From contig CAXXJJ010000004.1 of the NCBI GenBank assembly GCA_963667015.2, forward strand, positions 3,808,001 through 3,872,000: a stretch of DNA of 64,000 nt, read 5' to 3'. Under the pieces are notes generated by a model. It was not told where the DNA came from, did not search any database, and saw nothing but the letters and a program-made list of their open reading frames with translations. Source of the stretch: Desulfatiglandales bacterium. Lineage in GTDB: Bacteria > Desulfobacterota > DSM-4660 > Desulfatiglandales > HGW-15. The position numbers and the translations under genes were made by a program. Positions 1 to 64,000 of this stretch are shown one piece after another (position 1 is the stretch's first letter; the number at the start of each line of letters is the position of its first letter).

Positions 1-1215
1 TCAAACGGAGATCCGGTAAGGATGATCGGCGTTAATTATGATATTACCAGGAACAAGGAAATGGAATCACAGCTGCAGCAGGCCCAGAAGATGGAATCAA
101 TCGGCACACTTGCCGGCGGAATTGCCCACGACTTTAATAATATCCTGTCCCCGATCATGATGCATACTGAAATGGCCATGGAAGACCTGCCGCCGGACCA
201 TCCTTTGCAGCTCGGCATGAAAGAAATTTTTAATTCCTGTAAACGGGCCAGGGATCTTGTAAAACAGATTTTAACCTTTGCCCGCAAGAGATCGGAAAAA
301 CTAATCCTGTTAAAATCCTCCCGGATAATTAACGATGCGGTAAAATTTTTAAGGTCCACCATACCAACCAGCATTAATATTAATTTTGATAACAGAACAG
401 ACAGGGATATAATCCTTGCCGATCCAACCCAGTTGAATCAAATAATAACGAACCTTTGTACAAACGCAGTCTATGCCATGAGGAAAAAAGGAAATCTTCT
501 GGAAATTGTTCTTGATAACGAGAATATTTCCCTCAACAAGGTAAAGAGTGTTTCGACTCTGAATCCGGGGAACTATGTCAGGATATCTGTTAAAGATAAT
601 GGAACAGGCATATCACCGGATATTTTAGACAGGATTTTTGAACCATACTATACAACCAAGAAGTCGGGAGAAGGGACCGGTCTTGGCCTTGCTATTGTTC
701 ACAGCATTGTTCTTAACTATGGAGGAGATATAACTGTTGAGAGTCAAGTAGGTCATGGAACTTCATTTCATGTTTATCTTCCATTAATTAACGAAGAAAT
801 ACCAGGGATAGAAGATAACAGAATTGAGATACAGAAGGGTACCGAAAGAATACTTATTGTTGATGATGAAAAACCGGCAGTAGATATAATGCAAAAAATG
901 CTTGAAAAATTTGGATATAAGGTAACTTCTACAATAAACAGCAGAAACGCGCTGGAAATATTTCAAAAAAACCCGGAAAACTTTGATCTTGTAATTACAG
1001 ATATGACTATGCCCGACATGTCCGGGGAAATTCTCGCGAAGGAAATAATGTCCATAAGACCAGGATTTCCGATTATTTTATGTACCGGCTTCAGTGACAA
1101 TATAAACGAAGAAAAGGCAAATCAGATTGGCATCAGCCATTTTATACTGAAACCGATTGCTATGAGTGAACTGTCAAAATGTATAAGAGACGTGCTGGAT
1201 AAGCTGCAAAGATAA
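1..1215 (+). CDS. Hybrid sensor histidine kinase/response regulator (5' part lies outside the window)
   Basis: H-box LAGGIAHDFNNIL, G-boxes DNGTG and GTGLGL, C-terminal receiver (ILIVDDE, DMTMP, KP); frame open from the window start. Confidence 0.92.
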   Translation, partial: SNGDPVRMIGVNYDITRNKEMESQLQQAQKMESIGTLAGGIAHDFNNILSPIMMHTEMAMEDLPPDHPLQLGMKEIFNSCKRARDLVKQILTFARKRSEKLILLKSSRIINDAVKFLRSTIPTSININFDNRTDRDIILADPTQLNQIITNLCTNAVYAMRKKGNLLEIVLDNENISLNKVKSVSTLNPGNYVRISVKDNGTGISPDILDRIFEPYYTTKKSGEGTGLGLAIVHSIVLNYGGDITVESQVGHGTSFHVYLPLINEEIPGIEDNRIEIQKGTERILIVDDEKPAVDIMQKMLEKFGYKVTSTINSRNALEIFQKNPENFDLVITDMTMPDMSGEILAKEIMSIRPGFPIILCTGFSDNINEEKANQIGISHFILKPIAMSELSKCIRDVLDKLQR

Positions 1216-1218
1216 AAT

Positions 1219-1250
1219 AAAAAAAGGGGATTATGATAATCCCCTTTTTT
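1219..1250. terminator. Bidirectional intrinsic terminator
   Basis: AAAAAAGGGGATTA-TGA-TAATCCCCTTTTTT between convergent genes. Confidence 0.8.
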
Positions 1251-1330
1251 ATTTTCAGATATATAGTGTTATTTCAAACCGCAAAACCTGCTTTTAAAGT
1301 TAAAAATAACAATCTCAACAGGTCATAAAA

Positions 1331-1468
1331 CTATGCTTCCTTTTTGCTGTTCATTTTGTAATCTTCAGGTTCAGTTTCTTCCTTTTTTTCCCAGCAGTTA
1401 TCTTCCCATTTTTTACAAACACCGCACTGATCTTCAATCATTCCATGTTTACATCTTTTTGCGTTCAC
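1331..1468 (-). CDS. 45-aa Cys/His-rich protein MNAKRCKHGMIEDQCGVCKKWEDNCWEKKEETEPEDYKMNSKKEA
   Basis: GTG start after AAGGAAAGGA; C-x-H-G-x5-C-x2-C motif; below the ORF-track cutoff. Confidence 0.55.
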   Translation of the reverse strand: MNAKRCKHGMIEDQCGVCKKWEDNCWEKKEETEPEDYKMNSKKEA

Positions 1469-1500
1469 TTTAAATCCTTTCCTTATCCTCTATATGGGAT

Positions 1501-1537
1501 AAAAAAAGGGCTGTTCGTTTTGAATTGAACAGCCCTT
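1501..1537 (-). terminator. Intrinsic terminator in the leader of the small Cys-rich gene
   Basis: AAGGGCTGTTC...GAACAGCCCTTTTTTT on minus strand, downstream of TTGACA at 1702-1697. Confidence 0.7.
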
Positions 1538-1792
1538 AAATTATTTAATTATACCTTCCCAAAGACACACGGGAAGCGTTATGCCGTTTGGCAGTGTTTT
1601 GAACCTCCGAAAAAACACATAATATTTTTTATTCGATGACTTCATAAAAAAACATTACCTTTCAAGAATTGAGTTAACTATCACTTGATCGGCAGAGTGT
1701 CAAGTATACTTGAAAATATTTTAAAATTTTTCAGTCCCATGGCTTTCGTGGAATAATGGCATCCCCCGGAATCCATGGGAACCTCTTATAGA

Positions 1793-3856
1793 TTAAAACG
1801 TCATCTTCAGGTTAACACCAAAGGCAGTACCGGGCATGGGAAACCCATACACCTCCTGATAATCTTTATCTAAAATATTAGTCGCATACACCCTCAGAAC
1901 TATATTTTCCGAATAGGCATGCTGGAAGCCAACATCAACAGTTGTGAAAGAATCAAGATTCATGACGTTGCCTTCGGTCTTCCTTTTACCTACAAACCGG
2001 ATATCGGATGTAATAAGCGTATTGCTGAACAAACTGTACCTTATACCAAGGTTTGCCTTATGCTTAGGCGCAATATTGATAAGAACTGCCTCGGCAAGAA
2101 TCTTTGACTGGTCATAATGGGTTTTTCTGAAGGTATAATTACCAAACAGCGTCAATTTTTCAAACAAATTGGCATTAAATTCAAGCTCTGTACCGTAAAA
2201 AATCATTTCATCCAGATTGTAGCCATAGGTGCTTGCATTGTGAAATGAGTCGCTCGAATTGGCTACAATATAGTTATCTACATCAATATAGTAAAACGCG
2301 AGTTTTGTATCCAGGTTTTTCATGGGACGATGAAACAATCCAAGATCATAATGCCAGCTTGTTTCATTATGAATTTCATCTCCCTTTTCCGTTGAGCCAA
2401 AACTGGCCCATGCTGAACGGTCTCAACAACCCGGGACATGATAATCCTTGTTTACCGACAGATAGAGCTGTGTGTCATCCGTGAACTTGTATGTAAGTGT
2501 AGACTTTGGAAGGAAAAGCCTTGTATAGATCAAATGCCTGTACTTTTCCGTTGTTCCGGGATCTGCATATGCATAGGTCCTTTCTCTGACATGTGTATAT
2601 CTCAATCCGAGAAATGCGGATAATTTTTCGCTGATGTTCCAGGTATCTTCAGCATAAAGGGCCTGCATACGCCATACATCTTCTGTTGACCCTGTTTCCA
2701 TTCTGCGCTGGTCATAACCTGTAAGAACAGAATGACCATCCCAGAAATCCATCTGGTACTGAAGTCTGCCGCCAATCTGTTTTTCCTCTCTGGCAGGGCC
2801 ACCGCTGTATAGCTGTGTCAGGGCACCACCGCTCAGAGTGTAGTAATAACTGTCTTCAGCACCGGATGTCTCATATATCTGAAACTTAAGTTTTGATTTA
2901 TCAAAAGGCTGCTCAAAGGAGAGATCAATGTGCTGCGCATGTTTATCCTTGTAATTGTCTCCACCGGGAAATGATATTGCACGGTATCTGCGGATGGTAT
3001 CCGCATCTTCAGGTACAATAGGATAGCCCGGATACCAGACATTGGAATATGTACTGTCCGGATCATTTACTACGGCATAGCCTACGTTTATCTGGGAATA
3101 TTTTATTCCCAGTGTAAGGTATCCTTCAAATGGAAAAAGATAGGAAAGCCTCCCTGAATAATCATAGCCGTCATAATCGTTATTTAAGAGATATCCGTCA
3201 GATCTTTTATAGCCATAGTTAAAGAAATAGCCGAGGTTCTTTACGCCGCCATCTACTGCTATTCTTGTTGTAAAGGTTCTGAATTTAGAAAGATCATTTA
3301 CGAAAGTTATCTTCGGCTTCAATGTATCCTTTTCTCTTCCCTTTCTGGTAATAATATTGATTATACCGCCCTGGGAATTCTCATACTGGGCCGAAGCAGC
3401 GCCACGGATAACCTCAATTTTTTCAATATCCGCACTGGTCAGGCTTGACCAGTCCACATATGTGTCCGCACCTGCGGTAGGACCGGTTATCGTCCTCCCG
3501 TCAATTGCTATTGTGAACCTGCTGTCGTCAAAACCCCTCATTAATACCATGGTCTGAGGATCTGCACCGGATGAGCCTCTCAAAACATCAATACCGGTGA
3601 GGTGCATCAGAATGTCTTCAACCCGTTCAACCGCCCCGCTCTTATCAAATGCCTCAATATCGATAACAGTTTTTGTAGGGGTAATTTTAACGGCCCCGCC
3701 ATGAAAGGCGGTAACAACTACCTCATCAAGTGTAAATTCATCCTCATTAAGGCAATCTCGATCCGGACATTCATCGTCAAACTGCCCAAAGGCAACCGGG
3801 CATGTCAGGAATAAGAGTGCACATAAGAAGAATATCAGCCTCCTAATACAATACAT
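1793..3856 (-). CDS. TonB-dependent receptor, 687 aa, with in-frame UGA at codon 478 (HVPGC-U-DRS), putative selenoprotein
   Basis: ORFs 2423..3856 and 1793..2338 share a frame and are separated only by TGA 2425-2423; TonB-box-like TLDEVVVTA, plug motif IEKIEVIRG, terminal Phe found only after read-through. Confidence 0.88.
2389..2420 (-). promoter_or_regulatory. SECIS-like hairpin after the TonB receptor UGA
   Basis: TGGGCCA-GTTT-TGGCTCA stem-loop starts 12 nt after UGA; lower stem CCGT/ACGG. Confidence 0.7.
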
Positions 3857-3880
3857 TAATAATAGCTCCTTTCTCTTTTT

Positions 3881-4837
3881 TTAATTTTCCGGCAGAAAAC
3901 TGTAATCCACTATCTTGTCTATAGATACCTTTTCCGGCAGATAGCCTATCTCCCGCATTATTGCCTGCTGGCGGTAGATGTTCTCTTCCGGTTCCCTGCC
4001 GTCACTGTATTCCCTGAGAGCAGACTTCATGGCCACCTCCATTTCCACTCCCGTATATTTTGGAATCCATTTTCTGGCTTTTTTTTCATTGGCCTTAATA
4101 TATTCAAAGGCCTTTATTAGTCCCCTTAAAAAGGCCCTCGCCTTTTCGGGATTTTTCTTCAGGTATTTATCGGTAAAAAACAATCCGCTGAAAACATACC
4201 CCGGTATTGCATCGTTAAATGATGTCAATAGCCTGCTCGCACCATGCACCTCCAGCATGGTCGCTGTAGGGTCTCAGGCAACTATTACATCAACACCCTT
4301 TGACCTTAAGGCTGCTTCGTGTTTCATGGAATCGTCAAGTTTGATTCCCTTGATTGCCCGGATATCATCTTTTTCCAGGCCGGCCTTTTTTAGTGTTTCA
4401 TTAAGAATCATGGCTGTTGTAATGGAACCGGATTCTGCGATCCTTTTCCCCTTCAGGTCCTCTATATTTTGAATATTGCTTTTCTGGTCAACATGAAGAC
4501 CGCATCTTGTGCCCTTGTGTGAGTGCCCCAGCCAGGCAACGACCTTTACAGGGATATTTCTCAAGCCTGCATGAAAGGCCCCTCCCAGGTCCAGGTGCCC
4601 GGCATCGATATCTTCATGTAATGCCGCTGCAATTATGTTGTGTTCACCAACAAGTCTGACCAGTTCAACCTTGAGGCCTTCCTTTTCCCAAAGGCCTTCT
4701 TCAAGGGCCACATACAAAGGGAGGTCATCAATACCGCGGCTGTATGTTATCTTCATGACATCATCAGCGCTCAATAAACTGGAAAAGAAAACGAGTGCTA
4801 TAAATGTAACCAGAATCGATAAATTCTTCTTTTTCAT
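3881..4837 (-). CDS. SsuA/NMT1-like ABC substrate-binding protein, 318 aa, with in-frame UGA at codon 188 (DVIVA-U-DPTAT), putative selenoprotein
   Basis: ORFs 4274..4837 and 3881..4258 share a frame and are separated only by TGA 4276-4274; signal peptide; DLKGKRIA motif; the joined length is typical for the family. Confidence 0.85.
4241..4261 (-). promoter_or_regulatory. SECIS-like hairpin after the SBP UGA
   Basis: Perfect 7-bp stem ACCATGC-TGGAGGT-GCATGGT starts 12 nt after UGA. Confidence 0.72.
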
Positions 4838-4880
4838 ATTTTTTCCTTAAACCTTATACCTTAAACCGCAAACCGTGCTT

Positions 4881-5657
4881 TTACGCCGATGTCTCAGCAA
4901 AAGAGGCATCCGTGTGCCATGAAAGAGCCTTTTTCTGGACCCATCTTGCTATTCTGTCCAACCCGAAACCCATAAGCGAAATTACAATAATACCGGCAAA
5001 CATCCTTTCTGTTGCAAACACCCTCTGGGCATCTATAACAAGAAACCCTATGCCCGAATCTGCAGCAAGCATCTCAACACCGACTATCGCCGTCATGGAC
5101 ATGGCTGTTGAAACTCTCATACCAGTTATAATCATAGGGAGGGCAGAGGGAATCAGAACCATTGTCCATATCTGGCGACCCCTTGCGCCAAGGGATCTTG
5201 CTGCCTGGATAAGGCGTGAATCAACTCCCTTTATCCCTGCGATGGTGTTCAGGACTATCGGGAAGAAACAGGCCTTTACTATAATGGCTGTTTTAGACCC
5301 GTTACCGATCCCGAACCATACAAACATTATGGGTACAAGGGCGAAGGTTGAGATTGGCCTGATGAGTTCAATAAGGGGATCAATGATTGTTTCACACACC
5401 CTTGACCATGCAACAAGCACCCCGATAGTAAGCCCCAGTACCGCCGCTATCAAATAGCCGCAGACAGCCCTGACAATACTTATCCCAATGTGCGGAAATA
5501 TCTCTCCGGATGCGGTCATTTCCCACAGACTCTTCAGCATGGCACTTGGTGCAGGAAAAAAGAACGGGTCGATAAGCCCACTGCGGCCAATAAGTTCAAA
5601 AATAACTAAAAGGCTTAAAGGGGAAATGAATTTTGAATACCGTTTCAGGGTGCTCAT
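4881..5657 (-). CDS. ABC transporter permease, SsuC/TauC-like
   Basis: EAA-like loop LIQAARSLGA, TM helices; ATG at 5657 overlaps the upstream stop (ATGA). Confidence 0.9.
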   Translation of the reverse strand: MSTLKRYSKFISPLSLLVIFELIGRSGLIDPFFFPAPSAMLKSLWEMTASGEIFPHIGISIVRAVCGYLIAAVLGLTIGVLVAWSRVCETIIDPLIELIRPISTFALVPIMFVWFGIGNGSKTAIIVKACFFPIVLNTIAGIKGVDSRLIQAARSLGARGRQIWTMVLIPSALPMIITGMRVSTAMSMTAIVGVEMLAADSGIGFLVIDAQRVFATERMFAGIIVISLMGFGLDRIARWVQKKALSWHTDASFAETSA

Positions 5658-6412
5658 TCCACCATTACCTCGGACCATATAATTCCCCTTATCTCTTTCT
5701 CATATTCCTTGAATTCAGGAGAAAAGAGCGTCTCCCTTATTCTCGGTCTCGGCAGATCAATCCTCATATCCGATATAATCCTGCCGGGTCTTGAACTCAT
5801 AATTACAACCCTGTCGGACAGAAAAACCGCCTCTGAAATGCTGTGAGTTACAAACAGTACAGTACACTTTTCCATCTGCCATATACGTAAAAGCTCTGCC
5901 TGGAGCATCTCCCGTGTCAGAGCGTCCAGTGCACCGAAGGGTTCGTCCATAAGCAGAACATCGGGATTATTTGCAAGTGCCCTGGCAATGGCCACCCTCT
6001 GTTTCATCCCGCCGCTCAGTTCATGGGGATACCGGTTTTCAAACCCCTGCAGGCCCACAAGGCTGATATAGTGATCAATGATTTTTTTACGTTCATGAGC
6101 AGGGACACCATTTACCCTGGGTCCGAATTCAATATTTTTTCCTACTGTCTGCCATGGAAAGAGCAGATATTCCTGAAAAACAATTGCACGTTTAGGATCA
6201 GGGCCGGTCACGGCCCTGCCATCACAATGAACTTCTCCTGATGTAAGGCTTTCGAGCCCTGCTACAATGAGAAGAAAGGTCGACTTTCCGCACCCGCTGG
6301 GGCCTATTATAGAAACAAACTCGTTGTTTCCTACAGAAAGATCCAGGTTTTCCAGTGCGACCACCTTTGCACGCCGGTTAAATTCCTTTGAGACGCCTCT
6401 GGCAACTATCAA
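5654..6412 (-). CDS. ABC transporter ATP-binding protein, SsuB/TauB-like
   Basis: Walker A GPSGCGKST, LSGGMKQR, LLMDEPFGALD. Confidence 0.93.
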   Translation of the reverse strand: MIVARGVSKEFNRRAKVVALENLDLSVGNNEFVSIIGPSGCGKSTFLLIVAGLESLTSGEVHCDGRAVTGPDPKRAIVFQEYLLFPWQTVGKNIEFGPRVNGVPAHERKKIIDHYISLVGLQGFENRYPHELSGGMKQRVAIARALANNPDVLLMDEPFGALDALTREMLQAELLRIWQMEKCTVLFVTHSISEAVFLSDRVVIMSSRPGRIISDMRIDLPRPRIRETLFSPEFKEYEKEIRGIIWSEVMVE

Positions 6413-6419
6413 AACCGGT

Positions 6420-7574
6420 TTATCTCCCTGCCCTTAACTGTTCCATGAAACCTTCGATTCGCAGCCTTAACTGGCCTGCATCAGACTGTGAATAATCCGT
6501 AACAATATGAAGAAAAGGCAGGCCATGTTTTTCCTTAACAAGTTCGCCAACACGATAGGATTCAATATTAAAGGTATGGCATGACTGCCATGTAAGGTCT
6601 ATTACACCGTCAATATTGAACTCACTGATCATGTAGTCTATATCATCAAACCTCTGATTATTAGGTGTCATACATGAACAGGTAACCCTTAAATAACGGT
6701 CTGCAATTGCATCAAGGGGATCCGTTTCCGTATCAATGGGGTCGTTCAGCCTTGTATATCCGCCGCAACCTTCCTGAGCCACAACAACTCCGCCCAGCTC
6801 CTCAACCATCCTTAAAACCTTATCGCATCCAAGGCTGTTTCCAAGCCCTGTCCAGAGTATTCTGGGCCTGCTCCTGTCGCAGGCATATTCCTGATTCACT
6901 AATCGCCGGTTAAGTTCATTCAATACATCCGATAATCTGGAGGTATATGTGGAACGGTCTATGGAATAACCCATTTTGGTGGTAAGAGACACCAGGTCCA
7001 GCCCCATGATTGGCGGAGGAGAAGATTTTCTGCACTGGTGGATTGCCTTTAGAAGAGCCCTTTCCCTGTTTCCCTGTTCAATTGCCTTTGAAAGCGCATC
7101 ATTCGTTATTTTCGTATCAAGCTGATCCTCAAGGAAGCATTTCATTTTTTCCACTTCACGGCGCCAGTGAGCCTGTGCTTCCTGATCATCAGGCTTTTGA
7201 GGAAGATCCATCACATGCATGGGTTTGTACCTTGATAAAAGCTCATACATCTTTTTTCTTCCGTCACATGTGGTTTCGCTTACGATACAGTCTGCAAGGG
7301 GGAAAATAGGACAGGAATTATTGACAGCCCTTCCGTATGTAGCTTTCACCATTGGGCATTGATCCGCGGGGAGAACCTGTTCGGCCGCCTCAATTGGCCC
7401 CTCGGTCGTCCCGCACAGACCGACAGTAACAGCGCCTGCGGCCCAGGCAATTTCTCTGGGAAAATAGGAACAGAGAGAACCTACAACTTTTTTGCCCTCA
7501 TCCTTTGCCATTTCAAGCTGCTGAGCGAAATCCGTCTTAACTTCATCAATTTTTTCTTTTACAGTCAGGTCCAT
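6420..7574 (-). CDS. Double-cubane-cluster protein (DCCP)-like reductase, 2-hydroxyacyl-CoA dehydratase family
   Basis: LCSYFP, GLCG, QCPMVK, CPIF, ETTCDGRKK, EGCGG, CSCMTPN, WQSCHTF, TDYSQSD. Confidence 0.85.
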   Translation of the reverse strand: MDLTVKEKIDEVKTDFAQQLEMAKDEGKKVVGSLCSYFPREIAWAAGAVTVGLCGTTEGPIEAAEQVLPADQCPMVKATYGRAVNNSCPIFPLADCIVSETTCDGRKKMYELLSRYKPMHVMDLPQKPDDQEAQAHWRREVEKMKCFLEDQLDTKITNDALSKAIEQGNRERALLKAIHQCRKSSPPPIMGLDLVSLTTKMGYSIDRSTYTSRLSDVLNELNRRLVNQEYACDRSRPRILWTGLGNSLGCDKVLRMVEELGGVVVAQEGCGGYTRLNDPIDTETDPLDAIADRYLRVTCSCMTPNNQRFDDIDYMISEFNIDGVIDLTWQSCHTFNIESYRVGELVKEKHGLPFLHIVTDYSQSDAGQLRLRIEGFMEQLRAGR

Positions 7575-7658
7575 GAACAATCCTCGCTTCCACATTCTTT
7601 TTCAGAGACAACTGGTATCTATATTTTTGAAGTGCACACTATTCAGGAAAAGTCAATG

Positions 7659-7710
7659 TGTCAAACTGGATTTTCCTATATATGACAAGCTTATGGTCGG
7701 GCAAACCGAT
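7659..7710 (-). promoter_or_regulatory. Shared operator/promoter, site 1 (DCCP-ABC-TonB operon)
   Basis: ATCGGTTTGCCCGAC-N16-ATAGGAAAATCCAGT-TTGACA. Confidence 0.8.
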
Positions 7711-7840
7711 ATTTGACATATTCTGTGATTTTTTTTTCTATTTAATAGACAATATGTCCTGATCAATCTAATTTACATGAAATATGACTTTAATGCTGCA
7801 AACAGCAAACTAAATATAGATAGTTTAAGATCAACCACCT

Positions 7841-7892
7841 AAAGGATTTTCCTATATATAATACAAAATTCATCGCTTATACCAGTTTGACA
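7841..7892 (+). promoter_or_regulatory. Shared operator/promoter, site 2 (porin-yedE operon)
   Basis: AAAGGATTTTCCTAT-N16-ATCGCTTATACCAGT-TTGACA. Confidence 0.8.
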
Positions 7893-8002
7893 TACCTAGC
7901 TTTCTTAACTAGATCTTATTTACTTTTAAGGATTAAACATAACTTAATCAAAAGAATTAAAAATCGATGAATGATTAATCTTTTTTCCTAAAGGAGGAGA
8001 AA

Positions 8003-9232
8003 ATGAACAGATTTGGCTTTTCTAAAAAATGGTTAATCTGCTTTTTTACTTTGCTGACATTTGGATTATTCTTATCAGTAAATGCATCCGGCGAGGAATC
8101 TTTAGGTGCCTCCATTAAAAATGGAAAGGTAAACGGGGAACTTAAAATCTGGTACCAGACAAATGACAATGATCTCAGTGGCAACAGCTTTCTTGACAAG
8201 GAAAACAGCATATTTGATGCCGGACTAAATCTTGGCTATACAACCGCCGGCTTCAAGGGTTTTAATATTGGGATCAATTTTTATGCAATAAATGACCTGG
8301 GAGCCTACGACAATTTTGCAAATAGCAGTATCCACGGTGTTAACCACAGTGAGACGACATCATGGCTTGGAGAGGCCTTCATAGCCTATAACAAAGAAAA
8401 TACGACAGTAAAACTCGGAAGGCAGAATATAAAATCCCCGCTTATTAACAGCGACGGCTGGGCAGTTTTTCCCAACAGCTTTGAGGCAATATTCTTCCAA
8501 AATAAAAGTTTAAGCGATACCAGTATTGTTGCATCCTATGTCACAAGGGAAAGAACCCTCAAGAGCCATACCTTTGAGGATTTTGTAGATGATGGGGGTT
8601 TTATGCTGGGTGCAGAAAACAAATTCTTTAAGGATCTTGCCCTGAGCGGATATTATTACCATATAAAGGGAGCTTCAGATATAAACTCAATTTATCTTCA
8701 GGCCGTTACAGAATATAAAAAGATAAATGTTTCAACACAGTATATGTTCTTTGACTCGGATGCAGCCAATTCCGACTCAACAAATGCTGTTGGAGTCCTT
8801 GTGTCAACTAAGATAGGAAATGTTGACCTGTCGGGTGCAGTAAGTACTGTTGATAAAGGCACATTAAATGCCGCAAAATTTTCAGATAACGGAATAAAGA
8901 CACCTCTCTACACTGCATCCATTTGTGCTGACGGTGATATTGCCTCTGCCACTGATACCGATGCCCTCAAAGTTTCAATAGGGTTTTCGCCAATGGAAAA
9001 ACTCAGCATAACCGGCACATTCGGCTACTATGACCATGGCAGCCACTCCTCAGCCAGTCCGAACAATGCGTCAACATCCGCAGAACTTGTTCTTAAATAT
9101 ACAGGGTTTAAAAACATGACGATCTTTGCAGCCTATGTAAACTCGGATCACAACGGAGTAGGCGGATGGAAAGGATGCACCTCCGAGGACTCACTTAATA
9201 CTCTAAGGATATGGGCCAGCTATAAATTCTAG
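8003..9232 (+). CDS. Outer-membrane porin, OprD-like
   Basis: Signal peptide, amphipathic beta strands, KLGRQ..SPL motif, C-terminal YKF. Confidence 0.75.
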   Translation: MNRFGFSKKWLICFFTLLTFGLFLSVNASGEESLGASIKNGKVNGELKIWYQTNDNDLSGNSFLDKENSIFDAGLNLGYTTAGFKGFNIGINFYAINDLGAYDNFANSSIHGVNHSETTSWLGEAFIAYNKENTTVKLGRQNIKSPLINSDGWAVFPNSFEAIFFQNKSLSDTSIVASYVTRERTLKSHTFEDFVDDGGFMLGAENKFFKDLALSGYYYHIKGASDINSIYLQAVTEYKKINVSTQYMFFDSDAANSDSTNAVGVLVSTKIGNVDLSGAVSTVDKGTLNAAKFSDNGIKTPLYTASICADGDIASATDTDALKVSIGFSPMEKLSITGTFGYYDHGSHSSASPNNASTSAELVLKYTGFKNMTIFAAYVNSDHNGVGGWKGCTSEDSLNTLRIWASYKF

Positions 9233-9272
9233 ATATCTCTTCTGAAAAACTTGAAAGAAGGAAGGAGCTGTT

Positions 9273-10361
9273 ATGTCACAGATAAAAAATTTTTTTGCAA
9301 CCAGATGGGGAATTATAAGTGTGGGTGCCTTTATAGGTATTCTGGCAGCACTGCTCCAGAAATGGGGAAATCCCGGAAATATGGGAATTTGTGTTGCCTG
9401 TTTTAACAGGGATATTGCAGGCGCTGTCGGGCTTCACAGGGCCGCTGTAGTTCAGTATATGAGACCAGAAATCATCGGTTTTGTTATCGGCTCCCTGGCG
9501 GCTGCACTGATCTTTAATGAATACAAATCAAGGGCAGGATCTGCTCCAATAGTAAGGTTTTTTTTAGGGGCATTTGCAATGATAGGGGCGCTTGTCTTTC
9601 TGGGCTGTCCATGGCGCGGCCTGCTCAGGCTTGCAGGCGGGGACTGGAATGCAATACTGGGCTTAGCCGGCCTGGTGGTGGGTATCTGGATCGGGACCCT
9701 TTTTCTCAAAAACGGCTATAACCTTGGAAGGAGCCAAAAGACATATGCCTCGGTAGGTCTTCTCATGCCAATACTTATGGCAGGATTTCTTGCGCTCATG
9801 TTTATATTTCCACAGGTTGAAGGCCAGGATAAAAACGATATACTCTTTTACAGCCTGAAAGGCCCCGGCGCAATGCATGCCCCGCTCATTGTTGCTCTTG
9901 TTGTAGGTTTTTTTGTCGGCTTTATTGCACAGAGAAGCCGTTTCTGCACAATGGGTGCGTTTCGGGATCTTTTGCTTTTCAGGCAGGCCCATCTGCTGCT
10001 TGGTATTATATCCCTTGTTATAGCCGCATTTGTTGTAAACCTTATAGTAGGCCAGTTTAAACCCGGATTTGAAGGTCAACCCGTTGCCCATACAATGCAT
10101 ATATGGAATTTTGCAGGGATGGTTCTTGCAGGTCTGGCATTCGCACTCGCCGGAGGATGTCCCGGACGCCAGCTATTTCTGGCAGGAGAAGGAGACGGTG
10201 ATGCAGCAGTCTTCGTATTCGGGATGATCACGGGTGCCGCATTTGCTCATAATTTCGGACTGGCCAGTTCACCGAAAGGTGTTGGGGCACACGGGATCGC
10301 GGCTGTAATAATAGGTTTAATAGTCTGCCTGTATATTGGCTTTACAATGAGACAAAAATAA
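9273..10361 (+). CDS. yedE: YedE family putative selenium/sulfur transporter
   Basis: GNPGNMGICVACF, FLGCPWR, QRSRFC, LAGGCPGRQL; multiple TM helices. Confidence 0.88.
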   Translation: MSQIKNFFATRWGIISVGAFIGILAALLQKWGNPGNMGICVACFNRDIAGAVGLHRAAVVQYMRPEIIGFVIGSLAAALIFNEYKSRAGSAPIVRFFLGAFAMIGALVFLGCPWRGLLRLAGGDWNAILGLAGLVVGIWIGTLFLKNGYNLGRSQKTYASVGLLMPILMAGFLALMFIFPQVEGQDKNDILFYSLKGPGAMHAPLIVALVVGFFVGFIAQRSRFCTMGAFRDLLLFRQAHLLLGIISLVIAAFVVNLIVGQFKPGFEGQPVAHTMHIWNFAGMVLAGLAFALAGGCPGRQLFLAGEGDGDAAVFVFGMITGAAFAHNFGLASSPKGVGAHGIAAVIIGLIVCLYIGFTMRQK

Positions 10362-10378
10362 GTAAAAAGGAGGATATT

Positions 10379-10597
10379 ATGGGAACTACAATAGATGCAA
10401 GAGGTTTGAGTTGTCCTCAGCCTGTACTTATGACGCTCGACAATATCAAGAAACAGAATAATGGAGAAATGGAGATTCTTGTTGATACCGAAACCTCAAA
10501 AGAAAATGTAAGCAGGGCTGCTACCAGCAAAGGGTGGCAGGTAACAGATGTAAAAGAAGAAGACGAGTGTTTCAGAATCTCAATAAGCAAGGGTTGA
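10379..10597 (+). CDS. TusA/SirA-like sulfur/selenium carrier protein
   Basis: IDARGLSCPQPV motif. Confidence 0.9.
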   Translation: MGTTIDARGLSCPQPVLMTLDNIKKQNNGEMEILVDTETSKENVSRAATSKGWQVTDVKEEDECFRISISKG

Positions 10598-10599
10598 TT

Positions 10600-11151
10600 T
10601 TGGGTATTTTAAAAGCTCTAAAGAAAAAAATATCAGGGCCTGAAAAAATAACAAAAAATGATCTGGGGCTCTTTGTCTTTGAAAACACCAGCGAGGTAAT
10701 CCGAGCAGAAAAGATATTAAAGGCGAATGGCTGGGAAATAAGAGTAATGGGTCCTCCGCCCGAGATAAGGAGCGGGTGTGACCTTGTTATTGAGTTCCCC
10801 CTGATAGAAGAACTCAACATCATCAGGCTGCTTAATGATAAAAATCTCACACCCATTGAGGTCGTTCCGGTTAACAGTCCACTGTTAAAACCGGTTAATC
10901 TATTTCAGGTAAAGGATTTCGGAAAGCACCTCATGGTGAGGGCAGCCAACATGAAACTGACCATTGACAAGGAAACCCTGATGATAGTCAATATATCCGG
11001 AGGGGGCTGCCCTGACGTCCCCTATCTGGCCCACGAGATGGTGGGAAAAAATTTATCAGACGCCCCCGATCCGGAAGATATCGGGCATACCCTGTGCGGG
11101 TATGCCCTTAAACTCGCCTATGAGGAGATAAAAAAACAATGCTTGCAGTAG
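10600..11151 (+). CDS. DUF3343-domain putative Se/S carrier protein
   Basis: VIRAEKILK, PPPEIRSGCD, SGGGCPDVP, TLCGY; probable TTG start at 10600. Confidence 0.7.
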   Translation: MGILKALKKKISGPEKITKNDLGLFVFENTSEVIRAEKILKANGWEIRVMGPPPEIRSGCDLVIEFPLIEELNIIRLLNDKNLTPIEVVPVNSPLLKPVNLFQVKDFGKHLMVRAANMKLTIDKETLMIVNISGGGCPDVPYLAHEMVGKNLSDAPDPEDIGHTLCGYALKLAYEEIKKQCLQ

Positions 11152-12002
11152 TGGGGACTGTCCCGATAAAGGGTTTTCCTCTTGTAGCAGGAGAAGTGAC
11201 CCTTGAGGATTATTCTATTGTTATAGAAGGACACAAGGTTCCGGTAAACCGCGGCACCCCGGCATTGATAGGGGCATCAATAGAAACCGCCCGGGTAAAG
11301 GGCGATGATAAGATGTTCGCATTTCTTGTGGGGGATATCGGGCTTGGAGACGGAAGCAGGAAACTTTATAAATATCTTTCCGAAAATTTAAGCAAATATG
11401 ATTTTGATGTGATTACCTTTCATTATCTTCAGCCTGATACTGACTGGCATAACAGGGTCCTGTTTTCTTTGGAAGATATGAAAAAGAGACCGTTTCTTAT
11501 TGCTGATGCAGGATTTATGTATGCAGCAAAAATGAGCGGGCAGGCTTCTGAATATGACCTTTTTACCCCGGATGCAGGAGAACTGGCCTTTCTTGCAGAT
11601 GAAGAAGCCCCTCATCCCTTTTATACAAGGGGATTTATCCTCCACGAGGACAATAATACCCCGGACCTGATAAGCCGCGCCTACAGCCATGATAATGCGG
11701 CAAAATATCTCCTGGTAAAAGGAAAAAAAGATTATATTGCAAATAACAAAGGGATTATAGGCCATGTTGAAGAACCCTCGGAAGAGACAATGGAGGCAAT
11801 AGGCGGAACAGGCGATACCCTGACCGGTATAGTCTCTTCCCTTATAGCATCAGGCATGGAAACAGTTGAGGCATCCATATCAGCGGCCAGGATAAACAGG
11901 CTGGCAGGTCATTATACAAAACCTGACCCGTCCACGCAGATCATGGATATCATCAGAAATATTTCCTCTTCCGCAGAGACGGCCGATCGGGCAAAGGTAT
12001 AA
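11139..12002 (+). CDS. Ribokinase-fold, NAD(P)H-hydrate dehydratase-like protein
   Basis: IADAG, FTPDAGEL, LLVKG, IGGTGDTLTG. Confidence 0.72.
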   Translation: MLAVVGTVPIKGFPLVAGEVTLEDYSIVIEGHKVPVNRGTPALIGASIETARVKGDDKMFAFLVGDIGLGDGSRKLYKYLSENLSKYDFDVITFHYLQPDTDWHNRVLFSLEDMKKRPFLIADAGFMYAAKMSGQASEYDLFTPDAGELAFLADEEAPHPFYTRGFILHEDNNTPDLISRAYSHDNAAKYLLVKGKKDYIANNKGIIGHVEEPSEETMEAIGGTGDTLTGIVSSLIASGMETVEASISAARINRLAGHYTKPDPSTQIMDIIRNISSSAETADRAKV

Positions 12003-12006
12003 ATAT

Positions 12007-12231
12007 ATGGAAAAAAATAAAATAAAAATTTCCCCGGATATGACCGTGCTCGATATTGTATCAAACAATAAAAACACAATTGAAATATTCCAAGGCTATG
12101 ATGAACAGGCAGGTGAATGCATATGCTGCGAATCCCTTTTTGAAACCCTTGACAAGGTAGCGGAGAAATATGGTATTGACCATAATAAATTATTAAATGA
12201 CCTTAATGCCGTGTGTCCTGAAGACACTTGA
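12007..12231 (+). CDS. Small DUF1858-like Cys-rich protein
   Basis: ISPDMTVLDIV...CICCESLFETL. Confidence 0.6.
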   Translation: MEKNKIKISPDMTVLDIVSNNKNTIEIFQGYDEQAGECICCESLFETLDKVAEKYGIDHNKLLNDLNAVCPEDT

Positions 12232-12263
12232 TCGGGAGTCGCTACAGGGGATGGAAAAGCAGA

Positions 12264-13070
12264 ATGAAAGATAATAAGATTTTTTTTGCAGGGATTGATA
12301 TCGGTTCCATGACCACAAAGTGTGTAATCATGGGTAACAACGGGGTAACAGGCAGTATTGTCTTACCTACAGATTCAGCACCAAAGGTTTCCGGTGTAAA
12401 TGCGCTGGAAACAGTATTGACTAAAATCGGCATAGACAGATCATCTGTTTCTTATATTGTAGGAACCGGTTACGGCAGGATATCCCTTGACCTTTTTGAC
12501 CATACGGCAACAGAACTTACATGCCATGCAAAGGGCGTAATGCATGTGAACCGTGATGTTTATGGAATCATTGATATCGGCGGCCAGGACAGTAAGGCCA
12601 TAAAGCTTAAACCAGACGGCACCATAATGGATTTTGTTTTAAATGACAGGTGCGCTGCAGGTACCGGTCGTTTTCTTGAGGTAATGGCCAATGCCCTTAA
12701 ACTGGATTTAGATGAATTTGGCGAACTGTACGAAAAGTCCGATAGTCCCTGCCCCATAAACAGTACCTGTATTGTATTTGCCGAATCAGAGGTAATATCA
12801 CTTTCCGCACAGGGTGAATCAAAGACCGACATAGCGGCAGGCCTTCATCAGAGCATTGCAAAACGAGTTGGGAATATGGCAAAAAGACTCGGCATAAAAG
12901 AGAAGATAGCGTTTGTCGGCGGGGTGGCAAAAAACAATGGTATGAGACGCGCGCTTGAGGATTACATGGGGATAAAATTTGTTTCCCTTTCAGGCGATCC
13001 CCAGATTACCGGGGCATTAGGAGCAGCAGTCATTGCACGGAATCAGTTTGTTAAGAGACATGAAAACTAA
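12264..13070 (+). CDS. ATP-dependent [4Fe-4S] activase (acyl-CoA dehydratase activase/DCCP-reductase type)
   Basis: GIDIGS, GTGYGR, DIGGQDSK, NDRCAAGTGRFLE, CIVFAESE, GGVAKN. Confidence 0.9.
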   Translation: MKDNKIFFAGIDIGSMTTKCVIMGNNGVTGSIVLPTDSAPKVSGVNALETVLTKIGIDRSSVSYIVGTGYGRISLDLFDHTATELTCHAKGVMHVNRDVYGIIDIGGQDSKAIKLKPDGTIMDFVLNDRCAAGTGRFLEVMANALKLDLDEFGELYEKSDSPCPINSTCIVFAESEVISLSAQGESKTDIAAGLHQSIAKRVGNMAKRLGIKEKIAFVGGVAKNNGMRRALEDYMGIKFVSLSGDPQITGALGAAVIARNQFVKRHEN

Positions 13071-13094
13071 TAATTTATAAAACGGGATGTCCCA

Positions 13095-14738
13095 TTACTC
13101 AATATCACTATCAAATACTATTGTTCTGTTCCTTCCCTCTTCCTTTGCCTGGTAAAGGGCCTTGTCTGCCTGTTCTATAATTATACCCCTGTCACACTTT
13201 TTATCGCTTTTATACTGGGCTATTCCTATGCTCACAGTAATATTCATGTGTACCGAATTATATGTGAAATCATAAGACTCAACCAGCTCCCGGAATCTTT
13301 CACACATGACACCCGCTTCTTCTATGTTTGTATGGGGCAGTAGAACGGCAAATTCCTCACCACCATAGCGGCAGGCTATATCATTGTCACGAATAGACTC
13401 TTTGAGCAGGTTCCCGATTTTTGAAAGGACTTTATCCCCTGCCAGATGGCCATGGGTGTCATTAACCACCTTAAAATGGTCAATATCAAAAATACACAGG
13501 ACCAGGGCTGTCCTGTATCTTTGAGACCGGGCCATTTCAGTCTCAATGGCATCAATAAAATAACGCCGGTTATACAGTCCGGTCAGTTCATCCCGAACAG
13601 ACATATCTACCATTCTGTTATAGGCTTCCTTTACCTGTCTTTTGAGCTGGGCCTTTTCAAGGGTGTTCATAATGGTTCTTGAAAGGGAATTACTGTTCAG
13701 GCTGTCTTTCGGGAGGTAATCATAGGCACCCGCCTGAATGATCTTCGAGGCGATCACCTCATTACCCTTTCCTGTTATGATAACTGCCGGAATTTCGCAC
13801 TGCTCTTCCTTCATTCTTTCCAGCATTTCAAAGGCATTCCCGTCAGGCAGGTAATAATCCAGCAGCATCAGATCAAGCTGCTTCTTTTTCATGATACTAA
13901 AGGTTTCCTCAATACTTTTTACCCTGTTAATATTGATATTATTGCTTTCCGTTAAAATATTATTGATTAACTCAAAATCATCATCCGCTTCTTCTACTAC
14001 CAGGATATTTATTTTTTGCTCAATATTTATAATTGAGACGCCGCGCGAGTATGGAATTACATCATCATACCTGATTGTCTGAATTTTCTGGACTATCCCT
14101 GATATCCGGTTGGTTGCTTCCTCTATTTTTCCAACATATTCAAGGATTGTATCAGGATTCTTTTCCATTTTTATTAGATCAACCGTTCCCAGAAGTCCCA
14201 TTAAGGGCTGATTGAGTTCATGGGCAGTTGCCCCTGAAAGCTGGAGAAGCACTTTTAATCTTTCTTCTTCAATAATTGACCTCTGCTGATCAAGAATCTT
14301 TCTATTGGCATCCCTCAGCTCTTCATTTGTTATCTCAAGCGCCTTCCTCTGGTTGTACTGTTCCAGGAAAATTTTGACCTTCCCCTTGAGGGTATGAGGA
14401 TTAAAGGGTTTAAAGATATAGTCAACCGCACCGGCTTCATAGCCCCTGAATATATTTTCCGGACTTTTACTGATAGCTGTAACAAAAATAATCGGAATGT
14501 GCTTTGTCTTTGCACTGCCCCGCATTAACTCTGCAGTCTCAAAACCATCCATCTCTGGCATCTGTACGTCCATGAGGACAAGGGCAAAATCATTGTCAAG
14601 CATACAGGAAAGCGCCTCATTACCGGATCTGGCGCTTACTGTTGTGGCGTTAAGGTCTTTAAGAATACCTTCGAGCACCGTAATATTAGTAGACAGGTCA
14701 TCCACAATGAGAATTTTCGGCTTCTCGGAATTTGCCAT
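13095..14738 (-). CDS. Response-regulator diguanylate cyclase (REC-HisKA-REC-GGDEF)
   Basis: Two receiver domains, AHELNQPL, DELTGLYNRR, RYGGEEF. Confidence 0.9.
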   Translation of the reverse strand: MANSEKPKILIVDDLSTNITVLEGILKDLNATTVSARSGNEALSCMLDNDFALVLMDVQMPEMDGFETAELMRGSAKTKHIPIIFVTAISKSPENIFRGYEAGAVDYIFKPFNPHTLKGKVKIFLEQYNQRKALEITNEELRDANRKILDQQRSIIEEERLKVLLQLSGATAHELNQPLMGLLGTVDLIKMEKNPDTILEYVGKIEEATNRISGIVQKIQTIRYDDVIPYSRGVSIINIEQKINILVVEEADDDFELINNILTESNNININRVKSIEETFSIMKKKQLDLMLLDYYLPDGNAFEMLERMKEEQCEIPAVIITGKGNEVIASKIIQAGAYDYLPKDSLNSNSLSRTIMNTLEKAQLKRQVKEAYNRMVDMSVRDELTGLYNRRYFIDAIETEMARSQRYRTALVLCIFDIDHFKVVNDTHGHLAGDKVLSKIGNLLKESIRDNDIACRYGGEEFAVLLPHTNIEEAGVMCERFRELVESYDFTYNSVHMNITVSIGIAQYKSDKKCDRGIIIEQADKALYQAKEEGRNRTIVFDSDIE

Positions 14739-14755
14739 AGCGGCTCCTTTTTTCG

Positions 14756-17700
14756 TTAATAAAGCCATGCTCTAAGTATAGAAAACAACCTCTCCTTTTC
14801 AAAGGGTTTGGAGAGATAATCACTTGCCCCGGCCTCCAGACATTTTGCACGATCGCCCTTCATCGCCTTGGCTGTAAGAGAAATAATGGGCAGGCTTGCA
14901 AAAATTTTCTGTTTCCGGATTTTTTTAATTGCTGTAAAGCCATCCATCTCCGGCATCATCATATCCATTATGACAAGATCAATATCATGGTTATTTCTTA
15001 GACAGTCCAGGGCTTCATAGCCGTTCTTTGCTACAAGAACCCTCATGCCTTTCTGCTCCAGGATATTTGTCACCACGAAAACATTGCGCATATCATCATC
15101 TGTAAGAAGTATCTTTTTATCCTTAAATATTGACTCCTTATCATTGATAAGCCGCAGCATCTTTCTTTTTTCTTCAGGAAGCTTTGATTCTGCCAGATGT
15201 ATGTACAAAGAGACTTCTGCCAATAGTTTTGCAGGGGAATTTACGCCTTTTACGATAATGCTTTCTGTATATTCATCAAGGATTGCCCGTTCATGGGCAG
15301 TGAGTTTTTTTCCAGTGTACACAATAATAGGAGAAGCAAACCTGGACCGGTTATTTTTTATTGCTGAAAGTATCTCAAAACCGGACATGTCCGGAAGCGA
15401 TAGATCCAGAATAACACAATCAAAACCTGTATCTGCGAGCTTTTCCATTGCCTCTTCGCCGGTTGATACGTTGACTATCCTGACACCCGTGCCATCAAAC
15501 AGTTTTTCTATTATTTTTCTTGTAACCAGATTATCTTCAACTAAAAGAATACTTTTATCAGATTTTGAAATTATCTTTTCAATATCTGTGAACAGTTTTT
15601 CCAGGTCTTCCATGCTGACAGGCTTTTGTATAAAATCTGCAGCCCCCATCTTCATGGCTTCACGTGAACTGTCAGACGCCGAAATAAAATAAACCGGTAT
15701 ATGTCTAGTTTCATTATTTTCCTTAAGGCGCGTCATTACGGTCCAGCCGTTGACAACAGGAAGCTTTATATCCAGAATTATAGCAGAAGGTTTATAAATT
15801 TCTGCTAGATGAAGGCCGGCCTTACCGTCCTGTTCAATAACAACTTTTAATCCCTTTTTTCGGAAAAAATCTCTCAGGGCTTCAGTAAACTTTGGATCAT
15901 CATCGATTATCAAAATTGAATTATCATTTTCCGATATTCCATCCCGATCATCAGATACGATCTGACCAGTTTTATCCGTCTTTTCATGTTTTTTTCCTGC
16001 GGCTGTATCCTGTAACGGATCATTTCTATCGGACAACCCATTGATAACATCATCTGTAACCAGAGAGAGCCTCGGTGATTCCGGAAGGTATAAAATAAAG
16101 GTAGCCCCTTTCCCAGACTTGCTTTCAGCCTGTATTTCACCTCCGAGGATGCCGGCAAGCTCCTTTGATATTGATAATCCCAAACCGGTACCTCCATATT
16201 TTCTGCTTGTAGAACCATCTGCCTGCTGAAAGGCGTCAAAAATAAGACTAAGTTTTTCTTTGGGGATGCCAATACCTGTATCGGAAACAGCAAAGGAAAT
16301 GCATTGATCATGCCTTAATCCGCTCAGGGACAGATCTGTTTTTCTGTCCGGCCTGCTGATCCTTAGCTCTATTCCTCCACGCGATGTGAATTTGAATGCA
16401 TTTGATAACAGATTTTTTAAGACCTGTTCAATTCTCTGGCTGTCAGACCGTATTACCGGGGGAAGGCCATCATCTATAGATATAGTGAAACTTATATTTT
16501 TCTCCGCTACAACCGGTTTAAAATTCCTTTCGACCGCGTTTGTTATTTCAATTAACGGAACATCCTCAATATTCAGTTCTACTTTTCCGGATTCAACCTT
16601 TGAAAGATCAAGTATCTCATTTATAAGTTTTAACAGATCATATCCCGAAGACTGAACGGATTTTGCATATTCAACCTGCTTTTCTGTCAGATTTTCATCC
16701 CTGTTGTCTGAAAGAAGCTGAGATAAAAGGATAATGCTGTTGAGCGGAGTTCTTAACTCATGAGACATGTTTGCCAGAAACTGGGATTTATACTGACTTG
16801 CAATCTCAACTTCCTTTGCCCTGTCTTCAAGGAGCCGACGCGCTTCTTCCAGTGCGAGGTTTTTCACTTTCATATCTTCTTTCTGTTTTTCCAGGATCTG
16901 CGTCTGCTCTTTCAGCACCTCATTCTTTTGTTTTAATTCTTCCTGCTGTATCTTGAGCCTTTCCTCAGATTCTTTGTGGGCCTTTGTCTCTTCCTCAAGT
17001 TTTTCATTAGCCTTCCTCAGGTCCTCCTGCTGTTTTTTAAGTTCCTCTGCCTGCGATAGAGTCTTTTCAAGAAATTCATCCATTTTCTGTCGCGACTGGG
17101 CATTATCCAGGGCTATTGCTATACTTTTTGAGAGAAAATCAAATAAATCCCTGATTCTTTCAGGAAAGCCATATATAGTTCCCACCTCAATAATAACCAT
17201 GGTATCTCCATTATCATCAGGGATGGGTACTATTAAGATGTTTCTGGGGACCATTTCTCCCAGGCCTGAACTGATGGTTAAATGATCGTCAGGGACATCC
17301 GTGAGATTAATAATTATTTTTTCAAGTGCTACCTGACCCAGGAGTCCTTCCCCTGGTTTGAACTCTTCGGCATTGCTGTTTTTGCTTCGCGCATATGCGT
17401 AGCTTCCATATAATCTGAATGTACTGTTTTCCCGGATATATATTATACCGGTTTGGGCGTTAACGTATTCGCAAACAAATGTAATTATCCTGCCGCAAAG
17501 ATCAGTGACACCCTGAGCCTTTCTCATCCCCTCAATAAGTGCAAACCGCCCGTTATTAAGCCAGGCCTGATAATCATTTTCTTCCATGGCATCTTTCAAT
17601 TTCAATATTATATCATTGAGAGATAATGCCAGTGCCCCGATCTCATTATCTGTACTGATTTCTATTATCTGGTCAAATTTACCCGATGCCGCCTGTCTGG

Positions 17701-17950
17701 CGCTCCTTAAGAGCTTTTCAATGGGGTCAGAAATACCTTTAGCCGCAATAAAGGCCAGTAAAGTGACAAAAATTATAAGTAGAACAATAAGATATATTGA
17801 AGCATGCGCATAATCGAAATACCGGTCAACAACTATAGGAATTAATGCAATTACCAAAAACCATAACAGAAGAGATTTAAATAATCTACCGGCATAGAAC
17901 AAACTAAAAATTACAGATCTGTCTTTATCATTGCTGTCATTGGCAGTCAT
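14756..17950 (-). CDS. Hybrid histidine kinase (HAMP-GAF-HK with three REC domains)
   Basis: FLANMSHELRTPLN, NLLSNAFKFT, GGTGLGL, three receivers. Confidence 0.93.
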   Translation of the reverse strand: MTANDSNDKDRSVIFSLFYAGRLFKSLLLWFLVIALIPIVVDRYFDYAHASIYLIVLLIIFVTLLAFIAAKGISDPIEKLLRSARQAASGKFDQIIEISTDNEIGALALSLNDIILKLKDAMEENDYQAWLNNGRFALIEGMRKAQGVTDLCGRIITFVCEYVNAQTGIIYIRENSTFRLYGSYAYARSKNSNAEEFKPGEGLLGQVALEKIIINLTDVPDDHLTISSGLGEMVPRNILIVPIPDDNGDTMVIIEVGTIYGFPERIRDLFDFLSKSIAIALDNAQSRQKMDEFLEKTLSQAEELKKQQEDLRKANEKLEEETKAHKESEERLKIQQEELKQKNEVLKEQTQILEKQKEDMKVKNLALEEARRLLEDRAKEVEIASQYKSQFLANMSHELRTPLNSIILLSQLLSDNRDENLTEKQVEYAKSVQSSGYDLLKLINEILDLSKVESGKVELNIEDVPLIEITNAVERNFKPVVAEKNISFTISIDDGLPPVIRSDSQRIEQVLKNLLSNAFKFTSRGGIELRISRPDRKTDLSLSGLRHDQCISFAVSDTGIGIPKEKLSLIFDAFQQADGSTSRKYGGTGLGLSISKELAGILGGEIQAESKSGKGATFILYLPESPRLSLVTDDVINGLSDRNDPLQDTAAGKKHEKTDKTGQIVSDDRDGISENDNSILIIDDDPKFTEALRDFFRKKGLKVVIEQDGKAGLHLAEIYKPSAIILDIKLPVVNGWTVMTRLKENNETRHIPVYFISASDSSREAMKMGAADFIQKPVSMEDLEKLFTDIEKIISKSDKSILLVEDNLVTRKIIEKLFDGTGVRIVNVSTGEEAMEKLADTGFDCVILDLSLPDMSGFEILSAIKNNRSRFASPIIVYTGKKLTAHERAILDEYTESIIVKGVNSPAKLLAEVSLYIHLAESKLPEEKRKMLRLINDKESIFKDKKILLTDDDMRNVFVVTNILEQKGMRVLVAKNGYEALDCLRNNHDIDLVIMDMMMPEMDGFTAIKKIRKQKIFASLPIISLTAKAMKGDRAKCLEAGASDYLSKPFEKERLFSILRAWLY

Positions 17951-18090
17951 TATGTGTCAATTCCTGTCTCAAAGATGTTACAAAAAACTATATTTTAATT
18001 CATTAATAAGACATAATGCTTTATGATAAGGCTTAATTAGTTTCCAATTAGTGCCTCAAAACTGTTTATGGATGGGCACTAATTAAATAT

Positions 18091-18106
18091 AGCAAAATCC
18101 CTGCCA
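18091..18106 (-). promoter_or_regulatory. Sigma-54 -24/-12 promoter for the hybrid kinase operon
   Basis: TGGCAGGGATTTTGCT (GG-N10-GC). Confidence 0.6.
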
Positions 18107-18310
18107 AAATCTTTTTAAGACATTTTTTATGAATTAAATTAACAAGTTATACAAATAACAAAGGCATATTTCAGAAAGAATTGAAAAATATAAACTAATA
18201 GGCATGATTTATGTCAAAATATTGACCTAAAATTAATTAACCTGTTGAGATTACAGAAAAGCCGGTAGATGCTGTCATTCCTGATTAATGAAGAAAGGGT
18301 TGTCTTTATT

Positions 18311-19117
18311 TCAGCCCGAATATTTTTTTGAAATAGCCTCAATTACCGCCCTGGCAATTATTTTTGCCTGAGGTGTAATTTCAAAGCAGATGTCCCTGTC
18401 ATTACCGGGATGAATGTCCCCAAGTTTTTGCCCCTTCCTGACACTGGCCGGAGTCCGTATAAGTCCCCAGACAATACCTGAAATCGGCGAAAGCAGTTTT
18501 ATGTCATCTACATACCCTATTATCCCGCCTTTTTTGACACTGTCTCCAATATCCTTTATCCCGGAGAGGGTGCCTGACCCCGGACTGGTTAAAAGCCTTT
18601 CAAGTGACTTACCCAGTACCTCGGTAGGTATTCCTGTATGCTCTTCAGCACATCCTTCCTCGATAACCTTTCCAAGTTCATGGATGTTCGGGTTTGTTTC
18701 AATAACATAATGGACATCTTTTCCGGCATAAAACCCGGGACCGAGGGCAATAACAAGGGGAGCCTGATCTATATGTGTGCCGGTATTCCTCTTTGCAAGG
18801 ATGCTGTCAACGATTATGTCGGGACAGATACTTTTAATAAGCTCATTATCCGGGGTGATAAGGAGGGGGATGACACCCTTTGACCACAGGGCATTTACAG
18901 AGTCAATCGATGGATCAGCCTTTTCGCAGACAATGCCCTTTACCTCTTTTCTTTGTTCAATTGCAGCTTCGCAAAAACATACACCCCTTCTTTCTGCCAG
19001 GGGATAAGGGAGGTCAGTCATTATAAGTCTTGTGAATCCATTGGAGAAAAGCTCATGAGCAACAGCGCTTGCCTTTTCTCCTGCACCCTTGATTAAAATA
19101 GTAAGTAATTTATTCAT
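18311..19117 (-). CDS. yqeB: Selenium-dependent molybdenum hydroxylase system protein, YqeB family
   Basis: ILIKGAGEKASAVA, DSILAKRNTGT, IALGPGFYAG, HTGIP. Confidence 0.82.
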   Translation of the reverse strand: MNKLLTILIKGAGEKASAVAHELFSNGFTRLIMTDLPYPLAERRGVCFCEAAIEQRKEVKGIVCEKADPSIDSVNALWSKGVIPLLITPDNELIKSICPDIIVDSILAKRNTGTHIDQAPLVIALGPGFYAGKDVHYVIETNPNIHELGKVIEEGCAEEHTGIPTEVLGKSLERLLTSPGSGTLSGIKDIGDSVKKGGIIGYVDDIKLLSPISGIVWGLIRTPASVRKGQKLGDIHPGNDRDICFEITPQAKIIARAVIEAISKKYSG

Positions 19118-19129
19118 TTCTGTTTTTTA

Positions 19130-19840
19130 TCAGCGAATATCCACTTTTACCCTGATTTGTTTGTCCGGATAGATGTCACTGTCTGTCTTCAGTGAAACAT
19201 AGTCGCTGTATTTACCTTTTTCTTTCTTTAAACTTGTGATGGTTACCTTGTATTTACTCGGTTCCGAGCTCTCAATTTCTTCCAGTTTGACAGCTATATT
19301 TCCTTTTTTTGATTCGGCAGAAAGCACGTTTAACGGGTGCCTCCTGTCATGGGAAATAAAAATTTCGGCCTTAAGATTTTCTCCTTCATTGCCCTCAAGG
19401 GTTACCCTGGTCGGTTCAATAATAAGGATTGGATCCACATTGCCCTTTATTGAAAGATCAAAACTCTCTTTGTTCGGATCATTGCTGTCACCCCGCACCT
19501 TATAATCAACCGTCCCGCTCGATCCCTTGCTGTCAAATTCAAGGGTAACAACACCCTTTTCACCGGGCATGATTTTCTCTGTATAGTCTGCAACAGCACA
19601 TGCGCAGTTTGATCTTACCCTCGGGATCAGCAGCGGCTCATCGCCTTTATTCTCAATAATAAAATCACGGGTAATTACTGTACTCTCAAGTATGGTCCCG
19701 AAATCATAGGTGTCTTTTTCAATATAGAGAACAGGGGCGGCTCCGGCTTCAACGGAAAACCCAAGCAACAGGACACCATAATAAAATAAACATGAAACAG
19801 CAAATACTATTCTATGGAGATATTTTTTAACTTTTTTCAT
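19130..19840 (-). CDS. DUF1573-domain exported Ig-like protein (CxC form)
   Basis: YDFGTI, FIIENKGDEPLLI, SNCAC, IMPGEKG. Confidence 0.75.
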   Translation of the reverse strand: MKKVKKYLHRIVFAVSCLFYYGVLLLGFSVEAGAAPVLYIEKDTYDFGTILESTVITRDFIIENKGDEPLLIPRVRSNCACAVADYTEKIMPGEKGVVTLEFDSKGSSGTVDYKVRGDSNDPNKESFDLSIKGNVDPILIIEPTRVTLEGNEGENLKAEIFISHDRRHPLNVLSAESKKGNIAVKLEEIESSEPSKYKVTITSLKKEKGKYSDYVSLKTDSDIYPDKQIRVKVDIR

Positions 19841-19970
19841 AATATTACCCCGACCTTGTTATATTAAAATTTGATCTTTATATATAGTAATTTTCAAAAT
19901 TCATTGCAAGTAGTTGCAAGACATTGGACATCACAGGTAACCGATTTATTCATAAAACAGGCCGGCAACT

Positions 19971-20022
19971 ATCGTTTTATCCAATCCATCCCGAATTATT
20001 TATCGGAATATACAACTTGACA
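19971..20022 (+). promoter_or_regulatory. Shared operator/promoter, site 3 (Mo-hydroxylase operon)
   Basis: ATCGTTTTATCCAAT-N16-ATCGGAATATACAAC-TTGACA. Confidence 0.72.
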
Positions 20023-20088
20023 AATTTGTCGCCCATTTATAAGTAGAATATGTATCATTGAAATATTCAATTTTTTACCGGAGTTTTT

Positions 20089-20148
20089 ATGAAGATATTT
20101 TTCGGCTTTACCTGAGGGATTAACAGGTTATCTACCCGGGTCTGGTAG
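20089..20148 (+). CDS. Leader peptide 1, MKIFFGFT-U-GINRLSTRVW (UGA at 20113-20115)
   Basis: GGAG 5 nt before ATG; paralogue at 35760; hairpin CTA-C-CCGG-GT-CTGG-TAG at 20132-20148. Confidence 0.72.
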
Positions 20149-20350
20149 TCCAGGGAACGGCTGAAGAATAATTATCAACATCATATAACAATCAAAAAAC
20201 ACTTCTCCCTACCCCTGGCCTTTAATTTGTTGCCACCTGCAATCAGGGAAAACCTGTCCCTTCATACTATATTAGTACCAGGCAATAAATAAATCAGCGC
20301 AAAAAAACTCATCCCTTAATGTGCGAAATCGCCAGAAAGGAAGGTTAAAA

Positions 20351-20851
20351 ATGAAATATGTCAAGGTCAGCGCAAGAGTCGAACGCCGTATCAAATCTCT
20401 TGAACAGTCCGACAAAGCTGGAAAGATAATAGCAAAAAAGGCTGAAAGCATTATTGAAGATATAAAATCGGGCGCCACGGCTGAACACCGGGAACAAAAA
20501 GGCATGTTTACAAAATACGGAGAGAAAAGGATCAAGTATTGCAGGAAATATGATTTCGGATGCGGCTATCGCATGATTACCCTGCAACAGGACTCAACGA
20601 TTCTGGTTCCCTTTTTAGGCACCCATGACGAATGTCACCGATGGCTGGAAACCAATAATAAATCAAAACATATCGCTGCAGGAAACGGAACGGTTGTTTC
20701 TGTTCAATATGAAAGACAGGATGAGGAAGATTCCCCCTGTGATGAGATTCCTGAGCTATTTATGGATGAAACCCCACTGGACATAAGCGAACAGGATTTA
20801 CGGGTTGTGTTTCGCGGTCTGGTAGAGGGCGCAAAGAGGAGATCAAGGTAA
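20351..20851 (+). CDS. Hypothetical protein, possibly RelE-like fold
   Basis: RBS GGAAGG; GYRMITL..FLGTHDEC. Confidence 0.6.
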   Translation: MKYVKVSARVERRIKSLEQSDKAGKIIAKKAESIIEDIKSGATAEHREQKGMFTKYGEKRIKYCRKYDFGCGYRMITLQQDSTILVPFLGTHDECHRWLETNNKSKHIAAGNGTVVSVQYERQDEEDSPCDEIPELFMDETPLDISEQDLRVVFRGLVEGAKRRSR

Positions 20852-20861
20852 GAGACCGATT

Positions 20862-21911
20862 ATGACCATGGCATCACAGTGGAAAAACGAATATAAAATT
20901 CTGAAAAACTATATTAAATCAAATCCGGAAATCTCAATTGGTATGTACGAAACCTCCATACCTGAGGATTTTCGCGGGAAATTTTACGCACTCTTTGACA
21001 ATGTGCGAAAGGCCTTCGTTGAGTCATGGGTCAGCTCATTTGATCTCGATTTTCATTCCCTTGGAAAAAACTTTATTGAAGCGGAAAAGACAATCGCCCA
21101 AAGCTTAAACCTCAAGCATATGGATTTACCGGTTGATCTGGCCAGTTTTCTGCATAACCCGGAAAAAGGCATGATGCGTCTTCTATATAATCGCCTTTTT
21201 GAGCTTATTCAGGGTAAAATAGCAGAAGCTGACTTTGAGAAGATGGCTGAAGAGGACCTCAACCCGAGCGCCTACAATTTTTTCCGGCTGGGTTATGAGC
21301 AGTGGGCCGCTGTTTCCATCCTGCTGTTGCTTGAGCCGGATGAAATCCATGGTGTCAGCCTTGATGATGATTATAATCTCTGTATATCGGAACTGAATCA
21401 GATTACTTTCGGAAAACAGTATCATCACCCTGCCAAGCGTATCCCTGAATTTATTATTCACTCAAAAAGACTGGAGAGTTATATAGCCTTTAAAATGCCC
21501 CTGGCAACGTCTGTGGAGTTTTACTGTCTTCCGCCGGAAATTCCCACAAAGAGAATACTGAGAGATCGTACAGGAGATACGTCTCAGGTCCTTGGGTCCA
21601 GAATGCTCTTTCTGGCTGTTGTACCGGACCTGAAAAAACTGCCGGTATTTGCCGATTTACATGAGCGGACAATATGCGGGCCTGATTTAACTTTAGAATT
21701 TTTAACGGGGTATGAGCTCTCTGACCCGGCAGCCCTCCAGAAGGTTCAAACGCATGTGGAAATTATGAAACCACCCCTTGGGGGAAATATAGTGCTTGTT
21801 GACAATAACCCGGATACTGTGCCGGATAAAAGGGAAACAGGTATGGATATATTTTCAGTAAGGCTTGATCAGTCAGGATTACAACCAATTATAGATAAAT
21901 TAGCTAATTAA
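20862..21911 (+). CDS. Hypothetical protein
   Basis: 349-aa ORF inside the operon; no recognised motif. Confidence 0.7.
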   Translation: MTMASQWKNEYKILKNYIKSNPEISIGMYETSIPEDFRGKFYALFDNVRKAFVESWVSSFDLDFHSLGKNFIEAEKTIAQSLNLKHMDLPVDLASFLHNPEKGMMRLLYNRLFELIQGKIAEADFEKMAEEDLNPSAYNFFRLGYEQWAAVSILLLLEPDEIHGVSLDDDYNLCISELNQITFGKQYHHPAKRIPEFIIHSKRLESYIAFKMPLATSVEFYCLPPEIPTKRILRDRTGDTSQVLGSRMLFLAVVPDLKKLPVFADLHERTICGPDLTLEFLTGYELSDPAALQKVQTHVEIMKPPLGGNIVLVDNNPDTVPDKRETGMDIFSVRLDQSGLQPIIDKLAN

Positions 21912-21943
21912 CCTATTACCCATTATACTTCAGGAGGAAAAAA

Positions 21944-22663
21944 ATGGCTGATGAAAAAACCAACGTTAACCGCAGAAGCTTTCTTAAGAATGCGGGCGTC
22001 ATCATCGGCGGCAGCGCTATCGGAGCCGCGGGTATGACTTTAAGACCTGAAATGGCACAGGCCGCAGACGCTGTTAAATCAGTGCCAAAAACCGTTACAC
22101 AGTTCCGTTGCCCGGTGTGTAATAAAAACTTCAGCAGCTTTGCTGAATTGAAGCATCATTTTCAGACCGATCACCCGGAAAATGTTATGCCCACCACCAC
22201 AAAGCTCAATATCAACGGAGAGGATTGCGAGGTCCTGATAGAGCCCCACTGGACTCTTCAGCGTACACTCCAGTTCAAGCTGGGCCTGAGCGGCGCCAAA
22301 CACATGTGCGGCCGGGGTGCATGCGGGTCATGTACTGTAATCATGGATGGCAGGGCAATCCTGTCATGTACTACTCTGGCAGTTGAGTGTGAAGGAAAAG
22401 CAATCCAGACCGTAGAAGGTATTGCGGCTGATCCCAAATGGAGACCCCTCATTGATTCTTACTGTAAGTGGGATGCCATGCAGTGCGGTTACTGTACACC
22501 CGGGATGCTGGTTTCCGCGAAAAACCTTCTTGATAAAACACCCAATCCTACAGCGGAAGACTGTAAACAGGCCCTCGCTGGCAACCTGTGCAGCTGCGGC
22601 ACATATCACCGACACCCCACAGCTATTTTGGAAGCTGCCCAGACAATAAAAGGAGGTGCATAA
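21944..22663 (+). CDS. Molybdenum hydroxylase small (2Fe-2S) subunit with Tat signal and C2H2 finger
   Basis: NRRSFLK; CPVC..HFQTDH; CGRGACGSC, QCGYCTPG, GNLCSC. Confidence 0.9.
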   Translation: MADEKTNVNRRSFLKNAGVIIGGSAIGAAGMTLRPEMAQAADAVKSVPKTVTQFRCPVCNKNFSSFAELKHHFQTDHPENVMPTTTKLNINGEDCEVLIEPHWTLQRTLQFKLGLSGAKHMCGRGACGSCTVIMDGRAILSCTTLAVECEGKAIQTVEGIAADPKWRPLIDSYCKWDAMQCGYCTPGMLVSAKNLLDKTPNPTAEDCKQALAGNLCSCGTYHRHPTAILEAAQTIKGGA

Positions 22664-22664
22664 C

Positions 22665-25022
22665 ATGGCAGATTTAACTGTAAACGGAGACAGAAAAGAA
22701 TTCAAGGTAGTAGGGAAACCACATCTGCCCGGTAAACTGTCATGGGCAGTAGCAACCGGTGTGGCAAAATTCGGAGCAGACTATGTGATTCCGGATATGG
22801 TTGAAGCAAAATTCATGCGCAGCCCCTATGCCCATGCCAAGATAAAAAGCTATAACCTGAAAAAGGCCCTGGCTGTTCCAGGTGTTGTGGACATAGTCAC
22901 ATATGACGATCCGGATATGCAGAAATTTAAACTCAGCGGCCTTATGGGCGGTTCACCATATCCTTTTCTTGACAGTGTTGCCCATGAGGAAAACGGGGTA
23001 GTCGGATTTATAGTCGTTGCGGAAAACGAGGATATCTGCGAAGAGGTGTTAAGGCAGATTGACGTGGAATGGGAAGAACTGCCAAATGTAACTGACATTA
23101 AAAAAGGAAGAGAGAATGATGCCCCGGTAATACGTCCCGAGGATCGAAGCGGCCCCGGTGGATTCAGCAGAGGACCCAGCAATAATCCGCCTAAAAAGGG
23201 AAATGTCGCCTTTTCCAATCAGAACCAGGGTGATGTGGAACAGGGTTTTAAAGAGGCTGACTACATTGTTGAGTACGACCTTAATATGCCTACATACGCA
23301 TCAGCCTCACCAAATCCTCACGGATCAGTAGCGTGGTGGTTTGACGATCCCTACCTGGGCAGGGACAATATCCACATAGAAGGCGCTGTCTGGCATGCCA
23401 GCGGCGGTAAAAATGCAATCGCGCAGCTTTACGGCCTGCCTCCGGAAAAGACGGTACAGGAAGGTCTCTTCCAGGGCGGCAAATACTGCGACTGGACAAT
23501 ACGCAGATCACAGAAAATCACTCCCTTTCTTTCAAAAAGGGTGGGAAGGCCTGTACGCTGTATAAACGAACGCAAGGACACCTTTGACTTTATGGTCTCC
23601 CAGCGTTTTATGCACATGAAGGTCGGATTTAAAAAGGACGGCACAATAACCGCCTTTGATGACTTCTCAATAGCTGACGGCGGAACCCCGGGCAATTCAT
23701 TCTTCGGCACCTCGGGCGACCAGGGCTACAGCCCATACATTGGCACAAAATGTAAGAACATAAGACAGAATATGGATATTGTAGACAGCAACCGCGGTCT
23801 TATGGCCTTCAGCTCACAGTTCTGTCCCTTTAACTGGGATTCAGTCACTATGGCAATACATATGATTGCCGAAAAACTCGGAAAAGACCCCATTGATATC
23901 GCAAGAATCAATCTTCACGGCCCTGACGGTCAGGATGACAACAGACCTGTTCCAAGCTTTGACGCATGCATTGAAGCCGGAAAAAAAATGATGAACTGGA
24001 AATGGCATAAAAACGGCGCAAAGAGGCTTAAAGACGGAAGACTCCACGGCGCCGGCTTCAGATATCAGATGTGCCCTAGACATTCAATGGGTTCGGATTT
24101 TCACGCTGTACTCGAGCTTCGGGACGGTGTAGTGCACCTGCCGATACAGGGCCCCCATGCAGGAGTATTTTCCGTTGAAGGCGTTGCCATGATTGCGGCT
24201 GAAGAACTCGGCCTCAGGTTCGAGGATATCAGCATTGATTACGATCCCAATGCAATGTTCGTATCCATCAGCGGAGGGGCAGACGGGCTTGTAAATACCG
24301 GATGGGTTTTAAAACAATGCGCTCACAAATTAAGGAAGGAAATTTTTGAGGCAGCTATTGCCGAGGCCGAAAAACCTGCCCCCATGGGCTTCGGCTTTGG
24401 ACCACCTCGAAAGGCTGCTCCAAATCCGTTGAAGGGCAAAAAACCCGAAGACCTGGATATAATAGACGGAATGATCGTGCTTAAGTCTGACAACACAAAA
24501 GGAGTACCGCTTAAGAGCCTTACATCAAATGTATATGCGACATTTGCCGGCTGTGCGCCTAATCCAGTATGGCCAAGCAAGTACGATCTTTTAAACACCC
24601 TGTACTGTGAAGTAGCCGTGGATGAAGAAACCGGTGAAGTAGAAGTCCTGAGATACGAAGCGGCTGTTGACTCCGGCAAGGTAATAAGGCTTACCTCCCT
24701 TGAAAGTCAGCTTAACCAGGTTGCGATCTTCAGCCAGGGATGCCAGCTCTATGAGGACTATTTCTATGATCCTAAAACAGGTATTAAACTCAACCATAAT
24801 TATATTGAGTACAAAAAAGCGGGTATGCTGGATGTAACGGACGTTAAGGAGCCGGAATTGATAGAGACCCGCGCCGGCAACGGGGTATACGGTGCAAATG
24901 GCATAAGCCATTCAATGGCGAACACGCACCTTATTATCTGTGCTATCTACAACGCCATTGGCAAATGGGTTGATCCGCCTGCTACACCGGACAAGGTTCT
25001 CGCGGCACTGGGCAAGATATAA
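22665..25022 (+). CDS. Xanthine dehydrogenase-family molybdopterin-binding subunit
   Basis: RSPYAHAKI, EVAVDEETGEV, IYNAIG..PATPDKVL. Confidence 0.88.
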   Translation: MADLTVNGDRKEFKVVGKPHLPGKLSWAVATGVAKFGADYVIPDMVEAKFMRSPYAHAKIKSYNLKKALAVPGVVDIVTYDDPDMQKFKLSGLMGGSPYPFLDSVAHEENGVVGFIVVAENEDICEEVLRQIDVEWEELPNVTDIKKGRENDAPVIRPEDRSGPGGFSRGPSNNPPKKGNVAFSNQNQGDVEQGFKEADYIVEYDLNMPTYASASPNPHGSVAWWFDDPYLGRDNIHIEGAVWHASGGKNAIAQLYGLPPEKTVQEGLFQGGKYCDWTIRRSQKITPFLSKRVGRPVRCINERKDTFDFMVSQRFMHMKVGFKKDGTITAFDDFSIADGGTPGNSFFGTSGDQGYSPYIGTKCKNIRQNMDIVDSNRGLMAFSSQFCPFNWDSVTMAIHMIAEKLGKDPIDIARINLHGPDGQDDNRPVPSFDACIEAGKKMMNWKWHKNGAKRLKDGRLHGAGFRYQMCPRHSMGSDFHAVLELRDGVVHLPIQGPHAGVFSVEGVAMIAAEELGLRFEDISIDYDPNAMFVSISGGADGLVNTGWVLKQCAHKLRKEIFEAAIAEAEKPAPMGFGFGPPRKAAPNPLKGKKPEDLDIIDGMIVLKSDNTKGVPLKSLTSNVYATFAGCAPNPVWPSKYDLLNTLYCEVAVDEETGEVEVLRYEAAVDSGKVIRLTSLESQLNQVAIFSQGCQLYEDYFYDPKTGIKLNHNYIEYKKAGMLDVTDVKEPELIETRAGNGVYGANGISHSMANTHLIICAIYNAIGKWVDPPATPDKVLAALGKI

Positions 25023-25105
25023 TAAAAGCAAGGTTCAAGGTTTAAGGCTTAAGGTTCAGGGTAAAGGCCTTAAATCTAAACCAAAAAGCTAACAAGGAGA
25101 AAAAA

Positions 25106-26082
25106 ATGAAGCCATTTAATCATACAAATGCAACATCAATTGCAGAAATCAAAACAGCCCTTGCCGACGGTAAAACTACGCTTATTGCAGGCGGGACTGA
25201 TCTATTAGGGACACTCAAGGATAATATCCTTCGCGACTACCCTTCTACAGTAATTAATATTAAAACCGTTCCCGGGCTTGATTATATCAAGGAAGAAAAG
25301 GGAATACTCAAAATAGGAGCAACAACACGTCTGGCAGATATTGCGGCTGATCCCACTGTGCAGAAGAAATACACTGCACTGGCCCAGGCAGCGTCACGTG
25401 TAGCTTCACCCCATATCCGGGACATGGGTACCATAGCTGGAAATATTGCACAGCTTCACAGGTGCTGGTATTTTCGCAAACCGGAAAACCGCTTTGACTG
25501 TAAACGAAAGGGAGGATCAACATGCTTTGCCATGAGCGGTGACAACCGTTACCACTCAATCTTTGGTGCAGAAGGCGGGTGCCTTGCGGTTCATCCCAGT
25601 GATACAGCTCCCGCACTTATAGCACTCAACGCAAAGATAGTTACGGACAGCAGGACAATTGAGGCGGATAATTTTTTTGAGGTAAAACAGCCTGGGAATA
25701 CGGTTCTTGCGAAGGATGAAATAATCACTGAAATTCAGATCCCTGAGCCTCCAAAGGGCTGTAAAAGTGCATTTATCAAATTTGCCTCGCAGGGAAGAGC
25801 GTCCGTAAATCCATTGACTTCCCCATTGTAAACTGTGCGGTAATGGTCGGTGGCAAAGAACCAAGGATTTGTCTGAACGCCGTTGCACCCAGGCCTTATC
25901 GTGCAACAAAGGCAGAAGAAGCCATCGCAGGGAAGAGCGTTAAAAAGCTCAATGAAAAGCTGGCTGATGCAGCAGGGGAGGCGGCTGTTTCCGAGGTAAA
26001 ATCATTTCCCAGTGCAGCCCAGTTTAAAAAACAGATAGCTAAAACCATTGTAAAACGGGCAATTCTTATGGCGACAGCCTGA
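25106..26082 (+). pseudogene. FAD-binding subunit of the Mo hydroxylase, frameshifted near 25787-25802
   Basis: IAGGTDL, IRDMGTIAGN, HPSDTAPAL; the expected KFA-x-RKSIDFPIVNCAV continues in another frame. Confidence 0.8.
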
Positions 26083-26159
26083 TAAGGATGATGCAATATT
26101 TAGACTAGGGAAGAACAGATCGTTCTTCCCTGTTGTTTTATATGAATAAGGAGGAAACG

Positions 26160-26477
26160 ATGTTAACAGTAACAGACAAGGCAAACGAAAAGATCACAGA
26201 TTTTCTTAAGGCCCAGAAAGACCCGTCATGCATAAGGTTTTTCCTCTCAGAAGGCGGCTGCTCAGGGCCTTCTATTGGAATGGCTCTTGATGAGCCGTCA
26301 GAAAATGATGAGGTTATAAAAGACAACGGGGTAACCTACTTAATTGACAAAATGCTGCTGGAAAAGGCAAAACCGATAAGTGTTGACTTTATTGAATCTG
26401 AGACCGGTTCGGGTTTTTCAATCTCCTCCAGTTTACCAAAGGGAACAGGGTGCAGCTCTTGCTCAAGCTGCTCCTGA
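26160..26477 (+). CDS. IscA/HesB-like protein, Cys form (GGCSGPSIGMALDE)
   Basis: RBS AGGAGG; family motif; C-terminal CSSCSSC. Confidence 0.85.
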   Translation: MLTVTDKANEKITDFLKAQKDPSCIRFFLSEGGCSGPSIGMALDEPSENDEVIKDNGVTYLIDKMLLEKAKPISVDFIESETGSGFSISSSLPKGTGCSSCSSCS

Positions 26478-26530
26478 TCAGATAAAATACAGGGATTTTC
26501 AATTCAACTTAATACAGAAGGAGAAAAGAG

Positions 26531-27403
26531 ATGAAATATGCCAAATTAATGATTTTGTCGGGTGTATTGCTGTCGATTCTGGCCGCAGGAACTGTTTACG
26601 CAGCGGCCCAGGATCAGTGGGAGGTATTAATACCCAGGGCAATCGACGGGGTGAAGGTGAGAATGGCTGCATTCCACAACGAAAACTTTGGCGTCTGGGG
26701 CGGAGCCGGGGACGAAGGCGCCCAGCACTATACCCTTGACGGAGGCAAGACCTGGACGGCGGCAAAGACCGGAGGCTGCATGTTCTCCGTGGATATCGTG
26801 GATACTGACACAATATGGCAATCCTGTCTGAGCGGTACAAGTCTGACTGTAGACGGCGGGAAAAACTGGAAGGTCATTGCAAAAGATGTCGGCGGTCTGG
26901 CCAGCATCCTTGCCTTTGCGGATGCAAAGACAGGATGGGTAGGTTCCGCAAATAAGTTTAAAGTGACCAGGGACGGCGGGGCAACGTGGAATGAACTGAC
27001 CCTGCCCGAAGGAGTCAACGCTGTTGCTGCAATTTCACTCCGCACTCCGACCGACGGGTACCTGATAGGAAAGGATGGTGTCCTGTACATTACAAATGAC
27101 TGCGGCAAGTCCTGGAAGTCCGGTTCACTGGGCCTTGAAAACCCTGTTATTTCCGGGTTCGACAACGATTGGGTCGAGACTCCGCAGGCTGCCGTGCGTT
27201 TTACCGACGCCAAAAATGGCCTGGTCGTTCTGGGACTTTCAGGCAATGAGAATATGATTGCCCTGCGAACAGAAGACGGCGGGAAATCCTGGAAAAAAGA
27301 AAACGTACCCGCTAAACCGGGGAAACCCTTTATCTCCCGTGACGGAAAATTTTTGACGATAAGCAAATGGCAGGTAGGGCTTACACTCCTCAAAGCCAAC
27401 TAG
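26531..27403 (+). CDS. Exported YCF48/BNR-repeat beta-propeller protein
   Basis: Signal peptide; repeated T-x-DGG-x-T/SW Asp-boxes. Confidence 0.8.
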   Translation: MKYAKLMILSGVLLSILAAGTVYAAAQDQWEVLIPRAIDGVKVRMAAFHNENFGVWGGAGDEGAQHYTLDGGKTWTAAKTGGCMFSVDIVDTDTIWQSCLSGTSLTVDGGKNWKVIAKDVGGLASILAFADAKTGWVGSANKFKVTRDGGATWNELTLPEGVNAVAAISLRTPTDGYLIGKDGVLYITNDCGKSWKSGSLGLENPVISGFDNDWVETPQAAVRFTDAKNGLVVLGLSGNENMIALRTEDGGKSWKKENVPAKPGKPFISRDGKFLTISKWQVGLTLLKAN

Positions 27404-27414
27404 GTGTTCCTTTT

Positions 27415-27924
27415 ATGATCACAGGTATTATGCAATGGCTTTTCCCGTGTTTTCTTTCACTTAAGAAGCATAATACCTGTATTCATATCCCGTGCGTTCT
27501 GCACTGGCTGTTTCGATTCATTCTGTCCGGCATCTTTTTATACAGCGGCTATGTCAAATGGAAAAGTCCGTTGCGGTTCGAGGCGGTGCTTTATGCATAT
27601 GACCTGTTTCCGGACGTATATATTCCTGCCATAGCCCTGTATTTCCCCTGGGTTGAAATAATTCTTGGCCTGTTACTCCTGATTGGATTCAGACGAAAGA
27701 TCCGATATCTGGCCGGAGCCTCCACCATGCTGCTGCTTTTTTTTATAACCATTATAATCATCACCTATTTCCGGGGGATTGAAGTAGATTGCGGATGCCT
27801 GGGCTTCGACGATCCGATCTCTCCCTGGACAATCGCCCGCGATACCCTGATGCTCATTCCTGCCATTTATCTGCTGTTCGCAGACCCTCTGCTTCGCAGA
27901 AGCCTTAAGAGTCCAACCCCTTAA
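27415..27924 (+). CDS. MauE/DoxX family membrane protein (start uncertain)
   Basis: RFILSGIFLYSG, PWVEIILG, DCGCLG. Confidence 0.78.
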   Translation: MITGIMQWLFPCFLSLKKHNTCIHIPCVLHWLFRFILSGIFLYSGYVKWKSPLRFEAVLYAYDLFPDVYIPAIALYFPWVEIILGLLLLIGFRRKIRYLAGASTMLLLFFITIIIITYFRGIEVDCGCLGFDDPISPWTIARDTLMLIPAIYLLFADPLLRRSLKSPTP

Positions 27925-27935
27925 AAAAGAATCAA

Positions 27936-27987
27936 ACCGGCTTTTCCGGTACTACATAGTCTTTTTATCGATATTTCCAGTTTGACA
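27936..27987 (+). promoter_or_regulatory. Shared operator/promoter, site 4 (UshA-like cytochrome)
   Basis: ACCGGCTTTTCCGGT-N16-ATCGATATTTCCAGT-TTGACA. Confidence 0.8.
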
Positions 27988-28246
27988 CACAAGAGGATTT
28001 ATTGAAATTATAGGCACATTCACAATCAAGGGTCGTGATGTGCTTGTCCGAAGACGGTAAGAGCTTCAGCCGCATAGTAGAAAGCAAAGACGCTCAGGGC
28101 AATGATATCAGGGTTATTCAGTTTTTTGAAAAGCAGTAAAGCCGTTTGTCACGGTTGTTCCCTTTAAAATCAATTCAATTGCCTGCCTGCAATCATTACA
28201 GGCATTGCGGCGCAGGCGCATTTAATGCATATTCCGGGAGGCTAAA

Positions 28247-29605
28247 ATGAAGAAAATATCAGTTTATATCCTTATTCCACTGCTTGCGGCAGTCATCCTT
28301 TCAACCTTATCTCATACAGAAGATTCAAATGCGGCTGATAACCCGGAGATCACCATTGTCTACAGCAGTAATGTTCTGGGTTATTATCAGCCATGCGGCT
28401 GCAGTGAAGGCGAACAGCTTGGCGGATTGTACAAAAGGTCCACATACCTTAACAATTTTAGAAAAGAACATGGCGAGGTTATCATAGTCGATTCCGGTGA
28501 TCTGCTAAATGAGAATGAAGATCTTTCCGACAAAGTACTTGAATCGGCAAAACTTAAAGCTAAGCTCATAGCTCAGATATACAATACAACAGGAATCGAT
28601 GCAGTGGCTGTCGGTGAACTGGACCTGGTTTTAGGTATTGATTTTCTTAAAGAGCTGCAGGGAAAATATAATTTCCCTTTCATTTCCGCCAACCTGGTTG
28701 ATGAGAAGAACATCCCCTTTTTTAAGCCCTACATTATTAAAAAAATAAACGGAAAGAATGTTGGTATATTCGGGCTTATAGGAAGCAGTTCCGAGATGGG
28801 TTCGAAAATAGAAAAGCTTACAGGCGGTAAAGCAAAGGTTCTGGATACTTTAAAGACCGCAGAAACCATTATTAATGAACTGTCAGGGAAAGTCGATTAC
28901 ATGGTTGCAGTTGCTCATCAGCGAACCAACAGAAACTGGGTAATGGCAAAAAAGGTACCGGGAATAGATTTGATTGTCGTAGGTCATGATAAGCTCAAAA
29001 CAGAGAAACCAAGTAAGGCCGGTAATTCCCTTATTGTACAGGCAGGAGAAAAGGCCCAGCACCTTGGAGTGCTGGAGGTTACAATAAATGATTCTCAAAC
29101 TGAGCATAACATGCTGGTCCCCCTTGGCAACAAAATAGAAGATGATCAGAAGATCAAGGATATGATAGGTGAGTATGAACACAGTGTCGCATCTATGTAT
29201 AATAACCAGGTTCAGGAAAATGCCGCCACTAAAAATGTTGTATCAAGAGTTGCTGTGTGTGAAGCCTGCCATGAAGATCAGGTAAAGGCATGGGACGCCA
29301 CGGACCATGCCCATGCATACGATACGCTGGTCCAAAAATCAAAGCAGCTTGACCCTGACTGCCTGAACTGTCACACAACCCGTTTCGAGCAGCCCGAAGG
29401 CTTTACTATGCAACTTAAGCAGATGGAACTGGCAAATGTTCAGTGCGAAAATTGTCATGGGTTTGCAAAGGAACACCTGAATGACGGAACGCCGATTCCT
29501 GTGGCAAAGCCTGGTATGGATCTATGCCTTAAATGCCACAGCCCCTATCGGTCACCTGATTTTGAAAAGAATGCTGCTGAGATTTTTGAGAAAATAAAAC
29601 ACTAG
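28247..29605 (+). CDS. UshA-like metallophosphoesterase domain fused to a tetraheme cytochrome c; Cys form (PCGCS)
   Basis: QPCGCS..LGG, VDSGDL, ISANL, IVVGH; CEACH, CLNCH, CENCH, CLKCH. Confidence 0.85.
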   Translation: MKKISVYILIPLLAAVILSTLSHTEDSNAADNPEITIVYSSNVLGYYQPCGCSEGEQLGGLYKRSTYLNNFRKEHGEVIIVDSGDLLNENEDLSDKVLESAKLKAKLIAQIYNTTGIDAVAVGELDLVLGIDFLKELQGKYNFPFISANLVDEKNIPFFKPYIIKKINGKNVGIFGLIGSSSEMGSKIEKLTGGKAKVLDTLKTAETIINELSGKVDYMVAVAHQRTNRNWVMAKKVPGIDLIVVGHDKLKTEKPSKAGNSLIVQAGEKAQHLGVLEVTINDSQTEHNMLVPLGNKIEDDQKIKDMIGEYEHSVASMYNNQVQENAATKNVVSRVAVCEACHEDQVKAWDATDHAHAYDTLVQKSKQLDPDCLNCHTTRFEQPEGFTMQLKQMELANVQCENCHGFAKEHLNDGTPIPVAKPGMDLCLKCHSPYRSPDFEKNAAEIFEKIKH

Positions 29606-29619
29606 TCAATGTAATTTTT

Positions 29620-29646
29620 GTAGAGACAGGTTTCAAACCTGTCTCT
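29620..29646 (+). repeat. REP-like palindrome
   Basis: GTAG followed by AGACAGGTTT-C-AAACCTGTCT. Confidence 0.5.
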
Positions 29647-29668
29647 GATTTTTCATTCCAACATTTTA

Positions 29669-30808
29669 CTATAGCATTTCGATATAGGCCTCTATTCTAA
29701 CCCGGAGCTGTCCGGTATCGCTCTCGGAATAATCCGTTTCCAGGTGCAGCGACGGAACGCCCAGGAGCTCCTGGACCAGCTCATCCACCATAAAGGCTTC
29801 AATGTTGTAGGTGTGGCAGGCCTGCCAGGTGAGATCGATTACGCCGTCAACAGAGAAATCCCTGATTATTTCGGAAAGGAGATCAAACCTGCCATTATTG
29901 GGACTCATAACCGAGCAGGGGGTCCTAAGATACTGTTCGGCCAGGGCATCCATGGGGTCTTTATCCTCTGCGACCTGGAAGGCCTGCTTGTAACCGGAAC
30001 AGCTCTCAAAGGCAACCACGTCTGCCCCGATCTGCTCAACTATCCTGATAACCTTTTCACTCCCGATTCCGACCGGAACACCGGTAAGGAGAATTCTTTT
30101 TTTATTGTTGCCGCTTTCCACCGGGGAGGCTGTTTCATGGTGCTTTATAACTTCCTGCATCAGATCGATACCTTTTTCCTTGTTCGCCAGAAACCCAACC
30201 TTTAAAGAGGACCTCGAGCAGTTGCGTAAACCTGGAAGCGGCGCGGGTATTGGCTTTATTGATAGGTCCATCAGGGCCTTTCTTGTCATGCGTTCCCTGT
30301 TCATCAGCCCTATGGCATCCTTTAGTTTATCCTGAGTGTAATCGTTACACCGGTCAGTTGTTCCACAATGGCCTTGAAATGATGCAGCTCATTTTTCCAT
30401 GCTGCAAGCGCCAGTGTCATCATCCTGCAGTGAAGGCAATTGCATCACGTGGGTTGTCTTGGTTCGGTTCAACAGTTCGAACATCTTCTTTTTACCGTCG
30501 CAGGTAGTGTCACCTATGATAATATCGGAAAAGGCGAAAAAAGGGCAGGTATCAGTAATTGCAAATCCATAGCTCGATTTGATCAGCGGGCATAGGTTGC
30601 GCGGAAGCACATCTTCGGCTGCGGTTATGGGGTTGTTGCTGGTGCCGCACAGGGGCAATGGAATAGCGCCGGCGGCAACGGCTATCTCCATGGGAGAATA
30701 GAGGCAGTAGTATCCTACAGCGGCTCTGCCGTCCTTTTTCATCTGTTCAATATCCTCAGGATTCTGATCCATGGCCTGCTGGAGTCTTGTCATCAGTTTT
30801 TCAGTCAT
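29669..30808 (-). pseudogene. Second DCCP-like reductase, frameshifted around 30300-30400
   Basis: N-part YCLYSP, LCPLIKSSYG, TTCDGKKK; C-part ESCSG, WQACHTY, ETDYSESD in a separate ORF. Confidence 0.82.
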
Positions 30809-30901
30809 ATCTGCACCTTTCGCAACCGGTTATTTTCAAGAGAAATTTGTTAACTGATTTTATGAATAAGTCAGATGGAATTTTAATTGAGGAGAAAGGA
30901 A

Positions 30902-30953
30902 TGTCAAACAAGAGTTTCCGATCTATTTAAGTTATCTCATAGACACACCCTAT
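30902..30953 (-). promoter_or_regulatory. Shared operator/promoter, site 5 (second DCCP)
   Basis: ATAGGGTGTGTCTAT-N16-ATCGGAAACTCTTGT-TTGACA. Confidence 0.8.
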
Positions 30954-31334
30954 TTATCTATGCCATTTAACGGTTTATTTTCTTTCCTAACAGCCTTCTT
31001 TGATTTTTTCCTTCCCACAATAACATTCCTACACGTAACACCCAGTATCTTTTTATTCTGCATTGCAGAAACAGTCCCACCCTGAAACCTCTAGGATGAC
31101 ATTGGAGCCTGCATGACATGAGAAACTGCCCATCCCGCTTTTCTCATCAAATTACCCTAATTATTTATAAGGGTGGCCGCTTCACAAGTTGTTGTCTTGT
31201 GAAAGGGGCAGTTATCATGTTATTAGATAAAATAGTTTCAACCTTATAATAGGACATGTGCTGTTTTTCCATACCAAAGGTGCATGTAAACTGCGCGAAC
31301 AACGGCATCCCAAATATCATTAAGGAGTAAAAAT

Positions 31335-31883
31335 ATGAAAACCGCTATTATCCTTCTTATTGCAGTCTTGTCATTCTGTTGTATTCCTGAAGCATCAGCA
31401 CTTGACAGGATTATCATTACAAATAACAAAGAACTTATCACCTTTGATGACATCATAGCTGAGTATAAAGGATTAAAAAGAGATTTGGAATCTGAGCGTA
31501 ATAATTTTGAAGAAACAGACGCATATATAAATCGAATAAAAAAGAGTAAAGAAAAATTATCTTCGTTTTTAAATACAGTATATGAAGGGCAATTCAATTT
31601 AGATAATGTTTCAATGGATTGGAGCAGTAATCGATTAATTACAACAAGGGAACTTCCCGTTGAATTTACAGGGGGAGAAGATGGATGCAAAGAACTTTTA
31701 ATATCAACAGTCTTGCCACATCTAAGGCTTAGAGAACTCATCACCTTTAAAAAACATATTAGCTACTTTATCACTTTTAAGTTAAATGAAAATTGCGTCA
31801 TGCAATTCATAAATATAAAGGTGGTTTATAGAGGAGAGGAAATCCTTAATGAGATGAGTATACAGGAAAAGGGACATCTTTAA
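31335..31883 (+). CDS. Hypothetical exported protein
   Basis: RBS AAGGAG, signal peptide, AT-rich. Confidence 0.65.
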   Translation: MKTAIILLIAVLSFCCIPEASALDRIIITNNKELITFDDIIAEYKGLKRDLESERNNFEETDAYINRIKKSKEKLSSFLNTVYEGQFNLDNVSMDWSSNRLITTRELPVEFTGGEDGCKELLISTVLPHLRLRELITFKKHISYFITFKLNENCVMQFINIKVVYRGEEILNEMSIQEKGHL

Positions 31884-31942
31884 TCATTTAAAGATGCCCC
31901 TGTTTATATTCAACAGGGAAAGATCCCTCGCCGGGATGGATC

Positions 31943-32290
31943 TTAGTTTAAAAGGTTTTCTGACTTCAGGCGGCCAATGATTTCCGTTGTGGATTTAAGC
32001 CGATCCATGGTGTAAAAGTGAAGTCCGGGAACCCCTTTTTCAAGCAATCCCCGACACTGCTCAACGGCAAAGTCAATTCCCAGATCCAGTACAGCATCTT
32101 TATCTTCCGGGTCCACTGCATCGAGTTTTTGCTGAAGTGCTTCAGGTATAGACGACCTGCAGACTTTGGACAGCATCTGGGTCATCTTTACCGTATACAC
32201 CGGCATAATGCCCGGAATGATCGGAACATTGATCCCCATAGCCCGGCATTTATCGACAAAATTAAAGTAGTAGTCATTGTCGTAGCAATT
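31943..32290 (-). pseudogene. metF: C-terminal remnant of methylenetetrahydrofolate reductase
   Basis: YDNDYY, VPIIPGIMP, GLHFYTMDR; N-terminal part missing. Confidence 0.8.
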
Positions 32291-32367
32291 AGGAGACACA
32301 GGTAAAAAGGCAACTTAAACTGGCTGACCTCATGCCTTTTTACTCCTGCTCTTACTCCAACAATTAA

Positions 32368-32721
32368 TCACGATATGGCATTCCTTAAGCTCTGCCTGTA
32401 ATAATAACCCTCAACCGTTTTAAAAAATGTTTCCACATTATCAAGGTCAACGTTGGGAGCCAGGTCGCATCCTGAAGAAATTACAAAATTATTAAACATG
32501 GCACATTTATTTAAAAGTTTGAGAGTTTCAATCCTTACAAAATCCGAATTACTGGAATTAAAAACCTTGGCAGGACTTATATTCCCCATCACAAGATAAT
32601 TCCTTGGCAGATGTTCAAGCATCGGAAGTATATCCACAGAATCCCCCGGGAATGTTAAGATGGGTAATGCTTTTTTTCTTTCTGTATATATAATCTGTTC
32701 AATCCAATTGTACATATTCAT
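32368..32721 (-). pseudogene. Internally deleted UroD/MtaA-family methyltransferase
   Basis: N-terminal LPILTFPG joined to C-terminal VMGNISP and ISSGCDL; only 117 aa. Confidence 0.7.
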
Positions 32722-32794
32722 AATGCTGTCTTCCTTTAATATTTTTGATTCTGTTTTGCTGATATCAGCATTTAAAAAATTTGAAATTCAGAAG

Positions 32795-32810
32795 TGCACG
32801 GCCCGTGCCA
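32795..32810 (-). promoter_or_regulatory. Sigma-54 -24/-12 promoter
   Basis: TGGCACGGGCCGTGCA. Confidence 0.55.
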
Positions 32811-33019
32811 TGATATGCAGTAAGGATATTTAATACCTGTTCAGGGAGGACATGGTTCACGCTGATTAAAGCCAGATAATTCAATGGGATAACAACGCGA
32901 TAAAAAATTGGATCAATCAAAAAAGAAAGATCGGCAACAGGTTTGAAGTCTTGGTGTGTATTGATTTTTTACACTGTGGAAAATTTGGAAAGAATATAAA
33001 TTGAGCCCTCTACTGATTT

Positions 33020-33241
33020 TTAATCAACACCTAATGCCTCTAAATCAGCAAGATCCTTTTTTCTTCCTACTGATTTTTTGTTTTGTATGAGTCGGTCTAA
33101 TCCAATATAGCTTACAGGTATATCTCCAGTATATCTTGGCGCTCCATGAAATGCCAGGGCATAGCCTCCAACTATCAAATATTCAACTTTATGTGCGTTC
33201 AGTAACTCTAGCAACTCTTTGAAGTCTGTCTGAATTTCCAT
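33020..33241 (-). pseudogene. Internally deleted nucleotidyltransferase-family gene
   Basis: YLIVGGYALAFHGAPRYTGD joined to LIQNKKSVGRKKDLADL. Confidence 0.65.
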
Positions 33242-33371
33242 GTAACTGCCTTCTTAAGTATTCAACTGCAAGTATTCTTTCGTTTGGATCTTTACTAAGC
33301 CAGTATTTAAGATCCTCACGGATGGAATCATCTTTATTCATGTCTGCTATTTTTACTACTTTGGCTATCAT
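33189..33371 (-). CDS. Small hypothetical protein, probable partner of the nucleotidyltransferase
   Basis: DLKYWLSKDPNERILAVEYLR...RLQRVARV; overlaps the downstream gene. Confidence 0.55.
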   Translation of the reverse strand: MIAKVVKIADMNKDDSIREDLKYWLSKDPNERILAVEYLRRQLHGNSDRLQRVARVTERT

Positions 33372-33480
33372 ATAAATTGACCTGTTTTTATTTAACATCA
33401 GTTTGTTTTCGCAACATTATAAAACAAGTTATTAATAAAGTTAAGTCTATTTTAAATCCGTTTCTATTTGTACCCCTTGA

Positions 33481-33603
33481 TTACTCCTTTTCCAGTCGAA
33501 CAGCACAGGCCTTGAATTCCGCGGTTTTGGAAACCGGATCAAATGCCGGATTGGTTATCCAGTTAGCGCACCCTTCCCTGAAATGAAAATCCATCCAGAC
33601 CAG
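33481..33603 (-). pseudogene. C-terminal remnant of a formate dehydrogenase alpha subunit
   Basis: LVWMDFHFREGCANWITNPAFDPVSKTAEFKACAVRLEKE-stop, no start; absent from the ORF track. Confidence 0.75.
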
Positions 33604-33643
33604 TGCGGAGACAGTGACTGGGAGACTGGGATGCCTTTACTTA

Positions 33644-33697
33644 TTTACCCTGTTAAATGCTGTTTCGCAGCCAGCTTTGCGGATTTAACAGGATAAA
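33644..33697. repeat. Palindromic element related to the hairpin at 35641-35670
   Basis: TACCCTGTTAAAT...TAACAGG arms at both sites. Confidence 0.55.
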
Positions 33698-33744
33698 CTT
33701 GCCATTCCTATTCTAACATCATTTAAAAAAATTCAATAAAATTT

Positions 33745-34185
33745 TTAGGCGGCAATTTTCTGTTTCCATCCATATACCGGCCCCAGTGTTCTGATTATTT
33801 CAGTAAATTTTTTGCATGTTTCAGCAAACTGAGGTCCCATGGAAGCAGAGTTATAATAGATATTGACCCTTTCAGGCTCTATTCCTATTTCTTTGAATAA
33901 TGTCTTTGCATATTTAATAAGGGTTGTGGCCTTTTCATTCCCTGACACATAATGACAGTCACCTATCAGGCAGCCTGATAGGAATACTCCGTCCGCGCCA
34001 TTCTCTATAGCCTGCAGCAGGTTGATAAGGGCGATTCTTCCGGTGCATGGAATTTTTATTATTTTAACATTGGCCGGATATCCCAGCCTCAGTGATCCTG
34101 CCAGATCTGCAGCCGCATATGAGCACCACTGGCAGCAGAAGGCTATTATATTCGGCTCAAAATCGTTAATATTTTTCCCGTTCAA
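33745..34185 (-). CDS. mvhD: MvhD-like hydrogenase iron-sulfur subunit, Cys form
   Basis: IIAFCCQWCSYAAADLAG, PCTGRI, GADGV..GCLIGDCHY; probable TTG start at 34185. Confidence 0.88.
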   Translation of the reverse strand: MNGKNINDFEPNIIAFCCQWCSYAAADLAGSLRLGYPANVKIIKIPCTGRIALINLLQAIENGADGVFLSGCLIGDCHYVSGNEKATTLIKYAKTLFKEIGIEPERVNIYYNSASMGPQFAETCKKFTEIIRTLGPVYGWKQKIAA

Positions 34186-34208
34186 CTTATAAATCCTTTG
34201 TATTAAAA

Positions 34209-35492
34209 TTAAAGCCCAAACTCTGCAAGATCCGGCCCCAGGTATGTACGCTCGTTTTCTCCGAGCATTCCCATTGCAAGGCATATTATTGTCCATAGAT
34301 GAACAACATGATAGTCTCCACCAAAATGCTCTCCAATATCATGTATCTGGGCGTGGCAGTTATGGCATGGTACTGCCACATAATTTGCCCCTGTCGCAAT
34401 TATCTGATCAAATTTTATTTTTCCATAGGACTGTCTCTCATCCCTGAAACCGGCCTGAAGTGAGCCTCCTCCACCACCGCAGCAGAAGTTGTTCGACCTG
34501 TTGGGAGTAATGTCCACGAAATTTTCTTCGCCCACAACGGACTTTACTACAAACCGAAGGTCCTCGGCCATTGGATCTCCTATGGACTTCCTTACAATAT
34601 TACATGGGTCCTGGACCGTAAACTTGATCTTGAGGTCTTTGTTCCACTCGGAGTTGACTTTGAGTTTCCCCTCCCTGATCCATTTTGCATAAAGCTGCAC
34701 AACGCTTATGAATTCAAAATTGTGAGGGATATTGAATTTTTTAAGTGCTGCCCATACAGCATAAAATGAGTGCCCGCATTCGGTATTTACAAAATATTTG
34801 CAGCCCAGTTTATCTATATGCTCTGCCTGTGCCCGGACTATATACTCCCAGCTTTCATCATCGGCCAGGAACATGCAGTAGTTTTCTCCGGCCCACATAT
34901 CGGAATAGTATGTCCAGTCTGCCCCTGCTTTATGAAGTATCTTCCACAAAGGAAGGAGTTCATCAGGTTCGGTAACAGGCTCCCTGGAATTCTGGTTAAA
35001 GCAGTACATGGCCCCTTCCCTGTCTATTGAGGCCTGAAAATCCTCAAATCCTTCCTGCTCACGAAGTTCTTCGGCCAGGTCTTCAATTACAAATTTATAA
35101 TCATCAAGAGGAACACCCATTGCACCTCCCCTGGACTTTACATGATGATCACAGGAGCCGAGTATTCCCTTTGGTCTTTCCTCCCTGGGCCACTGGGACC
35201 GGAGATAATAGATGATATTTGGAATATCGATATCCATGGGGCATGCATGCTGGCACCGTTTGCACATTGTACATACCCATAACCATGGATTGCGCTCAAC
35301 CTCTTCATCCAGACCAAAAGCAATCATTCTGAGCAGTTTTCTCGGGTCCATGTCCATCTGGCCTGTAGCCGGACAACCCCCTGAACATGTACCGCAGGTC
35401 AGGCAGAGATTGAGATTTGCTCCATTAAGCAAATGATTGATTTCTTTTCGGATATTTCCTTTTGCTTTTGTTAAATCTATAGCTTCGCTCAT
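34209..35492 (-). CDS. HdrC/HdrD-like Fe-S oxidoreductase (CCG domain)
   Basis: CLTCGTCSGGCP, CTMCKRCQHACP, ECGH, QDPC, CCGGGGG, PCHNC. Confidence 0.85.
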   Translation of the reverse strand: MSEAIDLTKAKGNIRKEINHLLNGANLNLCLTCGTCSGGCPATGQMDMDPRKLLRMIAFGLDEEVERNPWLWVCTMCKRCQHACPMDIDIPNIIYYLRSQWPREERPKGILGSCDHHVKSRGGAMGVPLDDYKFVIEDLAEELREQEGFEDFQASIDREGAMYCFNQNSREPVTEPDELLPLWKILHKAGADWTYYSDMWAGENYCMFLADDESWEYIVRAQAEHIDKLGCKYFVNTECGHSFYAVWAALKKFNIPHNFEFISVVQLYAKWIREGKLKVNSEWNKDLKIKFTVQDPCNIVRKSIGDPMAEDLRFVVKSVVGEENFVDITPNRSNNFCCGGGGGSLQAGFRDERQSYGKIKFDQIIATGANYVAVPCHNCHAQIHDIGEHFGGDYHVVHLWTIICLAMGMLGENERTYLGPDLAEFGL

Positions 35493-35676
35493 ACTTTAAT
35501 CTCCATTTTGATAAGGGATATGTAATTTTTCTGCTCAAACTGCACTCCTGGATCAGGGTCAGTCTGCCACAGTAAAAATTAACCTCGGGATAGTCGAAAA
35601 TTGACAACAGGCTGGTAACAAGTAATCAACTGCATGGGGATACCCTGTTAAATAGAAAAATAACAGGGTATTAGTA

Positions 35677-35760
35677 TCAGTTTTCGACCATGACCAAATG
35701 ACGACCAGTCCAGGTGTCATATGATGCAACAATTCATGTAAAGCCGAAAACCTTTTTCAT
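35677..35760 (-). CDS. Leader peptide 2, MKKVFGFT-U-IVASYDTWTGRHLVMVEN (UGA at 35736-35734)
   Basis: Paralogue of leader 1; hairpin ATGAC-ACC-TGGACT-GGT-C-GTCAT starts 13 nt after UGA; ends TGA-TAC-TAA. Confidence 0.72.
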
Positions 35761-35822
35761 TTGGATGCGCCTTCTTCCGGTTAAGTGGATAGAGTATAAA
35801 GATTAAGCAATACACATTTATA

Positions 35823-35874
35823 AGTCAAACAGGAAAACCCGATATAGAAAACATTTCATTAAACATATTCCGAT
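35823..35874 (-). promoter_or_regulatory. Shared operator/promoter, site 6 (hdrD-like/mvhD operon)
   Basis: ATCGGAATATGTTTA-N16-ATCGGGTTTTCCTGT-TTGACT. Confidence 0.77.
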
Positions 35875-36020
35875 TTCAGAAAATTCTATATTCTTCTTCC
35901 TGAAAACAAGAAGGGGGGCTGCAGTATCGGTGAAACGCCCTGCTATATTGAGCCTGCAGGGAAAAATCCCAGCGCCAATAATTGGCCTTAATCAAACCCT
36001 GCAGGCGGCTTCTATTTTGA

Positions 36021-36296
36021 TTACCTCCACACCGGTGCATCGGGGATGATTTTCATCAGACAGATATCGTCCCCCATCTTGACACTCTTTAAAAGTGCAA
36101 CTTCGACATTGCATTGGAAGGCTCTTTCAAAAAGGACTTTACTGTATCCCGCGGAGCACTGACACCATGTGTCGTTGTCCTCGGATGCTGCCTCCCCGTT
36201 CTCCCCGTATACAATTGCCTCTGCTATTTCAGCATTACTTACCGCGGCAATACTATATGAAATTATCTGTTCCTGAATTTTTCTTATATTAAACAT
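36021..36296 (-). pseudogene. Short Cys-containing hypothetical gene, probably internally deleted
   Basis: TWCQCSAGY..FE..VKMGDDIC resembles the C-terminus of a longer family. Confidence 0.4.
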
Positions 36297-36526
36297 GCTG
36301 TTACCTCAATCTTTCATCTTAAATTTTTAAAGCTGCATTTTGCACGCATGATGGCCTTTGTTTCCATACAAATACACAAATGGCCTGGTTACATGCTCAT
36401 TATACACACGTCTCCCGAAGCCGGCATTTACACTCCTATGCCAGCGGACGACCATGCTTGACGCGATAGTCCTTATCAATACATTTCGTTAAAAATTACC
36501 AAACTGTTAGATATTTTGACCCCGAA

Positions 36527-36578
36527 ATAGGTTATGCCCATTATTTGATCAATCTATATCGATTTTTCCTGTTTGACC
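36527..36578 (+). promoter_or_regulatory. Shared operator/promoter, site 7 (third DCCP and its activase)
   Basis: ATAGGTTATGCCCAT-N16-ATCGATTTTTCCTGT-TTGACC. Confidence 0.8.
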
Positions 36579-36642
36579 GGCTAACTTCATTCATGCAACA
36601 TAACGATATGTTATTAACAATATAATTAAGGAGATTAATACC

Positions 36643-37920
36643 ATGAGTGAAGACTACAGATCCATGTGGACAGATTTAGGGCTTGATCTTGAAGCACATG
36701 ACGCACTGCTGGCTGTCCTTGGACAGGCATATAAGGATATTTACCTCTCCCAGGAAGACCGGCCCGAGGAGATGAGTTATTTTGATTTCGTTATAAGCAA
36801 TGTACACAGTCTCCGGATAAAAGAACTGCTTGATGAAAAAAAGGAAGGACGTAAAATTATCGGCTCCTACTGTGTGTTTGTTCCCGAAGAGATCGTACTT
36901 GCTGCAAACGCCACACTTATCGGACTCTGCTCGGGCGCTGACTTTGCCATGGAGGAGGTAGAAAAATATCTGCCCAGGAACACATGCGCACTTATCAAAT
37001 CCTCTTTCGGTTTCAAGCTTGGGAAGGTATGTCCTTACCTGGAAAGCGCAGACATGATAGTTGGTGAAAATACATGTGACGGCAAGAAAAAGGCCTATGA
37101 AACCCTGGGAGGCCTTGTCAACAACCTCTATGTAATGGATATTCCACAGGTAAAATCGGTTCAGGGCAGAGAGCTGCTTAAACAGGAATATGCCCGTTTT
37201 AAAGAGAGTGTGGAGAACCTTACCGGCAGAAAAATAACAATAGAATCCCTGAAAGAGGCAATAAAAACAGTAAATGCAAAGCGTGCGGCAATGCACAGGC
37301 TGTCATCACTGAGAAAATATGATCCGGCCCCCATATCCGGACTGGATGCACTGCTTGCAAACCAGGTATTTTTTTATGATAACCCCGGTCGATTTACTGC
37401 ATCTGTGAACAGGATATGCGACGAACTTGAAAAACGTATTGAGGACAAAAAGGGTGTGTTTCCTGAAAAGACTCCCAGGATTTTAATTTCCGGATGCCCC
37501 CAGGCAGTGCCCAACTGGAAACTTCCCTATCTTATTGAAACATCAGGGGCCGTCATCGTTGGCGAGGAATCATGTGTAGGAGAAAGAGGAGTAAGAAACC
37601 TTACAGATGACTCAGGACAAACAATAGATGAAATGATGGAAGCGATTGTAGACAGGTACTTCAAGGTTGACTGCGCTATCTTTACCCCCAACCAGGAAAG
37701 ATGCGACCATGTGAAAGAGATGTTCAACGAATATAACGCAGATGGCGTTATCCATTACGGGCTTCAGTTCTGCCAGCCCTATATCATGGAATCCATCCCT
37801 GTAGAAAAGGCCCTTGAAGACAGTGAGATTCCGACACTCCGAATAGAAACGGATTATAACATGGAAGATGCAGGTCAGCTGAAGACAAGGATCGAGGCAT
37901 TTATTGAGCAATTGAAGTAG
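36643..37920 (+). CDS. Double-cubane-cluster-containing anaerobic reductase, long form
   Basis: YCVFVPEE, GLCSG, RNTCALIKS, CPY, ENTCDGKKK, EESCVG, DCAIFTPN, LQFCQPY. Confidence 0.88.
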   Translation: MSEDYRSMWTDLGLDLEAHDALLAVLGQAYKDIYLSQEDRPEEMSYFDFVISNVHSLRIKELLDEKKEGRKIIGSYCVFVPEEIVLAANATLIGLCSGADFAMEEVEKYLPRNTCALIKSSFGFKLGKVCPYLESADMIVGENTCDGKKKAYETLGGLVNNLYVMDIPQVKSVQGRELLKQEYARFKESVENLTGRKITIESLKEAIKTVNAKRAAMHRLSSLRKYDPAPISGLDALLANQVFFYDNPGRFTASVNRICDELEKRIEDKKGVFPEKTPRILISGCPQAVPNWKLPYLIETSGAVIVGEESCVGERGVRNLTDDSGQTIDEMMEAIVDRYFKVDCAIFTPNQERCDHVKEMFNEYNADGVIHYGLQFCQPYIMESIPVEKALEDSEIPTLRIETDYNMEDAGQLKTRIEAFIEQLK

Positions 37921-37942
37921 CTTAAAAAAGCAAAAACTAATA

Positions 37943-38066
37943 TCTCGCCCGCTTCGCTAGAGTCCGCAGAGATCGCAGAGAAAAGCAAAAATATTTTTTT
38001 ATTTTTTCTTTAAAACATAAATCGTTTTTCTCTGTGTCCTCTGTGAGCGCAGCGAATGGGCGAGAG
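37943..38066. repeat. MITE-like palindromic element, copy 1
   Basis: TCTCGCCC...GGGCGAGA ends with internal CGCAGAG/CTCTGTG arms; related copy at 60802-60925. Confidence 0.65.
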
Positions 38067-38086
38067 AAAATTTTATAAGGATTACA

Positions 38087-38839
38087 ATGAATTTTGCAGG
38101 AATAGATATAGGCTCACGCACAATTGAGCTGGTTGTAATAAATGAGGCAGGGAAGATAATACAAAGCCTTCAGGCAGATACCGGATTTGACCCAGCCATG
38201 ACAGCAAAAGAACTTTTAGTTCAGGCTCCGCATGACCATATCATGGCAACAGGTTATGGCCGAAATCTTTTTGAAATCAACTTTGATGCCCCTACTGTAA
38301 CAGAAATAAAGGCCCATGCCACAGGTGCAAGGGCCTTTTTTCCTGACATCCGCACGGTTATCGATATCGGCGGACAGGACAGCAAGGCAATATCTTTATT
38401 TGAAAACGGCAGGGTAAAAAAATTTGAAATGAATGACAGGTGTGCTGCGGGCACCGGCAAGTTTCTTGAAATCATGGCAAAGACACTTGGTTTTGATATT
38501 GATGAGTTTGGGGATGAAGCACTCAAGGCTGAAGAGAATGTAAGTATATCCAGCATGTGCACTGTATTTGCCGAATCCGAAGTAACATCACTTATAGCAA
38601 AGGGACAAAACAGAAGAAACATAGCAAAAGGGCTCCATGCAAGTGTAGTTAACAGGGCCTTCGGAATGATAAACCGCATTTCATCGGAGGGTGATATCGT
38701 GTTTACCGGCGGTGTTGCCAAAAATCCCTGCATGAGAGAACTGCTTTCAAAAAAACTGGGCAGAAAGGTAGTTGTGCCTGATGACCCACAGCTTGTAGGA
38801 GCCTATGGCGCAGCATTAATTGTAATGAATTCCGATTAA
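38087..38839 (+). CDS. ATP-dependent activase (DCCP-reductase type)
   Basis: GIDIGS, TGYGR, DIGGQDSK, NDRCAAGTGKFLE, CTVFAESE. Confidence 0.9.
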   Translation: MNFAGIDIGSRTIELVVINEAGKIIQSLQADTGFDPAMTAKELLVQAPHDHIMATGYGRNLFEINFDAPTVTEIKAHATGARAFFPDIRTVIDIGGQDSKAISLFENGRVKKFEMNDRCAAGTGKFLEIMAKTLGFDIDEFGDEALKAEENVSISSMCTVFAESEVTSLIAKGQNRRNIAKGLHASVVNRAFGMINRISSEGDIVFTGGVAKNPCMRELLSKKLGRKVVVPDDPQLVGAYGAALIVMNSD

Positions 38840-38867
38840 AACCATTGTAGATACCGCATAAAAAATC

Positions 38868-39098
38868 TTTAATGAAAGCAGCGAGGTTGTTAATGATTTT
38901 GTCAGCTTAATATCCCTTGCCCCGGATCACGTTCATGTACTGGTAGCGTCGAATGGAGAATTATCGGTTGATGAGCTGATAAACAGGATAAAAGAATTTA
39001 CAGGCAGGGGATTGTTAAGTGAATGCCCCAAATTAAAAAAATCATTTGAAAATGATTCAATCTGGGATGATGCCTATTTTGTAGAGACAATGGATTAA
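38868..39098 (+). pseudogene. IS200/Y1 transposase-like C-terminal remnant
   Basis: LAPDHVHVLV (HUH motif)...IWDDAYFVETMD-stop; no start. Confidence 0.6.
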
Positions 39099-39164
39099 TA
39101 TAATTCTGATGTTTCGCAAATACATGAAGATTTGTGAATCATTGATTCTGCCTTCTCACCTTTC

Positions 39165-39194
39165 GTCATTACCCGGCTCGACCGGGTAATCCAG
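39165..39194. repeat. REP-like palindrome
   Basis: ATTACCCGG-CTCGA-CCGGGTAAT. Confidence 0.45.
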
Positions 39195-39327
39195 TTTTTT
39201 GATAACAGAATAAAGTTGAACAATACTTCAAGATTCCATCTCATATAAAGCAATTGCCCGGCTACCATTTTTCTGTTACAACAAATCCTCAAATAATAAA
39301 TAACTCACCGATATTTTAGAAAAATTT

Positions 39328-40074
39328 ATGAATAAACAAGAATTAAAACAACTCGAAGATGATCTATGGCGCAGTGCTGATACATTACGCGCCAACTCAG
39401 ACCTCAAAGCCAGTGAATACTCCACCCCGGTCCTTGGGCTTATATTTCTTAAATTTGCAGACAACCGATACCGTCAGAGTGAAAAAGAGATAATGGCGGA
39501 ATATGCCAAGCTAAAAGGTACACGAAGAGAAAAACCCCTTTCAGAAATAGCCATAGAAAAATGCGGTTTTTATCTGCCTGATCATGCAAGGTATACTTAT
39601 CTGCTTAATCTACCGGAAAAAGAAGAGATCGACAAGGCTATAAAAAAAGCCATGGAGGCAATAGAGGAATATAAATCCGAACTCCAGGGAGTGCTTCCGC
39701 AGGATGAATATTTCAGGCTAACACGCACTGATAAAAGCATACCAAAGCAGCTTTTAAAAAACTTCTCCAATATTCCTGAAGATGCAAGCGGTGATATGTT
39801 CGGCCAGATTTATGAATATTTCCTGAGCAAGTTTGCCATGGCAGAAGGACAGGGAGGAGGAGAATTCTTCACTCCAAGATCGGTTGTTCGTCTCATGGTA
39901 GAAATTATCGAACCCCATTCCCGAACAAAAATAATTGTGCGTTCCACAGTTGAAAAGGTACAGGATGAAAACCTGCCAAAAAGTTATGACCGGATTCTGT
40001 TCAAGAAGAAGTGTGAAAATGTCTATGACCTGATTTTTGATTATGCCAGCAGAGGTGTTAAATGGGCGGCATAA
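39328..40074 (+). pseudogene. hsdM: Collapsed type I R-M locus: HsdM N-terminus fused to an HsdR-like C-terminal tail
   Basis: LWRSADTLR, YEYFL, GEFFTPRSVV; SAM-binding and NPPF motifs absent. Confidence 0.78.
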
Positions 40075-40487
40075 ATACTGACTGGTGGTAGCCTGATGTA
40101 TAAATGGGGACGCTTCTTTTTCGAACTTATAAGGAATTCTTACAAGTTCGAAAGGAGAGCAGTCGGGACGTTAAGCGCCATTTGAAATATGGGGGGCGCA
40201 GGTAAAAATGTAAAACTTGTCGATTTCGACCTGATTAAGTCTCTCGAATTCGAGTGGTTTAGAAATGGAGGGACACGCTGGGAACGGGTATTATTTTCGC
40301 CTGGCTCCCACAGTCGCTGTTGGAACCTATTTTTAAACGCTCAGTGTTGAATTTTGATAAAGGTAAAAATGTCAATTCGTTGAAAGCCTGTTACCAAACA
40401 TTTCGGTATCTGGGCTACCCAACGACTGAAAGAATATATTAAAAGTTTTGCACTGAATGACAGCTGCTTTAAAAGCGGTAATTCAAT

Positions 40488-40838
40488 TTATAGCAAATCA
40501 AATCCTTCAATAATTTTATTTTTATGTTTTAAGGGAATAATTATCCAGAGAAAATAGTCTATGGGATTTTCCATAGAACGAAAACCTACTTCAAGATAAG
40601 GTTTTTCTCCCTTAAACAGCATCTGCTGACGTTGTATGACAACCATTTTTGCACTTTTAACAAAATGATTCATGGCTTCTTCGAAGGAAATATTTTCTAT
40701 ACGTTGCCTTGCAAAACTTTCCCGACAGTCCAGTTTATCAAACCACCATTTTTCGCATATGGCGTATGCTTTCCGCAGAAGGTTCTCCTGCTCTGCGTCT
40801 ATCAATTTGTCTGTGTCATAAAAGATATCCCGTTCCAC
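40488..40838 (-). CDS. Hypothetical protein
   Basis: 116-aa ORF with GTG start. Confidence 0.55.
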   Translation of the reverse strand: MERDIFYDTDKLIDAEQENLLRKAYAICEKWWFDKLDCRESFARQRIENISFEEAMNHFVKSAKMVVIQRQQMLFKGEKPYLEVGFRSMENPIDYFLWIIIPLKHKNKIIEGFDLL

Positions 40839-41010
40839 AATATCTCTTTCTATAGTTTCGGCGGCAATAAATTATTCCGCGGGTTTTTCTGATATGGTAT
40901 TCAATTTAACCGGTGGCCTTGACCAGTAAAATTGCAAGCTACAATATTTAGAAAGAATGTGACTGAAATTTGAACATGAGGGAAACCCAATCTGAAAACC
41001 TTAATTTCTA

Positions 41011-41571
41011 TCATAATGGTGCAGGCTCATTGAAGAGCCGTTCATAATCCTTTTTATAGCTTTTAGGGGTATCGTTTAAATATACCCAGTATGAAGCAAT
41101 CTCTTTGACTTTCCTTTTACTAATATGGCCGGCTTTATACATTAAGTGCAATAGTTCGAGAGATTTAAAAACAACTATATCATACTCTTTTGCCAGCGCT
41201 ATCATATCAGAATCATCAGTAACAATCGGAATTCCCAGGACATTGGCATATGAAAGAGCGGTTATATCAACTTTTGACACTCCCAATTCTTCTTCTCTTG
41301 CAGTGTCTCTCATAAAGTAAAAAGCATTATTAATGACGCTTTTTTGTTCCTGAGTCAGGGAGAAACATCTTTTTCTATTTTCAGCGTATTCAGGGTCATC
41401 AACCCAATAAAATTTATTCTGAAGTGTTGGACTTTTCTTATATTCTTTTTGAAGTTCCTGAATAACCCCCAGTTTATATTTTTCTTCACCGAACTCAACA
41501 TTTAGTAAGGGATGGATGCTATGAGCAAGGCGGAAATATGAACATGAATCTACGAGGATATTGCAGGCCAT
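41011..41571 (-). CDS. PIN-domain-like protein
   Basis: ILVDSC, SKVD, IVTDD acidic tetrad pattern. Confidence 0.7.
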   Translation of the reverse strand: MACNILVDSCSYFRLAHSIHPLLNVEFGEEKYKLGVIQELQKEYKKSPTLQNKFYWVDDPEYAENRKRCFSLTQEQKSVINNAFYFMRDTAREEELGVSKVDITALSYANVLGIPIVTDDSDMIALAKEYDIVVFKSLELLHLMYKAGHISKRKVKEIASYWVYLNDTPKSYKKDYERLFNEPAPL

Positions 41572-42695
41572 TGGAATATGTCTTCATATAATGTATGGGC
41601 ATCAACTGGTGTCAGGTTTAAAATAGTCTGCACGAATCCAACAGATTTTCTTTCAGTAACCAGGAATTCTTTCAAGGCATTAAAAAATGGGCTTATAAAA
41701 ACTTCGGTTGCTACTGAAAAATATTTCTTTGATGGAGCAGGCAAAGTAGTAAATAAGACATTTGCAATAGTTGTGTAATTATTCTGAAAATTTGTATTAG
41801 CTTTATAGATTAACTTATCAGTTTCAAGATTAATTTTTTGCTTCCCTTCATGCCTGGCATACTTGTTAATCTCGTAATAAACAGTTAATGGTGAAACAAC
41901 TAATTGCTCTGCCAATTCCATTATTCTGCTCAATTGTGAAGACTCGCTTGTTAACCTCCTTAATTGAATATATTCTTCCTCTGCAAGCTCTGAATTGAAT
42001 AGTAAAGCTCCCGCAAATAAATCTGCAAAGTCTTCAGCTTCATCACCTTTTAATTCGGGTGATTTCACATGGCCAAGTTCATGGGCCATCCAGAATTTGA
42101 AATCATGTATTTTGCTGTCAAGATTTAAGTAAATCCATGTTGTCATCGATCTTGGTAAAAATACATGTAAAGCGTTTTCATGATTTTTCTTATTGCCCCA
42201 GAAAACAGGAATTAACACTGCATGATGCTTATTAAAGAAATTGATCAAATCGGTAAATTCGATTTTTGAATCACTTAATTTACATATTTCTTTTCTTGCG
42301 GCCCTCGCAACATCCTGAACATATTCATAATCCAACTTAGGTTCTTTTAAAGATGGAGGTAATGATAAATTATCAAAAGGTAAGTATGGTACAAGGCTAT
42401 TCAAGAGAAAGCCTTTATCCTTAGCTTCTTCGATGTATTCTTCTGATATCTTATGTCTACCTTTTTTTCTGAATGCAACAACAGGATCATTAGATGTGTC
42501 TTCTTTGATAACTAATTCATTAAACGAAAGTTTTAAAAGCTGAGCAAGCTTTAATAATTTACCAGGGCGCGGAAATTTATTATTTTTAAACCATTGTGAT
42601 ACTGTCTCTCTCGAAATATCCAATGCTTTAGCAATCTCGGCTTGAGACAAACCAAGTGTTTCAATCTTTTGCTCAATGTTTTTTATGTTGAGCAT
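41550..42695 (-). CDS. XRE HTH fused to ImmA/IrrE (M78) metallopeptidase
   Basis: LSQAEIAKALDISRETVSQW; AHELGH; EDFADLFAG. Confidence 0.85.
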   Translation of the reverse strand: MLNIKNIEQKIETLGLSQAEIAKALDISRETVSQWFKNNKFPRPGKLLKLAQLLKLSFNELVIKEDTSNDPVVAFRKKGRHKISEEYIEEAKDKGFLLNSLVPYLPFDNLSLPPSLKEPKLDYEYVQDVARAARKEICKLSDSKIEFTDLINFFNKHHAVLIPVFWGNKKNHENALHVFLPRSMTTWIYLNLDSKIHDFKFWMAHELGHVKSPELKGDEAEDFADLFAGALLFNSELAEEEYIQLRRLTSESSQLSRIMELAEQLVVSPLTVYYEINKYARHEGKQKINLETDKLIYKANTNFQNNYTTIANVLFTTLPAPSKKYFSVATEVFISPFFNALKEFLVTERKSVGFVQTILNLTPVDAHTLYEDIFQWPAISS

Positions 42696-43215
42696 TTTAT
42701 TCCCTCCAAGGATTCGCATATTTATAAGATAATGAAGATGTCAACTTTTGTCAACTTTAATGTTGATAATTGTTAACGCGGTTTAAAACGAAGGGAGAAG
42801 TCTCATTTGCGAAGGTTGATTCGACTTTTAATGACGAGTAATTTAGAAGTAGTTATGCTATCGGAAATGTTAATATTGGCAAATCCGATATATAGCATTA
42901 CGAAAAATCAAAATCCGTGAAAATTAAAATTTATTCGTTATATTAAAGTGTTATTGTAAAGGGTGACGCTGTTAAGTTTTAAAGTTTATGAAAACTACAG
43001 GACACAGGTAAACCTAATTATTTTATATCGTTTATCAGTGGGAGCGTAACGCTCTAAGGTTATTAAGTTATTCAAATACGAACCTTAGAATTTAACAGCA
43101 ACCTGTATTTCACTGTTTCCAATATCTAAAAACTCTGGCAAAAAACCGGGCGCTACAAATAAGCAAAAGATGATCGCAGATATCAGATCAAACAAGGAAA
43201 AGAGCATACTGGCAT

Positions 43216-44157
43216 TCATAAATCTTCCTTTTTAAGCTTTTCCATGTATCGATCCCTGTAGTAATCAACAGACTCAAAAATATCATCTCCCGGCATTTCG
43301 CCATCCTCCATAGATTCAAAAGCTGCTCTATTAATAATAGCAGGTTCATAATTCGGATCGATTTCAATTGCCTTATCAAAGGCTTCCATTGCATCTTTTT
43401 TCCGTCCCAGTTTTACGTAGCATAATCCAAGGTTACCATAACTTTGAGGATGATTTTTAATCATGCTTGTACACTCCTTAAAAGCAATAGCAGCCTTTTC
43501 CCACTCCTTCTTTTCCATCAGCGAGAAAGCCTTTTGAAAAATCTCCTGGCCTTTTAGATACTGATCAAGCAAAACACCGTTTGTTTTCATAACCTGTGCC
43601 TCAAGTCCGGAGATAAACTCACTGGCTATAACAACTGTTTTATCTTCTGGCTCGCCTATTTCAATTACTCTTTTGAATGATTTTACAGCATTGTAAATAT
43701 CCAGTTTTCGTCTGTATGCCTCTCCAAGGTTAAAATGTGCTTCCTGCAGATAGGGAAACGCATCTATGGCTTTTTTAAAATAGTAAATAGCCTTATCAAT
43801 GTCATTTTTTGAACCGTAGGCTACACCCATGGCATAATTAAGCAGATAATAGTCAGGATAGGTTATTAATAGTCTTTCAAGAAGCGCTCCGCCTTCATCA
43901 TACCGGCCTCTTTCCATCAATTCCAGCGCTCTGTCAATTTCATTCTCAAGCTCTTCATTAATTTCAATTATAAAAGACCTGTTTTTTTGGCTTCTTTCCG
44001 CTTCATACTGTATGGCCTTATCGAAATGCTGGCACCCTTCACAGGCAATGTCCCTTATTTCTGCACAACATACGGAACATATCATTTCGTCATTATGTCT
44101 TTTACACTTCCTCCGAGCCTTTCCTTTGGAGCAAAGAAAACATTTTTTCTTTTTCAT
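43216..44157 (-). CDS. TPR protein with N-terminal Cys-rich domain
   Basis: CFLC..C..CSVCC..CEGC; TPR repeats. Confidence 0.8.
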   Translation of the reverse strand: MKKKKCFLCSKGKARRKCKRHNDEMICSVCCAEIRDIACEGCQHFDKAIQYEAERSQKNRSFIIEINEELENEIDRALELMERGRYDEGGALLERLLITYPDYYLLNYAMGVAYGSKNDIDKAIYYFKKAIDAFPYLQEAHFNLGEAYRRKLDIYNAVKSFKRVIEIGEPEDKTVVIASEFISGLEAQVMKTNGVLLDQYLKGQEIFQKAFSLMEKKEWEKAAIAFKECTSMIKNHPQSYGNLGLCYVKLGRKKDAMEAFDKAIEIDPNYEPAIINRAAFESMEDGEMPGDDIFESVDYYRDRYMEKLKKEDL

Positions 44158-44352
44158 TTTTATTCCTTTTTCAACAGCCTGCATGTTTCTTCATAAATGC
44201 ATACCCTTGGGTCTTTTTTACCCGTAACTTGATCCCCATTATAGTAGACCTGATTTTTGGTCGTTATAATCATTTTGCAAAAACGAGTCAATTGTTCTAT
44301 TTTTAAAAGAGCGTATATTTAAAAACGATTATGGGTAAATAGGGATCATTCT

Positions 44353-46035
44353 ATGGCAATAAAAGTAATTGGAATTGATGTTGGCGGAACCCATGCCGAT
44401 GGCGTTCTGCTTGATGGCAAAAAGCTTGTCACCAAGGCAAAGCTCCTTGTAAACCAGGACAATCTCAGCGAAACGGTTATTGCCCTGTTGAGGCAGCTTC
44501 TGAAGGATTCATCGGCTGCTGACGTGGACCGTGTTCATCTCAGCTCCACCCTCTGCACCAACGCTATTGCATGCGGAAATATTGATCAGGTGGGAATGCT
44601 GGTGCAGGCAGGACCTGGGATGAATCCCGGTTTTCTGCGCTGTGGAGATTTCCTGCATTTTCTTGACGGGTCAATAGATCATCGGGGAACTATTATAAAA
44701 GAACCTTCGAGGGATCAGGTTCGGGAGGCGCTGGAAGAATTTGCCGAAGCAGGGATTGAATCAGTGGGAATCGTCTGTAAATTTTCCCACCGGAACCCGG
44801 AGATAGAACATAAACTTGCTGAAAAAGCTAAGTCCATGGGTTTTCGCCATATCAGCTGCGGTTCCGCTATCTCCGGACTGCCGAATTTCCCGCGCCGGAT
44901 TTACACGACATGGATAAACGCCGCACTTAAGAACCGCTTTATGACCTTTGCCAAGGCAATCGTTAATGGGGCGTCCGAACTGGGTATTACCGCGCCGCTT
45001 TTGGTGCTTAAGGCGGATGGCGGTACAATGCCACTTGAGCGGTCTGTGCATCTGCCATGTGAATCCATACATTCCGGTCCTTCGGCAAGCGTTATGGGGG
45101 CGCTGGCGCTTTCGCCTCTTGGTGATGATTATGCGGTGGTTGATATTGGCGGCACAACCACGGATATCGGTCTCTTTATCTCGGATCAGCCCCTGATGGA
45201 GCCATATGGAGTGACCGTCATGGGCAGACCGACTCTCATACGCGCACTTGCAACAAAAAGCGTTGGTCTTGGCGGCAACAGCAAAATTACAGCAGAAGGT
45301 GAAGGCTACCGCATAGGACCAGAAAATCTTGGGATTCCGGCGGCCTTTGGTCACGGGGAGATACGTGGAGCGACCCTTTCCGATGCACTGGTTGTGATCG
45401 GCTCAATGGAGGGAAATCGCGAGCGTGCAGAGAAGGCATTAAGACATTTGCATCCGGCAAAGGAGCCTCAACATCTCGCAGAAGAACTTGCCATGAGTTT
45501 TGCTGTCAGTGTCAGAAAGGCAATGGATGAGATGATAGAAGAGGTCTATACCAGACCTGTGTATACTGTTTCAGCCTTTCTCGGTCGTTTCAGACCAGAT
45601 CCGGCAAAGGTCATTGCCGTTGGTGGTCCCAGCAAGGCATTACAGGCAAAGCTTGGCGAGGCATTTAAGCTCCCCTGCATTGTCCCTCCCGATTTTGAGG
45701 TGGCCAATGCCATAGGGGCAGCACGAACACGATCGACACTTTCGGCCACCCTCTATGCCAACAGCGGCGATGGAAAACTTTCAATCCCAGAAATCGGTCT
45801 GCACGAGCGTATAAAGCCAGGGTTTACCATGAAAGACGCCGAAGAAAAACTTACAGAGGCCATAAGTCTACAGGCAAAAGAGTCAAAAATAGCAGGGCAG
45901 TATGAGATCGATTTTATTGAACGTGAAGAGATGAACACGGTGAGGGGATTTTCTTCTACCGGAAGGGTCATTTCCCTGAAGGCACAGGTCAGGCCGGGCC
46001 TGGAACATGCAAACCTGGACAGGCAGGAGGTGTAA
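44353..46035 (+). CDS. Hydantoinase/oxoprolinase family protein
   Basis: GIDVGGTHAD, SGPSAS, DIGGTTTD, ANAIGAA. Confidence 0.87.
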   Translation: MAIKVIGIDVGGTHADGVLLDGKKLVTKAKLLVNQDNLSETVIALLRQLLKDSSAADVDRVHLSSTLCTNAIACGNIDQVGMLVQAGPGMNPGFLRCGDFLHFLDGSIDHRGTIIKEPSRDQVREALEEFAEAGIESVGIVCKFSHRNPEIEHKLAEKAKSMGFRHISCGSAISGLPNFPRRIYTTWINAALKNRFMTFAKAIVNGASELGITAPLLVLKADGGTMPLERSVHLPCESIHSGPSASVMGALALSPLGDDYAVVDIGGTTTDIGLFISDQPLMEPYGVTVMGRPTLIRALATKSVGLGGNSKITAEGEGYRIGPENLGIPAAFGHGEIRGATLSDALVVIGSMEGNRERAEKALRHLHPAKEPQHLAEELAMSFAVSVRKAMDEMIEEVYTRPVYTVSAFLGRFRPDPAKVIAVGGPSKALQAKLGEAFKLPCIVPPDFEVANAIGAARTRSTLSATLYANSGDGKLSIPEIGLHERIKPGFTMKDAEEKLTEAISLQAKESKIAGQYEIDFIEREEMNTVRGFSSTGRVISLKAQVRPGLEHANLDRQEV

Positions 46036-46036
46036 A

Positions 46037-47359
46037 ATGACCACAACCCAATTTATGCCCAAAGCGCCTCGAAAAACCGGAATCATTCTTTTTCCTGCCT
46101 TTGACTGGTGCATCAGCCCAAGTCATCCCGAGCGCGAGGAAAGACTGCTCTATACACGGGATCAGCTTTTGGAAGAGGGGCTAGGGGATGTGGAAAACAT
46201 CTTTTTTTTCAACCCCGAACTTGCAGATTACAGGGATATCGAAATGGTGCATCTCTGCGCCTTTCCGCCGCAGGATCTCATGAGTGAATCCCACCTTATC
46301 TCTGCAGGCGGCGCTGTCCTGGCAGCAAAGAAGGTGATGGAGGGAGAGGTGGAGCGGGCCTTTGCCATTGTCCGTCCCCCGGGTCATCACGCCATGCAGA
46401 CGGTCTTTGGCGACCGGGGTTTCTGTATCGTCAATATAGAAGCTATTATGGTTGAGTTTATCCGGAGACATTACGGTGTGCGTAAAATTGCCATTGTTGA
46501 CACAGACTGCCACCATGGAGACGGAACACAGGATATCTTTTACAATGATCCGGACACACTTTTCATTTCGCTGCACCAGGATGGCCGAACCCTCTATCCG
46601 GGCACAGGTTTCCAGGATGAGTTTGGCGGACCGGCGGCCCAGGGCTACAACATCAACATACCTCTACCGCCGGAGACAGGGGAGGAGGGGTTTGACATGG
46701 TCACTGAACGTGTGATTCTCCCCATTCTTGAGGAATTTCAGCCGGAGCTTATCCTTAACTCTGCGGGTCAGGACAATCACTATACCGACCCCATTACCAA
46801 CATGAATTTTACAGCCCAGGGCTATGCACGGCTCAATCAGGCAATCAATCCTCATATCTGTGTGCTTGAAGGGGGGTATTCCATTGAAGGGGCGCTGCCC
46901 TATACAAATCTTGGCATTATCCTGGCAATGGCCGGACTCGATACCAGTCATGTTAAAGAACCGGATTACGACCCTGCAAGGTTTGTGCAGTCCGGTAAGA
47001 TGAATGCCTATATAGAAAGCATTTGCAGCAATGCCCTTGATATCTTTGCCAATCGAAAAAAATGGCAAAAGGTTACACGCAGTGAGATTGTTGAAGAGAG
47101 AAAATCAATTTATTACGATACCATAGGCATTGGAGTTGAACAGCTTCGACGATACCATCTCTGCCCTGATTGCCCGGGTTATACCGAAGTGGCTGCATAC
47201 GGTGATGGAAGTGTTGTTTCAGGCTTTTCTGTTCCCTTTAATGCCTGCCCGAAGTGTGGACAACTTGCAAGGGACGGCTATGCAAAGGCAGCAAAAAGAA
47301 AGAAAGATGAAAGGATCATTCTGCAGGATCGTTTTAACGACCTGTTTGAAATCGCATAG
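46037..47359 (+). CDS. Histone deacetylase-family protein
   Basis: RPPGHHA, DTDCHHGDGTQ, YPGTG, SAGQD, LEGGY. Confidence 0.9.
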   Translation: MTTTQFMPKAPRKTGIILFPAFDWCISPSHPEREERLLYTRDQLLEEGLGDVENIFFFNPELADYRDIEMVHLCAFPPQDLMSESHLISAGGAVLAAKKVMEGEVERAFAIVRPPGHHAMQTVFGDRGFCIVNIEAIMVEFIRRHYGVRKIAIVDTDCHHGDGTQDIFYNDPDTLFISLHQDGRTLYPGTGFQDEFGGPAAQGYNINIPLPPETGEEGFDMVTERVILPILEEFQPELILNSAGQDNHYTDPITNMNFTAQGYARLNQAINPHICVLEGGYSIEGALPYTNLGIILAMAGLDTSHVKEPDYDPARFVQSGKMNAYIESICSNALDIFANRKKWQKVTRSEIVEERKSIYYDTIGIGVEQLRRYHLCPDCPGYTEVAAYGDGSVVSGFSVPFNACPKCGQLARDGYAKAAKRKKDERIILQDRFNDLFEIA

Positions 47360-47378
47360 GGCTTAAAATCAAAAATTA

Positions 47379-48743
47379 TTAAAGGCCTCCAAGCCTTGGA
47401 AGCAGCATAGACGCAAAACTCAGGACAAAAAAGAAACCGCACATGTCCGTGACGGTTGTCAGTAAAGGACTGGAAACCAGCGCCGGATCAAGTTTTAACC
47501 GCCTGAGGATAAGGGGCAGCATTCCGCCTATAGTAACTGAAACCAGTGTATTGGCTGCCAGTGCACCACCTACTACAACTCCGAGCCAGGGATTTCCCTT
47601 CCATAGGAAAGCAACACCGCCAAGAAGCAGACCAAGGGTAAGGCCGTTAATGATACCCAGCCTGGCTTCCTTTGCAAGTACCCATAATAGTTCTCCCGGG
47701 CGTACCAGACCAAGGGATAGTTCACGCATTGAAACTGCAACCGCCTGATTACCAGAGCAGCCGCTCATGTCGCTGACCATAGGGAGAAAAACCGCAAGTG
47801 TAATAACCGCGGCAAGGGTATCCTGATACAATGCAATTACAGTCGCTGCGATGATATTTAACACAATATTCATGCTCAGCCATGAGAGGCGGCGTCCGGA
47901 GCGGGACAACAGCGGCATTGTTCGAAACTCCTCCCCTCCAATGATACCGCTTAACCGAAGAAAGGTTTTTGTCTTTCTTTTATTGACAGCTTCTTCAACT
48001 GCATTTGGCAGCACCACACCGACCAGTTTATTATCATCGTCAACAACAGGCACACCAAAAAGATGATGCTCCTCAAAAAATTCCTGAAGATCCTTAAGTG
48101 AAGAATTATCGGAAACACAAAGAGGAGAAGAGAGCATGACCTGACTGAGCAGTGTCTCTTTATTTAAAAAAAGCAGATCATGAATTCGAAGAACGCCTAC
48201 CAGTTTATTCTCCGGATCAACCACATAAAAATATTGCACATGATAATCAATATATTCTTTCCTGTTCGCCCTCAGGTCATCCAGGACATTTTTGATTGTT
48301 CTATCAAATCTATATGCAAGGAACTCGGAAATCATAATCCCTCCGGCACAGTCAGGAGAGTACTCCAGCATCATCCTGGCTTCATCTGCATCTTCCCGGT
48401 CCATTTTATCCAGAATCGCCTCACTGGACTCATCATCCATTTCTCCGAGCACATCAGCAAGGTGATCGCTTGCCAACTCCTCCATAATGGCTGCGGCCTG
48501 TTCAATAGGCATATCTTCAACCAAATCCGCGGCCTGGATTTCAGGGATATCTTCAATTACATCAGCCGCATCTGCCGGCAGGAGAAGGCTTAAAACCTGC
48601 TGCTGTTTTTCCTCGGTTAGCCTTGACATCGCCCAGGCTGTCTCGGATGGACTGAGGGAATTGATGAAGGATGTCAATTCAACACGATCTTTTTTATCAA
48701 TTAACTCACTTAGTTTTTCCATTGAGAGATTTAATTCACTCAT
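47379..48743 (-). CDS. mgtE: Magnesium transporter MgtE
   Basis: Acidic N-domain, CBS pair, RRLSWL, SGNQA, DPALVSSPLLTTVTD. Confidence 0.92.
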   Translation of the reverse strand: MSELNLSMEKLSELIDKKDRVELTSFINSLSPSETAWAMSRLTEEKQQQVLSLLLPADAADVIEDIPEIQAADLVEDMPIEQAAAIMEELASDHLADVLGEMDDESSEAILDKMDREDADEARMMLEYSPDCAGGIMISEFLAYRFDRTIKNVLDDLRANRKEYIDYHVQYFYVVDPENKLVGVLRIHDLLFLNKETLLSQVMLSSPLCVSDNSSLKDLQEFFEEHHLFGVPVVDDDNKLVGVVLPNAVEEAVNKRKTKTFLRLSGIIGGEEFRTMPLLSRSGRRLSWLSMNIVLNIIAATVIALYQDTLAAVITLAVFLPMVSDMSGCSGNQAVAVSMRELSLGLVRPGELLWVLAKEARLGIINGLTLGLLLGGVAFLWKGNPWLGVVVGGALAANTLVSVTIGGMLPLILRRLKLDPALVSSPLLTTVTDMCGFFFVLSFASMLLPRLGGL

Positions 48744-48758
48744 AATTTGCCTCTTCTG

Positions 48759-50318
48759 CTATTCCGTCCGGATAATTTCAATCTTGTTTTTGGCTTTTAA
48801 ATCATACAGGTCAAGCCTTCTGTCATGGAGAGGGCGTACTGTTGCCACATGTCTCTGTTGCGCCAGGGCAAACAGGGCAAGCTCTGAAACCACTACTGCC
48901 TCAACATTTGGATCGGCTATTCCCTCAATACCCTGCTCGGGGAAGGAAAAATCACTCGGGGCAAGTATTGCCGCCTGACTGTAATTCATAAAAGAGCCAA
49001 TCTTTGTTCTCATGTTTCCAACATTTCCGGTCATTGCTACATATACGAAATTTTCAACTGCCCTTGCATGTGCACAATGCCTTACACGATAATATGCCTT
49101 TTTTTCTTCAGTATAAAAGGGGACAAAAATGACCTCAACTCCGGCCAGTGTAAGCAGCCTTGAAAGCTCGGGGAACTCTATGTCATAGCATATCTGTATG
49201 GCAATCCTTGCAAAGGGTGTCTGAAATATCTTTAAACCGGTTCCCGGCTCAATATCACACTCTTCCCGTTCAACCGGTGTAATGTGCAGCTTATCCTGTG
49301 TATAAACATGACCGGTTGGTGTAAAAAGGTGTGCAGTATTATACAGGAGACCATCCCTCATTGTCGGATGAGAGCCGCCTATAATATATATATTATACTT
49401 CCCGGCAAATCGTGTGAACATCTCCACATACCTGTCGGTCATCCCGGCCAGCATCCTGATCATTTCTTTCATATCATTTCCATCAAGACCGCTTATCATC
49501 TGATGCGTAAAATTCTCAGGAAACATAAGAAAATGACAGTGGTATGAATCCGCAGTATTCACAAAAAACTCAACGCTGTCTTCCATCTCCTGCCAGTCCC
49601 TGATAGGACACATCAAATACTGGGCGCCGCAGATCCTTAAACGCCTTACTGCACGCTTGGGTACATATGCTGACGTAATCCGCTTTTTAGCGATGTTATA
49701 ATCCGGATTCATCATTTCAAGGTATGTTGAATAATTAAGGCTCGACGCATCCTCAGTAATATCGAGCTGAACCTTTTTTACCTGAAACCCTGCCTTTAAA
49801 TGGGCATTAAGTGCGGAATCTCTTAAATCTCCTGCAATTACCTTCTTTACATACTGGTCGGCAGACATCCTGCCCGCATAATCCTTATAACCCGGGATAC
49901 GGCCATAGGCGATCATTCGCCGGAGGTTAAACCGCTGCAGGACGCTCTTCCTTTTTTTATATAGAAGCATTGCGATCCCTCGCTGTCTATATTCGGGATC
50001 AACTGCGATATCCGCGCCATAAAGGGTATCTCCGTCAGGATTATGAGTACTGAAGGTTCCGGCTCCGGTTATCTCGTCAACATTATACCAGAAGTCATCT
50101 TCTATATTTACGATAACAGATGTAGCATAGCCCGCAACCCTGCCGTCAACAATCGCTACAAACTGGCCGGCGGGAAATACCGCAAGCTGCATCTCGTAAT
50201 GCCTTGGAGTAAAGATATATTCTTCGGTATAGTCAGAATAGGCCCTTCTGCTGCATTCAATAATGCCGGGAATATCTTCTTTCTTCCATCTCCGGACGGT
50301 TATTTTTGATTTTGCCAT
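48759..50318 (-). CDS. GNAT acetyltransferase fused to a carbon-nitrogen hydrolase
   Basis: VDPEYRQRGIA; FPE, QDKLH, ICYDIEFPE. Confidence 0.88.
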   Translation of the reverse strand: MAKSKITVRRWKKEDIPGIIECSRRAYSDYTEEYIFTPRHYEMQLAVFPAGQFVAIVDGRVAGYATSVIVNIEDDFWYNVDEITGAGTFSTHNPDGDTLYGADIAVDPEYRQRGIAMLLYKKRKSVLQRFNLRRMIAYGRIPGYKDYAGRMSADQYVKKVIAGDLRDSALNAHLKAGFQVKKVQLDITEDASSLNYSTYLEMMNPDYNIAKKRITSAYVPKRAVRRLRICGAQYLMCPIRDWQEMEDSVEFFVNTADSYHCHFLMFPENFTHQMISGLDGNDMKEMIRMLAGMTDRYVEMFTRFAGKYNIYIIGGSHPTMRDGLLYNTAHLFTPTGHVYTQDKLHITPVEREECDIEPGTGLKIFQTPFARIAIQICYDIEFPELSRLLTLAGVEVIFVPFYTEEKKAYYRVRHCAHARAVENFVYVAMTGNVGNMRTKIGSFMNYSQAAILAPSDFSFPEQGIEGIADPNVEAVVVSELALFALAQQRHVATVRPLHDRRLDLYDLKAKNKIEIIRTE

Positions 50319-50713
50319 CTTAAAAAAATCTCCTGGATTTTTCGTTTATCTGCTCGAGGCTTGCTTCATTCACAGTATCCTGAGAAACATCTACAGTCAC
50401 TGAAAGGGAAGGGAATCAGGCCTGAAACCCTCGGGATACAGGAAGTCATCACCCAGAGCCGTGAGTATAGCACATCAATGTACTGTGTGGGTTATTTTTC
50501 TATCTGCGGCCGGTCGGTTGATGAAACAACTGGGAAAATGATATCAAAGGGAAATATTTTTTCGGTTCCCTCATACCGGCCATAAACATTGTCAGTTATT
50601 ATATAGAAAGGAAAACACTTTATATCAGGGCACATTAAAGGTTCATTGAGAAAATAAAAGCCGGCATATCATTAAAATATACCGGCCTGTAATTATGATC
50701 TTTTATAAAACCT

Positions 50714-52444
50714 TTAAACCTCCATCACCCTGTCAAGCTCCTCTCCGGGGATATCAAATACGGTGTCATGGGGAGGCAGCTTCTCTTCCAGGAAAAATTC
50801 CGGCAAACGATCATGGACCGATGTAAAGCCCGCGCCTGTATTAAAATCCTTTTCCATTTTAAGGATCTTTCGTCCCAGGGCGAAGATATCGTCTCCTGTG
50901 ATTGACCATCCATATTTTGCATTTACCATATCCACAACAGCCTCAAAGGCATCGGGTATGTCCAGGGCGGCAAACGCCACGAAAAGACAAAGACCCGCCG
51001 CATCCACCGCCGCTGTAACTGCCTGCAGGGCCTTTGATGTCTCCACCTGGCCTTCAGGTTTCAGAGGATCAACATTTCCTCCGACCTTGAGGATATTCTG
51101 GCAAACCGCATATCCTGCAGTATGATCGGCTCCCATTGTTGATGTTGCATATGTGACGCCCTGGCCCTTGACGGCCCTTGGGTCATATGCCGGCATTGCC
51201 TGTCCCTTTACTACAGGCACCCTTCTTACACCAAAGACCTTGCCTGTTACAGCCGCCCCTGATCCAAGTATCCTGCCCAGGGGGCTTCCCTTTCCTATCT
51301 CGGCAAGCAGTTCCTCTGCCCCTGCAGCATCACCGAATGACTTTACTCCTCCGTCCATGGCCACGGCCACGGCATTTCCTGTTTCTATTGTATCAAGACC
51401 GATATCATCGCACCCGTAATCAAGCCTGGCAATGGCATCAAGATCATCTATGCCGCAGTTCGGGCCCCATGCCCAGACTGTCTCATACTCGGGCCATTTG
51501 GAGACAAACTCACCCTCCTTATTATTATAGGTACCCGAACATCTTATGACACACCCTGACATGCACCCTACCGAGACCTCACCTTTTCTTTCCTGGGTAA
51601 GTTTGTTGAGGGTTTCCCCGGACACATTCTCTGCCTGTTCAAATCGGCCTGAACTGAAATTCCGGACAGGAAGCCCCCCTGCCTCGTTGATGATATTTAC
51701 CAGGATATCGGTGCCGTAGGATGGCAATCCCTGACCCGATACAGGATGATCCATAAGGGCCTTTGCAAAACGTTTTGAGGCATCCTTGAATTTTTCCGTG
51801 TCTTTGACAGGGGCAGCCGCACCACCGGTTGGATCTATTATTATGGCCTTAAGTCCTTTTGAACCCATAACCGCTCCGAGCCCTCCGCGGCCTGCATGCC
51901 TTGATGGCCTGAGTTCCCTGTCGGTGAGTGCAACGCTTGACCCTGCAAGCTTCCATTCCCCTGCCTGGCCTATACTGACATATCCTGCCTTGTCTCCGAA
52001 CTCCTTTACAAGGGCATCCACGGTATCATAGTTACCGAGACCCTTAAGATTATCGGCCGGGGACAATTCCGCCTTGTCTCTTCCGATAAACAGCTTGTAG
52101 AGCCTTCCGTCCTCTATGATTCCTTCAATGATTATTGCCGAGATATCCAGCCTGGCCATATAACCGCCTGCCTGGCCTCCGGAGTTTGCCTCCTTGATTC
52201 CGCCAGTTAAGGGGCTTTTCCCTCCCACCGAGATCCTGCCGGAGTTTGCGCAGTTGGTTCCGGATAAAAGTCCCGGCGCAAAAACCAGCTTGTTATGCGG
52301 CCCTATGGCATTGCAAGCAGGCTCAACCTCCGAGGAAATAACCGCCGAGGTGAGCCCTCTGCCTCCCATACCTGTATAGGCCTCGGGAAGCTCTTCATTC
52401 TTCACAGTAAGATCAGACATATTAACCCTGATAATTTTAGGCAT
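50714..52444 (-). CDS. aor: Aldehyde:ferredoxin oxidoreductase
   Basis: KSPLTGGIKEAN, GRGGLGAVMGSK, CMSGCVIRC, PEYET, DTIETG. Confidence 0.9.
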   Translation of the reverse strand: MPKIIRVNMSDLTVKNEELPEAYTGMGGRGLTSAVISSEVEPACNAIGPHNKLVFAPGLLSGTNCANSGRISVGGKSPLTGGIKEANSGGQAGGYMARLDISAIIIEGIIEDGRLYKLFIGRDKAELSPADNLKGLGNYDTVDALVKEFGDKAGYVSIGQAGEWKLAGSSVALTDRELRPSRHAGRGGLGAVMGSKGLKAIIIDPTGGAAAPVKDTEKFKDASKRFAKALMDHPVSGQGLPSYGTDILVNIINEAGGLPVRNFSSGRFEQAENVSGETLNKLTQERKGEVSVGCMSGCVIRCSGTYNNKEGEFVSKWPEYETVWAWGPNCGIDDLDAIARLDYGCDDIGLDTIETGNAVAVAMDGGVKSFGDAAGAEELLAEIGKGSPLGRILGSGAAVTGKVFGVRRVPVVKGQAMPAYDPRAVKGQGVTYATSTMGADHTAGYAVCQNILKVGGNVDPLKPEGQVETSKALQAVTAAVDAAGLCLFVAFAALDIPDAFEAVVDMVNAKYGWSITGDDIFALGRKILKMEKDFNTGAGFTSVHDRLPEFFLEEKLPPHDTVFDIPGEELDRVMEV

Positions 52445-52720
52445 ATATTCCTCCTTTGCATTTATTTCCGGTTTACTACGCCTGCAGCGCAGACGGCTGA
52501 TTAATAAGTCTCCATATAGGGATTATACTACGCCTGACGACACGCATACAAGTTAAATTATCAATAATATTAAATAGTTATGTCGACATTGATATAATAA
52601 AAACTATTCGGAACATTGACACGAAACAAACTATCCGGGATAATATCTTAATTTATGTAGCGATTTCCTGCAGGTTTAATCCAGCAGAAGATGTTAATAC
52701 CGAAGGAAAAGGACGCAGCA

Positions 52721-52954
52721 TTGAAAATATTTTTAAGTTCAATTTTAAGAAAGCATATACCCGATTATGACCCGAACAAAGGCCATGATGCAGAAATTCA
52801 ACAGGGTACAACTGTCTCAGAACTGTGCGGGAAGATTAATGTCCCGGTTGAACAGGTGACGATCGTTATGGTGGATGGTAAGATACAGGGTCATGATTAT
52901 ATTTTGAATGGAACTGAACGAATCTACCTCTTTCCTTCCATAGGAGGGGGCTGA
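52721..52954 (+). CDS. MoaD/ThiS family protein
   Basis: Ubiquitin-like size; C-terminal FPSIGGG. Confidence 0.8.
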   Translation: MKIFLSSILRKHIPDYDPNKGHDAEIQQGTTVSELCGKINVPVEQVTIVMVDGKIQGHDYILNGTERIYLFPSIGGG

Positions 52955-52955
52955 T

Positions 52956-53261
52956 ATGAATGAAGCCACAGCAGGTATGCCGGTTGAGATCCGTGTATTT
53001 GGCGCCCTAAGGAAACATCTGGATCGCCAGAACCTTCCGTATCTTATCAAAAAGCAGATATCTCCCGATATATGCACTCCGATGACCATAGCCGAAGAGC
53101 TGGTACTTCCTCAAGATGAGATTGAGGCGGTCTTTGTAAACGGCAAAATAGCTGACAGGGACACAGTATTGTCTCCAGGTGACAGGATAGCCTTTTTACC
53201 ATATGGCACCCCGGGCCCTTACAGGGTGTTCCTGGGGATTGTCAATAGTGAACATACTTAA
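52956..53261 (+). CDS. MoaD/ThiS-like protein lacking the terminal GG
   Basis: AVFVNG..LSPGDRIAFLPYGTPGPYR. Confidence 0.7.
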   Translation: MNEATAGMPVEIRVFGALRKHLDRQNLPYLIKKQISPDICTPMTIAEELVLPQDEIEAVFVNGKIADRDTVLSPGDRIAFLPYGTPGPYRVFLGIVNSEHT

Positions 53262-53348
53262 CAGGTTCAATCAGTCATAACAAAAAAGGCCGGCATACTA
53301 AAAAATATGCCGGCCTTTGATATTATTTATATCTATATCTGAAATCTG

Positions 53349-54317
53349 TTAGCCCCCGGCCTTTTCTTCAAGCTCATCAAGCTTATCAGGGTCGGAAACG
53401 GCTATATCAACCAGAACCTTGGGGATCTTACTCTGTTCGCACATTATTCGGATATCCTTTTCCTGGTCTGAAAAATAAAGAATCTCTCGGATACCCTCAA
53501 TATATTCAAGCATCTGGTCAGGTTCGATCTGATCCAGCGAAGGTCCTGCTGCCTCTGCCGCCTTTTGGGCTGCAGCATCTTCTTCAAGGCGTTTCTTTTC
53601 TGCCAGCTCTTCTTCCATTGCCTTTTTAACACGGTCAATGGCAGCCGAATCAAAACCGCCGATTTCAATTATGAGCTCATTAGCTACATTGTTATTGAGC
53701 AGATATTTGATTTTTTCATCATCTGACTTGCCTGCAACCTTACCGATAAGATCCTTTACCCTGGCCTTTTCTGCAGCTTCCGCATCTACCTTTGCCTTGA
53801 CACCCTTATACTCGTCTTCTGAAATACCCAATAATTCGACGATCTTAGCAGGTTCAAATTCCTTAGCTATAAGATAGCGGATACCTTCTTCTCCGCCAAG
53901 CTCCTTGGCCTTTGCAACAATCAGATCTGTTTTTCTATCTGTAATCATTTTTTCAAAATCAGGCCTGTTTTCAGAAGCCAGGGCTGAAGGCCAGTCATTA
54001 CCCAGATCAGCCGCAATCTTCATGGCATCAAAGTATGTATCTGTAATATTATCCAGGGTCAGTGCAGAAATCGATTTATCAAGATCCTGCATAAACGGCC
54101 TGCCCACTTTGAAGCGTGCCTTTAATGCAGCCTTAAGCCGCAGCCAGTTACCACCGCTTTTTGACACGTTATACCCTGATTCATCAAGGGCTGCAGCTAT
54201 TTCTTTAGCCGTGCTGAGGCTGTTGCTTTCGGAAAAATCATCATCATTATACCCTGTGATCTGCTTTTCGATGAGCATCCATAAAGGTTCCAATCCTTCT
54301 TTTCGATTTTCTGCCAT
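53349..54317 (-). CDS. Hypothetical helical protein
   Basis: Long ORF followed by a terminator hairpin at 53283-53318. Confidence 0.75.
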   Translation of the reverse strand: MAENRKEGLEPLWMLIEKQITGYNDDDFSESNSLSTAKEIAAALDESGYNVSKSGGNWLRLKAALKARFKVGRPFMQDLDKSISALTLDNITDTYFDAMKIAADLGNDWPSALASENRPDFEKMITDRKTDLIVAKAKELGGEEGIRYLIAKEFEPAKIVELLGISEDEYKGVKAKVDAEAAEKARVKDLIGKVAGKSDDEKIKYLLNNNVANELIIEIGGFDSAAIDRVKKAMEEELAEKKRLEEDAAAQKAAEAAGPSLDQIEPDQMLEYIEGIREILYFSDQEKDIRIMCEQSKIPKVLVDIAVSDPDKLDELEEKAGG

Positions 54318-54519
54318 ATCTATTCCTTCCAAATTTGATTTAGTTGAAAACGATCCTCTTTTTCAAAAGTGAAACTATAGGTAAATTTATCTTCATCGTC
54401 AAGTGGCAATAGCAGGGCCTTCATATAAAATTTATGATATTTTTCAACACATTAAAAAATAAAAAGATAAAAAGGTAAAAATCCAACAATTAGTATTTAA
54501 TCGGATGCCGCATACACAA

Positions 54520-54955
54520 AATATGGAAGATTTTTAAAAAACCTGAAGGTCGATTCAGAATATTTGACTTTCATAGCCGGTTTTCACAGGTGTTTTAAAC
54601 ATCTATAACATTGACATTACTGGATTAATGCACTAAGAAGTTTTAACAAAATATACGTTTGCTGGTACGTCAGGATGATTGATCTTATTCGGGAAGTATC
54701 AGATGTCCCCAACAACACATATTACCAGCGGATTGAGTAATATTTCCGTCGGCCTGCCTGAAGGAAAATATATTAACCAGGCATTTCCTGTACAGGCAAT
54801 GAACGAATGAACGTCGGAATGGACAGCGCTATAATGAGCCCGGGAAAAAGATGCACCTGGACTCCTTTATGCGGCTGAGGTATTACTTAAGAAGGAAAAT
54901 TTTGTCTGGAATATATAGGCGCTTAAAGGGATGAATTGTTCAGCGTCAAGAAAAA
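54520..54955 (+). pseudogene. Decayed paralogue of the methyl-THF:corrinoid methyltransferase at 58121
   Basis: Frame-broken fragments MIDLIREVSDVP, THITSGLSNISVGLP, MNVGMDSAIMSP, LLYAAEVLL match the intact gene in order. Confidence 0.72.
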
Positions 54956-54986
54956 AATATAAATAAAAATAAAAGGGAGGCAGTAA

Positions 54987-55619
54987 ATGTCTAAATTAGA
55001 TGAAGTAAAAGAATTAACCGAAAAAGGTAAACAGAAACTTATAACTGAAGCTGTTCAGGGCGCTCTTGATGAAGGCGCCGCTCCTACAGCAGTTCTCGAC
55101 ACCATGATAGATGCAATGGCTGTCGTTGGCGATAAATTTAAAAGATCAGAAATATTTGTTCCCGAAATGCTGATGGCCGCACACACAATGAAAAAGGGCG
55201 TTGAGGTATTACAGCCTCTTCTTGCCGGAGGAGCATCAACCTCTCTTGGAACATGTGTAATCGGCACCGTTGCCGGTGACCTTCATGATATAGGCAAGAA
55301 CCTCGTATCTCTTATGATCGAATCTGCCGGTTTTACAATGGTCGACCTTGGCGTTGATGTATCTACAGACAAGTTTATCGAAGCAATCAACTCTACCCCG
55401 GAATGCAAGATTGTAGCTCTGTCCTGTCTTCTCACAACAACAATGCCCGCTCTTTCGGATTCAGTAAAGGGCCTTATTGATGCAGGGATGAAAGATAAGG
55501 TTAAAATTATAATCGGTGGCGCACCTATTACCCAGGATTATGCCAGCGAAATCGGTGCTGACGGTTATGCTGAAGATGCAGCCTCGGCAGCCGAACTTGC
55601 AAAAAGCATTATTGCTTAA
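54987..55619 (+). CDS. Corrinoid (B12-binding) protein, copy 1
   Basis: EIFVPEML, GDLHDIGKNLV, LSCLLTTTM, IGGAP. Confidence 0.93.
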   Translation: MSKLDEVKELTEKGKQKLITEAVQGALDEGAAPTAVLDTMIDAMAVVGDKFKRSEIFVPEMLMAAHTMKKGVEVLQPLLAGGASTSLGTCVIGTVAGDLHDIGKNLVSLMIESAGFTMVDLGVDVSTDKFIEAINSTPECKIVALSCLLTTTMPALSDSVKGLIDAGMKDKVKIIIGGAPITQDYASEIGADGYAEDAASAAELAKSIIA

Positions 55620-55712
55620 TCATTATCAGTCAGGTTAAAATTCCTGGCCCCGCTAAAAAGCGGGGTCTGGAATTCTGTCATTCCTTATTTTATTTCTTTC
55701 AATTTAGAGTAA

Positions 55713-57731
55713 TTATCCGGTCTTGCGCTTAGCAAGCAGCAGGTCAGGTCTTCCTTTAAGTCCGGCCGATATAGTCCGTTTTACAAAAACCGGCTTGCCG
55801 TCCGCCCTTACAGGTGTTTTATCTGTTGTTTCAAATGTGATTTTCCTGCTGCTTGTCCCTGCTTCAACGGCCAGTTTATGAATCATATCCGTCAGTGTTT
55901 CTCTCGCAAAACGATCTGCTTCATCAAAATCTTTAAAGTGGCGGGAACCTGAAACCCCCTCAATAATAAAACCGCTGTAATGGCCGGGCACTATCCCCAG
56001 CTGTCGGCGTATAAAAACATGGCTGGTAACAGCACCAATGGCATTGGCAACATCAGCATTCTCGGGAATAACGGCCTTTGTTTTAAGCGGCATTACTGCC
56101 TTTGGAAGAAAATATTTTATGGGTGCGCCAATACCGATCACCGGGTGTTTCAGATTGATTGCGACTTCATAATTCGGATGCTGGCCGTCTAAAAGATGGT
56201 GAATCAGGGTTCTGCATGCCTGGCAGTCATCAAACCTGTCTGACTCCACATCATCAAGCCTGTGTTTAAGCAGTTCCATGGAAAGCTGTCTGGCACCCAT
56301 ATCCATGAGAATATCAGCCATCTCAAAGAGAGGTATTCCGCTTAAGGTCGAATAGAATCCCGCATATCGTTCTGCGGTTTCGGTATCCCATTTTCTAAAC
56401 CTGCCGCTGATATGGAGAAGATCTGTGAATGTGAGGCCGCATCTCTGTATAGTAAAATTTTCCTCGAGACGATCCAGAGGTAAAGTCCATTCCGAAAGCA
56501 CCTCGGTTGACTGAACCAGTTCGCCTATGGAATATGGTCTTTTCTCCAGTAGTGATATAATTTGCTCTTCAACCGGCGTAGGTCTTAAAGCTTTGATATC
56601 TCCGGTTTTGGCAAGTATCTGCATACAGAGGGTGGAGTGCCCGTATGGCTCAAGGCTGTCGCCTAAAAAATCAAGGGCAGTATTCACTCCTGAATAATAT
56701 TGCCCGAGCCATGCTATTGGCGCAACCCGTTTGGGACCGATAAAAAATTTTCTGTTTTTATACAGAATAAAACTGTCACCGCCAAGACCGGATGTTCTGA
56801 TATCCAGGGCCTTTACATGGGTTCTGTGCCCGCCGACCTTTGATCCATGCTCATTAATACTGACCATTCCATGTGACAGGGCCGCGGTATCGGTTGTTGT
56901 GCCGCCCACATCCACAACCATTGCATCATCAATGCCTGTTAAATGTTTTGCGCCTGCTACACTGGCCGCGGGTCCCGAGAGGATTGTTTCAACAGGTCGG
57001 TTTTTAGCCATTTCAGCGCTCATGAGGGTTCCGTCCCCTTTAACCACAACGACCGGTGCATCAATGCCGTATCCGCTCATCACCTTTTCAAGATCCAGCA
57101 GCAGGCTGGTAAGTCTGGGGATAATTCTTGCATTGAGCATGGCAGTTGTTGCCCTGGTCCGAAAATCGAGGGTATCGGATAATTCATGGCCACAGGACAC
57201 AAAAAACCCTGTTGATTCCATTATTATTTTTTTTACCTGCAGTTCATGTTCAGGATTAATCGAACCTGCATAGCCCGATACTGCAAAGGCTGTAACATGA
57301 TGTTTTTTAATCATTTTATCAATTTCGGACTTAATTTGCTCCGGATTGACAGGAGCGATCTCATTTCCTGAAATTTCCAGCTGCCCCATTACAATTGCTT
57401 TGGGCTGGTAAGGGATATCACCTGTTACATCAAACCCATAGGGCGGCATAAGTATCAAACCGACCTTCTGCCCTTCATTTTCAACTATGGCATTTGTAGC
57501 AAGAGTTGTTGACAGTGAAACCAGCTCAACCTTTTTAAGACAGTTCTGATCCAGTTCATCAAGCGCCCTGCTGATACCTATGGTAAAATTCCATCTGGTG
57601 GTAAGCGCCTTTGCCTTATATAGTGTAACGTTTTTTTCCAGGTCATAGATCACCGCATCTGTGTATGTTCCACCCGCATCAATACCTAAACCGGTTTTTA
57701 TATATTCCTCAGCTGAGTTCTTTTTTGTCAA
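55713..57731 (-). CDS. Hydantoinase/oxoprolinase family protein
   Basis: GIDAGGTYTD, STTLATNA, SGPAAS, DVGGTTTD. Confidence 0.87.
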   Translation of the reverse strand: MTKKNSAEEYIKTGLGIDAGGTYTDAVIYDLEKNVTLYKAKALTTRWNFTIGISRALDELDQNCLKKVELVSLSTTLATNAIVENEGQKVGLILMPPYGFDVTGDIPYQPKAIVMGQLEISGNEIAPVNPEQIKSEIDKMIKKHHVTAFAVSGYAGSINPEHELQVKKIIMESTGFFVSCGHELSDTLDFRTRATTAMLNARIIPRLTSLLLDLEKVMSGYGIDAPVVVVKGDGTLMSAEMAKNRPVETILSGPAASVAGAKHLTGIDDAMVVDVGGTTTDTAALSHGMVSINEHGSKVGGHRTHVKALDIRTSGLGGDSFILYKNRKFFIGPKRVAPIAWLGQYYSGVNTALDFLGDSLEPYGHSTLCMQILAKTGDIKALRPTPVEEQIISLLEKRPYSIGELVQSTEVLSEWTLPLDRLEENFTIQRCGLTFTDLLHISGRFRKWDTETAERYAGFYSTLSGIPLFEMADILMDMGARQLSMELLKHRLDDVESDRFDDCQACRTLIHHLLDGQHPNYEVAINLKHPVIGIGAPIKYFLPKAVMPLKTKAVIPENADVANAIGAVTSHVFIRRQLGIVPGHYSGFIIEGVSGSRHFKDFDEADRFARETLTDMIHKLAVEAGTSSRKITFETTDKTPVRADGKPVFVKRTISAGLKGRPDLLLAKRKTG

Positions 57732-58120
57732 TTTTACATCTTCTTTCTTAAAATTATGAAACCTTCTATAATCCGATTAGTTTTGTATTTTTAAATTTTT
57801 ATAAAGTCAACAAACCTTATATGATTATAGAAGCCTGTGATAATTAAATGTTATATTTCAGGTGTTACCCGGATTTTGCAGCAGAGATTATTCCGGAATT
57901 TAAAAAACCTTAGAAAAACGCGACGTTGGAAGGATTTTGGTTTGACATCCTTCATCAGAATTTCTATACTGCAATGCTTACAAAAGTAGGAACAGGAAGC
58001 CTTTAAAGGCCTCTTGAAAGGCTAATGATTTCCAGGAACAGGTTCATAAAATCATTAGTCGCATGTTTAATTTTTAATGTTTTATGATTGTTTAATTTAA
58101 AAGAAAACGGAGAAATAACA

Positions 58121-58930
58121 ATGATTATTATTGCAGAAAAAATAAACGGATCCATTCCTTCTGTAGCCAAGGCCATAGAAGCGAAGGACGCTGATTTTAT
58201 TAAGAATCTGGCAAAGGTTCAATCAGAGGTAAATTCTGATTTTATTGATGTGTGTGCTTCAGTTGAACCGGATGTTGAATTTGAAACCCTGAAATGGATG
58301 ATAGAACTGGTTCAGGAAGTTACTGATACTCCTATAGCTGTAGACAGCCCAAATGCCAAACTTTGTGCCGACATGATACAGTTTTGTAAAAAACCAGGCC
58401 TGATCAATTCAGTATCAATGGAAGGAACCAAGGTAGAAGATGTCTTTCCTGTTATTGCAGATACTGACTGGCAGGTAGCTGCTCTGCTGTGTGACGATGA
58501 AAATGGAATTCCAAAGACCGCTGAAATTCGCCTCAAAATTCTCGAAGACCTCATGGCAAAGGCAAAGGAATACAATATTGATCCTTCCCGCATACACATC
58601 GACCCTCTGGTTGAAATGCTTTGCACATCAGAAGATGGCATAAACATGCTTGTTGAAGTAATTAAAGAGATCAAAAAACGCTATCCCACCATTCATGTGA
58701 CCGGTGCAGCAAGCAATATTTCATTTAATCTGCCTGCCCGAAAGATGGTGAACATGGCATTTGTTGTTCTGGCAATGAACGCTGGCATGGACAGCGTAAT
58801 CCTTGATCCACTGAACAGGGATATGAGAGGCCTGATTTACGCTACCGAAGCCCTGCTGGGCGAGGATATGATGTGTATGGAATTTATAGGCGCCTTCAGA
58901 GAAGGTCTGTTTGGTGTTCAGAAAAAATAA
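58121..58930 (+). CDS. Methyltetrahydrofolate:corrinoid methyltransferase (pterin-binding, AcsE/MT2-like)
   Basis: IIIAEKING, IAVDS, LINSVS, IDPLV, SNISFNLP. Confidence 0.9.
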   Translation: MIIIAEKINGSIPSVAKAIEAKDADFIKNLAKVQSEVNSDFIDVCASVEPDVEFETLKWMIELVQEVTDTPIAVDSPNAKLCADMIQFCKKPGLINSVSMEGTKVEDVFPVIADTDWQVAALLCDDENGIPKTAEIRLKILEDLMAKAKEYNIDPSRIHIDPLVEMLCTSEDGINMLVEVIKEIKKRYPTIHVTGAASNISFNLPARKMVNMAFVVLAMNAGMDSVILDPLNRDMRGLIYATEALLGEDMMCMEFIGAFREGLFGVQKK

Positions 58931-59006
58931 ACTCATTTACAAACGAAACGGTGTCAAAACTTAAGAACCGGCACCGTTTATTTCTATACTAAAAGGGAGA
59001 CAGTAA

Positions 59007-59639
59007 ATGTCAAAAATAGACGAAGTAAAAGAATTAACCGAAAAGGGAAAACAGAAACTCATAGCTGAAGCTGTTCAGGGTGCTCTTGATGAAGGCGCCG
59101 CTCCTACAGCAGTTCTCGACACCATGATAGATGCAATGGCTGTCGTTGGCGATAAATTTAAAAGATCAGAAATATTTGTTCCCGAAATGCTGATGGCCGC
59201 ACATACCATGAAAAAGGGCGTTGAGGTATTACAGCCTCTTCTTGCCGGAGGAGCATCAACCTCTCTTGGAACATGTGTAATCGGGACCGTTGCCGGTGAC
59301 CTTCATGATATAGGCAAGAACCTCGTATCTCTTATGATCGAATCTGCCGGTTTTACAATGGTCGACCTTGGCGTTGATGTATCTACAGACAAGTTTATCG
59401 AAGCAATCAACTCTACCCCGGAATGCAAGATTGTAGCTCTGTCCTGTCTTCTCACAACAACAATGCCCGCTCTTTCGGACTCAGTAAAAGGCCTTATTGA
59501 TGCAGGGATGAAAGATAAGGTTAAAATTATAATCGGTGGCGCACCTATTACCCAGGATTATGCCAGCGAAATCGGTGCTGACGGTTATGCTGAAGATGCA
59601 GCTTCTGCAGCCGAGCTTGCAAAAAGCATTATTGCTTAA
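59007..59639 (+). CDS. Corrinoid (B12-binding) protein, copy 2
   Basis: Differs from copy 1 at only 2 residues. Confidence 0.93.
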   Translation: MSKIDEVKELTEKGKQKLIAEAVQGALDEGAAPTAVLDTMIDAMAVVGDKFKRSEIFVPEMLMAAHTMKKGVEVLQPLLAGGASTSLGTCVIGTVAGDLHDIGKNLVSLMIESAGFTMVDLGVDVSTDKFIEAINSTPECKIVALSCLLTTTMPALSDSVKGLIDAGMKDKVKIIIGGAPITQDYASEIGADGYAEDAASAAELAKSIIA

Positions 59640-59753
59640 TCATAATTATACCAAAAAAGCAGTCCCGCTTTTTTACGCGGGACTGTTTTCCTCACAAACC
59701 TGATTTATCCACCTTTTTCCCAGTAGAATCCTGACAAATGAAGGAGATTATAC

Positions 59754-60794
59754 ATGGGTAAAATTCCCTTTTCCGAAGATGAACTGAAAATAGTTGGAGA
59801 ATACCCGGGGCCTTTTCCCGGAATGCCGCCACTTAGCAGATACAACACGCCCATAACCCCCGCTGAAAATTATGAGCTGGTAATCAGGGGTGAAAGACCT
59901 TTATGGCTTCCCGGCATGAGTGATATAAATATGGTTATGGGAAAGTTTCTACCCGATAACGAGGCCCGAATGAAGGGCGGAAAAGATTTTTTCGGCCTTG
60001 AATGGGTCTATGTTCCTGTTGCCACAGGGGCCACACGTAAGCCAGGTGCTCCATATATCACGGACATGAATACCTGGAAGGAAAAAATAACATTCCCTGA
60101 CCTGGGCACCTACCAGTGGGAAGAACTGAAAGACTCCATAAAACCCGATGATGACCGCGTACCCTTTGTAACCATCCTTAACGGTATATTTGAGCGTCTT
60201 ATTTCATTTATGGATTTTGATGGTGCAGCAATGGCATTAATTGATGAGGACCAGGAAGATGCAATTCTGGAATTCTTTGACGCGCAGGCAGATTTTTACT
60301 GCAGACTTGTTGATAAGTATGTTGAACACGGAAATCCGAGAATCATCTCCTTTCATGATGACTGGGGCTCCCAGAGGGCACCGTTCTTCTCTCCAGCTAC
60401 AGTAAGAAAAATGATTCTCCCTTCTCTTAAGAAGGTCCTTTCCCATATTCGCAGCAAAGGTGTGTTTGTAGATATGCACTCCTGTGGAAAAAATGAGATG
60501 CTTGCATCAATCTATGTTGAGGCAGGCGTTCAGTCATGGACCCCGCAGCCCATGAACGACCTGAAAATGCTCTATGAAAATTATGGAGACAAGCTGCTCC
60601 TTGGGGTCACACCGCCGGATATAGATCCGGAGGCATCAGAGGAAGAACTGTATGCAGGTCTCAGGGAATTTATAGATTATTACTGTCAGCCGGGAAAACC
60701 GCCCGTCTCAATATTTGTCTCAATGCAGAAAAAAACTCATCCCAGGCTGAGTGAAGCCATATATAAGTTAAGCAGAATCGCGCTGAGCCGATAA
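59754..60794 (+). CDS. UroD-fold substrate:corrinoid methyltransferase (MT1-like)
   Basis: KDFFGLEW, GIFERL, FHDDWGSQ, MHSCGK. Confidence 0.82.
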   Translation: MGKIPFSEDELKIVGEYPGPFPGMPPLSRYNTPITPAENYELVIRGERPLWLPGMSDINMVMGKFLPDNEARMKGGKDFFGLEWVYVPVATGATRKPGAPYITDMNTWKEKITFPDLGTYQWEELKDSIKPDDDRVPFVTILNGIFERLISFMDFDGAAMALIDEDQEDAILEFFDAQADFYCRLVDKYVEHGNPRIISFHDDWGSQRAPFFSPATVRKMILPSLKKVLSHIRSKGVFVDMHSCGKNEMLASIYVEAGVQSWTPQPMNDLKMLYENYGDKLLLGVTPPDIDPEASEEELYAGLREFIDYYCQPGKPPVSIFVSMQKKTHPRLSEAIYKLSRIALSR

Positions 60795-60801
60795 TTATTA
60801 A

Positions 60802-60925
60802 TCTCTCGCCCGTTCCCTTCGGTCACTAGAGCTCACAGAGAACGCAGAGAAGAAAATATAAAAATGTTTTTTAAAAACTAATCGTTTTTGTTTTTCTCTG
60901 TGATCTCTGCGGGCTCTGCGAGAGA
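60802..60925. repeat. MITE-like palindromic element, copy 2
   Basis: TCTCTCGC...GCGAGAGA ends; arms related to 37943-38066. Confidence 0.65.
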
Positions 60926-60946
60926 CATGTTTTTTAGCTTTTGCAG

Positions 60947-62587
60947 TTACTCCTCCGCTTCGCTGAATCCAGTATTCTCAACAAACCTTTCCATGAACTC
61001 AGGCTGTTCAGCAAGATTCATATACTGTGTCTCATGCTTTATTACCTCGGCTTCTTTGCGGGCATCCTTATCCAGAAGGGCCATTACTGCCCCTTCTCCT
61101 GCAAGATTATCCCTTGAAATTACCTTGCCAAGCGTATCTTCATCCGGAAGCATACCTATGGTAACCGCGCTTTTCCAGTCAAAGGCATTGCCAAAGGCCC
61201 CGGTCAGTATGGTGCGGTCTATCTTCTCAATGCCTGCTTTTTCCATGAGAAACCTTATTCCGGTTATTACCGCAGCCTTTGCGAGCTGAACCTGCCTGAT
61301 ATCATGCTGGGATACAAATATCTCCACATGGGCAGGATTGTTTTCTTCCGGTAAAAGTACCATTTTGGCGACCCCGTTATCCCCATCCGCTGTAAATCCG
61401 GGAAAATCCTTATTGAAATTGCCCCCGGCCTTTACTGCCCCTGTTCTGATCATAGTGGCCACAAGATCAAGTATCCCTGATCCGCAAAAGCCCAGCGGCG
61501 GCTCCTGGTTATTTTCTCCTATGGTTGTGTAGCTAAACTGGCATGAATCCTGATCAATGGAACATGCACTGATGGCTCCAAGGGTTGCCCTCATTCCGCA
61601 TGAAAGCTGGGCTCCTTCAAGGGCGGGGCCGGTTGCACAGCTTGTTGACCACATGCCATCCCTGTTTCCAAGGACCAGTTCGCCGTTGGTTCCCAGGTCA
61701 ACTATCAGGGTCATCTCATCACGTTTGTATGGTTTATCCGCAAGTACACAGGCAAGTGTATCTCCTCCGATAAAGGCCGCGATTATGGGAAGGATGGTAA
61801 ATCCGGTGCCCGGCGTGAAATCCAGGCCCAGGTCATCTGTCTTAAGTTTAATTTCAGACAGTGTTGCAGGTTTAAAAGGTGTCCTTCCAAGGCCGCTTAC
61901 ATCTAGACCTGCAAGGATGTGCTCCATGGTAGTATTGCCTGCAATTGTAAATCCATAGAGATCATCACGGGAGGCCTTTATCTCCCTGAGGCAGGAGTCC
62001 GCAAGATAGGAGATGGCATCCAGTGCAAGTCCCTGCAGTTTTTTGAGATTATTTTCTCCCTTTCCGGCATAGTTGATCCTGCTTATTACATCATCACCAT
62101 ATCTCCTCTGCGGGTTGATGGTCGCGGAAGAGGTAAGGATCTCACCTGTCCTGAGGTCACAGAGGTACCCGGCAATTGTTGTTGTCCCCAGGTCAACCGC
62201 AAGGCCAAAACACTGTTTATCTTCCGGCAGGGTTATATGAGAGTTTACAGGATAGGGTCCGGGAAATACCTTTTTTGCCTCAACATGTCCACGGTCCTGC
62301 CCTGCATCGGAGGATCGGACAGTCATTGGTCTGTCAACGGGAACCTGGCATGCAAGCCGATAACCTGATGCAATAAGCCCCGGAGAGAGCTGATCCTTTT
62401 CAACATCGGTCAGGTCGGGGGTATCCTTTGTCTCAACTATTATACGGCATTTTCCGCAAACACCTCTTCCTCCGCAGGCCGCCCTGATCGGGATATGATC
62501 AATCAGGTTGTCCATAAGGGTTTTGCCCGCCTCTGCCTTTATTTTTCTGCCTTCGGGCAGAATCGTAATCTCGTGATGATCTGGCAT
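60947..62587 (-). CDS. Reductive activator of corrinoid enzymes (2Fe-2S plus ASKHA/DUF4445)
   Basis: CGGRGVCGKC, RLAC, VDLGTTT, DLGTNGE, ATGPALEG, QLAKAA. Confidence 0.88.
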   Translation of the reverse strand: MPDHHEITILPEGRKIKAEAGKTLMDNLIDHIPIRAACGGRGVCGKCRIIVETKDTPDLTDVEKDQLSPGLIASGYRLACQVPVDRPMTVRSSDAGQDRGHVEAKKVFPGPYPVNSHITLPEDKQCFGLAVDLGTTTIAGYLCDLRTGEILTSSATINPQRRYGDDVISRINYAGKGENNLKKLQGLALDAISYLADSCLREIKASRDDLYGFTIAGNTTMEHILAGLDVSGLGRTPFKPATLSEIKLKTDDLGLDFTPGTGFTILPIIAAFIGGDTLACVLADKPYKRDEMTLIVDLGTNGELVLGNRDGMWSTSCATGPALEGAQLSCGMRATLGAISACSIDQDSCQFSYTTIGENNQEPPLGFCGSGILDLVATMIRTGAVKAGGNFNKDFPGFTADGDNGVAKMVLLPEENNPAHVEIFVSQHDIRQVQLAKAAVITGIRFLMEKAGIEKIDRTILTGAFGNAFDWKSAVTIGMLPDEDTLGKVISRDNLAGEGAVMALLDKDARKEAEVIKHETQYMNLAEQPEFMERFVENTGFSEAEE

Positions 62588-62726
62588 TTTTCTCCAATCC
62601 TGTAGTGTAATTATTATGGACAGATACAATATCCTCCATGAACAAGGGGTGTCAATGGAAAATGAGTCTTGACAGGGTTGTGTGTATAAACTATCAGTTC
62701 AGCATTAATTAAAGAAAGGGATAAAG

Positions 62727-63020
62727 ATGTTCTCCACCGAATTTTTACTTACCTCACTGGTTGTGGTGCTTATACCCGGTACAGGGGTTATCTATACCAT
62801 ATCCAACGGGCTTTTTCTGGGCAGAAAGGCAAGTATTGCCGCGGCTGCCGGATGCACGGCAGGAATAATACCTCATCTTACAGCAAGCATTCTTGGTCTT
62901 TCTGCCAATCTTGTCAGAAGTCGTGTGGCAGGTTTACCTAAACTGATTTTGATTCTTCAGAGATCCTTTGCTGCCGTTTTTGCAGCCATGGGGATTAAAC
63001 TGGCTATGACTTCCAGATAG
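62727..63020 (+). pseudogene. LysE/RhtB translocator, internally deleted
   Basis: VLIPGTGV N-terminus joined to the last helix; 97 aa, about half the family length. Confidence 0.7.
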
Positions 63021-63044
63021 CAGGGACCGTTTACGAATGGAAAC

Positions 63045-64000
63045 TAGTATTTCGAATCATAAAAAGGGTAACGGATTATTTGGCAAAATCGAATTTTTTC
63101 CAGCTATATACAACTGGCGCTTCATTTACTTCAGAAACCCATTTAAGGATTCTTTCTTTTAGTTCAGCCTTAGATTCAACCCTTATGTACTTGAGAAACG
63201 TTCGTGCCATTTTGGAAAACAGGGATTCAACCAGATTTAACCATGAACCGTGTTTTGGCGTGTGAACGTATATGAACCTGTTGGGAACCGTTTTCAAATA
63301 GGCCATGGTTTCTTTAGAAATATGAGCCGAATGATTATCCAGAATTAAGCGTATGCTACAGTTTTGGGGATATGTTTGATCAATTTCCTTTAAAAAACTG
63401 ATAAATTCGCGACTTCGATGTCTATCATGGACTTGAGCAATTACCTTGCCGGTGTGAAGATCCAAACCGGCTAATATTGAAACCGTTCCCAATCGTTTAT
63501 ATTCGTAGTCTCTCTGGATTTGTTTGTAACCTTTTTCAAGATTCGGTTTTAAATCAGGTGCAATGTTTTTAATAGCCTGAACGCCCGGTTTTTCATCAAC
63601 AGAAACTGTGACAATATCGGGTGAAATATCAGGCGACATTTTGTTTTGTAAATTAACTTCTTTATAAACACATAGAACTTCCTGCATTACTTTTTCAAAT
63701 TCAGGATCTCGCTTTTCAAGGTAGTATTTAACTTTGTGAGGCTGTAACGATTGATCCTTCAGAATTCGTTGAATGGTCGCTTTTGCAGCTTTTTTCAAGC
63801 AATCATGGCCTGCTGCTGGAGCGTATTTTCTGGTATGCTCGGCCAATTTACTATGCGTCCATATTTCAGCGGCATATCCAAACTCTTTGGGCTTTGTACA
63901 GGCAACATTGACAACCCATGCTTTAGCCTCAAGGGTAATAACTGGTAATTTGGGTGAATGATATTGATCTTGTGTTCCAGTTTCTATTCCTCGGGCCAAA
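63045..64000 (-). mobile_element. IS630-family element, partial; transposase 63076..>63999
   Basis: DDE motifs SVDEK, EYKRLGT, ILDNHSAH, SWLNLVE; candidate TA target at 63045-63046. Confidence 0.88.

What the first reader, a model, noticed from the sequence alone, without database searches (positions are those of the whole stretch)
7659..36578. Seven promoters share an identically spaced operator: 15-bp box, 16 bp, 15-bp box, TTGAC
Sites: 7710-7659(-), 7841-7892(+), 19971-20022(+), 27936-27987(+), 30953-30902(-), 35874-35823(-), 36527-36578(+). The distal box approximates ATMGG-N5-CCKAT (a T-N11-A dyad, with perfect ATAG-N7-CTAT at 30953). The proximal box approximates ATMG-N6-CCWGT and abuts the -35 hexamer. 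The boxes start 31 bp apart in all seven. This matches the recognition-site/activation-site layout of LysR-type regulators. Other TTGAC promoters I inspected (near 1700, 52616, 54611, 57942, 62669) lack it, and no LysR gene is in the window.
Basis: seen in the sequence. Interest (0 to 1): 0.85.

Follow-up and report, generated by a model that had tools for sequence, protein, structure and literature searches.

The report
Operator of a bacterial selenium regulon
Seven promoters in this window share one rigid two-box operator in front of selenium-uptake and selenium-linked enzyme genes; it is likely the binding site of the genome's selenium-associated LysR-type regulator, which would define a bacterial selenium regulon that I did not find described in print.

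Summary
All seven sites are in the sequence as described. On the 46 bases upstream of each of the window's 146 TTGAC, they score 33-42 bits and the next best scores -13.8. The 7.2-Mb genome holds two more full sites and one weak one.

The layout is box 1 (ATMGG-N5-CCKAT), 16 bp, box 2 (ATMGG-N5-CCWGT), then TTGACA. It recurs across the order. Box spacing is 31 bp in 54 and 32 bp in 5 of 59 sites in relatives. An untrained TAnnnT lies 17 bp after TTGACA.

Of 61 sites in relatives, 52 precede selD, yedE, yedF, double-cubane reductases, porins or homologues of the window's own target genes.

The LysR reading is supported. The genome has only two full-length LysR-type genes. One is the selenium-associated subfamily (NF040786, LysR_Se), and a site lies 1.1 kb downstream of it, before yedF. 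A site lies just downstream of this gene in 11 of 31 genomes.

Binding, the effector and the direction of control are inferred. No RNA data were available.

This is a new member of a known kind: the first operator and regulon proposed for bacterial LysR_Se.

The parts
7659..7710 (-). Operator site 1. Box 1 at 7696-7710, box 2 at 7665-7679, -35 TTGACA at 7659-7664. Has the best third box of the window (about 7643-7657), between the -35 and the predicted -10 TAGTGT (7636-7641).
   Evidence: Sequence. Upstream 46 nt score 38.7 bits. Third box scores 9.5 bits.
1793..7595 (-). Putative operon behind site 1: double-cubane reductase (6420-7595), SaoA-like ABC ATPase (5654-6412), SaoP/TauC-like permease (4881-5678), SsuA-like binding protein with in-frame TGA at U188 (3881-4837), and CU-type TonB-dependent receptor with in-frame TGA at U478 in the motif PGCU (1793-3856).
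   Evidence: NCBIfam hits; translations with TGA=U. The operon extent is inferred from same-strand adjacency only.
7841..7892 (+). Operator site 2, divergent from site 1. Box 1 at 7841-7855, box 2 at 7872-7886, -35 at 7887-7892.
   Evidence: 37.2 bits.
8003..13070 (+). Putative operon behind site 2: Opr-like porin (8003-9232), YedE selenium transporter (9273-10361), PF11823 Se/S-carrier-like protein (10534-11151), YjeF_C/carbohydrate-kinase-like protein (11139-12002), and dehydratase-type activase ATPase (12228-13070).
   Evidence: The same gene order (yedF-yedE-?-YjeF_C-like-selD) lies behind a site in G116.
19971..20022 (+). Operator site 3. Box 1 at 19971-19985, box 2 at 20002-20016, -35 CTTGACA at 20017-20022.
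   Evidence: 35.8 bits.
20321..27924 (+). Putative operon behind site 3: two proteins of no known family (20321-20851, 20862-21911), a molybdenum-hydroxylase set (2Fe-2S 21944-22663, Mo subunit 22656-25022, FAD subunit 25106-25831), IscA/HesB_Se protein (26133-26477), BNR/Ycf48-like protein (26531-27403), and MauE/DoxX-like protein (27367-27924).
   Evidence: The first gene is 61% identical to a gene behind a site in G005. Five more sites precede genes that look like the same family in the printed translations.
27936..27987 (+). Operator site 4. Box 1 at 27936-27950 (ACCGGCTTTTCCGGT), box 2 at 27967-27981, -35 at 27982-27987.
   Evidence: 41.6 bits. The promoter scan lists TTGACA-18-AATTAT here.
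28247..29605 (+). UshA-like (seleno)protein family member (NF041198) with a C-terminal multihaem-like region, behind site 4 after a leader of about 260 nt.
   Evidence: Orthologues lie behind sites in G001 and G003.
30902..30953 (-). Operator site 5. Box 1 at 30939-30953 (ATAGGGTGTGTCTAT), box 2 at 30908-30922, -35 at 30902-30907.
   Evidence: 33.3 bits. The promoter scan gives TTGACA-16-TAAAAT, 11 of 12.
29669..30808 (-). Double-cubane reductase copy with one in-frame TGA (codon 140), behind site 5. Whether the TGA is selenocysteine or a break is not resolved.
   Evidence: Contigs of a related strain show small indels here.
35823..35874 (-). Operator site 6. Box 1 at 35860-35874 (weakest box 1: ATCGGAATATGTTTA), box 2 at 35829-35843, -35 TTGACT at 35823-35828.
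   Evidence: 33.6 bits.
33745..35492 (-). HdrD/HmcF/TmcB-like iron-sulfur protein (34209-35492) and MvhD/VhuD-like protein (33745-34296), behind site 6 after a leader of about 330 nt.
   Evidence: Homologues lie behind sites in G001, G003, G004 and G007.
36527..36578 (+). Operator site 7, divergent from site 6. Box 1 at 36527-36541, box 2 at 36558-36572, -35 TTGACC at 36573-36578.
   Evidence: 40.7 bits.
36643..38839 (+). Double-cubane reductase (36643-37920) and its activase ATPase (38087-38839), behind site 7.
   Evidence: The same pair lies behind a site in G116, and orthologues lie behind sites in many relatives.

Best explanation
A rigid two-box operator (ATMGG-N5-CCKAT, 16 bp, ATMGG-N5-CCWGT, then TTGACA) sits at seven promoters of selenium-related operons in the window. 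It is likely bound by the selenium-associated LysR-type regulator (LysR_Se, NF040786) encoded 1.04 Mb away, which is predicted to activate these promoters.

Shown by the calls:
- The motif is real, has a fixed geometry and is specific to these promoters.
- It is followed by a sigma-70-type -10 at the right distance.
- It is conserved across the order, and in one distant family, in front of selD, yedE, yedF, double-cubane reductases with their activases, porins and other selenium-linked genes.
- It is physically linked to the LysR_Se gene in many genomes.

Inferred:
- A LysR_Se tetramer would place one dimer on the symmetric distal box (predicted centre about -74) and the other on the proximal box (about -43). 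The boxes are three helical turns apart, so they lie on the same face of the DNA. The proximal dimer would touch RNA polymerase at the adjoining -35.
- A weak third box between the -35 and -10 (centre about -21) would be the alternative, occluding position, as in the sliding-dimer scheme of LysR-type regulators.
- The signal would be a selenium metabolite. Selenophosphate has been suggested for the archaeal orthologue HrsM.

The direction of control (activation about 0.6, given that LysR_Se binds) and the effector are not shown.
For: 1. Specificity. Seven of the window's 146 TTGAC, and 9 of the genome's 13,353, carry the upstream motif at 33-44 bits; the next best score 8.8 and 4.9. Leave-one-out scores are 11.9-29.2.

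2. Geometry. Sites in relatives were found by box 2 plus TTGAC alone. Of 59 with a box 1, 54 have it at 31 bp and 5 at 32 bp, and none elsewhere in the 20-45 bp range searched.

3. Promoter. In columns not used for any search, T70 (47/74), A71 (61/74) and T75 (48/74) form TAnnnT with a 17-bp spacer.

4. Conservation.
- The sequence-only model R1 finds matches in 29 of 41 genomes (G000 and 40 relatives), including 10 of 10 of the same genus.
- In a phylum-wide sample, only 1 of 146 genomes outside the order has a match. That genome (G116) has two full sites, one before a double-cubane reductase with its activase and one before yedF-yedE-..-selD.

5. Regulon content. Of 61 sites in relatives, the first downstream gene is SelD in 6, YedE in 4, YedF in 10, double-cubane reductase in 14, porin in 4, UshA-like in 2, HdrD/MvhD-like in 4, the family of window gene 20321-20851 in 6, a ModA-like binding protein in 2, a Mo enzyme in 1, and other or unknown in 8.

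6. The regulator.
- The genome has only 3 LysR HTH matches: two full-length genes and one fragment.
- One full-length gene is NF040786 over the cut-off. Its gene order is LysR_Se, a ThiF/MoeB-like gene, the site, then yedF.
- The other sits beside purA and has an ordinary helix, TQPAISQMI.
- 11 of 31 LysR_Se loci hold a site within 1.5 kb, always downstream on the same strand. They come from several genera and have different target genes.
- The three relatives without a LysR_Se match have no motif match.
- The unusual recognition helix AQASVSER[IV] occurs in 23 of 31 LysR_Se proteins. 22 of these come from genomes with the motif. In the 23rd genome, the best sub-threshold hit precedes yedE.

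7. Literature. LysR_Se was predicted in 2015 to be a selenium-specific regulator, with archaeal HrsM as its orthologue. No binding site is given (PMC5322559, passages read).
Against: - No binding experiment and no transcription start data exist for these sites. No RNA run was listed.
- The regulator gene is in tandem with its nearest target, not divergent from it. No convincing box lies upstream of the regulator gene itself: the best is 7.5 bits, a score reached about once per kb.
- The predicted centre of the distal box (about -74) is one helical turn further upstream than the usual -65 (a figure recalled, not tested).
- The -35 is a near-perfect TTGACA (TTG in 74/74). That is unusual for activator-dependent promoters and would also fit repression.
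- LysR_Se is nearly universal in this order (38 of 41 genomes), so its co-occurrence with the motif has little discriminating power. Related genomes are not independent samples.
- In G000, selD has no operator.
- One full site (C4:3776356-3776407) has no recognisable downstream gene.
Confidence: 0.6

Rival explanations
1. The same operator and the same regulator (LysR_Se), but its main action is repression. When selenium is sufficient, the tetramer would hold the promoter shut, using box 2 and the weak box 3 between the -35 and -10. Limitation would release it. This is how HrsM represses the Cys-isoform hydrogenase genes in Methanococcus.
For: The near-consensus TTGACA with a 17-bp spacer and TAnnnT could be active without help. 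A third box overlaps the spacer: 8 of 74 sites score 5 bits or more at that offset, against 0-1 at any other offset. HrsM is described as a repressor under selenium-adequate conditions (PMC11097638, passages read). Uptake systems for trace nutrients are usually derepressed under limitation (general knowledge).
Against: Box 2 ends exactly at the -35 without covering it, which is the usual place for activators. Box 3 is weak or missing at most sites (66 of 74 score under 5 bits). Several -10 hexamers in the window are poor, such as TAGATC and CAACAT. Some targets carry in-frame TGA codons. If these encode selenocysteine, those proteins need selenium to be made, which fits induction by selenium better.
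Confidence: 0.2
2. A different, unidentified transcription factor outside the LysR family binds the boxes. The nearness of LysR_Se would then only reflect clustering of selenium genes.
For: No binding data exist. 20 of 31 LysR_Se loci show no site within 1.5 kb. In G116 the regulator gene is on a different contig from the sites. Dimeric helix-turn-helix proteins of several families bind 15-bp dyads (general knowledge).
Against: No other DNA-binding regulator gene was seen beside the sites in the window (the nearby kinase and GGDEF genes lack DNA-binding domains in the hits) or in G116. A NarL-type response regulator gene lies about 1.5 kb from the orphan site C4:3776356-3776407. A T-N11-A dyad plus a second box near the -35 is the LysR layout. 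The motif is found where the LysR_Se helix AQASVSER is kept.
Confidence: 0.12
3. The genome's other full-length LysR-type regulator (C4:2293227-2294093) is the binder.
For: It is the only other full-length LysR-type gene in the genome, and it scores 184 bits on NF040786.
Against: It is below the family cut-off. It lies beside purA and an ABC ATPase gene, not selenium genes. It has an ordinary TQPAISQMI helix. No site is near it: none of the genome-wide hits falls there.
Confidence: 0.02
4. This is not a regulator site. The likeness would come from duplicated promoter DNA, or from an extended promoter read by an alternative sigma factor.
For: Three double-cubane reductase paralogues are among the targets, so their promoters could have been copied along with the genes.
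Against: The spacer and flanks carry no conservation while the boxes do. Targets include unrelated genes. The same pattern recurs in other families with diverged spacers. The -35 and -10 are of sigma-70 type. Each box has internal dyad symmetry.
Confidence: 0.03

Closest known systems
LysR_Se / HrsM (selenium-associated LysR subfamily; NCBIfam NF040786; Lin et al. 2015, PMC5322559; HrsM of Methanococcus as described in PMC11097638)
   Same: The candidate regulator scores over the curated cut-off of this family and is encoded next to yedF. The family was predicted to regulate selenium genes, and HrsM controls selenium-dependent gene expression.
   Different: For bacteria, the passages I read give no operator, no target list and no mechanism. 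HrsM acts at an archaeal promoter region (the frc-vhc intergenic region) as a repressor of Cys-isoform genes. I did not see its binding sequence, so the two sites were not compared.
Classical LysR-type operators with a recognition site and activation sites (for example BenM/CatM with three sites, CbbR/CbnR, CysB). Site positions are recalled, not from a call.
   Same: A symmetric T-N11-A dyad lies upstream, a less symmetric box lies beside the -35, and a weak further box lies in the -35/-10 spacer. The predicted centres of boxes 2 and 3 (about -43 and -21) match the recalled positions of BenM sites 2 and 3.
   Different: The distal box is 31 bp from box 2, not about 21 bp, which puts its predicted centre near -74 rather than -65. 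The regulator gene is in tandem with its target, not divergent. No autoregulatory site was found. The closest solved relatives by sequence are an RbcR/CbbR-type protein (5y2v) and a YeiE-like protein (8sbf), at E values of 1e-30 to 1e-26 only.
OxyR operator (four ATAG-type elements; extended versus compact contacts). Recalled, not from a call.
   Same: Two 15-bp dyads have ATAG/CTAT-like ends (site 5 has a perfect ATAG-N7-CTAT). A start-to-start distance of 31 bp resembles the extended contact pattern reported for reduced OxyR.
   Different: OxyR's compact form uses dyads about 22 bp apart. Here 31 bp (rarely 32) is the only spacing seen. The half-site core is GG/CC. The regulon is selenium-related, not peroxide stress.
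SAO system and the double-cubane/selenium link (Haft and Gwadz 2022, bioRxiv 10.1101/2022.07.06.499078)
   Same: The gene families are the same: SaoA/SaoP-like ABC parts, selenocysteine-bearing transport proteins, and double-cubane reductases with activases. Their profiling found 955 of 970 double-cubane proteins in SelD-encoding assemblies (passages read).
   Different: That work rests on phylogenetic profiles and gene neighbourhoods. Its main text holds none of the words LysR, regulator or promoter. Here the link is a shared operator, which puts double-cubane reductases in one transcriptional unit of control with yedE, yedF and selD.

Membership tests
LysR-type operator (recognition site plus activation site) | The distal site is an interrupted dyad with T-N11-A | tested here: met
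   Box 1 is ATMGG-N5-CCKAT: A1 66/74, T2 60/74, G4 73/74, C12 73/74, A14 58/74, T15 53/74. The two halves are mirror images.
LysR-type operator (recognition site plus activation site) | A second, less symmetric site lies next to or over the -35, on the same face of the helix | tested here: met
   Box 2 (columns 32-46) ends at the base before TTGACA. Its right half is CCWGT instead of CCKAT. The distance is 31 bp in 54 and 32 bp in 5 of 59 relatives' sites, and 31 bp in 9 of 9 own sites.
LysR-type operator (recognition site plus activation site) | Sites centred near -65 and -35/-45 relative to a mapped start | tested here: inconclusive
   No start data: no RNA run was listed, and the runs laid were contigs only. 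From the conserved TAnnnT, the predicted centres are about -74, -43 and -21.
LysR-type operator (recognition site plus activation site) | A cognate LysR-type gene lies next to a target | tested here: met
   A site lies within 1.5 kb of the LysR_Se gene in 11 of 31 loci, including this genome.
LysR-type operator (recognition site plus activation site) | The regulator gene is divergent from its target and autoregulated through the same site | tested here: not met
   All 11 linked sites lie downstream of the regulator gene on the same strand. No significant box lies upstream of lysR_Se in G000.
LysR-type operator (recognition site plus activation site) | A LysR-type tetramer binds the site | not testable with these tools
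   Needs EMSA, footprinting or DAP-seq.
LysR_Se (NF040786), for the candidate regulator | Score over the curated family cut-off along the full length | tested here: met
   275.2 bits against a cut-off of 250, profile positions 2-296 of 298.
LysR_Se (NF040786), for the candidate regulator | Found in genomes that encode SelD, near selenium genes | tested here: met
   selD is present in G000 (356 bits, one in-frame TGA). The regulator gene is followed by a ThiF/MoeB-like gene and yedF. In G021, G016 and G038 the linked site precedes selD.
LysR_Se (NF040786), for the candidate regulator | Responds to selenium status | not testable with these tools
   No expression data for this organism.

The most novel reading that the evidence does not exclude
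The operator marks the first selenium-sensing regulon defined in bacteria. One LysR_Se tetramer would read a selenium metabolite and switch on a whole acquisition line together: outer-membrane entry (porin, selenocysteine-bearing TonB receptor), ABC and YedE import, YedF and DUF3343-type carriers and, in other genera, SelD. The double-cubane (8Fe-9S) reductases with their ATP-driven activases would be the missing reductive step of selenium assimilation. That would give these enzymes, whose physiological substrates are not known, a natural substrate.
Probability: 0.3. Interest if true: 0.85.

Novelty: new member of a known kind. Interest (0 to 1): 0.68.

Why it matters
How bacteria sense selenium and set the level of uptake and selenoprotein synthesis is poorly understood. 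The only regulator studied is archaeal HrsM, and bacterial LysR_Se is only a prediction from 2015 (PMC5322559, PMC9312934).

A defined 52-bp operator with a clear target list makes the question testable. It names the DNA to use in binding assays. It names the promoters to fuse to reporters. It provides a search model for other genomes.

It also places double-cubane reductases, selenocysteine-bearing transport proteins, a UshA-like protein, an HdrD/MvhD-like pair and a molybdenum hydroxylase set under common control with yedE, yedF and selD. This is independent support, by co-regulation, for the selenium link of double-cubane enzymes that had been inferred from phylogenetic profiles (bioRxiv 10.1101/2022.07.06.499078).

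Tried and rejected
- **RNA evidence.** No RNA holder was listed for window 27901-37900. Four runs laid on 19001-39000 were contigs of related strains and gave no starts or ends. The would-refute test by start mapping therefore stays open.
- **Known RNA families.** None in the window at gathering score. None, and no tRNA, behind the orphan site C4:3776356.
ORF lists for the three long leaders gave nothing firm. There is one 32-codon ORF with two TGA at 20050-20148. Not pursued further.
- **Autoregulatory site upstream of lysR_Se.** The best box scores 7.5 bits, which is at background frequency.
- **Co-variation of recognition helix and box sequence in family f4** (helix SQPTVSFQ). Only two candidate sites before selD were found (ATAGAGTAATTCTAT and ATCGGTTCTTTCTAT). 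Both have T in place of C11, and one also lacks G5. With n=2 this is suggestive only.
- **Phyletic co-occurrence as a test.** LysR_Se is present in 38 of 41 genomes, so it hardly discriminates.
- **Genomes scored as motif-negative.** Of five re-searched at a laxer threshold, the best hits of two precede yedE or selD, and selD in three of the five has a degenerate copy of the layout upstream. At least some of these negatives are therefore limits of detection.
- **A literature search with 'HrsM' alone** returned unrelated acronyms.
- **Repeated or duplicated promoter DNA.** Rejected because the spacer and flanks are not conserved.

Full report
**1. The observation**

The seven 52-nt stretches are at the coordinates and strands given. 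Aligned without gaps they read ATcGG.TTttCC.AT, then 16 unconserved bases, then tATATCGg.attTCCaGT, then TTGACA.

A matrix from the seven sites, run over the whole genome in which the window lies (7.19 Mb, 4 contigs; window = C4:3808001-3872000), scored the seven at 45-52 bits. It found two further full sites outside the window, C4:3776356-3776407 (37.3 bits) and C4:2768121-2768172 (36.4 bits). After these came 20.1 and then 17.6 or less.

To take the -35 out of the test, I scored only the 46 bases upstream of every TTGAC:
- Window: 146 TTGAC, of which 7 score 33.3-41.6 bits and the next -13.8.
- Genome: 13,353 TTGAC, of which 9 score 33.3-44.3 and the next 8.8 and 4.9.
- Leave-one-out scores of the nine sites are 11.9-29.2.

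The spacer and flanks carry no information, so the likeness is not copied DNA.

**2. What lies behind the sites**

The window is a selenium island. The operon extents below are inferred from same-strand adjacency.

| Site | Genes behind it |
|---|---|
| 1 | Double-cubane (8Fe-9S) reductase; SaoA- and SaoP-like ABC parts; a binding protein with in-frame TGA (U188); a CU-type TonB receptor with TGA in PGCU (U478) |
| 2 (divergent from 1) | Porin; YedE; a PF11823 Se/S-carrier-like protein; a YjeF_C-like protein; a dehydratase-type activase |
| 3 | Two unknown proteins; a molybdenum-hydroxylase set; an IscA/HesB_Se protein; others |
| 4 | UshA-like (seleno)protein family member |
| 5 | A second double-cubane reductase, with one in-frame TGA |
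| 6 | HdrD-like and MvhD-like proteins |
| 7 (divergent from 6) | A third double-cubane reductase with its activase |

Outside the window:
- One extra site precedes yedF.
- The other has no recognisable gene, tRNA or Rfam family behind it.
- The 20.1-bit hit (C1:2769052-2769103) precedes a ModA-like binding protein. That protein is 74% identical to a gene behind a strong site in G010. The gene behind a site in G008 looks like the same family in the printed translation. I count this as a weak tenth site.

**3. The regulator candidate**

That is right, and the whole genome has only three matches to the LysR HTH domain:
- C4:2766095-2766979, which scores 275 bits on NF040786, 'selenium metabolism-associated LysR family transcriptional regulator' (cut-off 250).
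- C4:2293227-2294093, at 184 bits and below the cut-off. It lies beside purA and has an ordinary helix, TQPAISQMI.
- A 134-residue fragment.

The first gene is followed by a ThiF/MoeB-like gene, then the operator copy C4:2768121-2768172, then yedF.

**4. Related genomes**

A sequence-only covariance model of the nine sites (A1, R1) matched at E of 0.01 or less in 29 of 41 genomes, counting G000 itself. That includes all 10 of the same genus (3-8 matches each), with full-length matches in other genera and families of the order.

In an even sample of the phylum, 4 of 151 genomes matched at E of 0.001 or less: G000, one same-genus genome, one same-order genome, and G116 of another family. That is 1 of 146 genomes outside the order. 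In G116, two full sites lie on one contig: selB, site, double-cubane reductase, activase, site, yedF, yedE, an unknown gene, a YjeF_C-like gene, selD.

I fetched more of the relatives' hits and scanned all loci with the matrix. This gave 65 distinct sites of 16 bits or more (69 rows, 4 of them duplicates from overlapping loci).

The first gene behind 61 of these sites (25, 36) is:

| First downstream gene | Sites |
|---|---|
| Double-cubane reductase | 14 |
| YedF | 10 |
| SelD | 6 |
| Family of window gene 20321-20851 (one pair aligned, 61% identity; the other five judged from the printed translations) | 6 |
| YedE | 4 |
| Opr-type porin | 4 |
| HdrD- or MvhD-like | 4 |
| UshA-like | 2 |
| ModA-like protein | 2 |
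| A molybdopterin enzyme | 1 |
| Other or unknown | 8 |

So 52 of 61 sites precede a core selenium gene or a homologue of a gene that also sits behind a site in this genome. Rows dropped before this count: sites whose locus ended before a gene could be read (2 rows, plus L011, L025 and L026), one 72-codon ORF not sent on, and the 4 duplicates.

By the titles of the closest public records, the group consists of uncultured Desulfobacteraceae-, Desulfatiglans- and Thermodesulfobacteriota-labelled genomes.

**5. Anatomy from 74 non-identical sites (9 own, 65 from relatives)**

- Box 1 is a symmetric dyad, A1 T2 M3 G4 G5 - N5 - C11 C12 K13 A14 T15. G4 and C12 are each 73/74.
- Box 2 is A32 T33 M34 G35 G36 - N5 - C42 C43 W44 G45 T46. 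Its promoter-side half departs from the dyad in a conserved way (G45 in 66/74).
- TTGAC follows at once. TTG is 74/74, but these columns were part of the search.

Columns that no search used show T70 (47/74), A71 (61/74) and T75 (48/74). That is TAnnnT with a 17-bp spacer, an independent sign that these are sigma-70-type promoters. It puts the start about 35 nt after the first T of TTGACA.

To test the spacing without bias, I picked sites by box 2 plus TTGAC only and looked for the best box 1 at 20-45 bp:
- Of 76 sites in relatives, 59 had a box 1 of 8 bits or more: 54 at 31 bp, 5 at 32 bp, none elsewhere.
- In 15 of the 17 sites with a weaker box 1, the best offset was still 31 bp.

A weak third box starts at column 54, 22 bp after box 2 and inside the -35/-10 spacer. 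Eight of 74 sites score 5 bits or more there, against 0-1 at each of 40 other offsets. The mean score is -9.9 there against -14.5 to -24.5 elsewhere. Site 1 has the best third box in the window.

**6. Link between motif and LysR_Se**

NF040786 matched at E of 1e-40 or less in 38 of the 41 genomes (35 over the cut-off). The three without a match (G014, G023, G032) also have no motif match. Because the gene is almost universal here, this says little.

Position says more. In 11 of 31 LysR_Se loci (gene plus or minus 1.5 kb), a site of 14 bits or more is present, always downstream on the same strand. Six of the 11 are from the window's genus, with the conserved order LysR_Se, ThiF-like, site, yedF. 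The other five are from other genera, with the site 39-430 bp after the gene. The site precedes selD in G021, G016 and G038, a porin in G019 and yedF in G034. At about five sites per 5 Mb, about 0.1 such locus would be expected by chance.

The recognition helix of these proteins is unusual: AQASVSER[IV], where most LysR proteins have a Q-P-x-[VI]-S-x-Q-I pattern. It is present in 23 of 31 LysR_Se proteins. 22 of them come from genomes with motif matches, and in the 23rd genome (G029) the best sub-threshold hit precedes yedE.

Family f4 has SQPTVSFQ and no match at E of 0.01 or less. Its two candidate sites before selD keep the layout but are poorer in C/G. That is only two sites.

**7. Mechanism**

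Shown: a conserved bipartite (weakly tripartite) operator fixed in register with a sigma-70-type promoter, specific to selenium-linked operons and genomically linked to LysR_Se.

Inferred:
- A LysR_Se tetramer binds box 1 and box 2 with its two DNA-binding dimers. The boxes are three helical turns apart, on one face of the helix.
- The promoter-proximal dimer ends at the -35 and would contact RNA polymerase, giving activation.
- Box 3 would be the alternative position, which blocks the promoter.
- The effector would be a selenium metabolite. Selenophosphate has been proposed for HrsM (PMC5322559 and PMC11097638, passages read).

The direction of control is open. A near-consensus -35 and the HrsM precedent speak for repression. 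The position of box 2, the weak -10 hexamers and the selenocysteine-bearing targets speak for activation.

**8. What is known**

- Lin et al. 2015 (PMC5322559; passages read) named the LysR_Se subfamily from gene neighbourhood and phylogeny. They equated it with archaeal HrsM. The main text has no occurrence of 'binding site', 'promoter' or 'operator'.
- A 2022 review repeats the prediction (PMC9312934; passages).
- The 2024 Methanococcus study describes HrsM as a repressor that binds the frc-vhc intergenic region and says the signal path is unknown (PMC11097638; passages).
- Haft and Gwadz 2022 (bioRxiv 10.1101/2022.07.06.499078; abstract and passages) tie double-cubane proteins to SelD-encoding genomes by profiling. 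The main text has no occurrence of 'LysR', 'regulator' or 'promoter'. Supplements of that preprint were not open to me.
- Full-text searches for a bacterial selenium-LysR operator or regulon found nothing further. These cover open-access papers and bioRxiv only.
Its follow-up was withheld.

**9. Verdict**

It is a new member of a known kind: a LysR-type operator, here for the selenium-associated subfamily, with its regulon. Unusual details are the fixed 31-bp spacing, the tandem position of the regulator gene and the invariant TTGAC.

Its value lies in making bacterial selenium sensing testable, and in placing double-cubane reductases and several selenoprotein families under one selenium-linked control.

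Noticed in passing
G000 C4:3776356-3776407 (L001 8356-8407, + strand), 32 kb before the window: A full operator copy (37.3 bits) with TTGACA but no recognisable gene, tRNA or Rfam family downstream. The next genes are on the other strand. It could drive a small RNA or peptide, or be a relic.
   Followed up: partly
G000 C1:2769052-2769103 (L003 8052-8103, + strand): A weak tenth site with a good box 1 and a degenerate box 2. It lies before a ModA-like binding protein, a NapH-like protein and a NifB-like radical-SAM protein. A 74% identical protein lies behind a strong site in G010, and a similar-looking gene behind one in G008. The TGA 11 codons before the next stop in the ModA-like gene may simply be its stop codon.
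   Followed up: partly
whole genome G000: A 7.2-Mb genome with only two full-length LysR-type regulators and one fragment. That is very few for a genome of this size.
   Followed up: partly
window 20023-20320, 27988-28246, 35493-35822: Long untranslated leaders (about 260-330 nt) lie between sites 3, 4 and 6 and their first genes. There is no Rfam match. A 32-codon ORF with two in-frame TGA lies at 20050-20148. A second level of control in the leader is possible.
   Followed up: partly
window 31000-33700: A stretch of short ORF fragments (MTHFR-like C-terminus 31943-32299, URO-D/methyltransferase-like piece 32368-32721) between the MvhD-like gene and site 5. Contigs of related strains skip 72 bp at 33049-33122. 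These may be decaying genes.
   Followed up: no
window 29669-30808 (- strand): The double-cubane reductase copy behind site 5 has one in-frame TGA (codon 140), in a stretch that does not align to the family profile. Contigs of a related strain show several 1-2-base indels here. It may be a selenoprotein variant or a gene in decay.
   Followed up: partly
window 13095-17950 (- strand): A 1064-residue hybrid histidine kinase and a response-regulator/GGDEF protein sit inside the selenium island, between the site-2 operon and yqeB. They have no operator of their own.
   Followed up: no
window 18311-19840 (- strand): YqeB (selenium-dependent molybdenum cofactor maturation) and an OS_HP2/DUF1573 (seleno)protein are divergent from site 3 but have no operator of their own in the 130-bp gap.
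   Followed up: no
G000 C1:1618368-1619294: selD of this genome (with its in-frame TGA) has no operator upstream (best score -8 bits). In other genera of the order and in G116, selD is a target. The regulon's membership therefore shifts between genera.
   Followed up: yes
window 39328-42719: A truncated type I methylase piece (HsdM N-terminus, 248 residues) and an XRE-HTH/M78-peptidase protein lie just after the island. This looks like a possible remnant of mobile or defence DNA at its edge.
   Followed up: no

What the first reader, a model, noticed from the sequence alone, without database searches (positions are those of the whole stretch)
20089..20218. Leader 1: MKIFFGFT-UGA uORF with SECIS-like hairpin and switchable helices ahead of the Mo-hydroxylase operon
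ATGAAGATATTTTTCGGCTTTACCTGA follows a GGAG RBS, 72 nt after the -35 box, and its UGA is 238 nt before the first gene. The hairpin top CCGG-GT-CTGG with a bulge resembles the GCAG-GU-CUGC top of the E. coli fdhF SECIS. The FGF codons (20098-20107) can pair fully, with wobbles, to 20159-20168. The overlapping segment 20150-20166 can instead pair with 20202-20218 (12 of 17). A ribosome waiting at UGA would cover the first segment and favour the second helix, which is attenuator logic with Sec-tRNA/SelB as input (inference). I see no strong U-tailed terminator, so the output mechanism is unknown.
Basis: partly seen in the sequence, partly recalled or inferred. Interest (0 to 1): 0.9.

Follow-up and report, generated by a model that had tools for sequence, protein, structure and literature searches.

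The report
Selenocysteine-codon leader before selenium-linked operons
A tiny upstream reading frame that always ends in UGA and is followed by a selenocysteine-insertion-like RNA hairpin sits in front of selenium-related genes in many sulfate-reducer genomes, and it probably lets a translating ribosome report the cell's selenocysteine supply.

Summary
The uORF MKIFFGFT-UGA (20089-20115), the hairpin after it and both alternative helices are present. A second copy lies at 35734-35760 (minus strand).

With the stop position left free, related copies carry TGA in 42 of 42 and 38 of 38 matches. The uORF pattern occurs in 67 of 209 genomes of the order and 26 of 401 sampled from the phylum, against 1 and 0 control hits. 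The helix pairing uORF codons 3-7 with a downstream strand, and the hairpin, both show compensatory changes.

Of 78 copies with a readable downstream ORF, 36 precede yedE/yedF, selB-like, selD or yqeB. Fifteen precede a Sec-shaped tRNA with U73, the published selC* tRNA-Cys.

Best reading: a ribosome-mediated leader that senses UGA decoding by Sec-tRNA/SelB and controls a selenium regulon. This is a new variant of leader-peptide attenuation. Translation, SelB binding, the output step and the direction of control are all inferred. The window copies have no canonical terminator.

Seven literature searches found no description. This scan has noted the same kind of leader before in four other genomes.

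The parts
20002..20022 (+). Conserved promoter-region motif ATCGG...TTGACA; the -35-like TTGACA is at 20017-20022
   Evidence: ATCGG-N8-14-TTGA lies within 130 nt upstream in 45 of 76 related leaders. The consensus scan did not call a + strand promoter here.
20080..20083 (+). Shine-Dalgarno GGAG of the uORF, 5 nt before the ATG
   Evidence: An SD-like purine motif is present in 71 of 76 related leaders.
20089..20115 (+). uORF MKIFFGFT ending in UGA (20113-20115)
   Evidence: TGA in 42 of 42 and 38 of 38 matches with the stop left free. FGFT in 33 of 38 with the interior left free.
20096..20107 (+). Region 1: 5' strand of helix P1 (uORF codons 3-7)
20132..20148 (+). P2, the SECIS-like hairpin CUACC-CGGGUCU-GGUAG, starting 16 nt after the UGA; in-frame UAG at 20146-20148
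   Evidence: 96.7% of cells paired; 4 of 5 pairs change on both sides. The loop has G at position 2, as in genuine SECIS of this genome. The UAG lies in the 3' arm in 49 of 76 relatives.
20150..20170 (+). Region 2: CCAGGG plus the 3' strand of P1 (20159-20170). It can pair with region 1 or with region 3.
20171..20201 (+). G-free spacer between regions 2 and 3
   Evidence: no G in 31 nt. Across 83 relatives, G is 8-13% and C 22-35% at +50 to +99 after the UGA.
20202..20218 (+). Region 3: CUUCUCCCUACCCCUGG, the alternative partner of region 2
   Evidence: Conserved in 9 type-B relatives: 92.8% of cells paired against 47-71% when slid.
20351..21911 (+). First two downstream genes (20351-20851 and 20862-21911), function unknown
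   Evidence: No Pfam or NCBIfam family. The same pair follows the leader in L005, L010 and L074, and the first gene alone in L011. Atlas leads only: ParE-like 0.86-0.87, restriction-endonuclease/PD-(D/E)xK-like.
21944..25831 (+). Mo-hydroxylase genes: 2Fe-2S (21944-22663), Mo-binding (22656-25022), FAD-binding (25106-25831)
   Evidence: Gaps of 10 and 32 nt and a 8-nt overlap join them to the leader's genes. All NCBIfam equivalog scores are below cut-off.
18311..19117 (-). YqeB, selenium-dependent molybdenum cofactor maturation protein, in the divergent neighbouring unit
   Evidence: TIGR03309 at 261.8 bits, cut-off 220.
35734..35760 (-). Leader 2 uORF MKKVFGFT-UGA, with GGAAGAAGG 9 nt upstream
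   Evidence: CM R1 score 55.1 bits, E 1.9e-10.
35698..35720 (-). Leader 2 hairpin AUGACACC-UGGACU-GGUcGUCAU
   Evidence: The same hairpin is in L004.
35679..35693 (-). Leader 2 region 2: GUCGAAAACU pairs with uORF 35743-35752, and UCAUG pairs with CAUGA 35734-35738
   Evidence: MFE -24.5 kcal/mol, z -2.91.
35593..35602 (-). Leader 2 region 3: AAUUUUCGAC, complementary to region 2
   Evidence: Duplex prediction for L002 (z -3.9) and L004 (z -3.3) in the partial output.
33745..35492 (-). Genes after leader 2: HdrD/HmcF-like Fe-S protein (34209-35492) and an MvhD-like protein (33745-34296) with Cys at the Sec position
   Evidence: FCCQW-C-SYAAADLAG here against FCCNF-U-GYTAADLAG in this genome's Sec-type MvhD.

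Best explanation
This is a cis-acting leader that reads the cell's capacity to decode UGA as selenocysteine. Two copies lie in the window.

Shown:
- An SD-led 8-codon uORF ends in an invariant UGA.
- A covarying hairpin starts 15-16 nt after the UGA, with G at loop position 2, as bacterial SECIS elements have.
- A covarying helix P1 pairs uORF codons 3-7 (region 1) with a strand about 45 nt after the UGA (region 2).
- A conserved downstream segment (region 3) can pair with region 2 instead.
- The element lies upstream of selenium uptake, activation and decoding genes.

Inferred:
- A ribosome reaches the UGA while RNA polymerase is still in the leader.
- If SelB-GTP-Sec-tRNA is plentiful, it binds the hairpin and the UGA is decoded. 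The ribosome then runs about 10 codons to the UAG in the hairpin's 3' arm, where it covers the start of region 2.
- If Sec-tRNA is scarce, the ribosome dwells at the UGA and masks region 1, so region 2 pairs with region 3.
- The two RNA folds decide whether transcription continues into the operon. The output is probably transcriptional, because 15 copies are followed directly by a tRNA gene, which has no ribosome-binding site to mask.

My preferred direction, at about 60%, is ON when Sec decoding fails. The regulon looks like a selenium-limitation response: uptake (yedE/yedF), SelD, YqeB, the Cys-inserting selC*/selB* pair, and Cys-type copies of HdrA and MvhD.
For: Invariant UGA:
- 42 of 42 matches with the stop left free.
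- 38 of 38 with the whole uORF interior left free.
- One match found only by the covariance model also has UGA.
- No TAA, TAG or sense codon was seen.

Translation signals and peptide:
- SD-like motif in 71 of 76.
- FGFT in 33 of 38, with variation mostly at third codon positions.

Structure:
- P1 plus P2 are 87.5% paired against 31-55% when slid; 11 pairs change on both sides; 0 of 500 shuffles reach this (39 sequences).
- On 87 model-aligned copies, 86.7% are paired against 32-57%.
- The region 2:3 helix is 91.7% paired against 32-60% in 15 type-A copies, and 92.8% against 47-71% in 9 type-B copies.

SECIS likeness:
- Genuine SECIS of SelD, HdrA, MvhD and FdhA in this genome have loops GGC, GGUC, GGGCU and GGUCU, starting 21-31 nt from the U of UGA.
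- The leader loops CGGGUCU and UGGACU start at nt 25.
- G at loop position 1 or 2 is the published consensus (PMC13582414, passages read).

Gene context, 78 sites with a downstream ORF:
- yedE/yedF 19, selB-like 12, selD 2, yqeB 3.
- A tRNA(UCA) lies directly after the leader in 15 sites. All have U73, matching the selC* tRNA-Cys and selB* pair of Mukai et al. (PMC5389517, passages read).

Direction:
- Leader-linked MvhD (4 of 4) and HdrA (3 of 3) have Cys at the Sec position.

Spread:
- 67 of 209 order genomes and 26 of 401 phylum genomes, with 1 and 0 control hits.
Against: - Nothing here shows translation of the uORF, Sec insertion or SelB binding.
- The window's two copies have no canonical intrinsic terminator (0 found). 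U-tracts before the downstream gene appear only in some relatives, so the output step is unknown.
- The second stop is not fixed. It is the UAG in the hairpin arm in 49 of 76, but 5 copies stop 2-5 codons after the UGA and others stop 13-27 codons later.
- The leader loop is 6-7 nt, against 3-5 nt in this genome's genuine SECIS. The P2 motif occurs in no other place in the genome.
- Covariation for helix 2:3 is modest: 18-37 of 500 shuffles reach it, and 46-65 of 500. I picked those sequences by the region 3 motif.
- U and G of the UGA may also be held by pairing with CA of CAGGG.
- The direction is unsettled. Leader-linked SelD (2 of 2) and a HesB-like protein (1 of 1) do contain Sec. Cys-type paralogues are the majority in this genome anyway, so 7 of 7 Cys forms is weak evidence.
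- SelB is in 168 of 209 order genomes, so presence or absence does not discriminate.
Confidence: 0.65

Rival explanations
1. SelB-binding RNA operator with no need for uORF translation. SelB, with or without Sec-tRNA, binds the hairpin in the leader and stabilises the P1/P2 fold. This changes termination or RNA stability, as the SECIS-like element in the E. coli selAB 5' UTR does for translation.
For: The hairpin is the best-conserved stem (96-97% of cells paired) and looks like a SECIS. The element precedes selB-like genes in 12 of 78 sites. E. coli SelB represses selAB through a SECIS-like 5' UTR element (bioRxiv 10.64898/2026.03.03.709296, passages read).
Against: This does not explain the SD at the right distance (71 of 76). 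It does not explain the fixed 8-codon frame, the invariant third base A of UGA, or the constant 15-16 nt spacing between UGA and hairpin. The hairpin is more than 200 nt from the regulated start codons, and often precedes a tRNA gene.
Confidence: 0.12
2. The same leader with the opposite logic. Helix 2:3, which forms when a ribosome waits at the UGA, is the terminating fold. The operons are then ON when selenium is available and OFF when Sec decoding fails.
For: In type-A copies, region 3 (…UGCC) is followed directly by U-rich sequence. In type-B copies before tRNA genes, the extended 2:3 fold ends next to a U6 tract. Leader-linked SelD and a HesB-like protein are selenoproteins. Switching selenoprotein operons off without selenium is known from Treponema primitia fdhF-Sec (PMC3892789, abstract read).
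Against: Selenium uptake genes, the Cys-inserting selC*/selB* pair and Cys-type HdrA and MvhD would all be switched off exactly when they are needed. The 2:3 hairpin has a 45-55 nt loop, which is unusual for an intrinsic terminator. Some copies (L064, L066) have no U-tract.
Confidence: 0.25
3. UGA is a plain stop, and the structured leader senses something else. Candidates are a small ligand, RF2 activity, or a nascent-peptide arrest by FGFT as in tnaC, with Rho loading on the G-poor spacer.
For: The peptide FGFT is conserved (33 of 38). A G-poor, C-rich spacer follows, with G 8-13% at +50 to +99. The base after UGA is G or C in 69 of 76. From memory, these are weak termination contexts in E. 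coli.
Against: An ordinary stop would drift to TAA or TAG among 80 or more copies, and none does. The gene context is almost entirely selenium-linked. No Rfam family matches (0 hits at E up to 1).
Confidence: 0.08
4. The uORF is a gene for a small selenopeptide (19 aa here: MKIFFGFTU GINRLSTRVW) with a function of its own. Its position before selenium genes reflects co-expression.
For: With UGA read as Sec, 50 of 76 copies give exactly 10 further codons, usually ending STRV[RW].
Against: The tail is set by the hairpin sequence. Tail length varies from 2 to 27 codons, and the 5 residues after U are not conserved. The element is always in the 5' leader of another gene, on the same strand.
Confidence: 0.05

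Closest known systems
Leader-peptide transcription attenuators of amino-acid operons (trpL, hisL, pheL, thrL; established knowledge, recalled)
   Same: A short SD-led ORF in the 5' leader carries the codon for the amino acid whose supply is controlled. Regions 1:2 and 2:3 are mutually exclusive helices. The ribosome's position selects the fold. The controlled genes serve the same amino acid.
   Different: There is one regulatory codon. It is a stop codon that needs a SECIS-type hairpin and a special elongation factor. The window copies have no canonical 3:4 terminator with a U-tract. Many copies control a tRNA gene. The nascent peptide itself is conserved.
SECIS-like element in the E. coli selAB 5' UTR (as summarised in bioRxiv 10.64898/2026.03.03.709296, passages read; original paper not read)
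   Same: A SECIS-like hairpin lies in the leader of Sec-machinery genes, with SelB and Sec-tRNA as the presumed signal.
   Different: In E. coli the hairpin lies 3 nt from the selA SD and blocks initiation. As I recall, no uORF or in-frame UGA is involved there. Here the hairpin follows an in-frame UGA by 16 nt and is 200 nt or more from the regulated gene.
Translation-coupled selenium control of fdhF-Sec transcription in Treponema primitia (PMC3892789, abstract and outline read)
   Same: Selenium status is read by a ribosome at a Sec-UGA with a SECIS, and this changes transcription downstream.
   Different: There the UGA is inside the structural gene. Here a dedicated 8-codon mini-ORF with switchable helices serves many unrelated operons.
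selC* tRNA-Cys(UCA) with selB* and cysS* in Desulfobacterales (Mukai et al., PMC5389517, passages and held supplement searched; review PMC7609411)
   Same: The tRNAs directly after 15 leaders have anticodon UCA and discriminator U73, and are followed by a second selB. This is the published gene pair.
   Different: The main-text passages I read do not describe it, and the words SECIS, leader, upstream, yedE and promoter do not occur in the one held supplement. G000 itself has only one SelB and one tRNA-Sec.
tnaC leader (stalling at a UGA stop, Rho-dependent; recalled; PMC8429421 seen only in a search listing)
   Same: A conserved nascent peptide ends at UGA. A G-poor stretch downstream could serve as a Rho loading site.
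   Different: The ligand there is free tryptophan, and the rut site abuts the stop codon. Here the G-poor spacer starts about 50 nt after the UGA, and a SECIS-like hairpin intervenes.

Membership tests
Bacterial SECIS element | Stem-loop immediately 3' of an in-frame UGA in a translated frame | tested here: met
   The hairpin starts 16 nt after the UGA of an SD-led ORF. Spacing is 15-16 nt in most of the 76 relatives. Genuine SECIS stems of G000 start 11-20 nt after UGA. Translation itself is not shown.
Bacterial SECIS element | [quoted passage not shown] | tested here: met
   The loops are CGGGUCU (leader 1) and UGGACU (leader 2). The commonest loops in relatives are CGGGUUC, CGGGUUU and CGUGUUU, all with G at position 2.
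Bacterial SECIS element | Binds SelB and directs Sec insertion at the UGA | not testable with these tools
   This needs SelB binding assays and selenium labelling or mass spectrometry of a leader-reporter fusion.
Bacterial SECIS element | Match to a curated Rfam SECIS model | tested here: inconclusive
   There were 0 Rfam matches at E up to 1 in 17000-32000. The putative SECIS of the TGA-containing double-cubane gene at 29669-30808 lies in the same stretch and was not hit either, so the models do not cover this group.
Ribosome-mediated leader-peptide attenuator | Short SD-led ORF in the 5' leader carrying the codon of the sensed amino acid | tested here: met
   SD-like motif in 71 of 76. UGA in 42 of 42 and 38 of 38. 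That the codon is read as Sec is inferred.
Ribosome-mediated leader-peptide attenuator | Mutually exclusive helices 1:2 and 2:3, with region 1 inside the leader ORF | tested here: met
   Helix 1:2 is supported, with strong covariation. Helix 2:3 is supported, with conserved complementarity but modest covariation.
Ribosome-mediated leader-peptide attenuator | Intrinsic terminator (3:4 hairpin plus U-tract) before the first structural gene | tested here: not met
   No terminator-like site in 19850-20400 or 35450-35950. A U6 tract directly before the tRNA gene occurs in L016, L069 and L092 only.
Ribosome-mediated leader-peptide attenuator | Controlled genes serve supply or use of the sensed amino acid | tested here: met
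   36 of 78 sites lie next to yedE/yedF, selB-like, selD or yqeB. 15 have a Sec-shaped tRNA. The window has YqeB and a Mo hydroxylase nearby.
E. coli selAB-type SECIS-like translational operator | Hairpin adjacent to the SD of the regulated gene, so that bound SelB blocks initiation | tested here: not met
   The hairpin is 203 nt (leader 1) and 205 nt (leader 2) before the downstream start codons, and it often precedes a tRNA gene.
tnaC-type stop-codon stalling with Rho | Conserved arrest peptide ending at UGA, with a rut site that a stalled ribosome masks | tested here: inconclusive
   The peptide is conserved (33 of 38). The G-poor, C-rich stretch lies at +50 to +99, too far for a ribosome at the UGA to cover. 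Rho dependence cannot be tested here.

The most novel reading that the evidence does not exclude
The leader is the missing bacterial selenium sensor. A ribosome waiting at one UGA measures Sec-tRNA/SelB supply. When supply fails, it switches on a whole selenium-limitation programme. That programme includes selenium uptake and activation, Cys-type isoenzymes and, in many genomes, the selC* tRNA-Cys and selB* pair that would re-read Sec-UGA codons as cysteine. The Cys-tRNA made in this way would then decode the leader's own UGA and close a feedback loop. By this reading, double-cubane reductases and the unknown ParE-like/nuclease-like gene pair of this window are new members of the selenium regulon.
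Probability: 0.35. Interest if true: 0.9.

Novelty: new variant of a known kind. Interest (0 to 1): 0.8.

Why it matters
How bacteria sense selenium status is largely unknown. Two reviews of prokaryotic selenium metabolism (PMC9312934, PMC13188914; term searches) mention no leader, riboswitch or upstream RNA. One of them (PMC9312934) names a transcription factor, LysR_Se/HrsM.

A cis-acting sensor that uses the Sec-decoding step itself would make the question directly testable with simple reporter constructs. It would define a selenium regulon by sequence alone. It would suggest when the puzzling selC*/selB* Cys-for-Sec system is used. It would also link double-cubane reductases and several unknown genes to selenium.

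In practice it marks a tiny ORF that annotation pipelines miss, and it offers a candidate selenium-responsive genetic switch.

Tried and rejected
- **Rfam scan** of 17000-32000 at E up to 1: 0 matches.
- **RNAalifold** on a plain MAFFT alignment recovered only the hairpin and a spurious 5-bp stem, not P1. P1 had to be given as an explicit structure.
- **Duplex-energy test** of region 2 against downstream sequence, with shuffles. I replaced it with alignments A4 and A5.
- **Public RNA data.** One metatranscriptome run (X1) holds contigs at 19885-20045, 20467-20618, 20639-20772 and 21423-21475, and none over the leader. All data are contigs at low depth, so nothing can be concluded about expression, starts or ends.
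- **SelB presence** across the order: 168 of 209 genomes, 90 of 93 high-quality ones. This is too universal to test co-occurrence.
- **The P2 motif elsewhere in G000.** It occurs only in leader 1, so it is not shared with any selenoprotein gene.
- **Terminator scans:** none found.
- **Sec or Cys status of leader-linked double-cubane reductases.** The TGA of the window's copy falls in a region that does not align, so this is uninformative.
- **ESM Atlas** for the two unknown proteins: only weak leads.
- **Pattern hits without the hairpin** (L024, L053, L082; L085 is cut by a contig end). L082 (LptC/LptA context, TGA at codon 2) and L053 are probably chance matches. All four stay in the count of 85 unique sites. 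L024, L053 and L082 also stay in the 78-site context tally; L085, cut at a contig end, has no downstream ORF and is not in it.
- **Literature:** seven searches found no description of such a leader. The library lacks most subscription journals.

Full report
**What is in the window**

- GGAG lies at 20080-20083.
- ATG AAG ATA TTT TTC GGC TTT ACC TGA lies at 20089-20115.
- A -35-like TTGACA lies at 20017-20022.
- The first long downstream frame has its ATG at 20351.

The pairing of 20098-20107 with 20159-20168 is real. It is part of a 12-bp helix, 20096-20107 with 20159-20170. It is the minimum-energy fold once region 1 is removed.

It is CUACC (20132-20136), loop CGGGUCU, GGUAG (20144-20148). 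Its UAG is in frame, 10 codons after the UGA.

A search for the last 15 nt of the uORF found a second exact copy on the minus strand. That copy, leader 2, is ATG AAA AAG GTT TTC GGC TTT ACA TGA at 35760-35734. It has its own hairpin and its own long-range helix.

**More than chance**

| Search | Scope | Result | Reversed control |
|---|---|---|---|
| ATGAARN6TTYGGNTTYACNTGA | G000 | 2 hits | 0 |
| same pattern | family | 11 sites in 8 of 61 genomes | 0 |
| ATG N9 TTYGGNTTYACNTGA | order | 86 places in 67 of 209 genomes | 1 |
| same pattern | phylum sample | 33 places in 26 of 401 genomes | 0 |

A covariance model built from 39 copies finds only these two sites in G000, at E 3.4e-19 and 1.9e-10. 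Only 150 of 1938 first-look candidates were scored.

**The UGA and the peptide**

These patterns forced TGA, so I ran two searches that did not.
- With ATG, FGFT and the hairpin fixed but the stop free, 42 of 42 matches have TGA.
- With only ATG and the hairpin fixed at the right spacing, 38 of 38 have TGA at codon 9, and 33 of 38 encode FGFT.
- The other five carry single substitutions: FGFS, FAFT, LGFT, FSFT and SGFT.
- One copy found only by the covariance model (L079, minus strand) reads MCRFFSFT-TGA.

No TAA, TAG or sense codon appears. The third base A is unpaired in my models, yet it never varies.

Across the 85 unique pattern sites:
- 76 have the hairpin by a simple rule.
- 71 of those 76 have an SD-like motif.
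- The base after UGA is G in 37, C in 32, A in 6 and T in 1.
- The next in-frame stop is the UAG in the hairpin's 3' arm in 49.
- It comes exactly 10 codons after the UGA in 50.
- Five copies stop 2-5 codons after the UGA, and others stop later.

The read-through tail is therefore not a conserved peptide.

**RNA structure**

On 39 MAFFT-aligned copies, P1 (uORF codons 3-7 with GGCYGAARAAUC about 45 nt after the UGA), a weak P1b and hairpin P2 behave as follows:
- 87.5% of cells are paired, against 31-55% when the partner is slid.
- 11 pairs change on both sides.
- 0 of 500 shuffles reach this.

One example is TTC to TTT in the uORF, matched by G to A in the partner strand in 5 sequences.

On 87 copies aligned to the model, which leans towards the structure, 86.7% are paired against 32-57%.

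Region 2 has a second conserved partner, region 3.
- In 15 type-A copies, AGGCA…GCCAGGCCGAAA pairs with UUUCAGYCUGGC…UGCCU. Paired cells are 91.7% against 32-60% slid, and 3 pairs change on both sides.
- In 9 type-B copies, including leader 1, CCAGGGUAAGGCUGAAG pairs with CUUCUCCUUUCCCCUGG. Paired cells are 92.8% against 47-71%.
- I chose those sequences by the region 3 motif and they are close kin, so the covariation is modest.
- The two types differ in both strands in a matching way, which is itself supportive.

The spacer between regions 2 and 3 is G-poor: 8-13% G and 22-35% C at +50 to +99 in 83 copies. Leader 1 has no G in 31 nt.

**SECIS likeness**

G000 decodes Sec. It has SelB, one tRNA-Sec and single in-frame TGAs in SelD, HdrA, MvhD and three FdhA genes.
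- Their hairpins have loops GGC, GGUC, GGGCU and GGUCU, starting 21-31 nt from the U of UGA.
- The leader loops are CGGGUCU and UGGACU, and both start at nt 25.
- G at loop position 1 or 2 is the published consensus (PMC13582414, passages read).

Three points count against a simple match. The leader loops are longer. The P2 motif is unique in the genome. Rfam gives nothing.

**What the leader precedes**

I fetched all sites and scanned the first two downstream ORFs against NCBIfam. For the 78 sites with an ORF, my tally is:

| Downstream gene class | Sites |
|---|---|
| yedE/yedF | 19 |
| selB-like | 12 |
| selD | 2 |
| yqeB | 3 |
| double-cubane-cluster reductase | 14 |
| HdrD, HdrA or MvhD | 8 |
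| families NCBI names "(seleno)protein" | 8 |
| NuoE/F-like | 3 |
| the unknown pair seen in this window | 4 |
| other, including two likely chance matches | 5 |

In 15 sites ARAGORN finds a tRNA with anticodon UCA directly after the leader. All have discriminator U73, and two have A1:U72. They are followed by a second selB. This is the selC* tRNA-Cys and selB* pair of Mukai et al. (PMC5389517, passages read; review PMC7609411). The main-text passages I read do not describe a leader, and a term search of the held supplement (SECIS, leader, upstream, yedE, promoter) found none of the terms. A tRNA gene has no ribosome-binding site to mask, so the output is most simply transcriptional.

**This window**

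- Leader 1 is followed by two unknown genes (20351-20851 and 20862-21911) and then by Mo-hydroxylase genes with tight spacing.
- YqeB (TIGR03309, above cut-off) and an OS_HP2-like gene lie divergently upstream.
- Leader 2 is followed by an HdrD/HmcF-like gene and an MvhD-like gene.

**Direction of control**

- Leader-linked MvhD (4 of 4, including the window's) and HdrA (3 of 3) carry Cys where this genome's selenoprotein copies carry U.
- Leader-linked UshA-like (4), TsoB-like (2) and OS_HP2 (2) genes have no Sec.
- SelD (2 of 2) and one HesB-like protein do have Sec.
- Together with uptake genes and the Cys-inserting tRNA, this looks like a selenium-limitation regulon, so I favour ON when Sec decoding fails.
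- Cys-type paralogues are the majority in the genome anyway, so this is weak evidence.
- The RNA anatomy is ambiguous. In some type-B copies, a local hairpin with U6 sits just before the tRNA, and helix 2:3 would disrupt it. That is classical antitermination.
- In type-A copies, U-rich sequence follows region 3 directly, which could make helix 2:3 the terminator.
- The window's copies have no canonical terminator.

**Prior knowledge**

Seven full-text searches found no such leader. Term searches in two reviews found none either.

The nearest known systems are:
- classical leader-peptide attenuators (recalled);
- the E. coli selAB SECIS-like operator (as summarised in bioRxiv 10.64898/2026.03.03.709296);
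- translation-coupled selenium control of fdhF-Sec in Treponema primitia (PMC3892789, abstract).

This scan's own earlier notes describe the same kind of leader in four other genomes. They are AI notes and not independent evidence.

**Verdict**

The element is real, widespread and selenium-linked. It most likely works as a Sec-decoding sensor built on the attenuator principle. Translation, SelB binding, the output step and the direction of control all remain to be shown.

Noticed in passing
L008, L013, L014, L016, L020, L026, L027, L035, L037, L057, L066, L067, L070, L079, L086 (tRNA coordinates): A Sec-shaped tRNA(UCA) with discriminator U73 (selC* tRNA-Cys type) lies 103-191 nt after the leader's UGA. 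It is usually followed by a second selB with a divergent C-terminus. L064 and L065 carry degenerate remnants of such a tRNA between the leader and yedE.
   Followed up: partly
window 20002-20022 and 35823-35843 (minus strand); upstream of 45 of 76 related leaders: A conserved ATCGG(A/T)AT..CAGTTTGAC motif overlaps the -35 region. In some relatives ATCGG is repeated about 18 nt downstream. It may be a binding site for a dedicated transcription factor acting on the same regulon.
   Followed up: partly
window 20351-20851 and 20862-21911: The first two genes after leader 1 match no Pfam or NCBIfam family. The same pair follows the leader in L005, L010 and L074, and the first gene alone in L011. 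Atlas leads are ParE/RelE-like (0.86-0.87) for the first, and restriction-endonuclease/PD-(D/E)xK-like for the second.
   Followed up: partly
window 6435-7547 (-), 29669-30808 (-), 36643-37920 (+), with activase at 38087-38839: There are three double-cubane-cluster reductase genes in one window. The copy at 29669-30808 has a single in-frame TGA at codon 140, in a region that does not align with relatives. This family is the commonest non-core target of the leader (14 of 78 sites).
   Followed up: partly
window 25106-26100: The FAD-binding subunit gene of the Mo hydroxylase stops at 25831, but its C-terminal domain continues in another frame (…FPIVNCAVMV…APRPYRATKAEEA…). This is a frameshift, from sequencing error, decay or recoding.
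   Followed up: no
window 21944-22663: The 2Fe-2S subunit has a twin-arginine-like N-terminus (RRSFLK) and a C2H2 zinc-finger-like insert at residues 53-78, which is unusual for this family.
   Followed up: no
window 31900-33750 (-): Downstream of the leader-2 genes lie only fragments of MetF (31943-32299) and of a methyltransferase-like gene (32368-32721). Between them are short ORFs that look like nucleotidyltransferase/antitoxin remnants. The operon appears disrupted.
   Followed up: no
window 28247-29605 and 19130-19840: A UshA-like "(seleno)protein" family member fused to a cytochrome c domain, and an OS_HP2-like DUF1573 protein, are both without Sec. With YqeB, the Mo hydroxylase, Hdr/Mvh and the double-cubane genes, they make this window a cluster of selenium-linked genes.
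   Followed up: partly
L024 (leader before yedE-yedF): The uORF MADDFGFT-UGA is present, but the hairpin is absent and the covariance model finds no match. It is a degenerate or variant leader.
   Followed up: no

Follow-up and report, generated by a model that had tools for sequence, protein, structure and literature searches.

Introduction

What is the function of an eight-codon reading frame, MKKVFGFT-UGA, that lies in the 5′ leader of an HdrD-like gene and is followed by a SECIS-like hairpin? To our knowledge, it is for the most part only in a few cases understood how a bacterium senses selenium and decides whether to use a selenoprotein or its Cys back-up. The cases in question are HrsM, a regulator in Methanococcus, and the leader of E. 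coli selAB. We analysed this element (leader 2) in the window, that is, the whole 64,000-nt stretch of DNA under study, together with a sister copy (leader 1) and with homologues in other genomes. We consider it likely that leader 2 is a divergent member of a Desulfobacterota family of leaders on which the ribosome would gauge the capacity to decode UGA as selenocysteine (Sec), thereby switching on selenium-starvation genes.

Results and Discussion

Two FGFT-UGA Leaders in One Genome

An earlier note on this DNA had described leader 2 as a paralogue of leader 1 that keeps its geometry, and every coordinate that it gave for leader 2 was borne out by the sequence (Table 1). The ATG of leader 2 lies 68 nt past the start of its TTGACT box, and the T of its TGA (35736) is 244 nt ahead of the HdrD-like ATG (35492). 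The matching spacings of leader 1, whose mini-ORF is found 72 nt after TTGACA and 238 nt ahead of an ATG at 20351, were also as the note had them. Paralogy is a fair description, but leader 2 is the divergent member of the pair (34.6 versus 86.5 bits with the family model R1). The Lys and Thr codons of the two peptides do differ synonymously, but leader 1 encodes MKIFFGFT and not MKKVFGFT, so that codons 3 and 4 differ in residue.

Table 1. Features of the two leaders and of the genes behind leader 2 (window coordinates).
Feature	Positions	Strand	Basis
Leader 1, canonical sister copy	20017..20170	+	Model R1, 86.5 bits
Leader 1, −35 box TTGACA	20017..20022	+	
Leader 1, mini-ORF MKIFFGFT-UGA	20089..20115	+	
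Leader 1, hairpin CTACCCGGGTCTGGTAG	20132..20148	+	
Leader 1, pairing segment GGCTGAAGAA	within 20017..20170	+	
Leader 2, promoter region ATCGGGTTTTCCTGTTTGACT (conserved upstream motif and −35 box)	35823..35843	−	
Leader 2, −35 box TTGACT	35828..35823	−	
Leader 2, weak −10 candidate TAATCT	35805..35800	−	
Leader 2, weak Shine-Dalgarno-like AAGGCG upstream of mini-ORF	35768..35773	−	Aligned by model R1 to family AGGAG
Leader 2, mini-ORF ATGAAAAAGGTTTTCGGCTTTACATGA	35760..35734	−	Read in sequence
Leader 2, mini-ORF codons ATG AAA AAG GTT TTC GGC TTT ACA TGA (MKKVFGFT-UGA, 8 codons)	35734..35760	−	
Leader 2, SECIS-like apical hairpin, loop UGGACU at 35712..35707	35694..35724	−	Fold
Leader 2, segment 2, UCAUG and GUCGAAAAC (3′ strand of P1b and P1)	35677..35693	−	Fold
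Leader 2, second in-frame stop UGA, directly after segment 2	35679..35677	−	Translation
Leader 2, hairpin UACCCUGUUA / UAACAGGGUA between segments 2 and 3	35641..35670	−	Fold
Leader 2, segment 3 UCAAUUUUCGACUA (mimic of FGF segment, alternative partner of segment 2)	35591..35604	−	Fold
HdrD-like iron-sulfur protein, Fer4 and CCG domains, Cys isoform (C239 in NTECGH)	34209..35492	−	Pfam, NCBIfam
MvhD/FlpD-like protein, Cys isoform (C58 in CCQWCSY)	33745..34296	−	Pfam FlpD

Leader 2 carries the promoter motif shared by the family (ATCGGnnnTTCCnGTTTGAC) as ATCGGGTTTTCCTGTTTGACT. A simple sigma-70 scan did not call this promoter because its −10 element is poor. With up to two mismatches allowed, the leader pattern matched twice in the window and not at all in 100 shuffled versions. 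These are the only two copies in the source genome, where the best further match to model R1 was unconvincing (20.9 bits, E 0.37) and where we found no leader upstream of selB or selC. Three further TTYGGNTTYACNTGA matches in that genome lack both a start codon and a hairpin, and were set aside as chance. No Rfam family matched at gathering score in the window, and around both leaders only chance-level snoRNA and miRNA matches appeared (E 2.5 to 6). A full-text search of the literature found no description of an FGFT-UGA leader element.

The Mini-ORF Is Conserved Across Desulfobacterota

The FGFT-UGA leader family of Desulfobacterota was defined in the present analysis. Among the 209 genomes of the order, the pattern ATG-N9-TTYGGNTTYACNTGA (ATG-N9-FGFT-TGA) gave 86 matches in 67 genomes, against a single control match, and at least 117 leader loci were found across Desulfobacterota. 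Leader 2 itself is an exact match to the family ORF pattern, M-x3-F-G-F-T-TGA. We also searched by the hairpin alone, which gave 47 matches and none in the control; 35 of these coincide with the exact ORF. The remaining 12 all possess an in-frame ORF that ends in TGA 15–18 nt ahead of the hairpin. They fall into leaders that start with GTG, six that differ by a single residue (F-to-L in two cases) and three lengthened to 44 codons, whose ending nonetheless remains G[FY]T-TGA.

Several features of the frame emerged from these sets: (i) the in-frame ORF of the distinct hairpin-selected leaders ends with TGA in 46 of 46 cases, never with TAA or TAG; (ii) a start codon stands exactly 8 codons ahead of the stop in 111 of 117 loci, the pattern having required no start; and (iii) a Shine-Dalgarno-like word lies 3–16 nt ahead of the start in 82 of the 117 family members. 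Thus the ATG-to-UGA frame, which the earlier note had treated as a mark of function, is kept in homologues. Substitutions in the FGFT codons of the 46 distinct leaders concentrate at third positions (5, 7 and 31 of 184 sites are variable at positions 1, 2 and 3, respectively), although this conservation is partly confounded by an RNA helix using the same bases. From frame and codon usage together, we read the ORF as translated. Behind the UGA, the frame runs on for 2 to 27 codons in genomes of the order; in the wider scan it runs on for 10 to 31, the length being 10 at 95 of 117 loci. Most homologous leaders are preceded by a promoter motif with the consensus ATCGGAAtTTCCaGTTTGACA and a second ATCGG about 22 nt further on.

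Alternative Helices and a SECIS-like Hairpin

The mini-ORF of leader 2 is also part of a structure. The 5′ strand of its helix P1 is made up of the FGF codons, and CAUGA (35738..35734) belongs to P1b. In a 104-nt fold, GUUUUCGGCU (35751–35742) pairs with GGUCGAAAAC (35689–35680) and encloses the apical hairpin. The FGF/UGA helix of the family is present: GUUUUCGGC pairs with GGUCGAAAAC, and CAUGA with UCAUG. When 321 nt were folded, the minimum-energy structure instead paired segment 2 with 35604–35591 (z −3.3; 0 of 100 shuffles as good). Both of the competing pairings that had been proposed for segment 2 therefore exist in folds of leader 2. The 104-nt fold was no better than its shuffles (z −1.1), and we take the case for leader 2 to weigh mainly on comparison with other genomes. 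Readthrough of the UGA would reach the second stop 18 codons after Sec insertion, and the product would read MKKVFGFT, the UGA-encoded residue, then IVASYDTWTGRHLVMVEN and stop.

In the family, the helix between segment 1 (the FGF segment) and segment 2 pairs in 86.6% of cells across 83 leaders, compared with 32–57% when the partner is slid. Its covariation score (0.291, versus at most 0.136) was reached by none of 500 shuffles, and synonymous TTC>TTT and GGC>GGT changes are compensated in segment 2. The helix between segments 2 and 3 is paired in 81.3% of cells in 45 main-class leaders, versus 33–59% when slid, and covaries weakly, its score being reached by 19 of 500 shuffles. Conserved peptide, UGA and structure, from which the earlier note had argued that leader 2 is functional, are thus all confirmed in homologues, the structure by the covariation of the family helices. 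The best downstream duplex with segment 2 is modestly better than in shuffled sequence (mean z −0.75). For this second helix, the column-based pairing count is clearer than the duplex energy against shuffles.

Selenoprotein genes of the source genome carry SECIS hairpins of the type CC-UGGCA-GG, whose loop GG stands 23–27 nt past the U of the UGA, and both leaders share this type and its distance from the UGA. Counted from the U of the UGA, the loop GG lies at 24–27 nt in both leaders and at 22–27 nt in six SECIS elements of the genome. The leader hairpins are SECIS-like, and the likeness extends to their distance from the UGA, so we regard them as putative SelB-type elements; the SECIS likeness claimed for leader 2 holds on both loop and distance.

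The hairpin of leader 2, GACACC-UGGACU-GGUCGUC, departs from the family consensus (CTRCC-CGKGTYY-GGTAG, 16 nt after TGA) and matches the SECIS type of its own genome, for which reason we place leader 2 in a divergent subclass of the family. Model R1, from which leader 2 and its orthologue had been left out, still detects leader 2 (34.6 bits, E 5e-7), aligning its hairpin with low confidence. The orthologue, L004, comes from the same genus. It has the same apical hairpin, with changes in loop and bulge, keeps the stem of the 35641..35670 hairpin with a different loop length, and conserves the segment 3 pairing. This hairpin subclass was seen only in the source genome and the L004 genome; a scan of metagenomes for FGFT-TGA-N15-GACACCTGG gave 0 loci.

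Leaders Precede Selenium Genes and Cys Isoforms

Both genes behind leader 2 encode Cys isoforms. Four HdrD-like paralogues in the source genome, 60–65% identical, carry TGA at the position of C239, and two MvhD paralogues carry TGA at that of C58; none of these TGA-bearing copies has a leader. The true start of the MvhD/FlpD-like gene may lie downstream of 34296. Elsewhere, the leader-linked copies are Cys forms in three of four HdrD-like, two of three FlpD and four of four UshA-like cases. This Cys usage points to a leader that would turn its genes on under selenium shortage. The first genes behind 73 leaders encode SelB (12), a YedE-like transporter (16), SelD (2), double-cubane/HGD-D proteins (12), HdrD-like proteins (4) and FlpD (3), and further TusA, rhodanese, UshA-like proteins, a porin and a TonB receptor. 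For 15 of 87 leaders, the first gene behind is that of tRNA-Sec, at 103–194 nt from the leader UGA. The earlier note had asked to see downstream genes tabulated for Cys-isoform enrichment, and the outcome favours its reading: leader-linked genes are selenium genes and Cys isoforms.

The source genome encodes SelB (635 aa) and one tRNA-Sec. SelB was detected in 62 of the 67 genomes that bear a leader; among the five where it was not, three have a tRNA-Sec and the last two are 64% and 77% complete. This favours the expectation that leaders occur in genomes with selB/selC, in a test that has little power because SelB is near-universal in the order (174 of 209 genomes; 90 of 93 good ones). Candidate SelB proteins in the five negative genomes, about 34% identical over the GTPase part only, were taken as EF-Tu-like. 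A Sec/Cys pair of HGD-D proteins in the source genome was considered and dropped. The sole TGA-bearing paralogue (29669..30808) lies among gene fragments with its TGA poorly aligned, and this TGA probably reflects decay rather than Sec.

A Model for Sensing Sec Decoding

What would such a leader sense? We propose that when Sec-tRNASec and SelB are plentiful, the leader UGA would be decoded as Sec and the ribosome would pass on to a second stop that lies within, or shortly behind, the hairpin and segment 2. After readthrough, the leader would take its default fold, segment 1 with segment 2, and downstream expression would be low. When selenium is short, the ribosome would wait or terminate slowly at the UGA, covering the FGF codons, which would free segment 2 for segment 3 and let transcription or expression run into the downstream genes. 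The FGFT nascent peptide probably slows RF2 release at the UGA. The targets would match the needs of a selenium-starved cell: here, the Cys isoforms of HdrD-like and MvhD selenoproteins, and elsewhere a yedE-type transporter, selD, selB and the tRNA-Sec gene itself. The sensing part of the model is well supported by the sequence comparisons; the output step is one that we infer, least clearly for leader 2.

How could the output work? Since the targets include a tRNA gene, an effect on translation initiation alone would not suffice, and the output would have to act on the transcript. No intrinsic terminator was found in leader 1 or leader 2, nor was there a consistent hairpin and U run ahead of selC in 15 loci. 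Family spacers after the ORF fold weakly, and the average of 77 leaders shows a G-poor tract at +60..+99 (G 9–10%, C/G about 3). Rho-dependent termination appears the most likely output, since most members combine a G-poor, unstructured spacer with the lack of an intrinsic terminator. The tract is absent from leader 2 (C/G about 1), and it is for leader 2 itself that the Rho step is least supported. Sequestration of the hdrD ribosome-binding site in leader 2 was considered as well and rejected: constrained folds with and without a masked ribosome site left this region unchanged, and likewise the downstream hairpins.

More broadly, the leader may be a natural attenuator in which Sec recoding at one UGA would set tRNA-Sec, selB, selD, selenium uptake and the switch from Sec to Cys isoforms, with FGFT as an RF2 antagonist, waiting as the default and an output through Rho; we judge the chances of this full scheme to be evenly balanced. 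If decoding capacity is indeed what is sensed, the leader would be a direct, protein-free read-out of it across a phylum of sulfate reducers and syntrophs. It would define a selenium-starvation regulon, with double-cubane reductases, a 166/349-aa gene pair, porins and a TonB receptor as candidates, and would flag which paralogues are Cys back-ups. It would also supply a naturally occurring part for biosensors of selenium or Sec, and for work on how SelB and RF2 compete.

Operator, Promoter or Selenopeptide?

Could the hairpin act without decoding? As a SelB-binding operator, it would be a SECIS-like decoy that binds SelB and regulates the mRNA directly, the AUG…UGA frame being incidental or serving to present the hairpin. 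Its loop and geometry, shared with the SECIS elements of the genome, would suit this role, and autoregulation would fit the rank of selB among the commonest downstream genes. SelB also figures, with effect unknown, in the list of Rho protein partners given in PMC12360218. We nevertheless find a SelB operator unlikely, given the conserved start codon, Shine-Dalgarno sequence, 8-codon length and UGA, the codon-like third-position variation, and the 44-codon extended variants that remain in frame. Moreover, the hairpin lies 100–500 nt from the regulated start codons and sometimes ahead of a tRNA gene, which would make direct occlusion of a ribosome-binding site, as in selAB, impossible.

Alternatively, the response may reside in the promoter. 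The motif ATCGGAAtTTCCaGTTTGACA with its repeated ATCGG stands ahead of nearly all leaders, and also ahead of three genes that have no leader: a double-cubane reductase (7679..7659, − strand), an UshA-like gene (27967..27987, + strand) and a TusA-like gene elsewhere on contig C4. Because these leaderless genes are selenium-linked, a transcription factor at the motif could carry part or all of the selenium response, the leader being a generic stability or processing element (for example the 5′ leader of a tRNA-Sec precursor) or an RF2 sensor. This would leave unexplained why the hairpin is of SECIS type and stands at SECIS distance from a UGA that does not vary, and why a covarying helix includes codons; moreover, 72 of 87 leaders are not next to selC. 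Since the two layers can coexist, the factor would be an addition more than a replacement, and as a replacement we hold it to be quite improbable.

That the ORF is instead a tiny selenoprotein gene, encoding MKKVFGFT-U and 5 to 27 further residues as a functional selenopeptide co-transcribed with selenium genes, we find scarcely credible: an in-frame UGA with a SECIS-like hairpin is the signature of a selenoprotein gene and the N-terminal FGFT shows conservation as protein, but the sequence after U is not conserved and varies in length over the ranges given above, its apparent STRVR/W conservation is the hairpin read as codons, the ORF always occupies a 5′ leader position behind a regulated promoter, and neither the helix of coding bases with a distal segment nor its alternative partner would have a role.

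Relation to Known Leaders

In the attenuators of amino-acid operons (trpL, hisL, pheL, thrL), the decoding speed of a short leader ORF is set by one charged tRNA. Overlapping alternative helices (1:2 versus 2:3) compete in trp-type leaders, and the targets supply the sensed amino acid. A decoding sensor of the kind proposed here would be similar in three respects: a leader ORF senses one charged tRNA, leader 2 and the family show alternative overlapping helices 1:2 and 2:3, and the genes under control either provide or substitute for the amino acid that is sensed. In contrast to trp-type leaders, its sensing codon would be one UGA, dependent on SelB and a SECIS hairpin, rather than a run of sense codons, and the competing event would be RF2 release. 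Furthermore, no 3:4 intrinsic terminator was found in the FGFT leaders examined, and the genes behind the family include that of the tRNA itself as well as those of Cys-isoform enzymes.

Thanbichler and Bock (2002, EMBO J 21:6925) are said to have described that the 5′ leader of E. coli selAB contains a SECIS-like element. The selAB leader is not known to carry a leader ORF or a UGA, and what SelB represses there is the initiation of translation. The FGFT leader would share with it a SelB-binding hairpin that stands outside a selenoprotein gene and tunes Sec-machinery genes, but has its UGA in frame within a conserved mini-ORF, far from the regulated genes.

Bacterial SECIS elements, of which E. 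coli fdhF is the prototype, place the UGA at the base of a long helix and the G residues of the apical hairpin loop about 23–27 nt downstream. FGFT leaders likewise combine an in-frame UGA, a hairpin at fixed distance and loop G residues, and the source genome has selB and selC. They differ from bacterial SECIS genes in that the ORF is only 8 codons long and no conserved protein follows the UGA.

The tnaC ORF, like the FGFT ORF, ends in UGA. The uORF-dependent Rho attenuators described in PMC12360218 comprise tnaC-tnaAB, mgtL-mgtA, corL-corA, speFL and cruR-bfrG; in that account, a ribosome held at or near the uORF stop, or refolding of the leader by uORF translation, decides Rho termination. 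Most FGFT family members have a G-poor, unstructured spacer after the ORF, a putative counterpart of the C-rich, G-poor Rho-loading tract of the tnaC/mgtL type. Where those attenuators, as described there, take their signal from a metal ion or from a small molecule within the exit tunnel, the FGFT leader would take it from Sec-tRNASec/SelB. Its candidate Rho site would also lie about 60–100 nt after the UGA, too far for a stalled ribosome to shield it directly. A role for Rho is in addition deduced for FGFT leaders, and the base composition of leader 2 gives it no support.

Finally, selenium control of transcription through UGA decoding has a parallel in Treponema primitia. There, according to PMC3892789, translational coupling puts transcription of fdhF(Sec) under selenium control: failed Sec decoding of the UGA uncouples translation from transcription and lowers the gene's own transcript. 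The same paper speaks of a rare-amino-acid attenuator as engineered but unreported in nature. In both T. primitia, as portrayed there, and the proposed sensor, failure to decode a Sec UGA would alter transcript levels, but control in T. primitia lies inside fdhF(Sec) itself, whereas the FGFT leader would be dedicated, act on other genes and probably have the opposite sign. Carriers of the leader in culture are Dethiosulfatarculus sandiegensis, Desulforhabdus sp. TSK, strain NaphS2 and Desulfatirhabdium butyrativorans.

Leader 2 and its sister copy

The earlier note had proposed leader 2 (minus strand, about 35591..35760) as a functional UGA leader with a SECIS-like hairpin and alternative helices; the observation was confirmed, and the functional reading is supported. 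Sequence comparison supports the view that leader 2 would be a divergent copy of a phylum-wide selenocysteine-sensing leader. From the TGA of its mini-ORF it is 244 nt to the start codon (ATG, 35492) of an HdrD-like gene (Fer4+CCG, 427 aa); an MvhD/FlpD gene comes next. When the mini-ORF pattern was searched with up to two mismatches, only leader 1 and leader 2 matched in the window, with no match in any of 100 shuffles, and these are the sole real copies in the 7.19-Mb genome. Leader 1, the sister copy, reads MKIFFGFT-UGA and not MKKVFGFT.

Both pairings claimed for leader 2 were found. In a 104-nt fold (-24.5 kcal/mol, z only -1.1), GUUUUCGGC in the FGF segment pairs with GGUCGAAAAC, and CAUGA, which holds the UGA, with UCAUG, both helices enclosing a hairpin at 35724..35694 (loop UGGACU). 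In the minimum-energy fold of the 321-nt leader (z -3.3, 0/100 shuffles equally good), the GGUCGAAAAC segment pairs instead with UCAAUUUUCGACUA (35604..35591), forming the alternative helix.

The hairpin of leader 2 (ACC-UGGACU-GGU) is unlike the consensus of the FGFT leader family and resembles the genome's own SECIS elements. The elements compared, of the types GUCC-UGGCA-GGAC or GGACC-UGGCA-GGUUC, follow the UGA in six selenoprotein genes (four HdrD-like, two MvhD); their loop GG lies 22-27 nt from the U. This geometry recurs in leader 2 (GG at 25-26) and in the leader 1 hairpin CUACC-CGGGUCU-GGUAG (G at 25-27).

Coordinates and strands of the features discussed
Feature	Position	Strand	Remark
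Shared promoter motif, leaderless double-cubane reductase	7659..7679	minus	
Opr-family porin	8003..9232	plus	
YedE-family putative selenium transporter	9273..10361	plus	TIGR04112, 494 bits
Se/S-carrier-like protein	10534..11151	plus	PF11823
YjeF-C-like kinase	11139..12002	plus	
Shared promoter motif, leader 1	20001..20022	plus	
Leader 1 mini-ORF, MKIFFGFT-UGA	20089..20115	plus	sister copy of leader 2
Two ORFs (166-aa, 349-aa), then three-subunit molybdenum hydroxylase (Fer2_2, MoCoBD, FAD_binding_5)	20351..25831	plus	behind leader 1
Shared promoter motif, leaderless UshA-like Cys-form gene	27967..27987	plus	
UshA-like '(seleno)protein', Cys form (PCGC), fused to cytochrome c554-like domain	28247..29605	plus	NF041198, 359 bits
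HGD-D gene	29669..30808	minus	single interrupting TGA in poorly aligned stretch
URO-D fragment, 117 aa	within decayed-looking region	minus	
MTHFR fragment, 118 aa	within decayed-looking region	minus	
About 700 nt without ORFs	within decayed-looking region		
DUF6144 fragment	within decayed-looking region	minus	
Leader 2 mini-ORF ATGAAAAAGGTTTTCGGCTTTACATGA	35760..35734	minus	read in sequence
Leader 2 promoter TTGACT, inside motif ATCGGGTTTTCCTGTTTGACT	35828..35823	minus	read in sequence
Shared promoter motif, leader 2	35823..35843	minus	
Shared promoter motif, leaderless TusA-like gene	own genome, contig C4 near 2768153	plus	

The leader family

Of the 209 genomes examined from the order, 67 contain the pattern ATG-N9-TTYGGNTTYACNTGA, with 86 matches in all versus 1 with the reversed control; a stricter pattern occurs in 8 of the 61 genomes of the family (control matches 0). 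Nearly all copies share one layout: a promoter motif in which ATCGG occurs twice at ~22-nt spacing, then AGGAG, the 8-codon ORF, a 16-nt spacer, the hairpin CTRCC-CGKGTYY-GGTAG and a back-pairing segment such as CAGGGTCAGGCCGAAAAA, whose partner is TTTTTCGGCTTTACCTG. One match (L084), whose second codon is a stop and which lacks the hairpin, was treated as a chance match. A scan for the ORF-plus-hairpin pattern across all prokaryotes in the collection, with one genome per species, yielded at least 117 loci, all in Desulfobacterota by record title among the matches listed; the carriers include Desulfobacterales, strain NaphS2, Desulforhabdus, Syntrophobacteraceae, Dethiosulfatarculus sandiegensis, Desulfarculus, Desulfomonilaceae, Syntrophaceae and Desulfobacca. 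Contig C364 of genome G014 carries a divergent pair of leaders (L072, L073) separated by about 200 nt, a MYQDFGFT leader before selC-selB and, on the other strand, a MRRFFGFT leader pointing the other way.

The mini-ORF was checked in two ways. Searching the 209 genomes by the hairpin alone (CTRCCCGKGTYYGGTAG), with the ORF unspecified, gave 47 matches and 0 control matches. Exact M-x3-FGFT-TGA coincided with 35 of the 47. In each of the 12 remaining matches an in-frame ORF still ends in TGA 15-18 nt before the hairpin: three start with GTG (one with 9 codons), six are single-residue variants (FGFS, FAFT, LGFT twice, FSFT, SGFT) and three are 44-codon versions starting MxQFFGFT and ending TG[FY]T-TGA. 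These long leaders (L095, L097, L098), whose middle reads P.DSR...NEVGIR.N...VKS and whose TGA is followed by a normal hairpin, look like internal expansions with both ends kept. Among 46 distinct hairpin-selected leaders the stop codon is always TGA (46/46), and 5, 7 and 31 of 184 sites in the FGFT codons vary at codon positions 1, 2 and 3, respectively. The second check used the at least 117 loci of the all-prokaryote scan, the start codon being absent from the pattern. Among the loci listed, the position 8 codons ahead of the stop holds ATG 106 times, GTG 4 times and TTG once; 82 loci have an SD-like word in front of the start, and in 95 the read-through frame is exactly 10 codons, to the UAG within GGUAG. 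Both sets show that homologues keep the ATG-to-UGA frame.

RNAalifold recovered the long helix and the apical hairpin from 83 aligned leaders. In a 22-pair model of these leaders, standard pairs fill 86.6% of cells versus 32-57% with the partners slid, both-side changes occur in 96 cells versus 32-51, and the covariation score is 0.291 versus at most 0.136; 0/500 shuffles reach these values. The third-position TTC/TTT change is compensated in the partner strand (C-G in 59 leaders, U-A in 10), as is GGC/GGT (C-G in 61, U-A in 7, U-G in 9). Because synonymous ORF changes are matched in this way, these bases are constrained by their coding role and by their pairing alike. The alternative helix joins the segment behind the hairpin to a downstream UUUUCAGCCUGG-like imitation of the FGF segment at about +85..+105. 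In 45 main-class leaders it is paired in 81.3% of cells versus 33-59% slid, with a covariation of 0.203 versus at most 0.122, reached by 19/500 shuffles. Compared with the long helix, the evidence for this predicted helix appears supportive but weaker.

SelB (PF25461) is found in 174/209 genomes of the order and, in a cross-tabulation, in 62 of the 67 leader-bearing ones. It was not found in G028 (64% complete), G059 (83%), G116 (77%), G118 (96%) and G129 (95%); a full tRNA-Sec (70-74 bits) is present in G059, G118 and G129. A SelB protein search of these five found only ~34% identity matches over the GTPase part, which were taken as EF-Tu-like. Leaders L017 (G116) and L018 (G118), from one genus and two genomes without detectable SelB, have a broken hairpin 3' arm (GGGCG and GGGGG, not GGTAG) and a read-through frame of 23 codons.

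Targets and direction of control

For 73 of the 87 leader instances, the first ORFs of substantial size behind the leader, 78 proteins in total, were scanned with Pfam; the remaining instances had a contig end, no ORF called or an ORF not submitted. The scan returned YedE-like transporters (16 leaders), SelB (12), HGD-D/double-cubane reductases (12), HdrD-like (4), FlpD (3), NuoE/F-like (3), SelD (2), HdrA-like (2) and UshA-like/cytochrome proteins (2), one each of TusA, rhodanese, porin, TonB receptor, DUF169+ABC and BcrAD activase, and a phosphomutase behind the disrupted leader L055; nine had no family. In 15/87 instances ARAGORN placed a same-strand tRNA-Sec 103-194 nt behind the UGA of the leader, and it also found one at 3/12 of the extra hairpin-alone instances and at 18 among the at least 117 loci of the all-prokaryote scan; selC remnants lie at several yedE leaders. 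As the first target can be a tRNA gene, control has to be exerted at the level of the transcript.

Cys isoforms stand behind leader 2 and behind leaders elsewhere, the enrichment that the earlier note had proposed to look for. The HdrD-like protein has Cys239 (NTECGH) where four same-genome paralogues, 60-65% identical, have TGA, and in MvhD Cys58 (CCQWCSY) occupies the position of a TGA in two paralogues; the Sec paralogues lack a leader, because the genome has only two. Leader-linked homologues elsewhere are Cys forms in 3/4 HdrD-like, 2/3 FlpD and 4/4 UshA-like proteins (PCGC), the last from a family that NCBI names 'UshA-like (seleno)protein'. Genes for uptake, for the Sec machinery and for Cys back-ups form a coherent target set only for a leader that switches genes on when Sec decoding fails, and gene content thus supports this sign.

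The output step

The sensing half of the model is well supported by comparison; its output mechanism is inferred. Neither leader 1 nor leader 2 contains a terminator-like site, and no consistent hairpin plus U run was found before selC. At +60..+99 after the UGA, 77 leaders are G-poor (G 9-10%, C/G about 3), and 10/15 selC-linked spacers have very weak folds, between -0.7 and -8.9 kcal/mol; in both respects the stretch resembles a Rho-loading site. The nearest precedents are uORF-dependent Rho attenuators; the available parts of a 2025 review name tnaC, mgtL, corL, speF and cruR and list no selenium case (PMC12360218). Leader 2 lacks the G-poor tract, and its constrained folds gave no change at the hdrD start; for leader 2 itself, our claim is limited to the existence of two predicted alternative helices.

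Rfam 15 holds no matching family, and no description of the leader was found in full-text literature outside subscription journals, where it may have been reported earlier. The nearest paper, on selenium-dependent transcription inside fdhF(Sec) of Treponema primitia, states in the excerpts available that a rare-amino-acid attenuator had been engineered and was unreported in nature (PMC3892789). The selenocysteine-sensing leader is apparently an element new to the literature.

Promoter motif and neighbouring genes

Both leaders have the promoter motif ATCGGAAtTTCCaGTTTGACA in front of them, as do three leaderless selenium-linked genes (double-cubane reductase, UshA-like, TusA-like); a further ATCGG often follows some 22 nt on. 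The motif looks like a candidate binding site for a transcription factor of a selenium regulon. Orthologues of the window's UshA-like gene in four same-genus genomes have a MHHFFGFT-UGA leader (L075, L078, L080, L082); the window gene has kept the motif alone, without the leader. A four-gene selenium island occupies 8003..12002 (plus), with no FGFT leader upstream and only promoter-like motifs in 7600..8000. Its porin ORF starts MNRFGFSKKW (8003..8032, plus), resembling the leader peptide M-x-x-F-F-G-F-T; the likeness may be due to chance, or the porin gene may have fused with a former leader. Decayed-looking genes lie downstream of the leader-2 operon (29669..33745 and 36021..36296, both minus).

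Leader 1 controls the 166-aa and 349-aa proteins, which match nothing in Pfam or NCBIfam. A comparable ORF pair (about 168-170 and 348-357 aa) lies behind leaders L076 and L104, and a 166-172-aa ORF behind L010 and L011; the ORFs behind L010, L011 and L076 had no Pfam match, those of L104 being outside that scan. ORFs of this kind are candidate new selenium-linked proteins.
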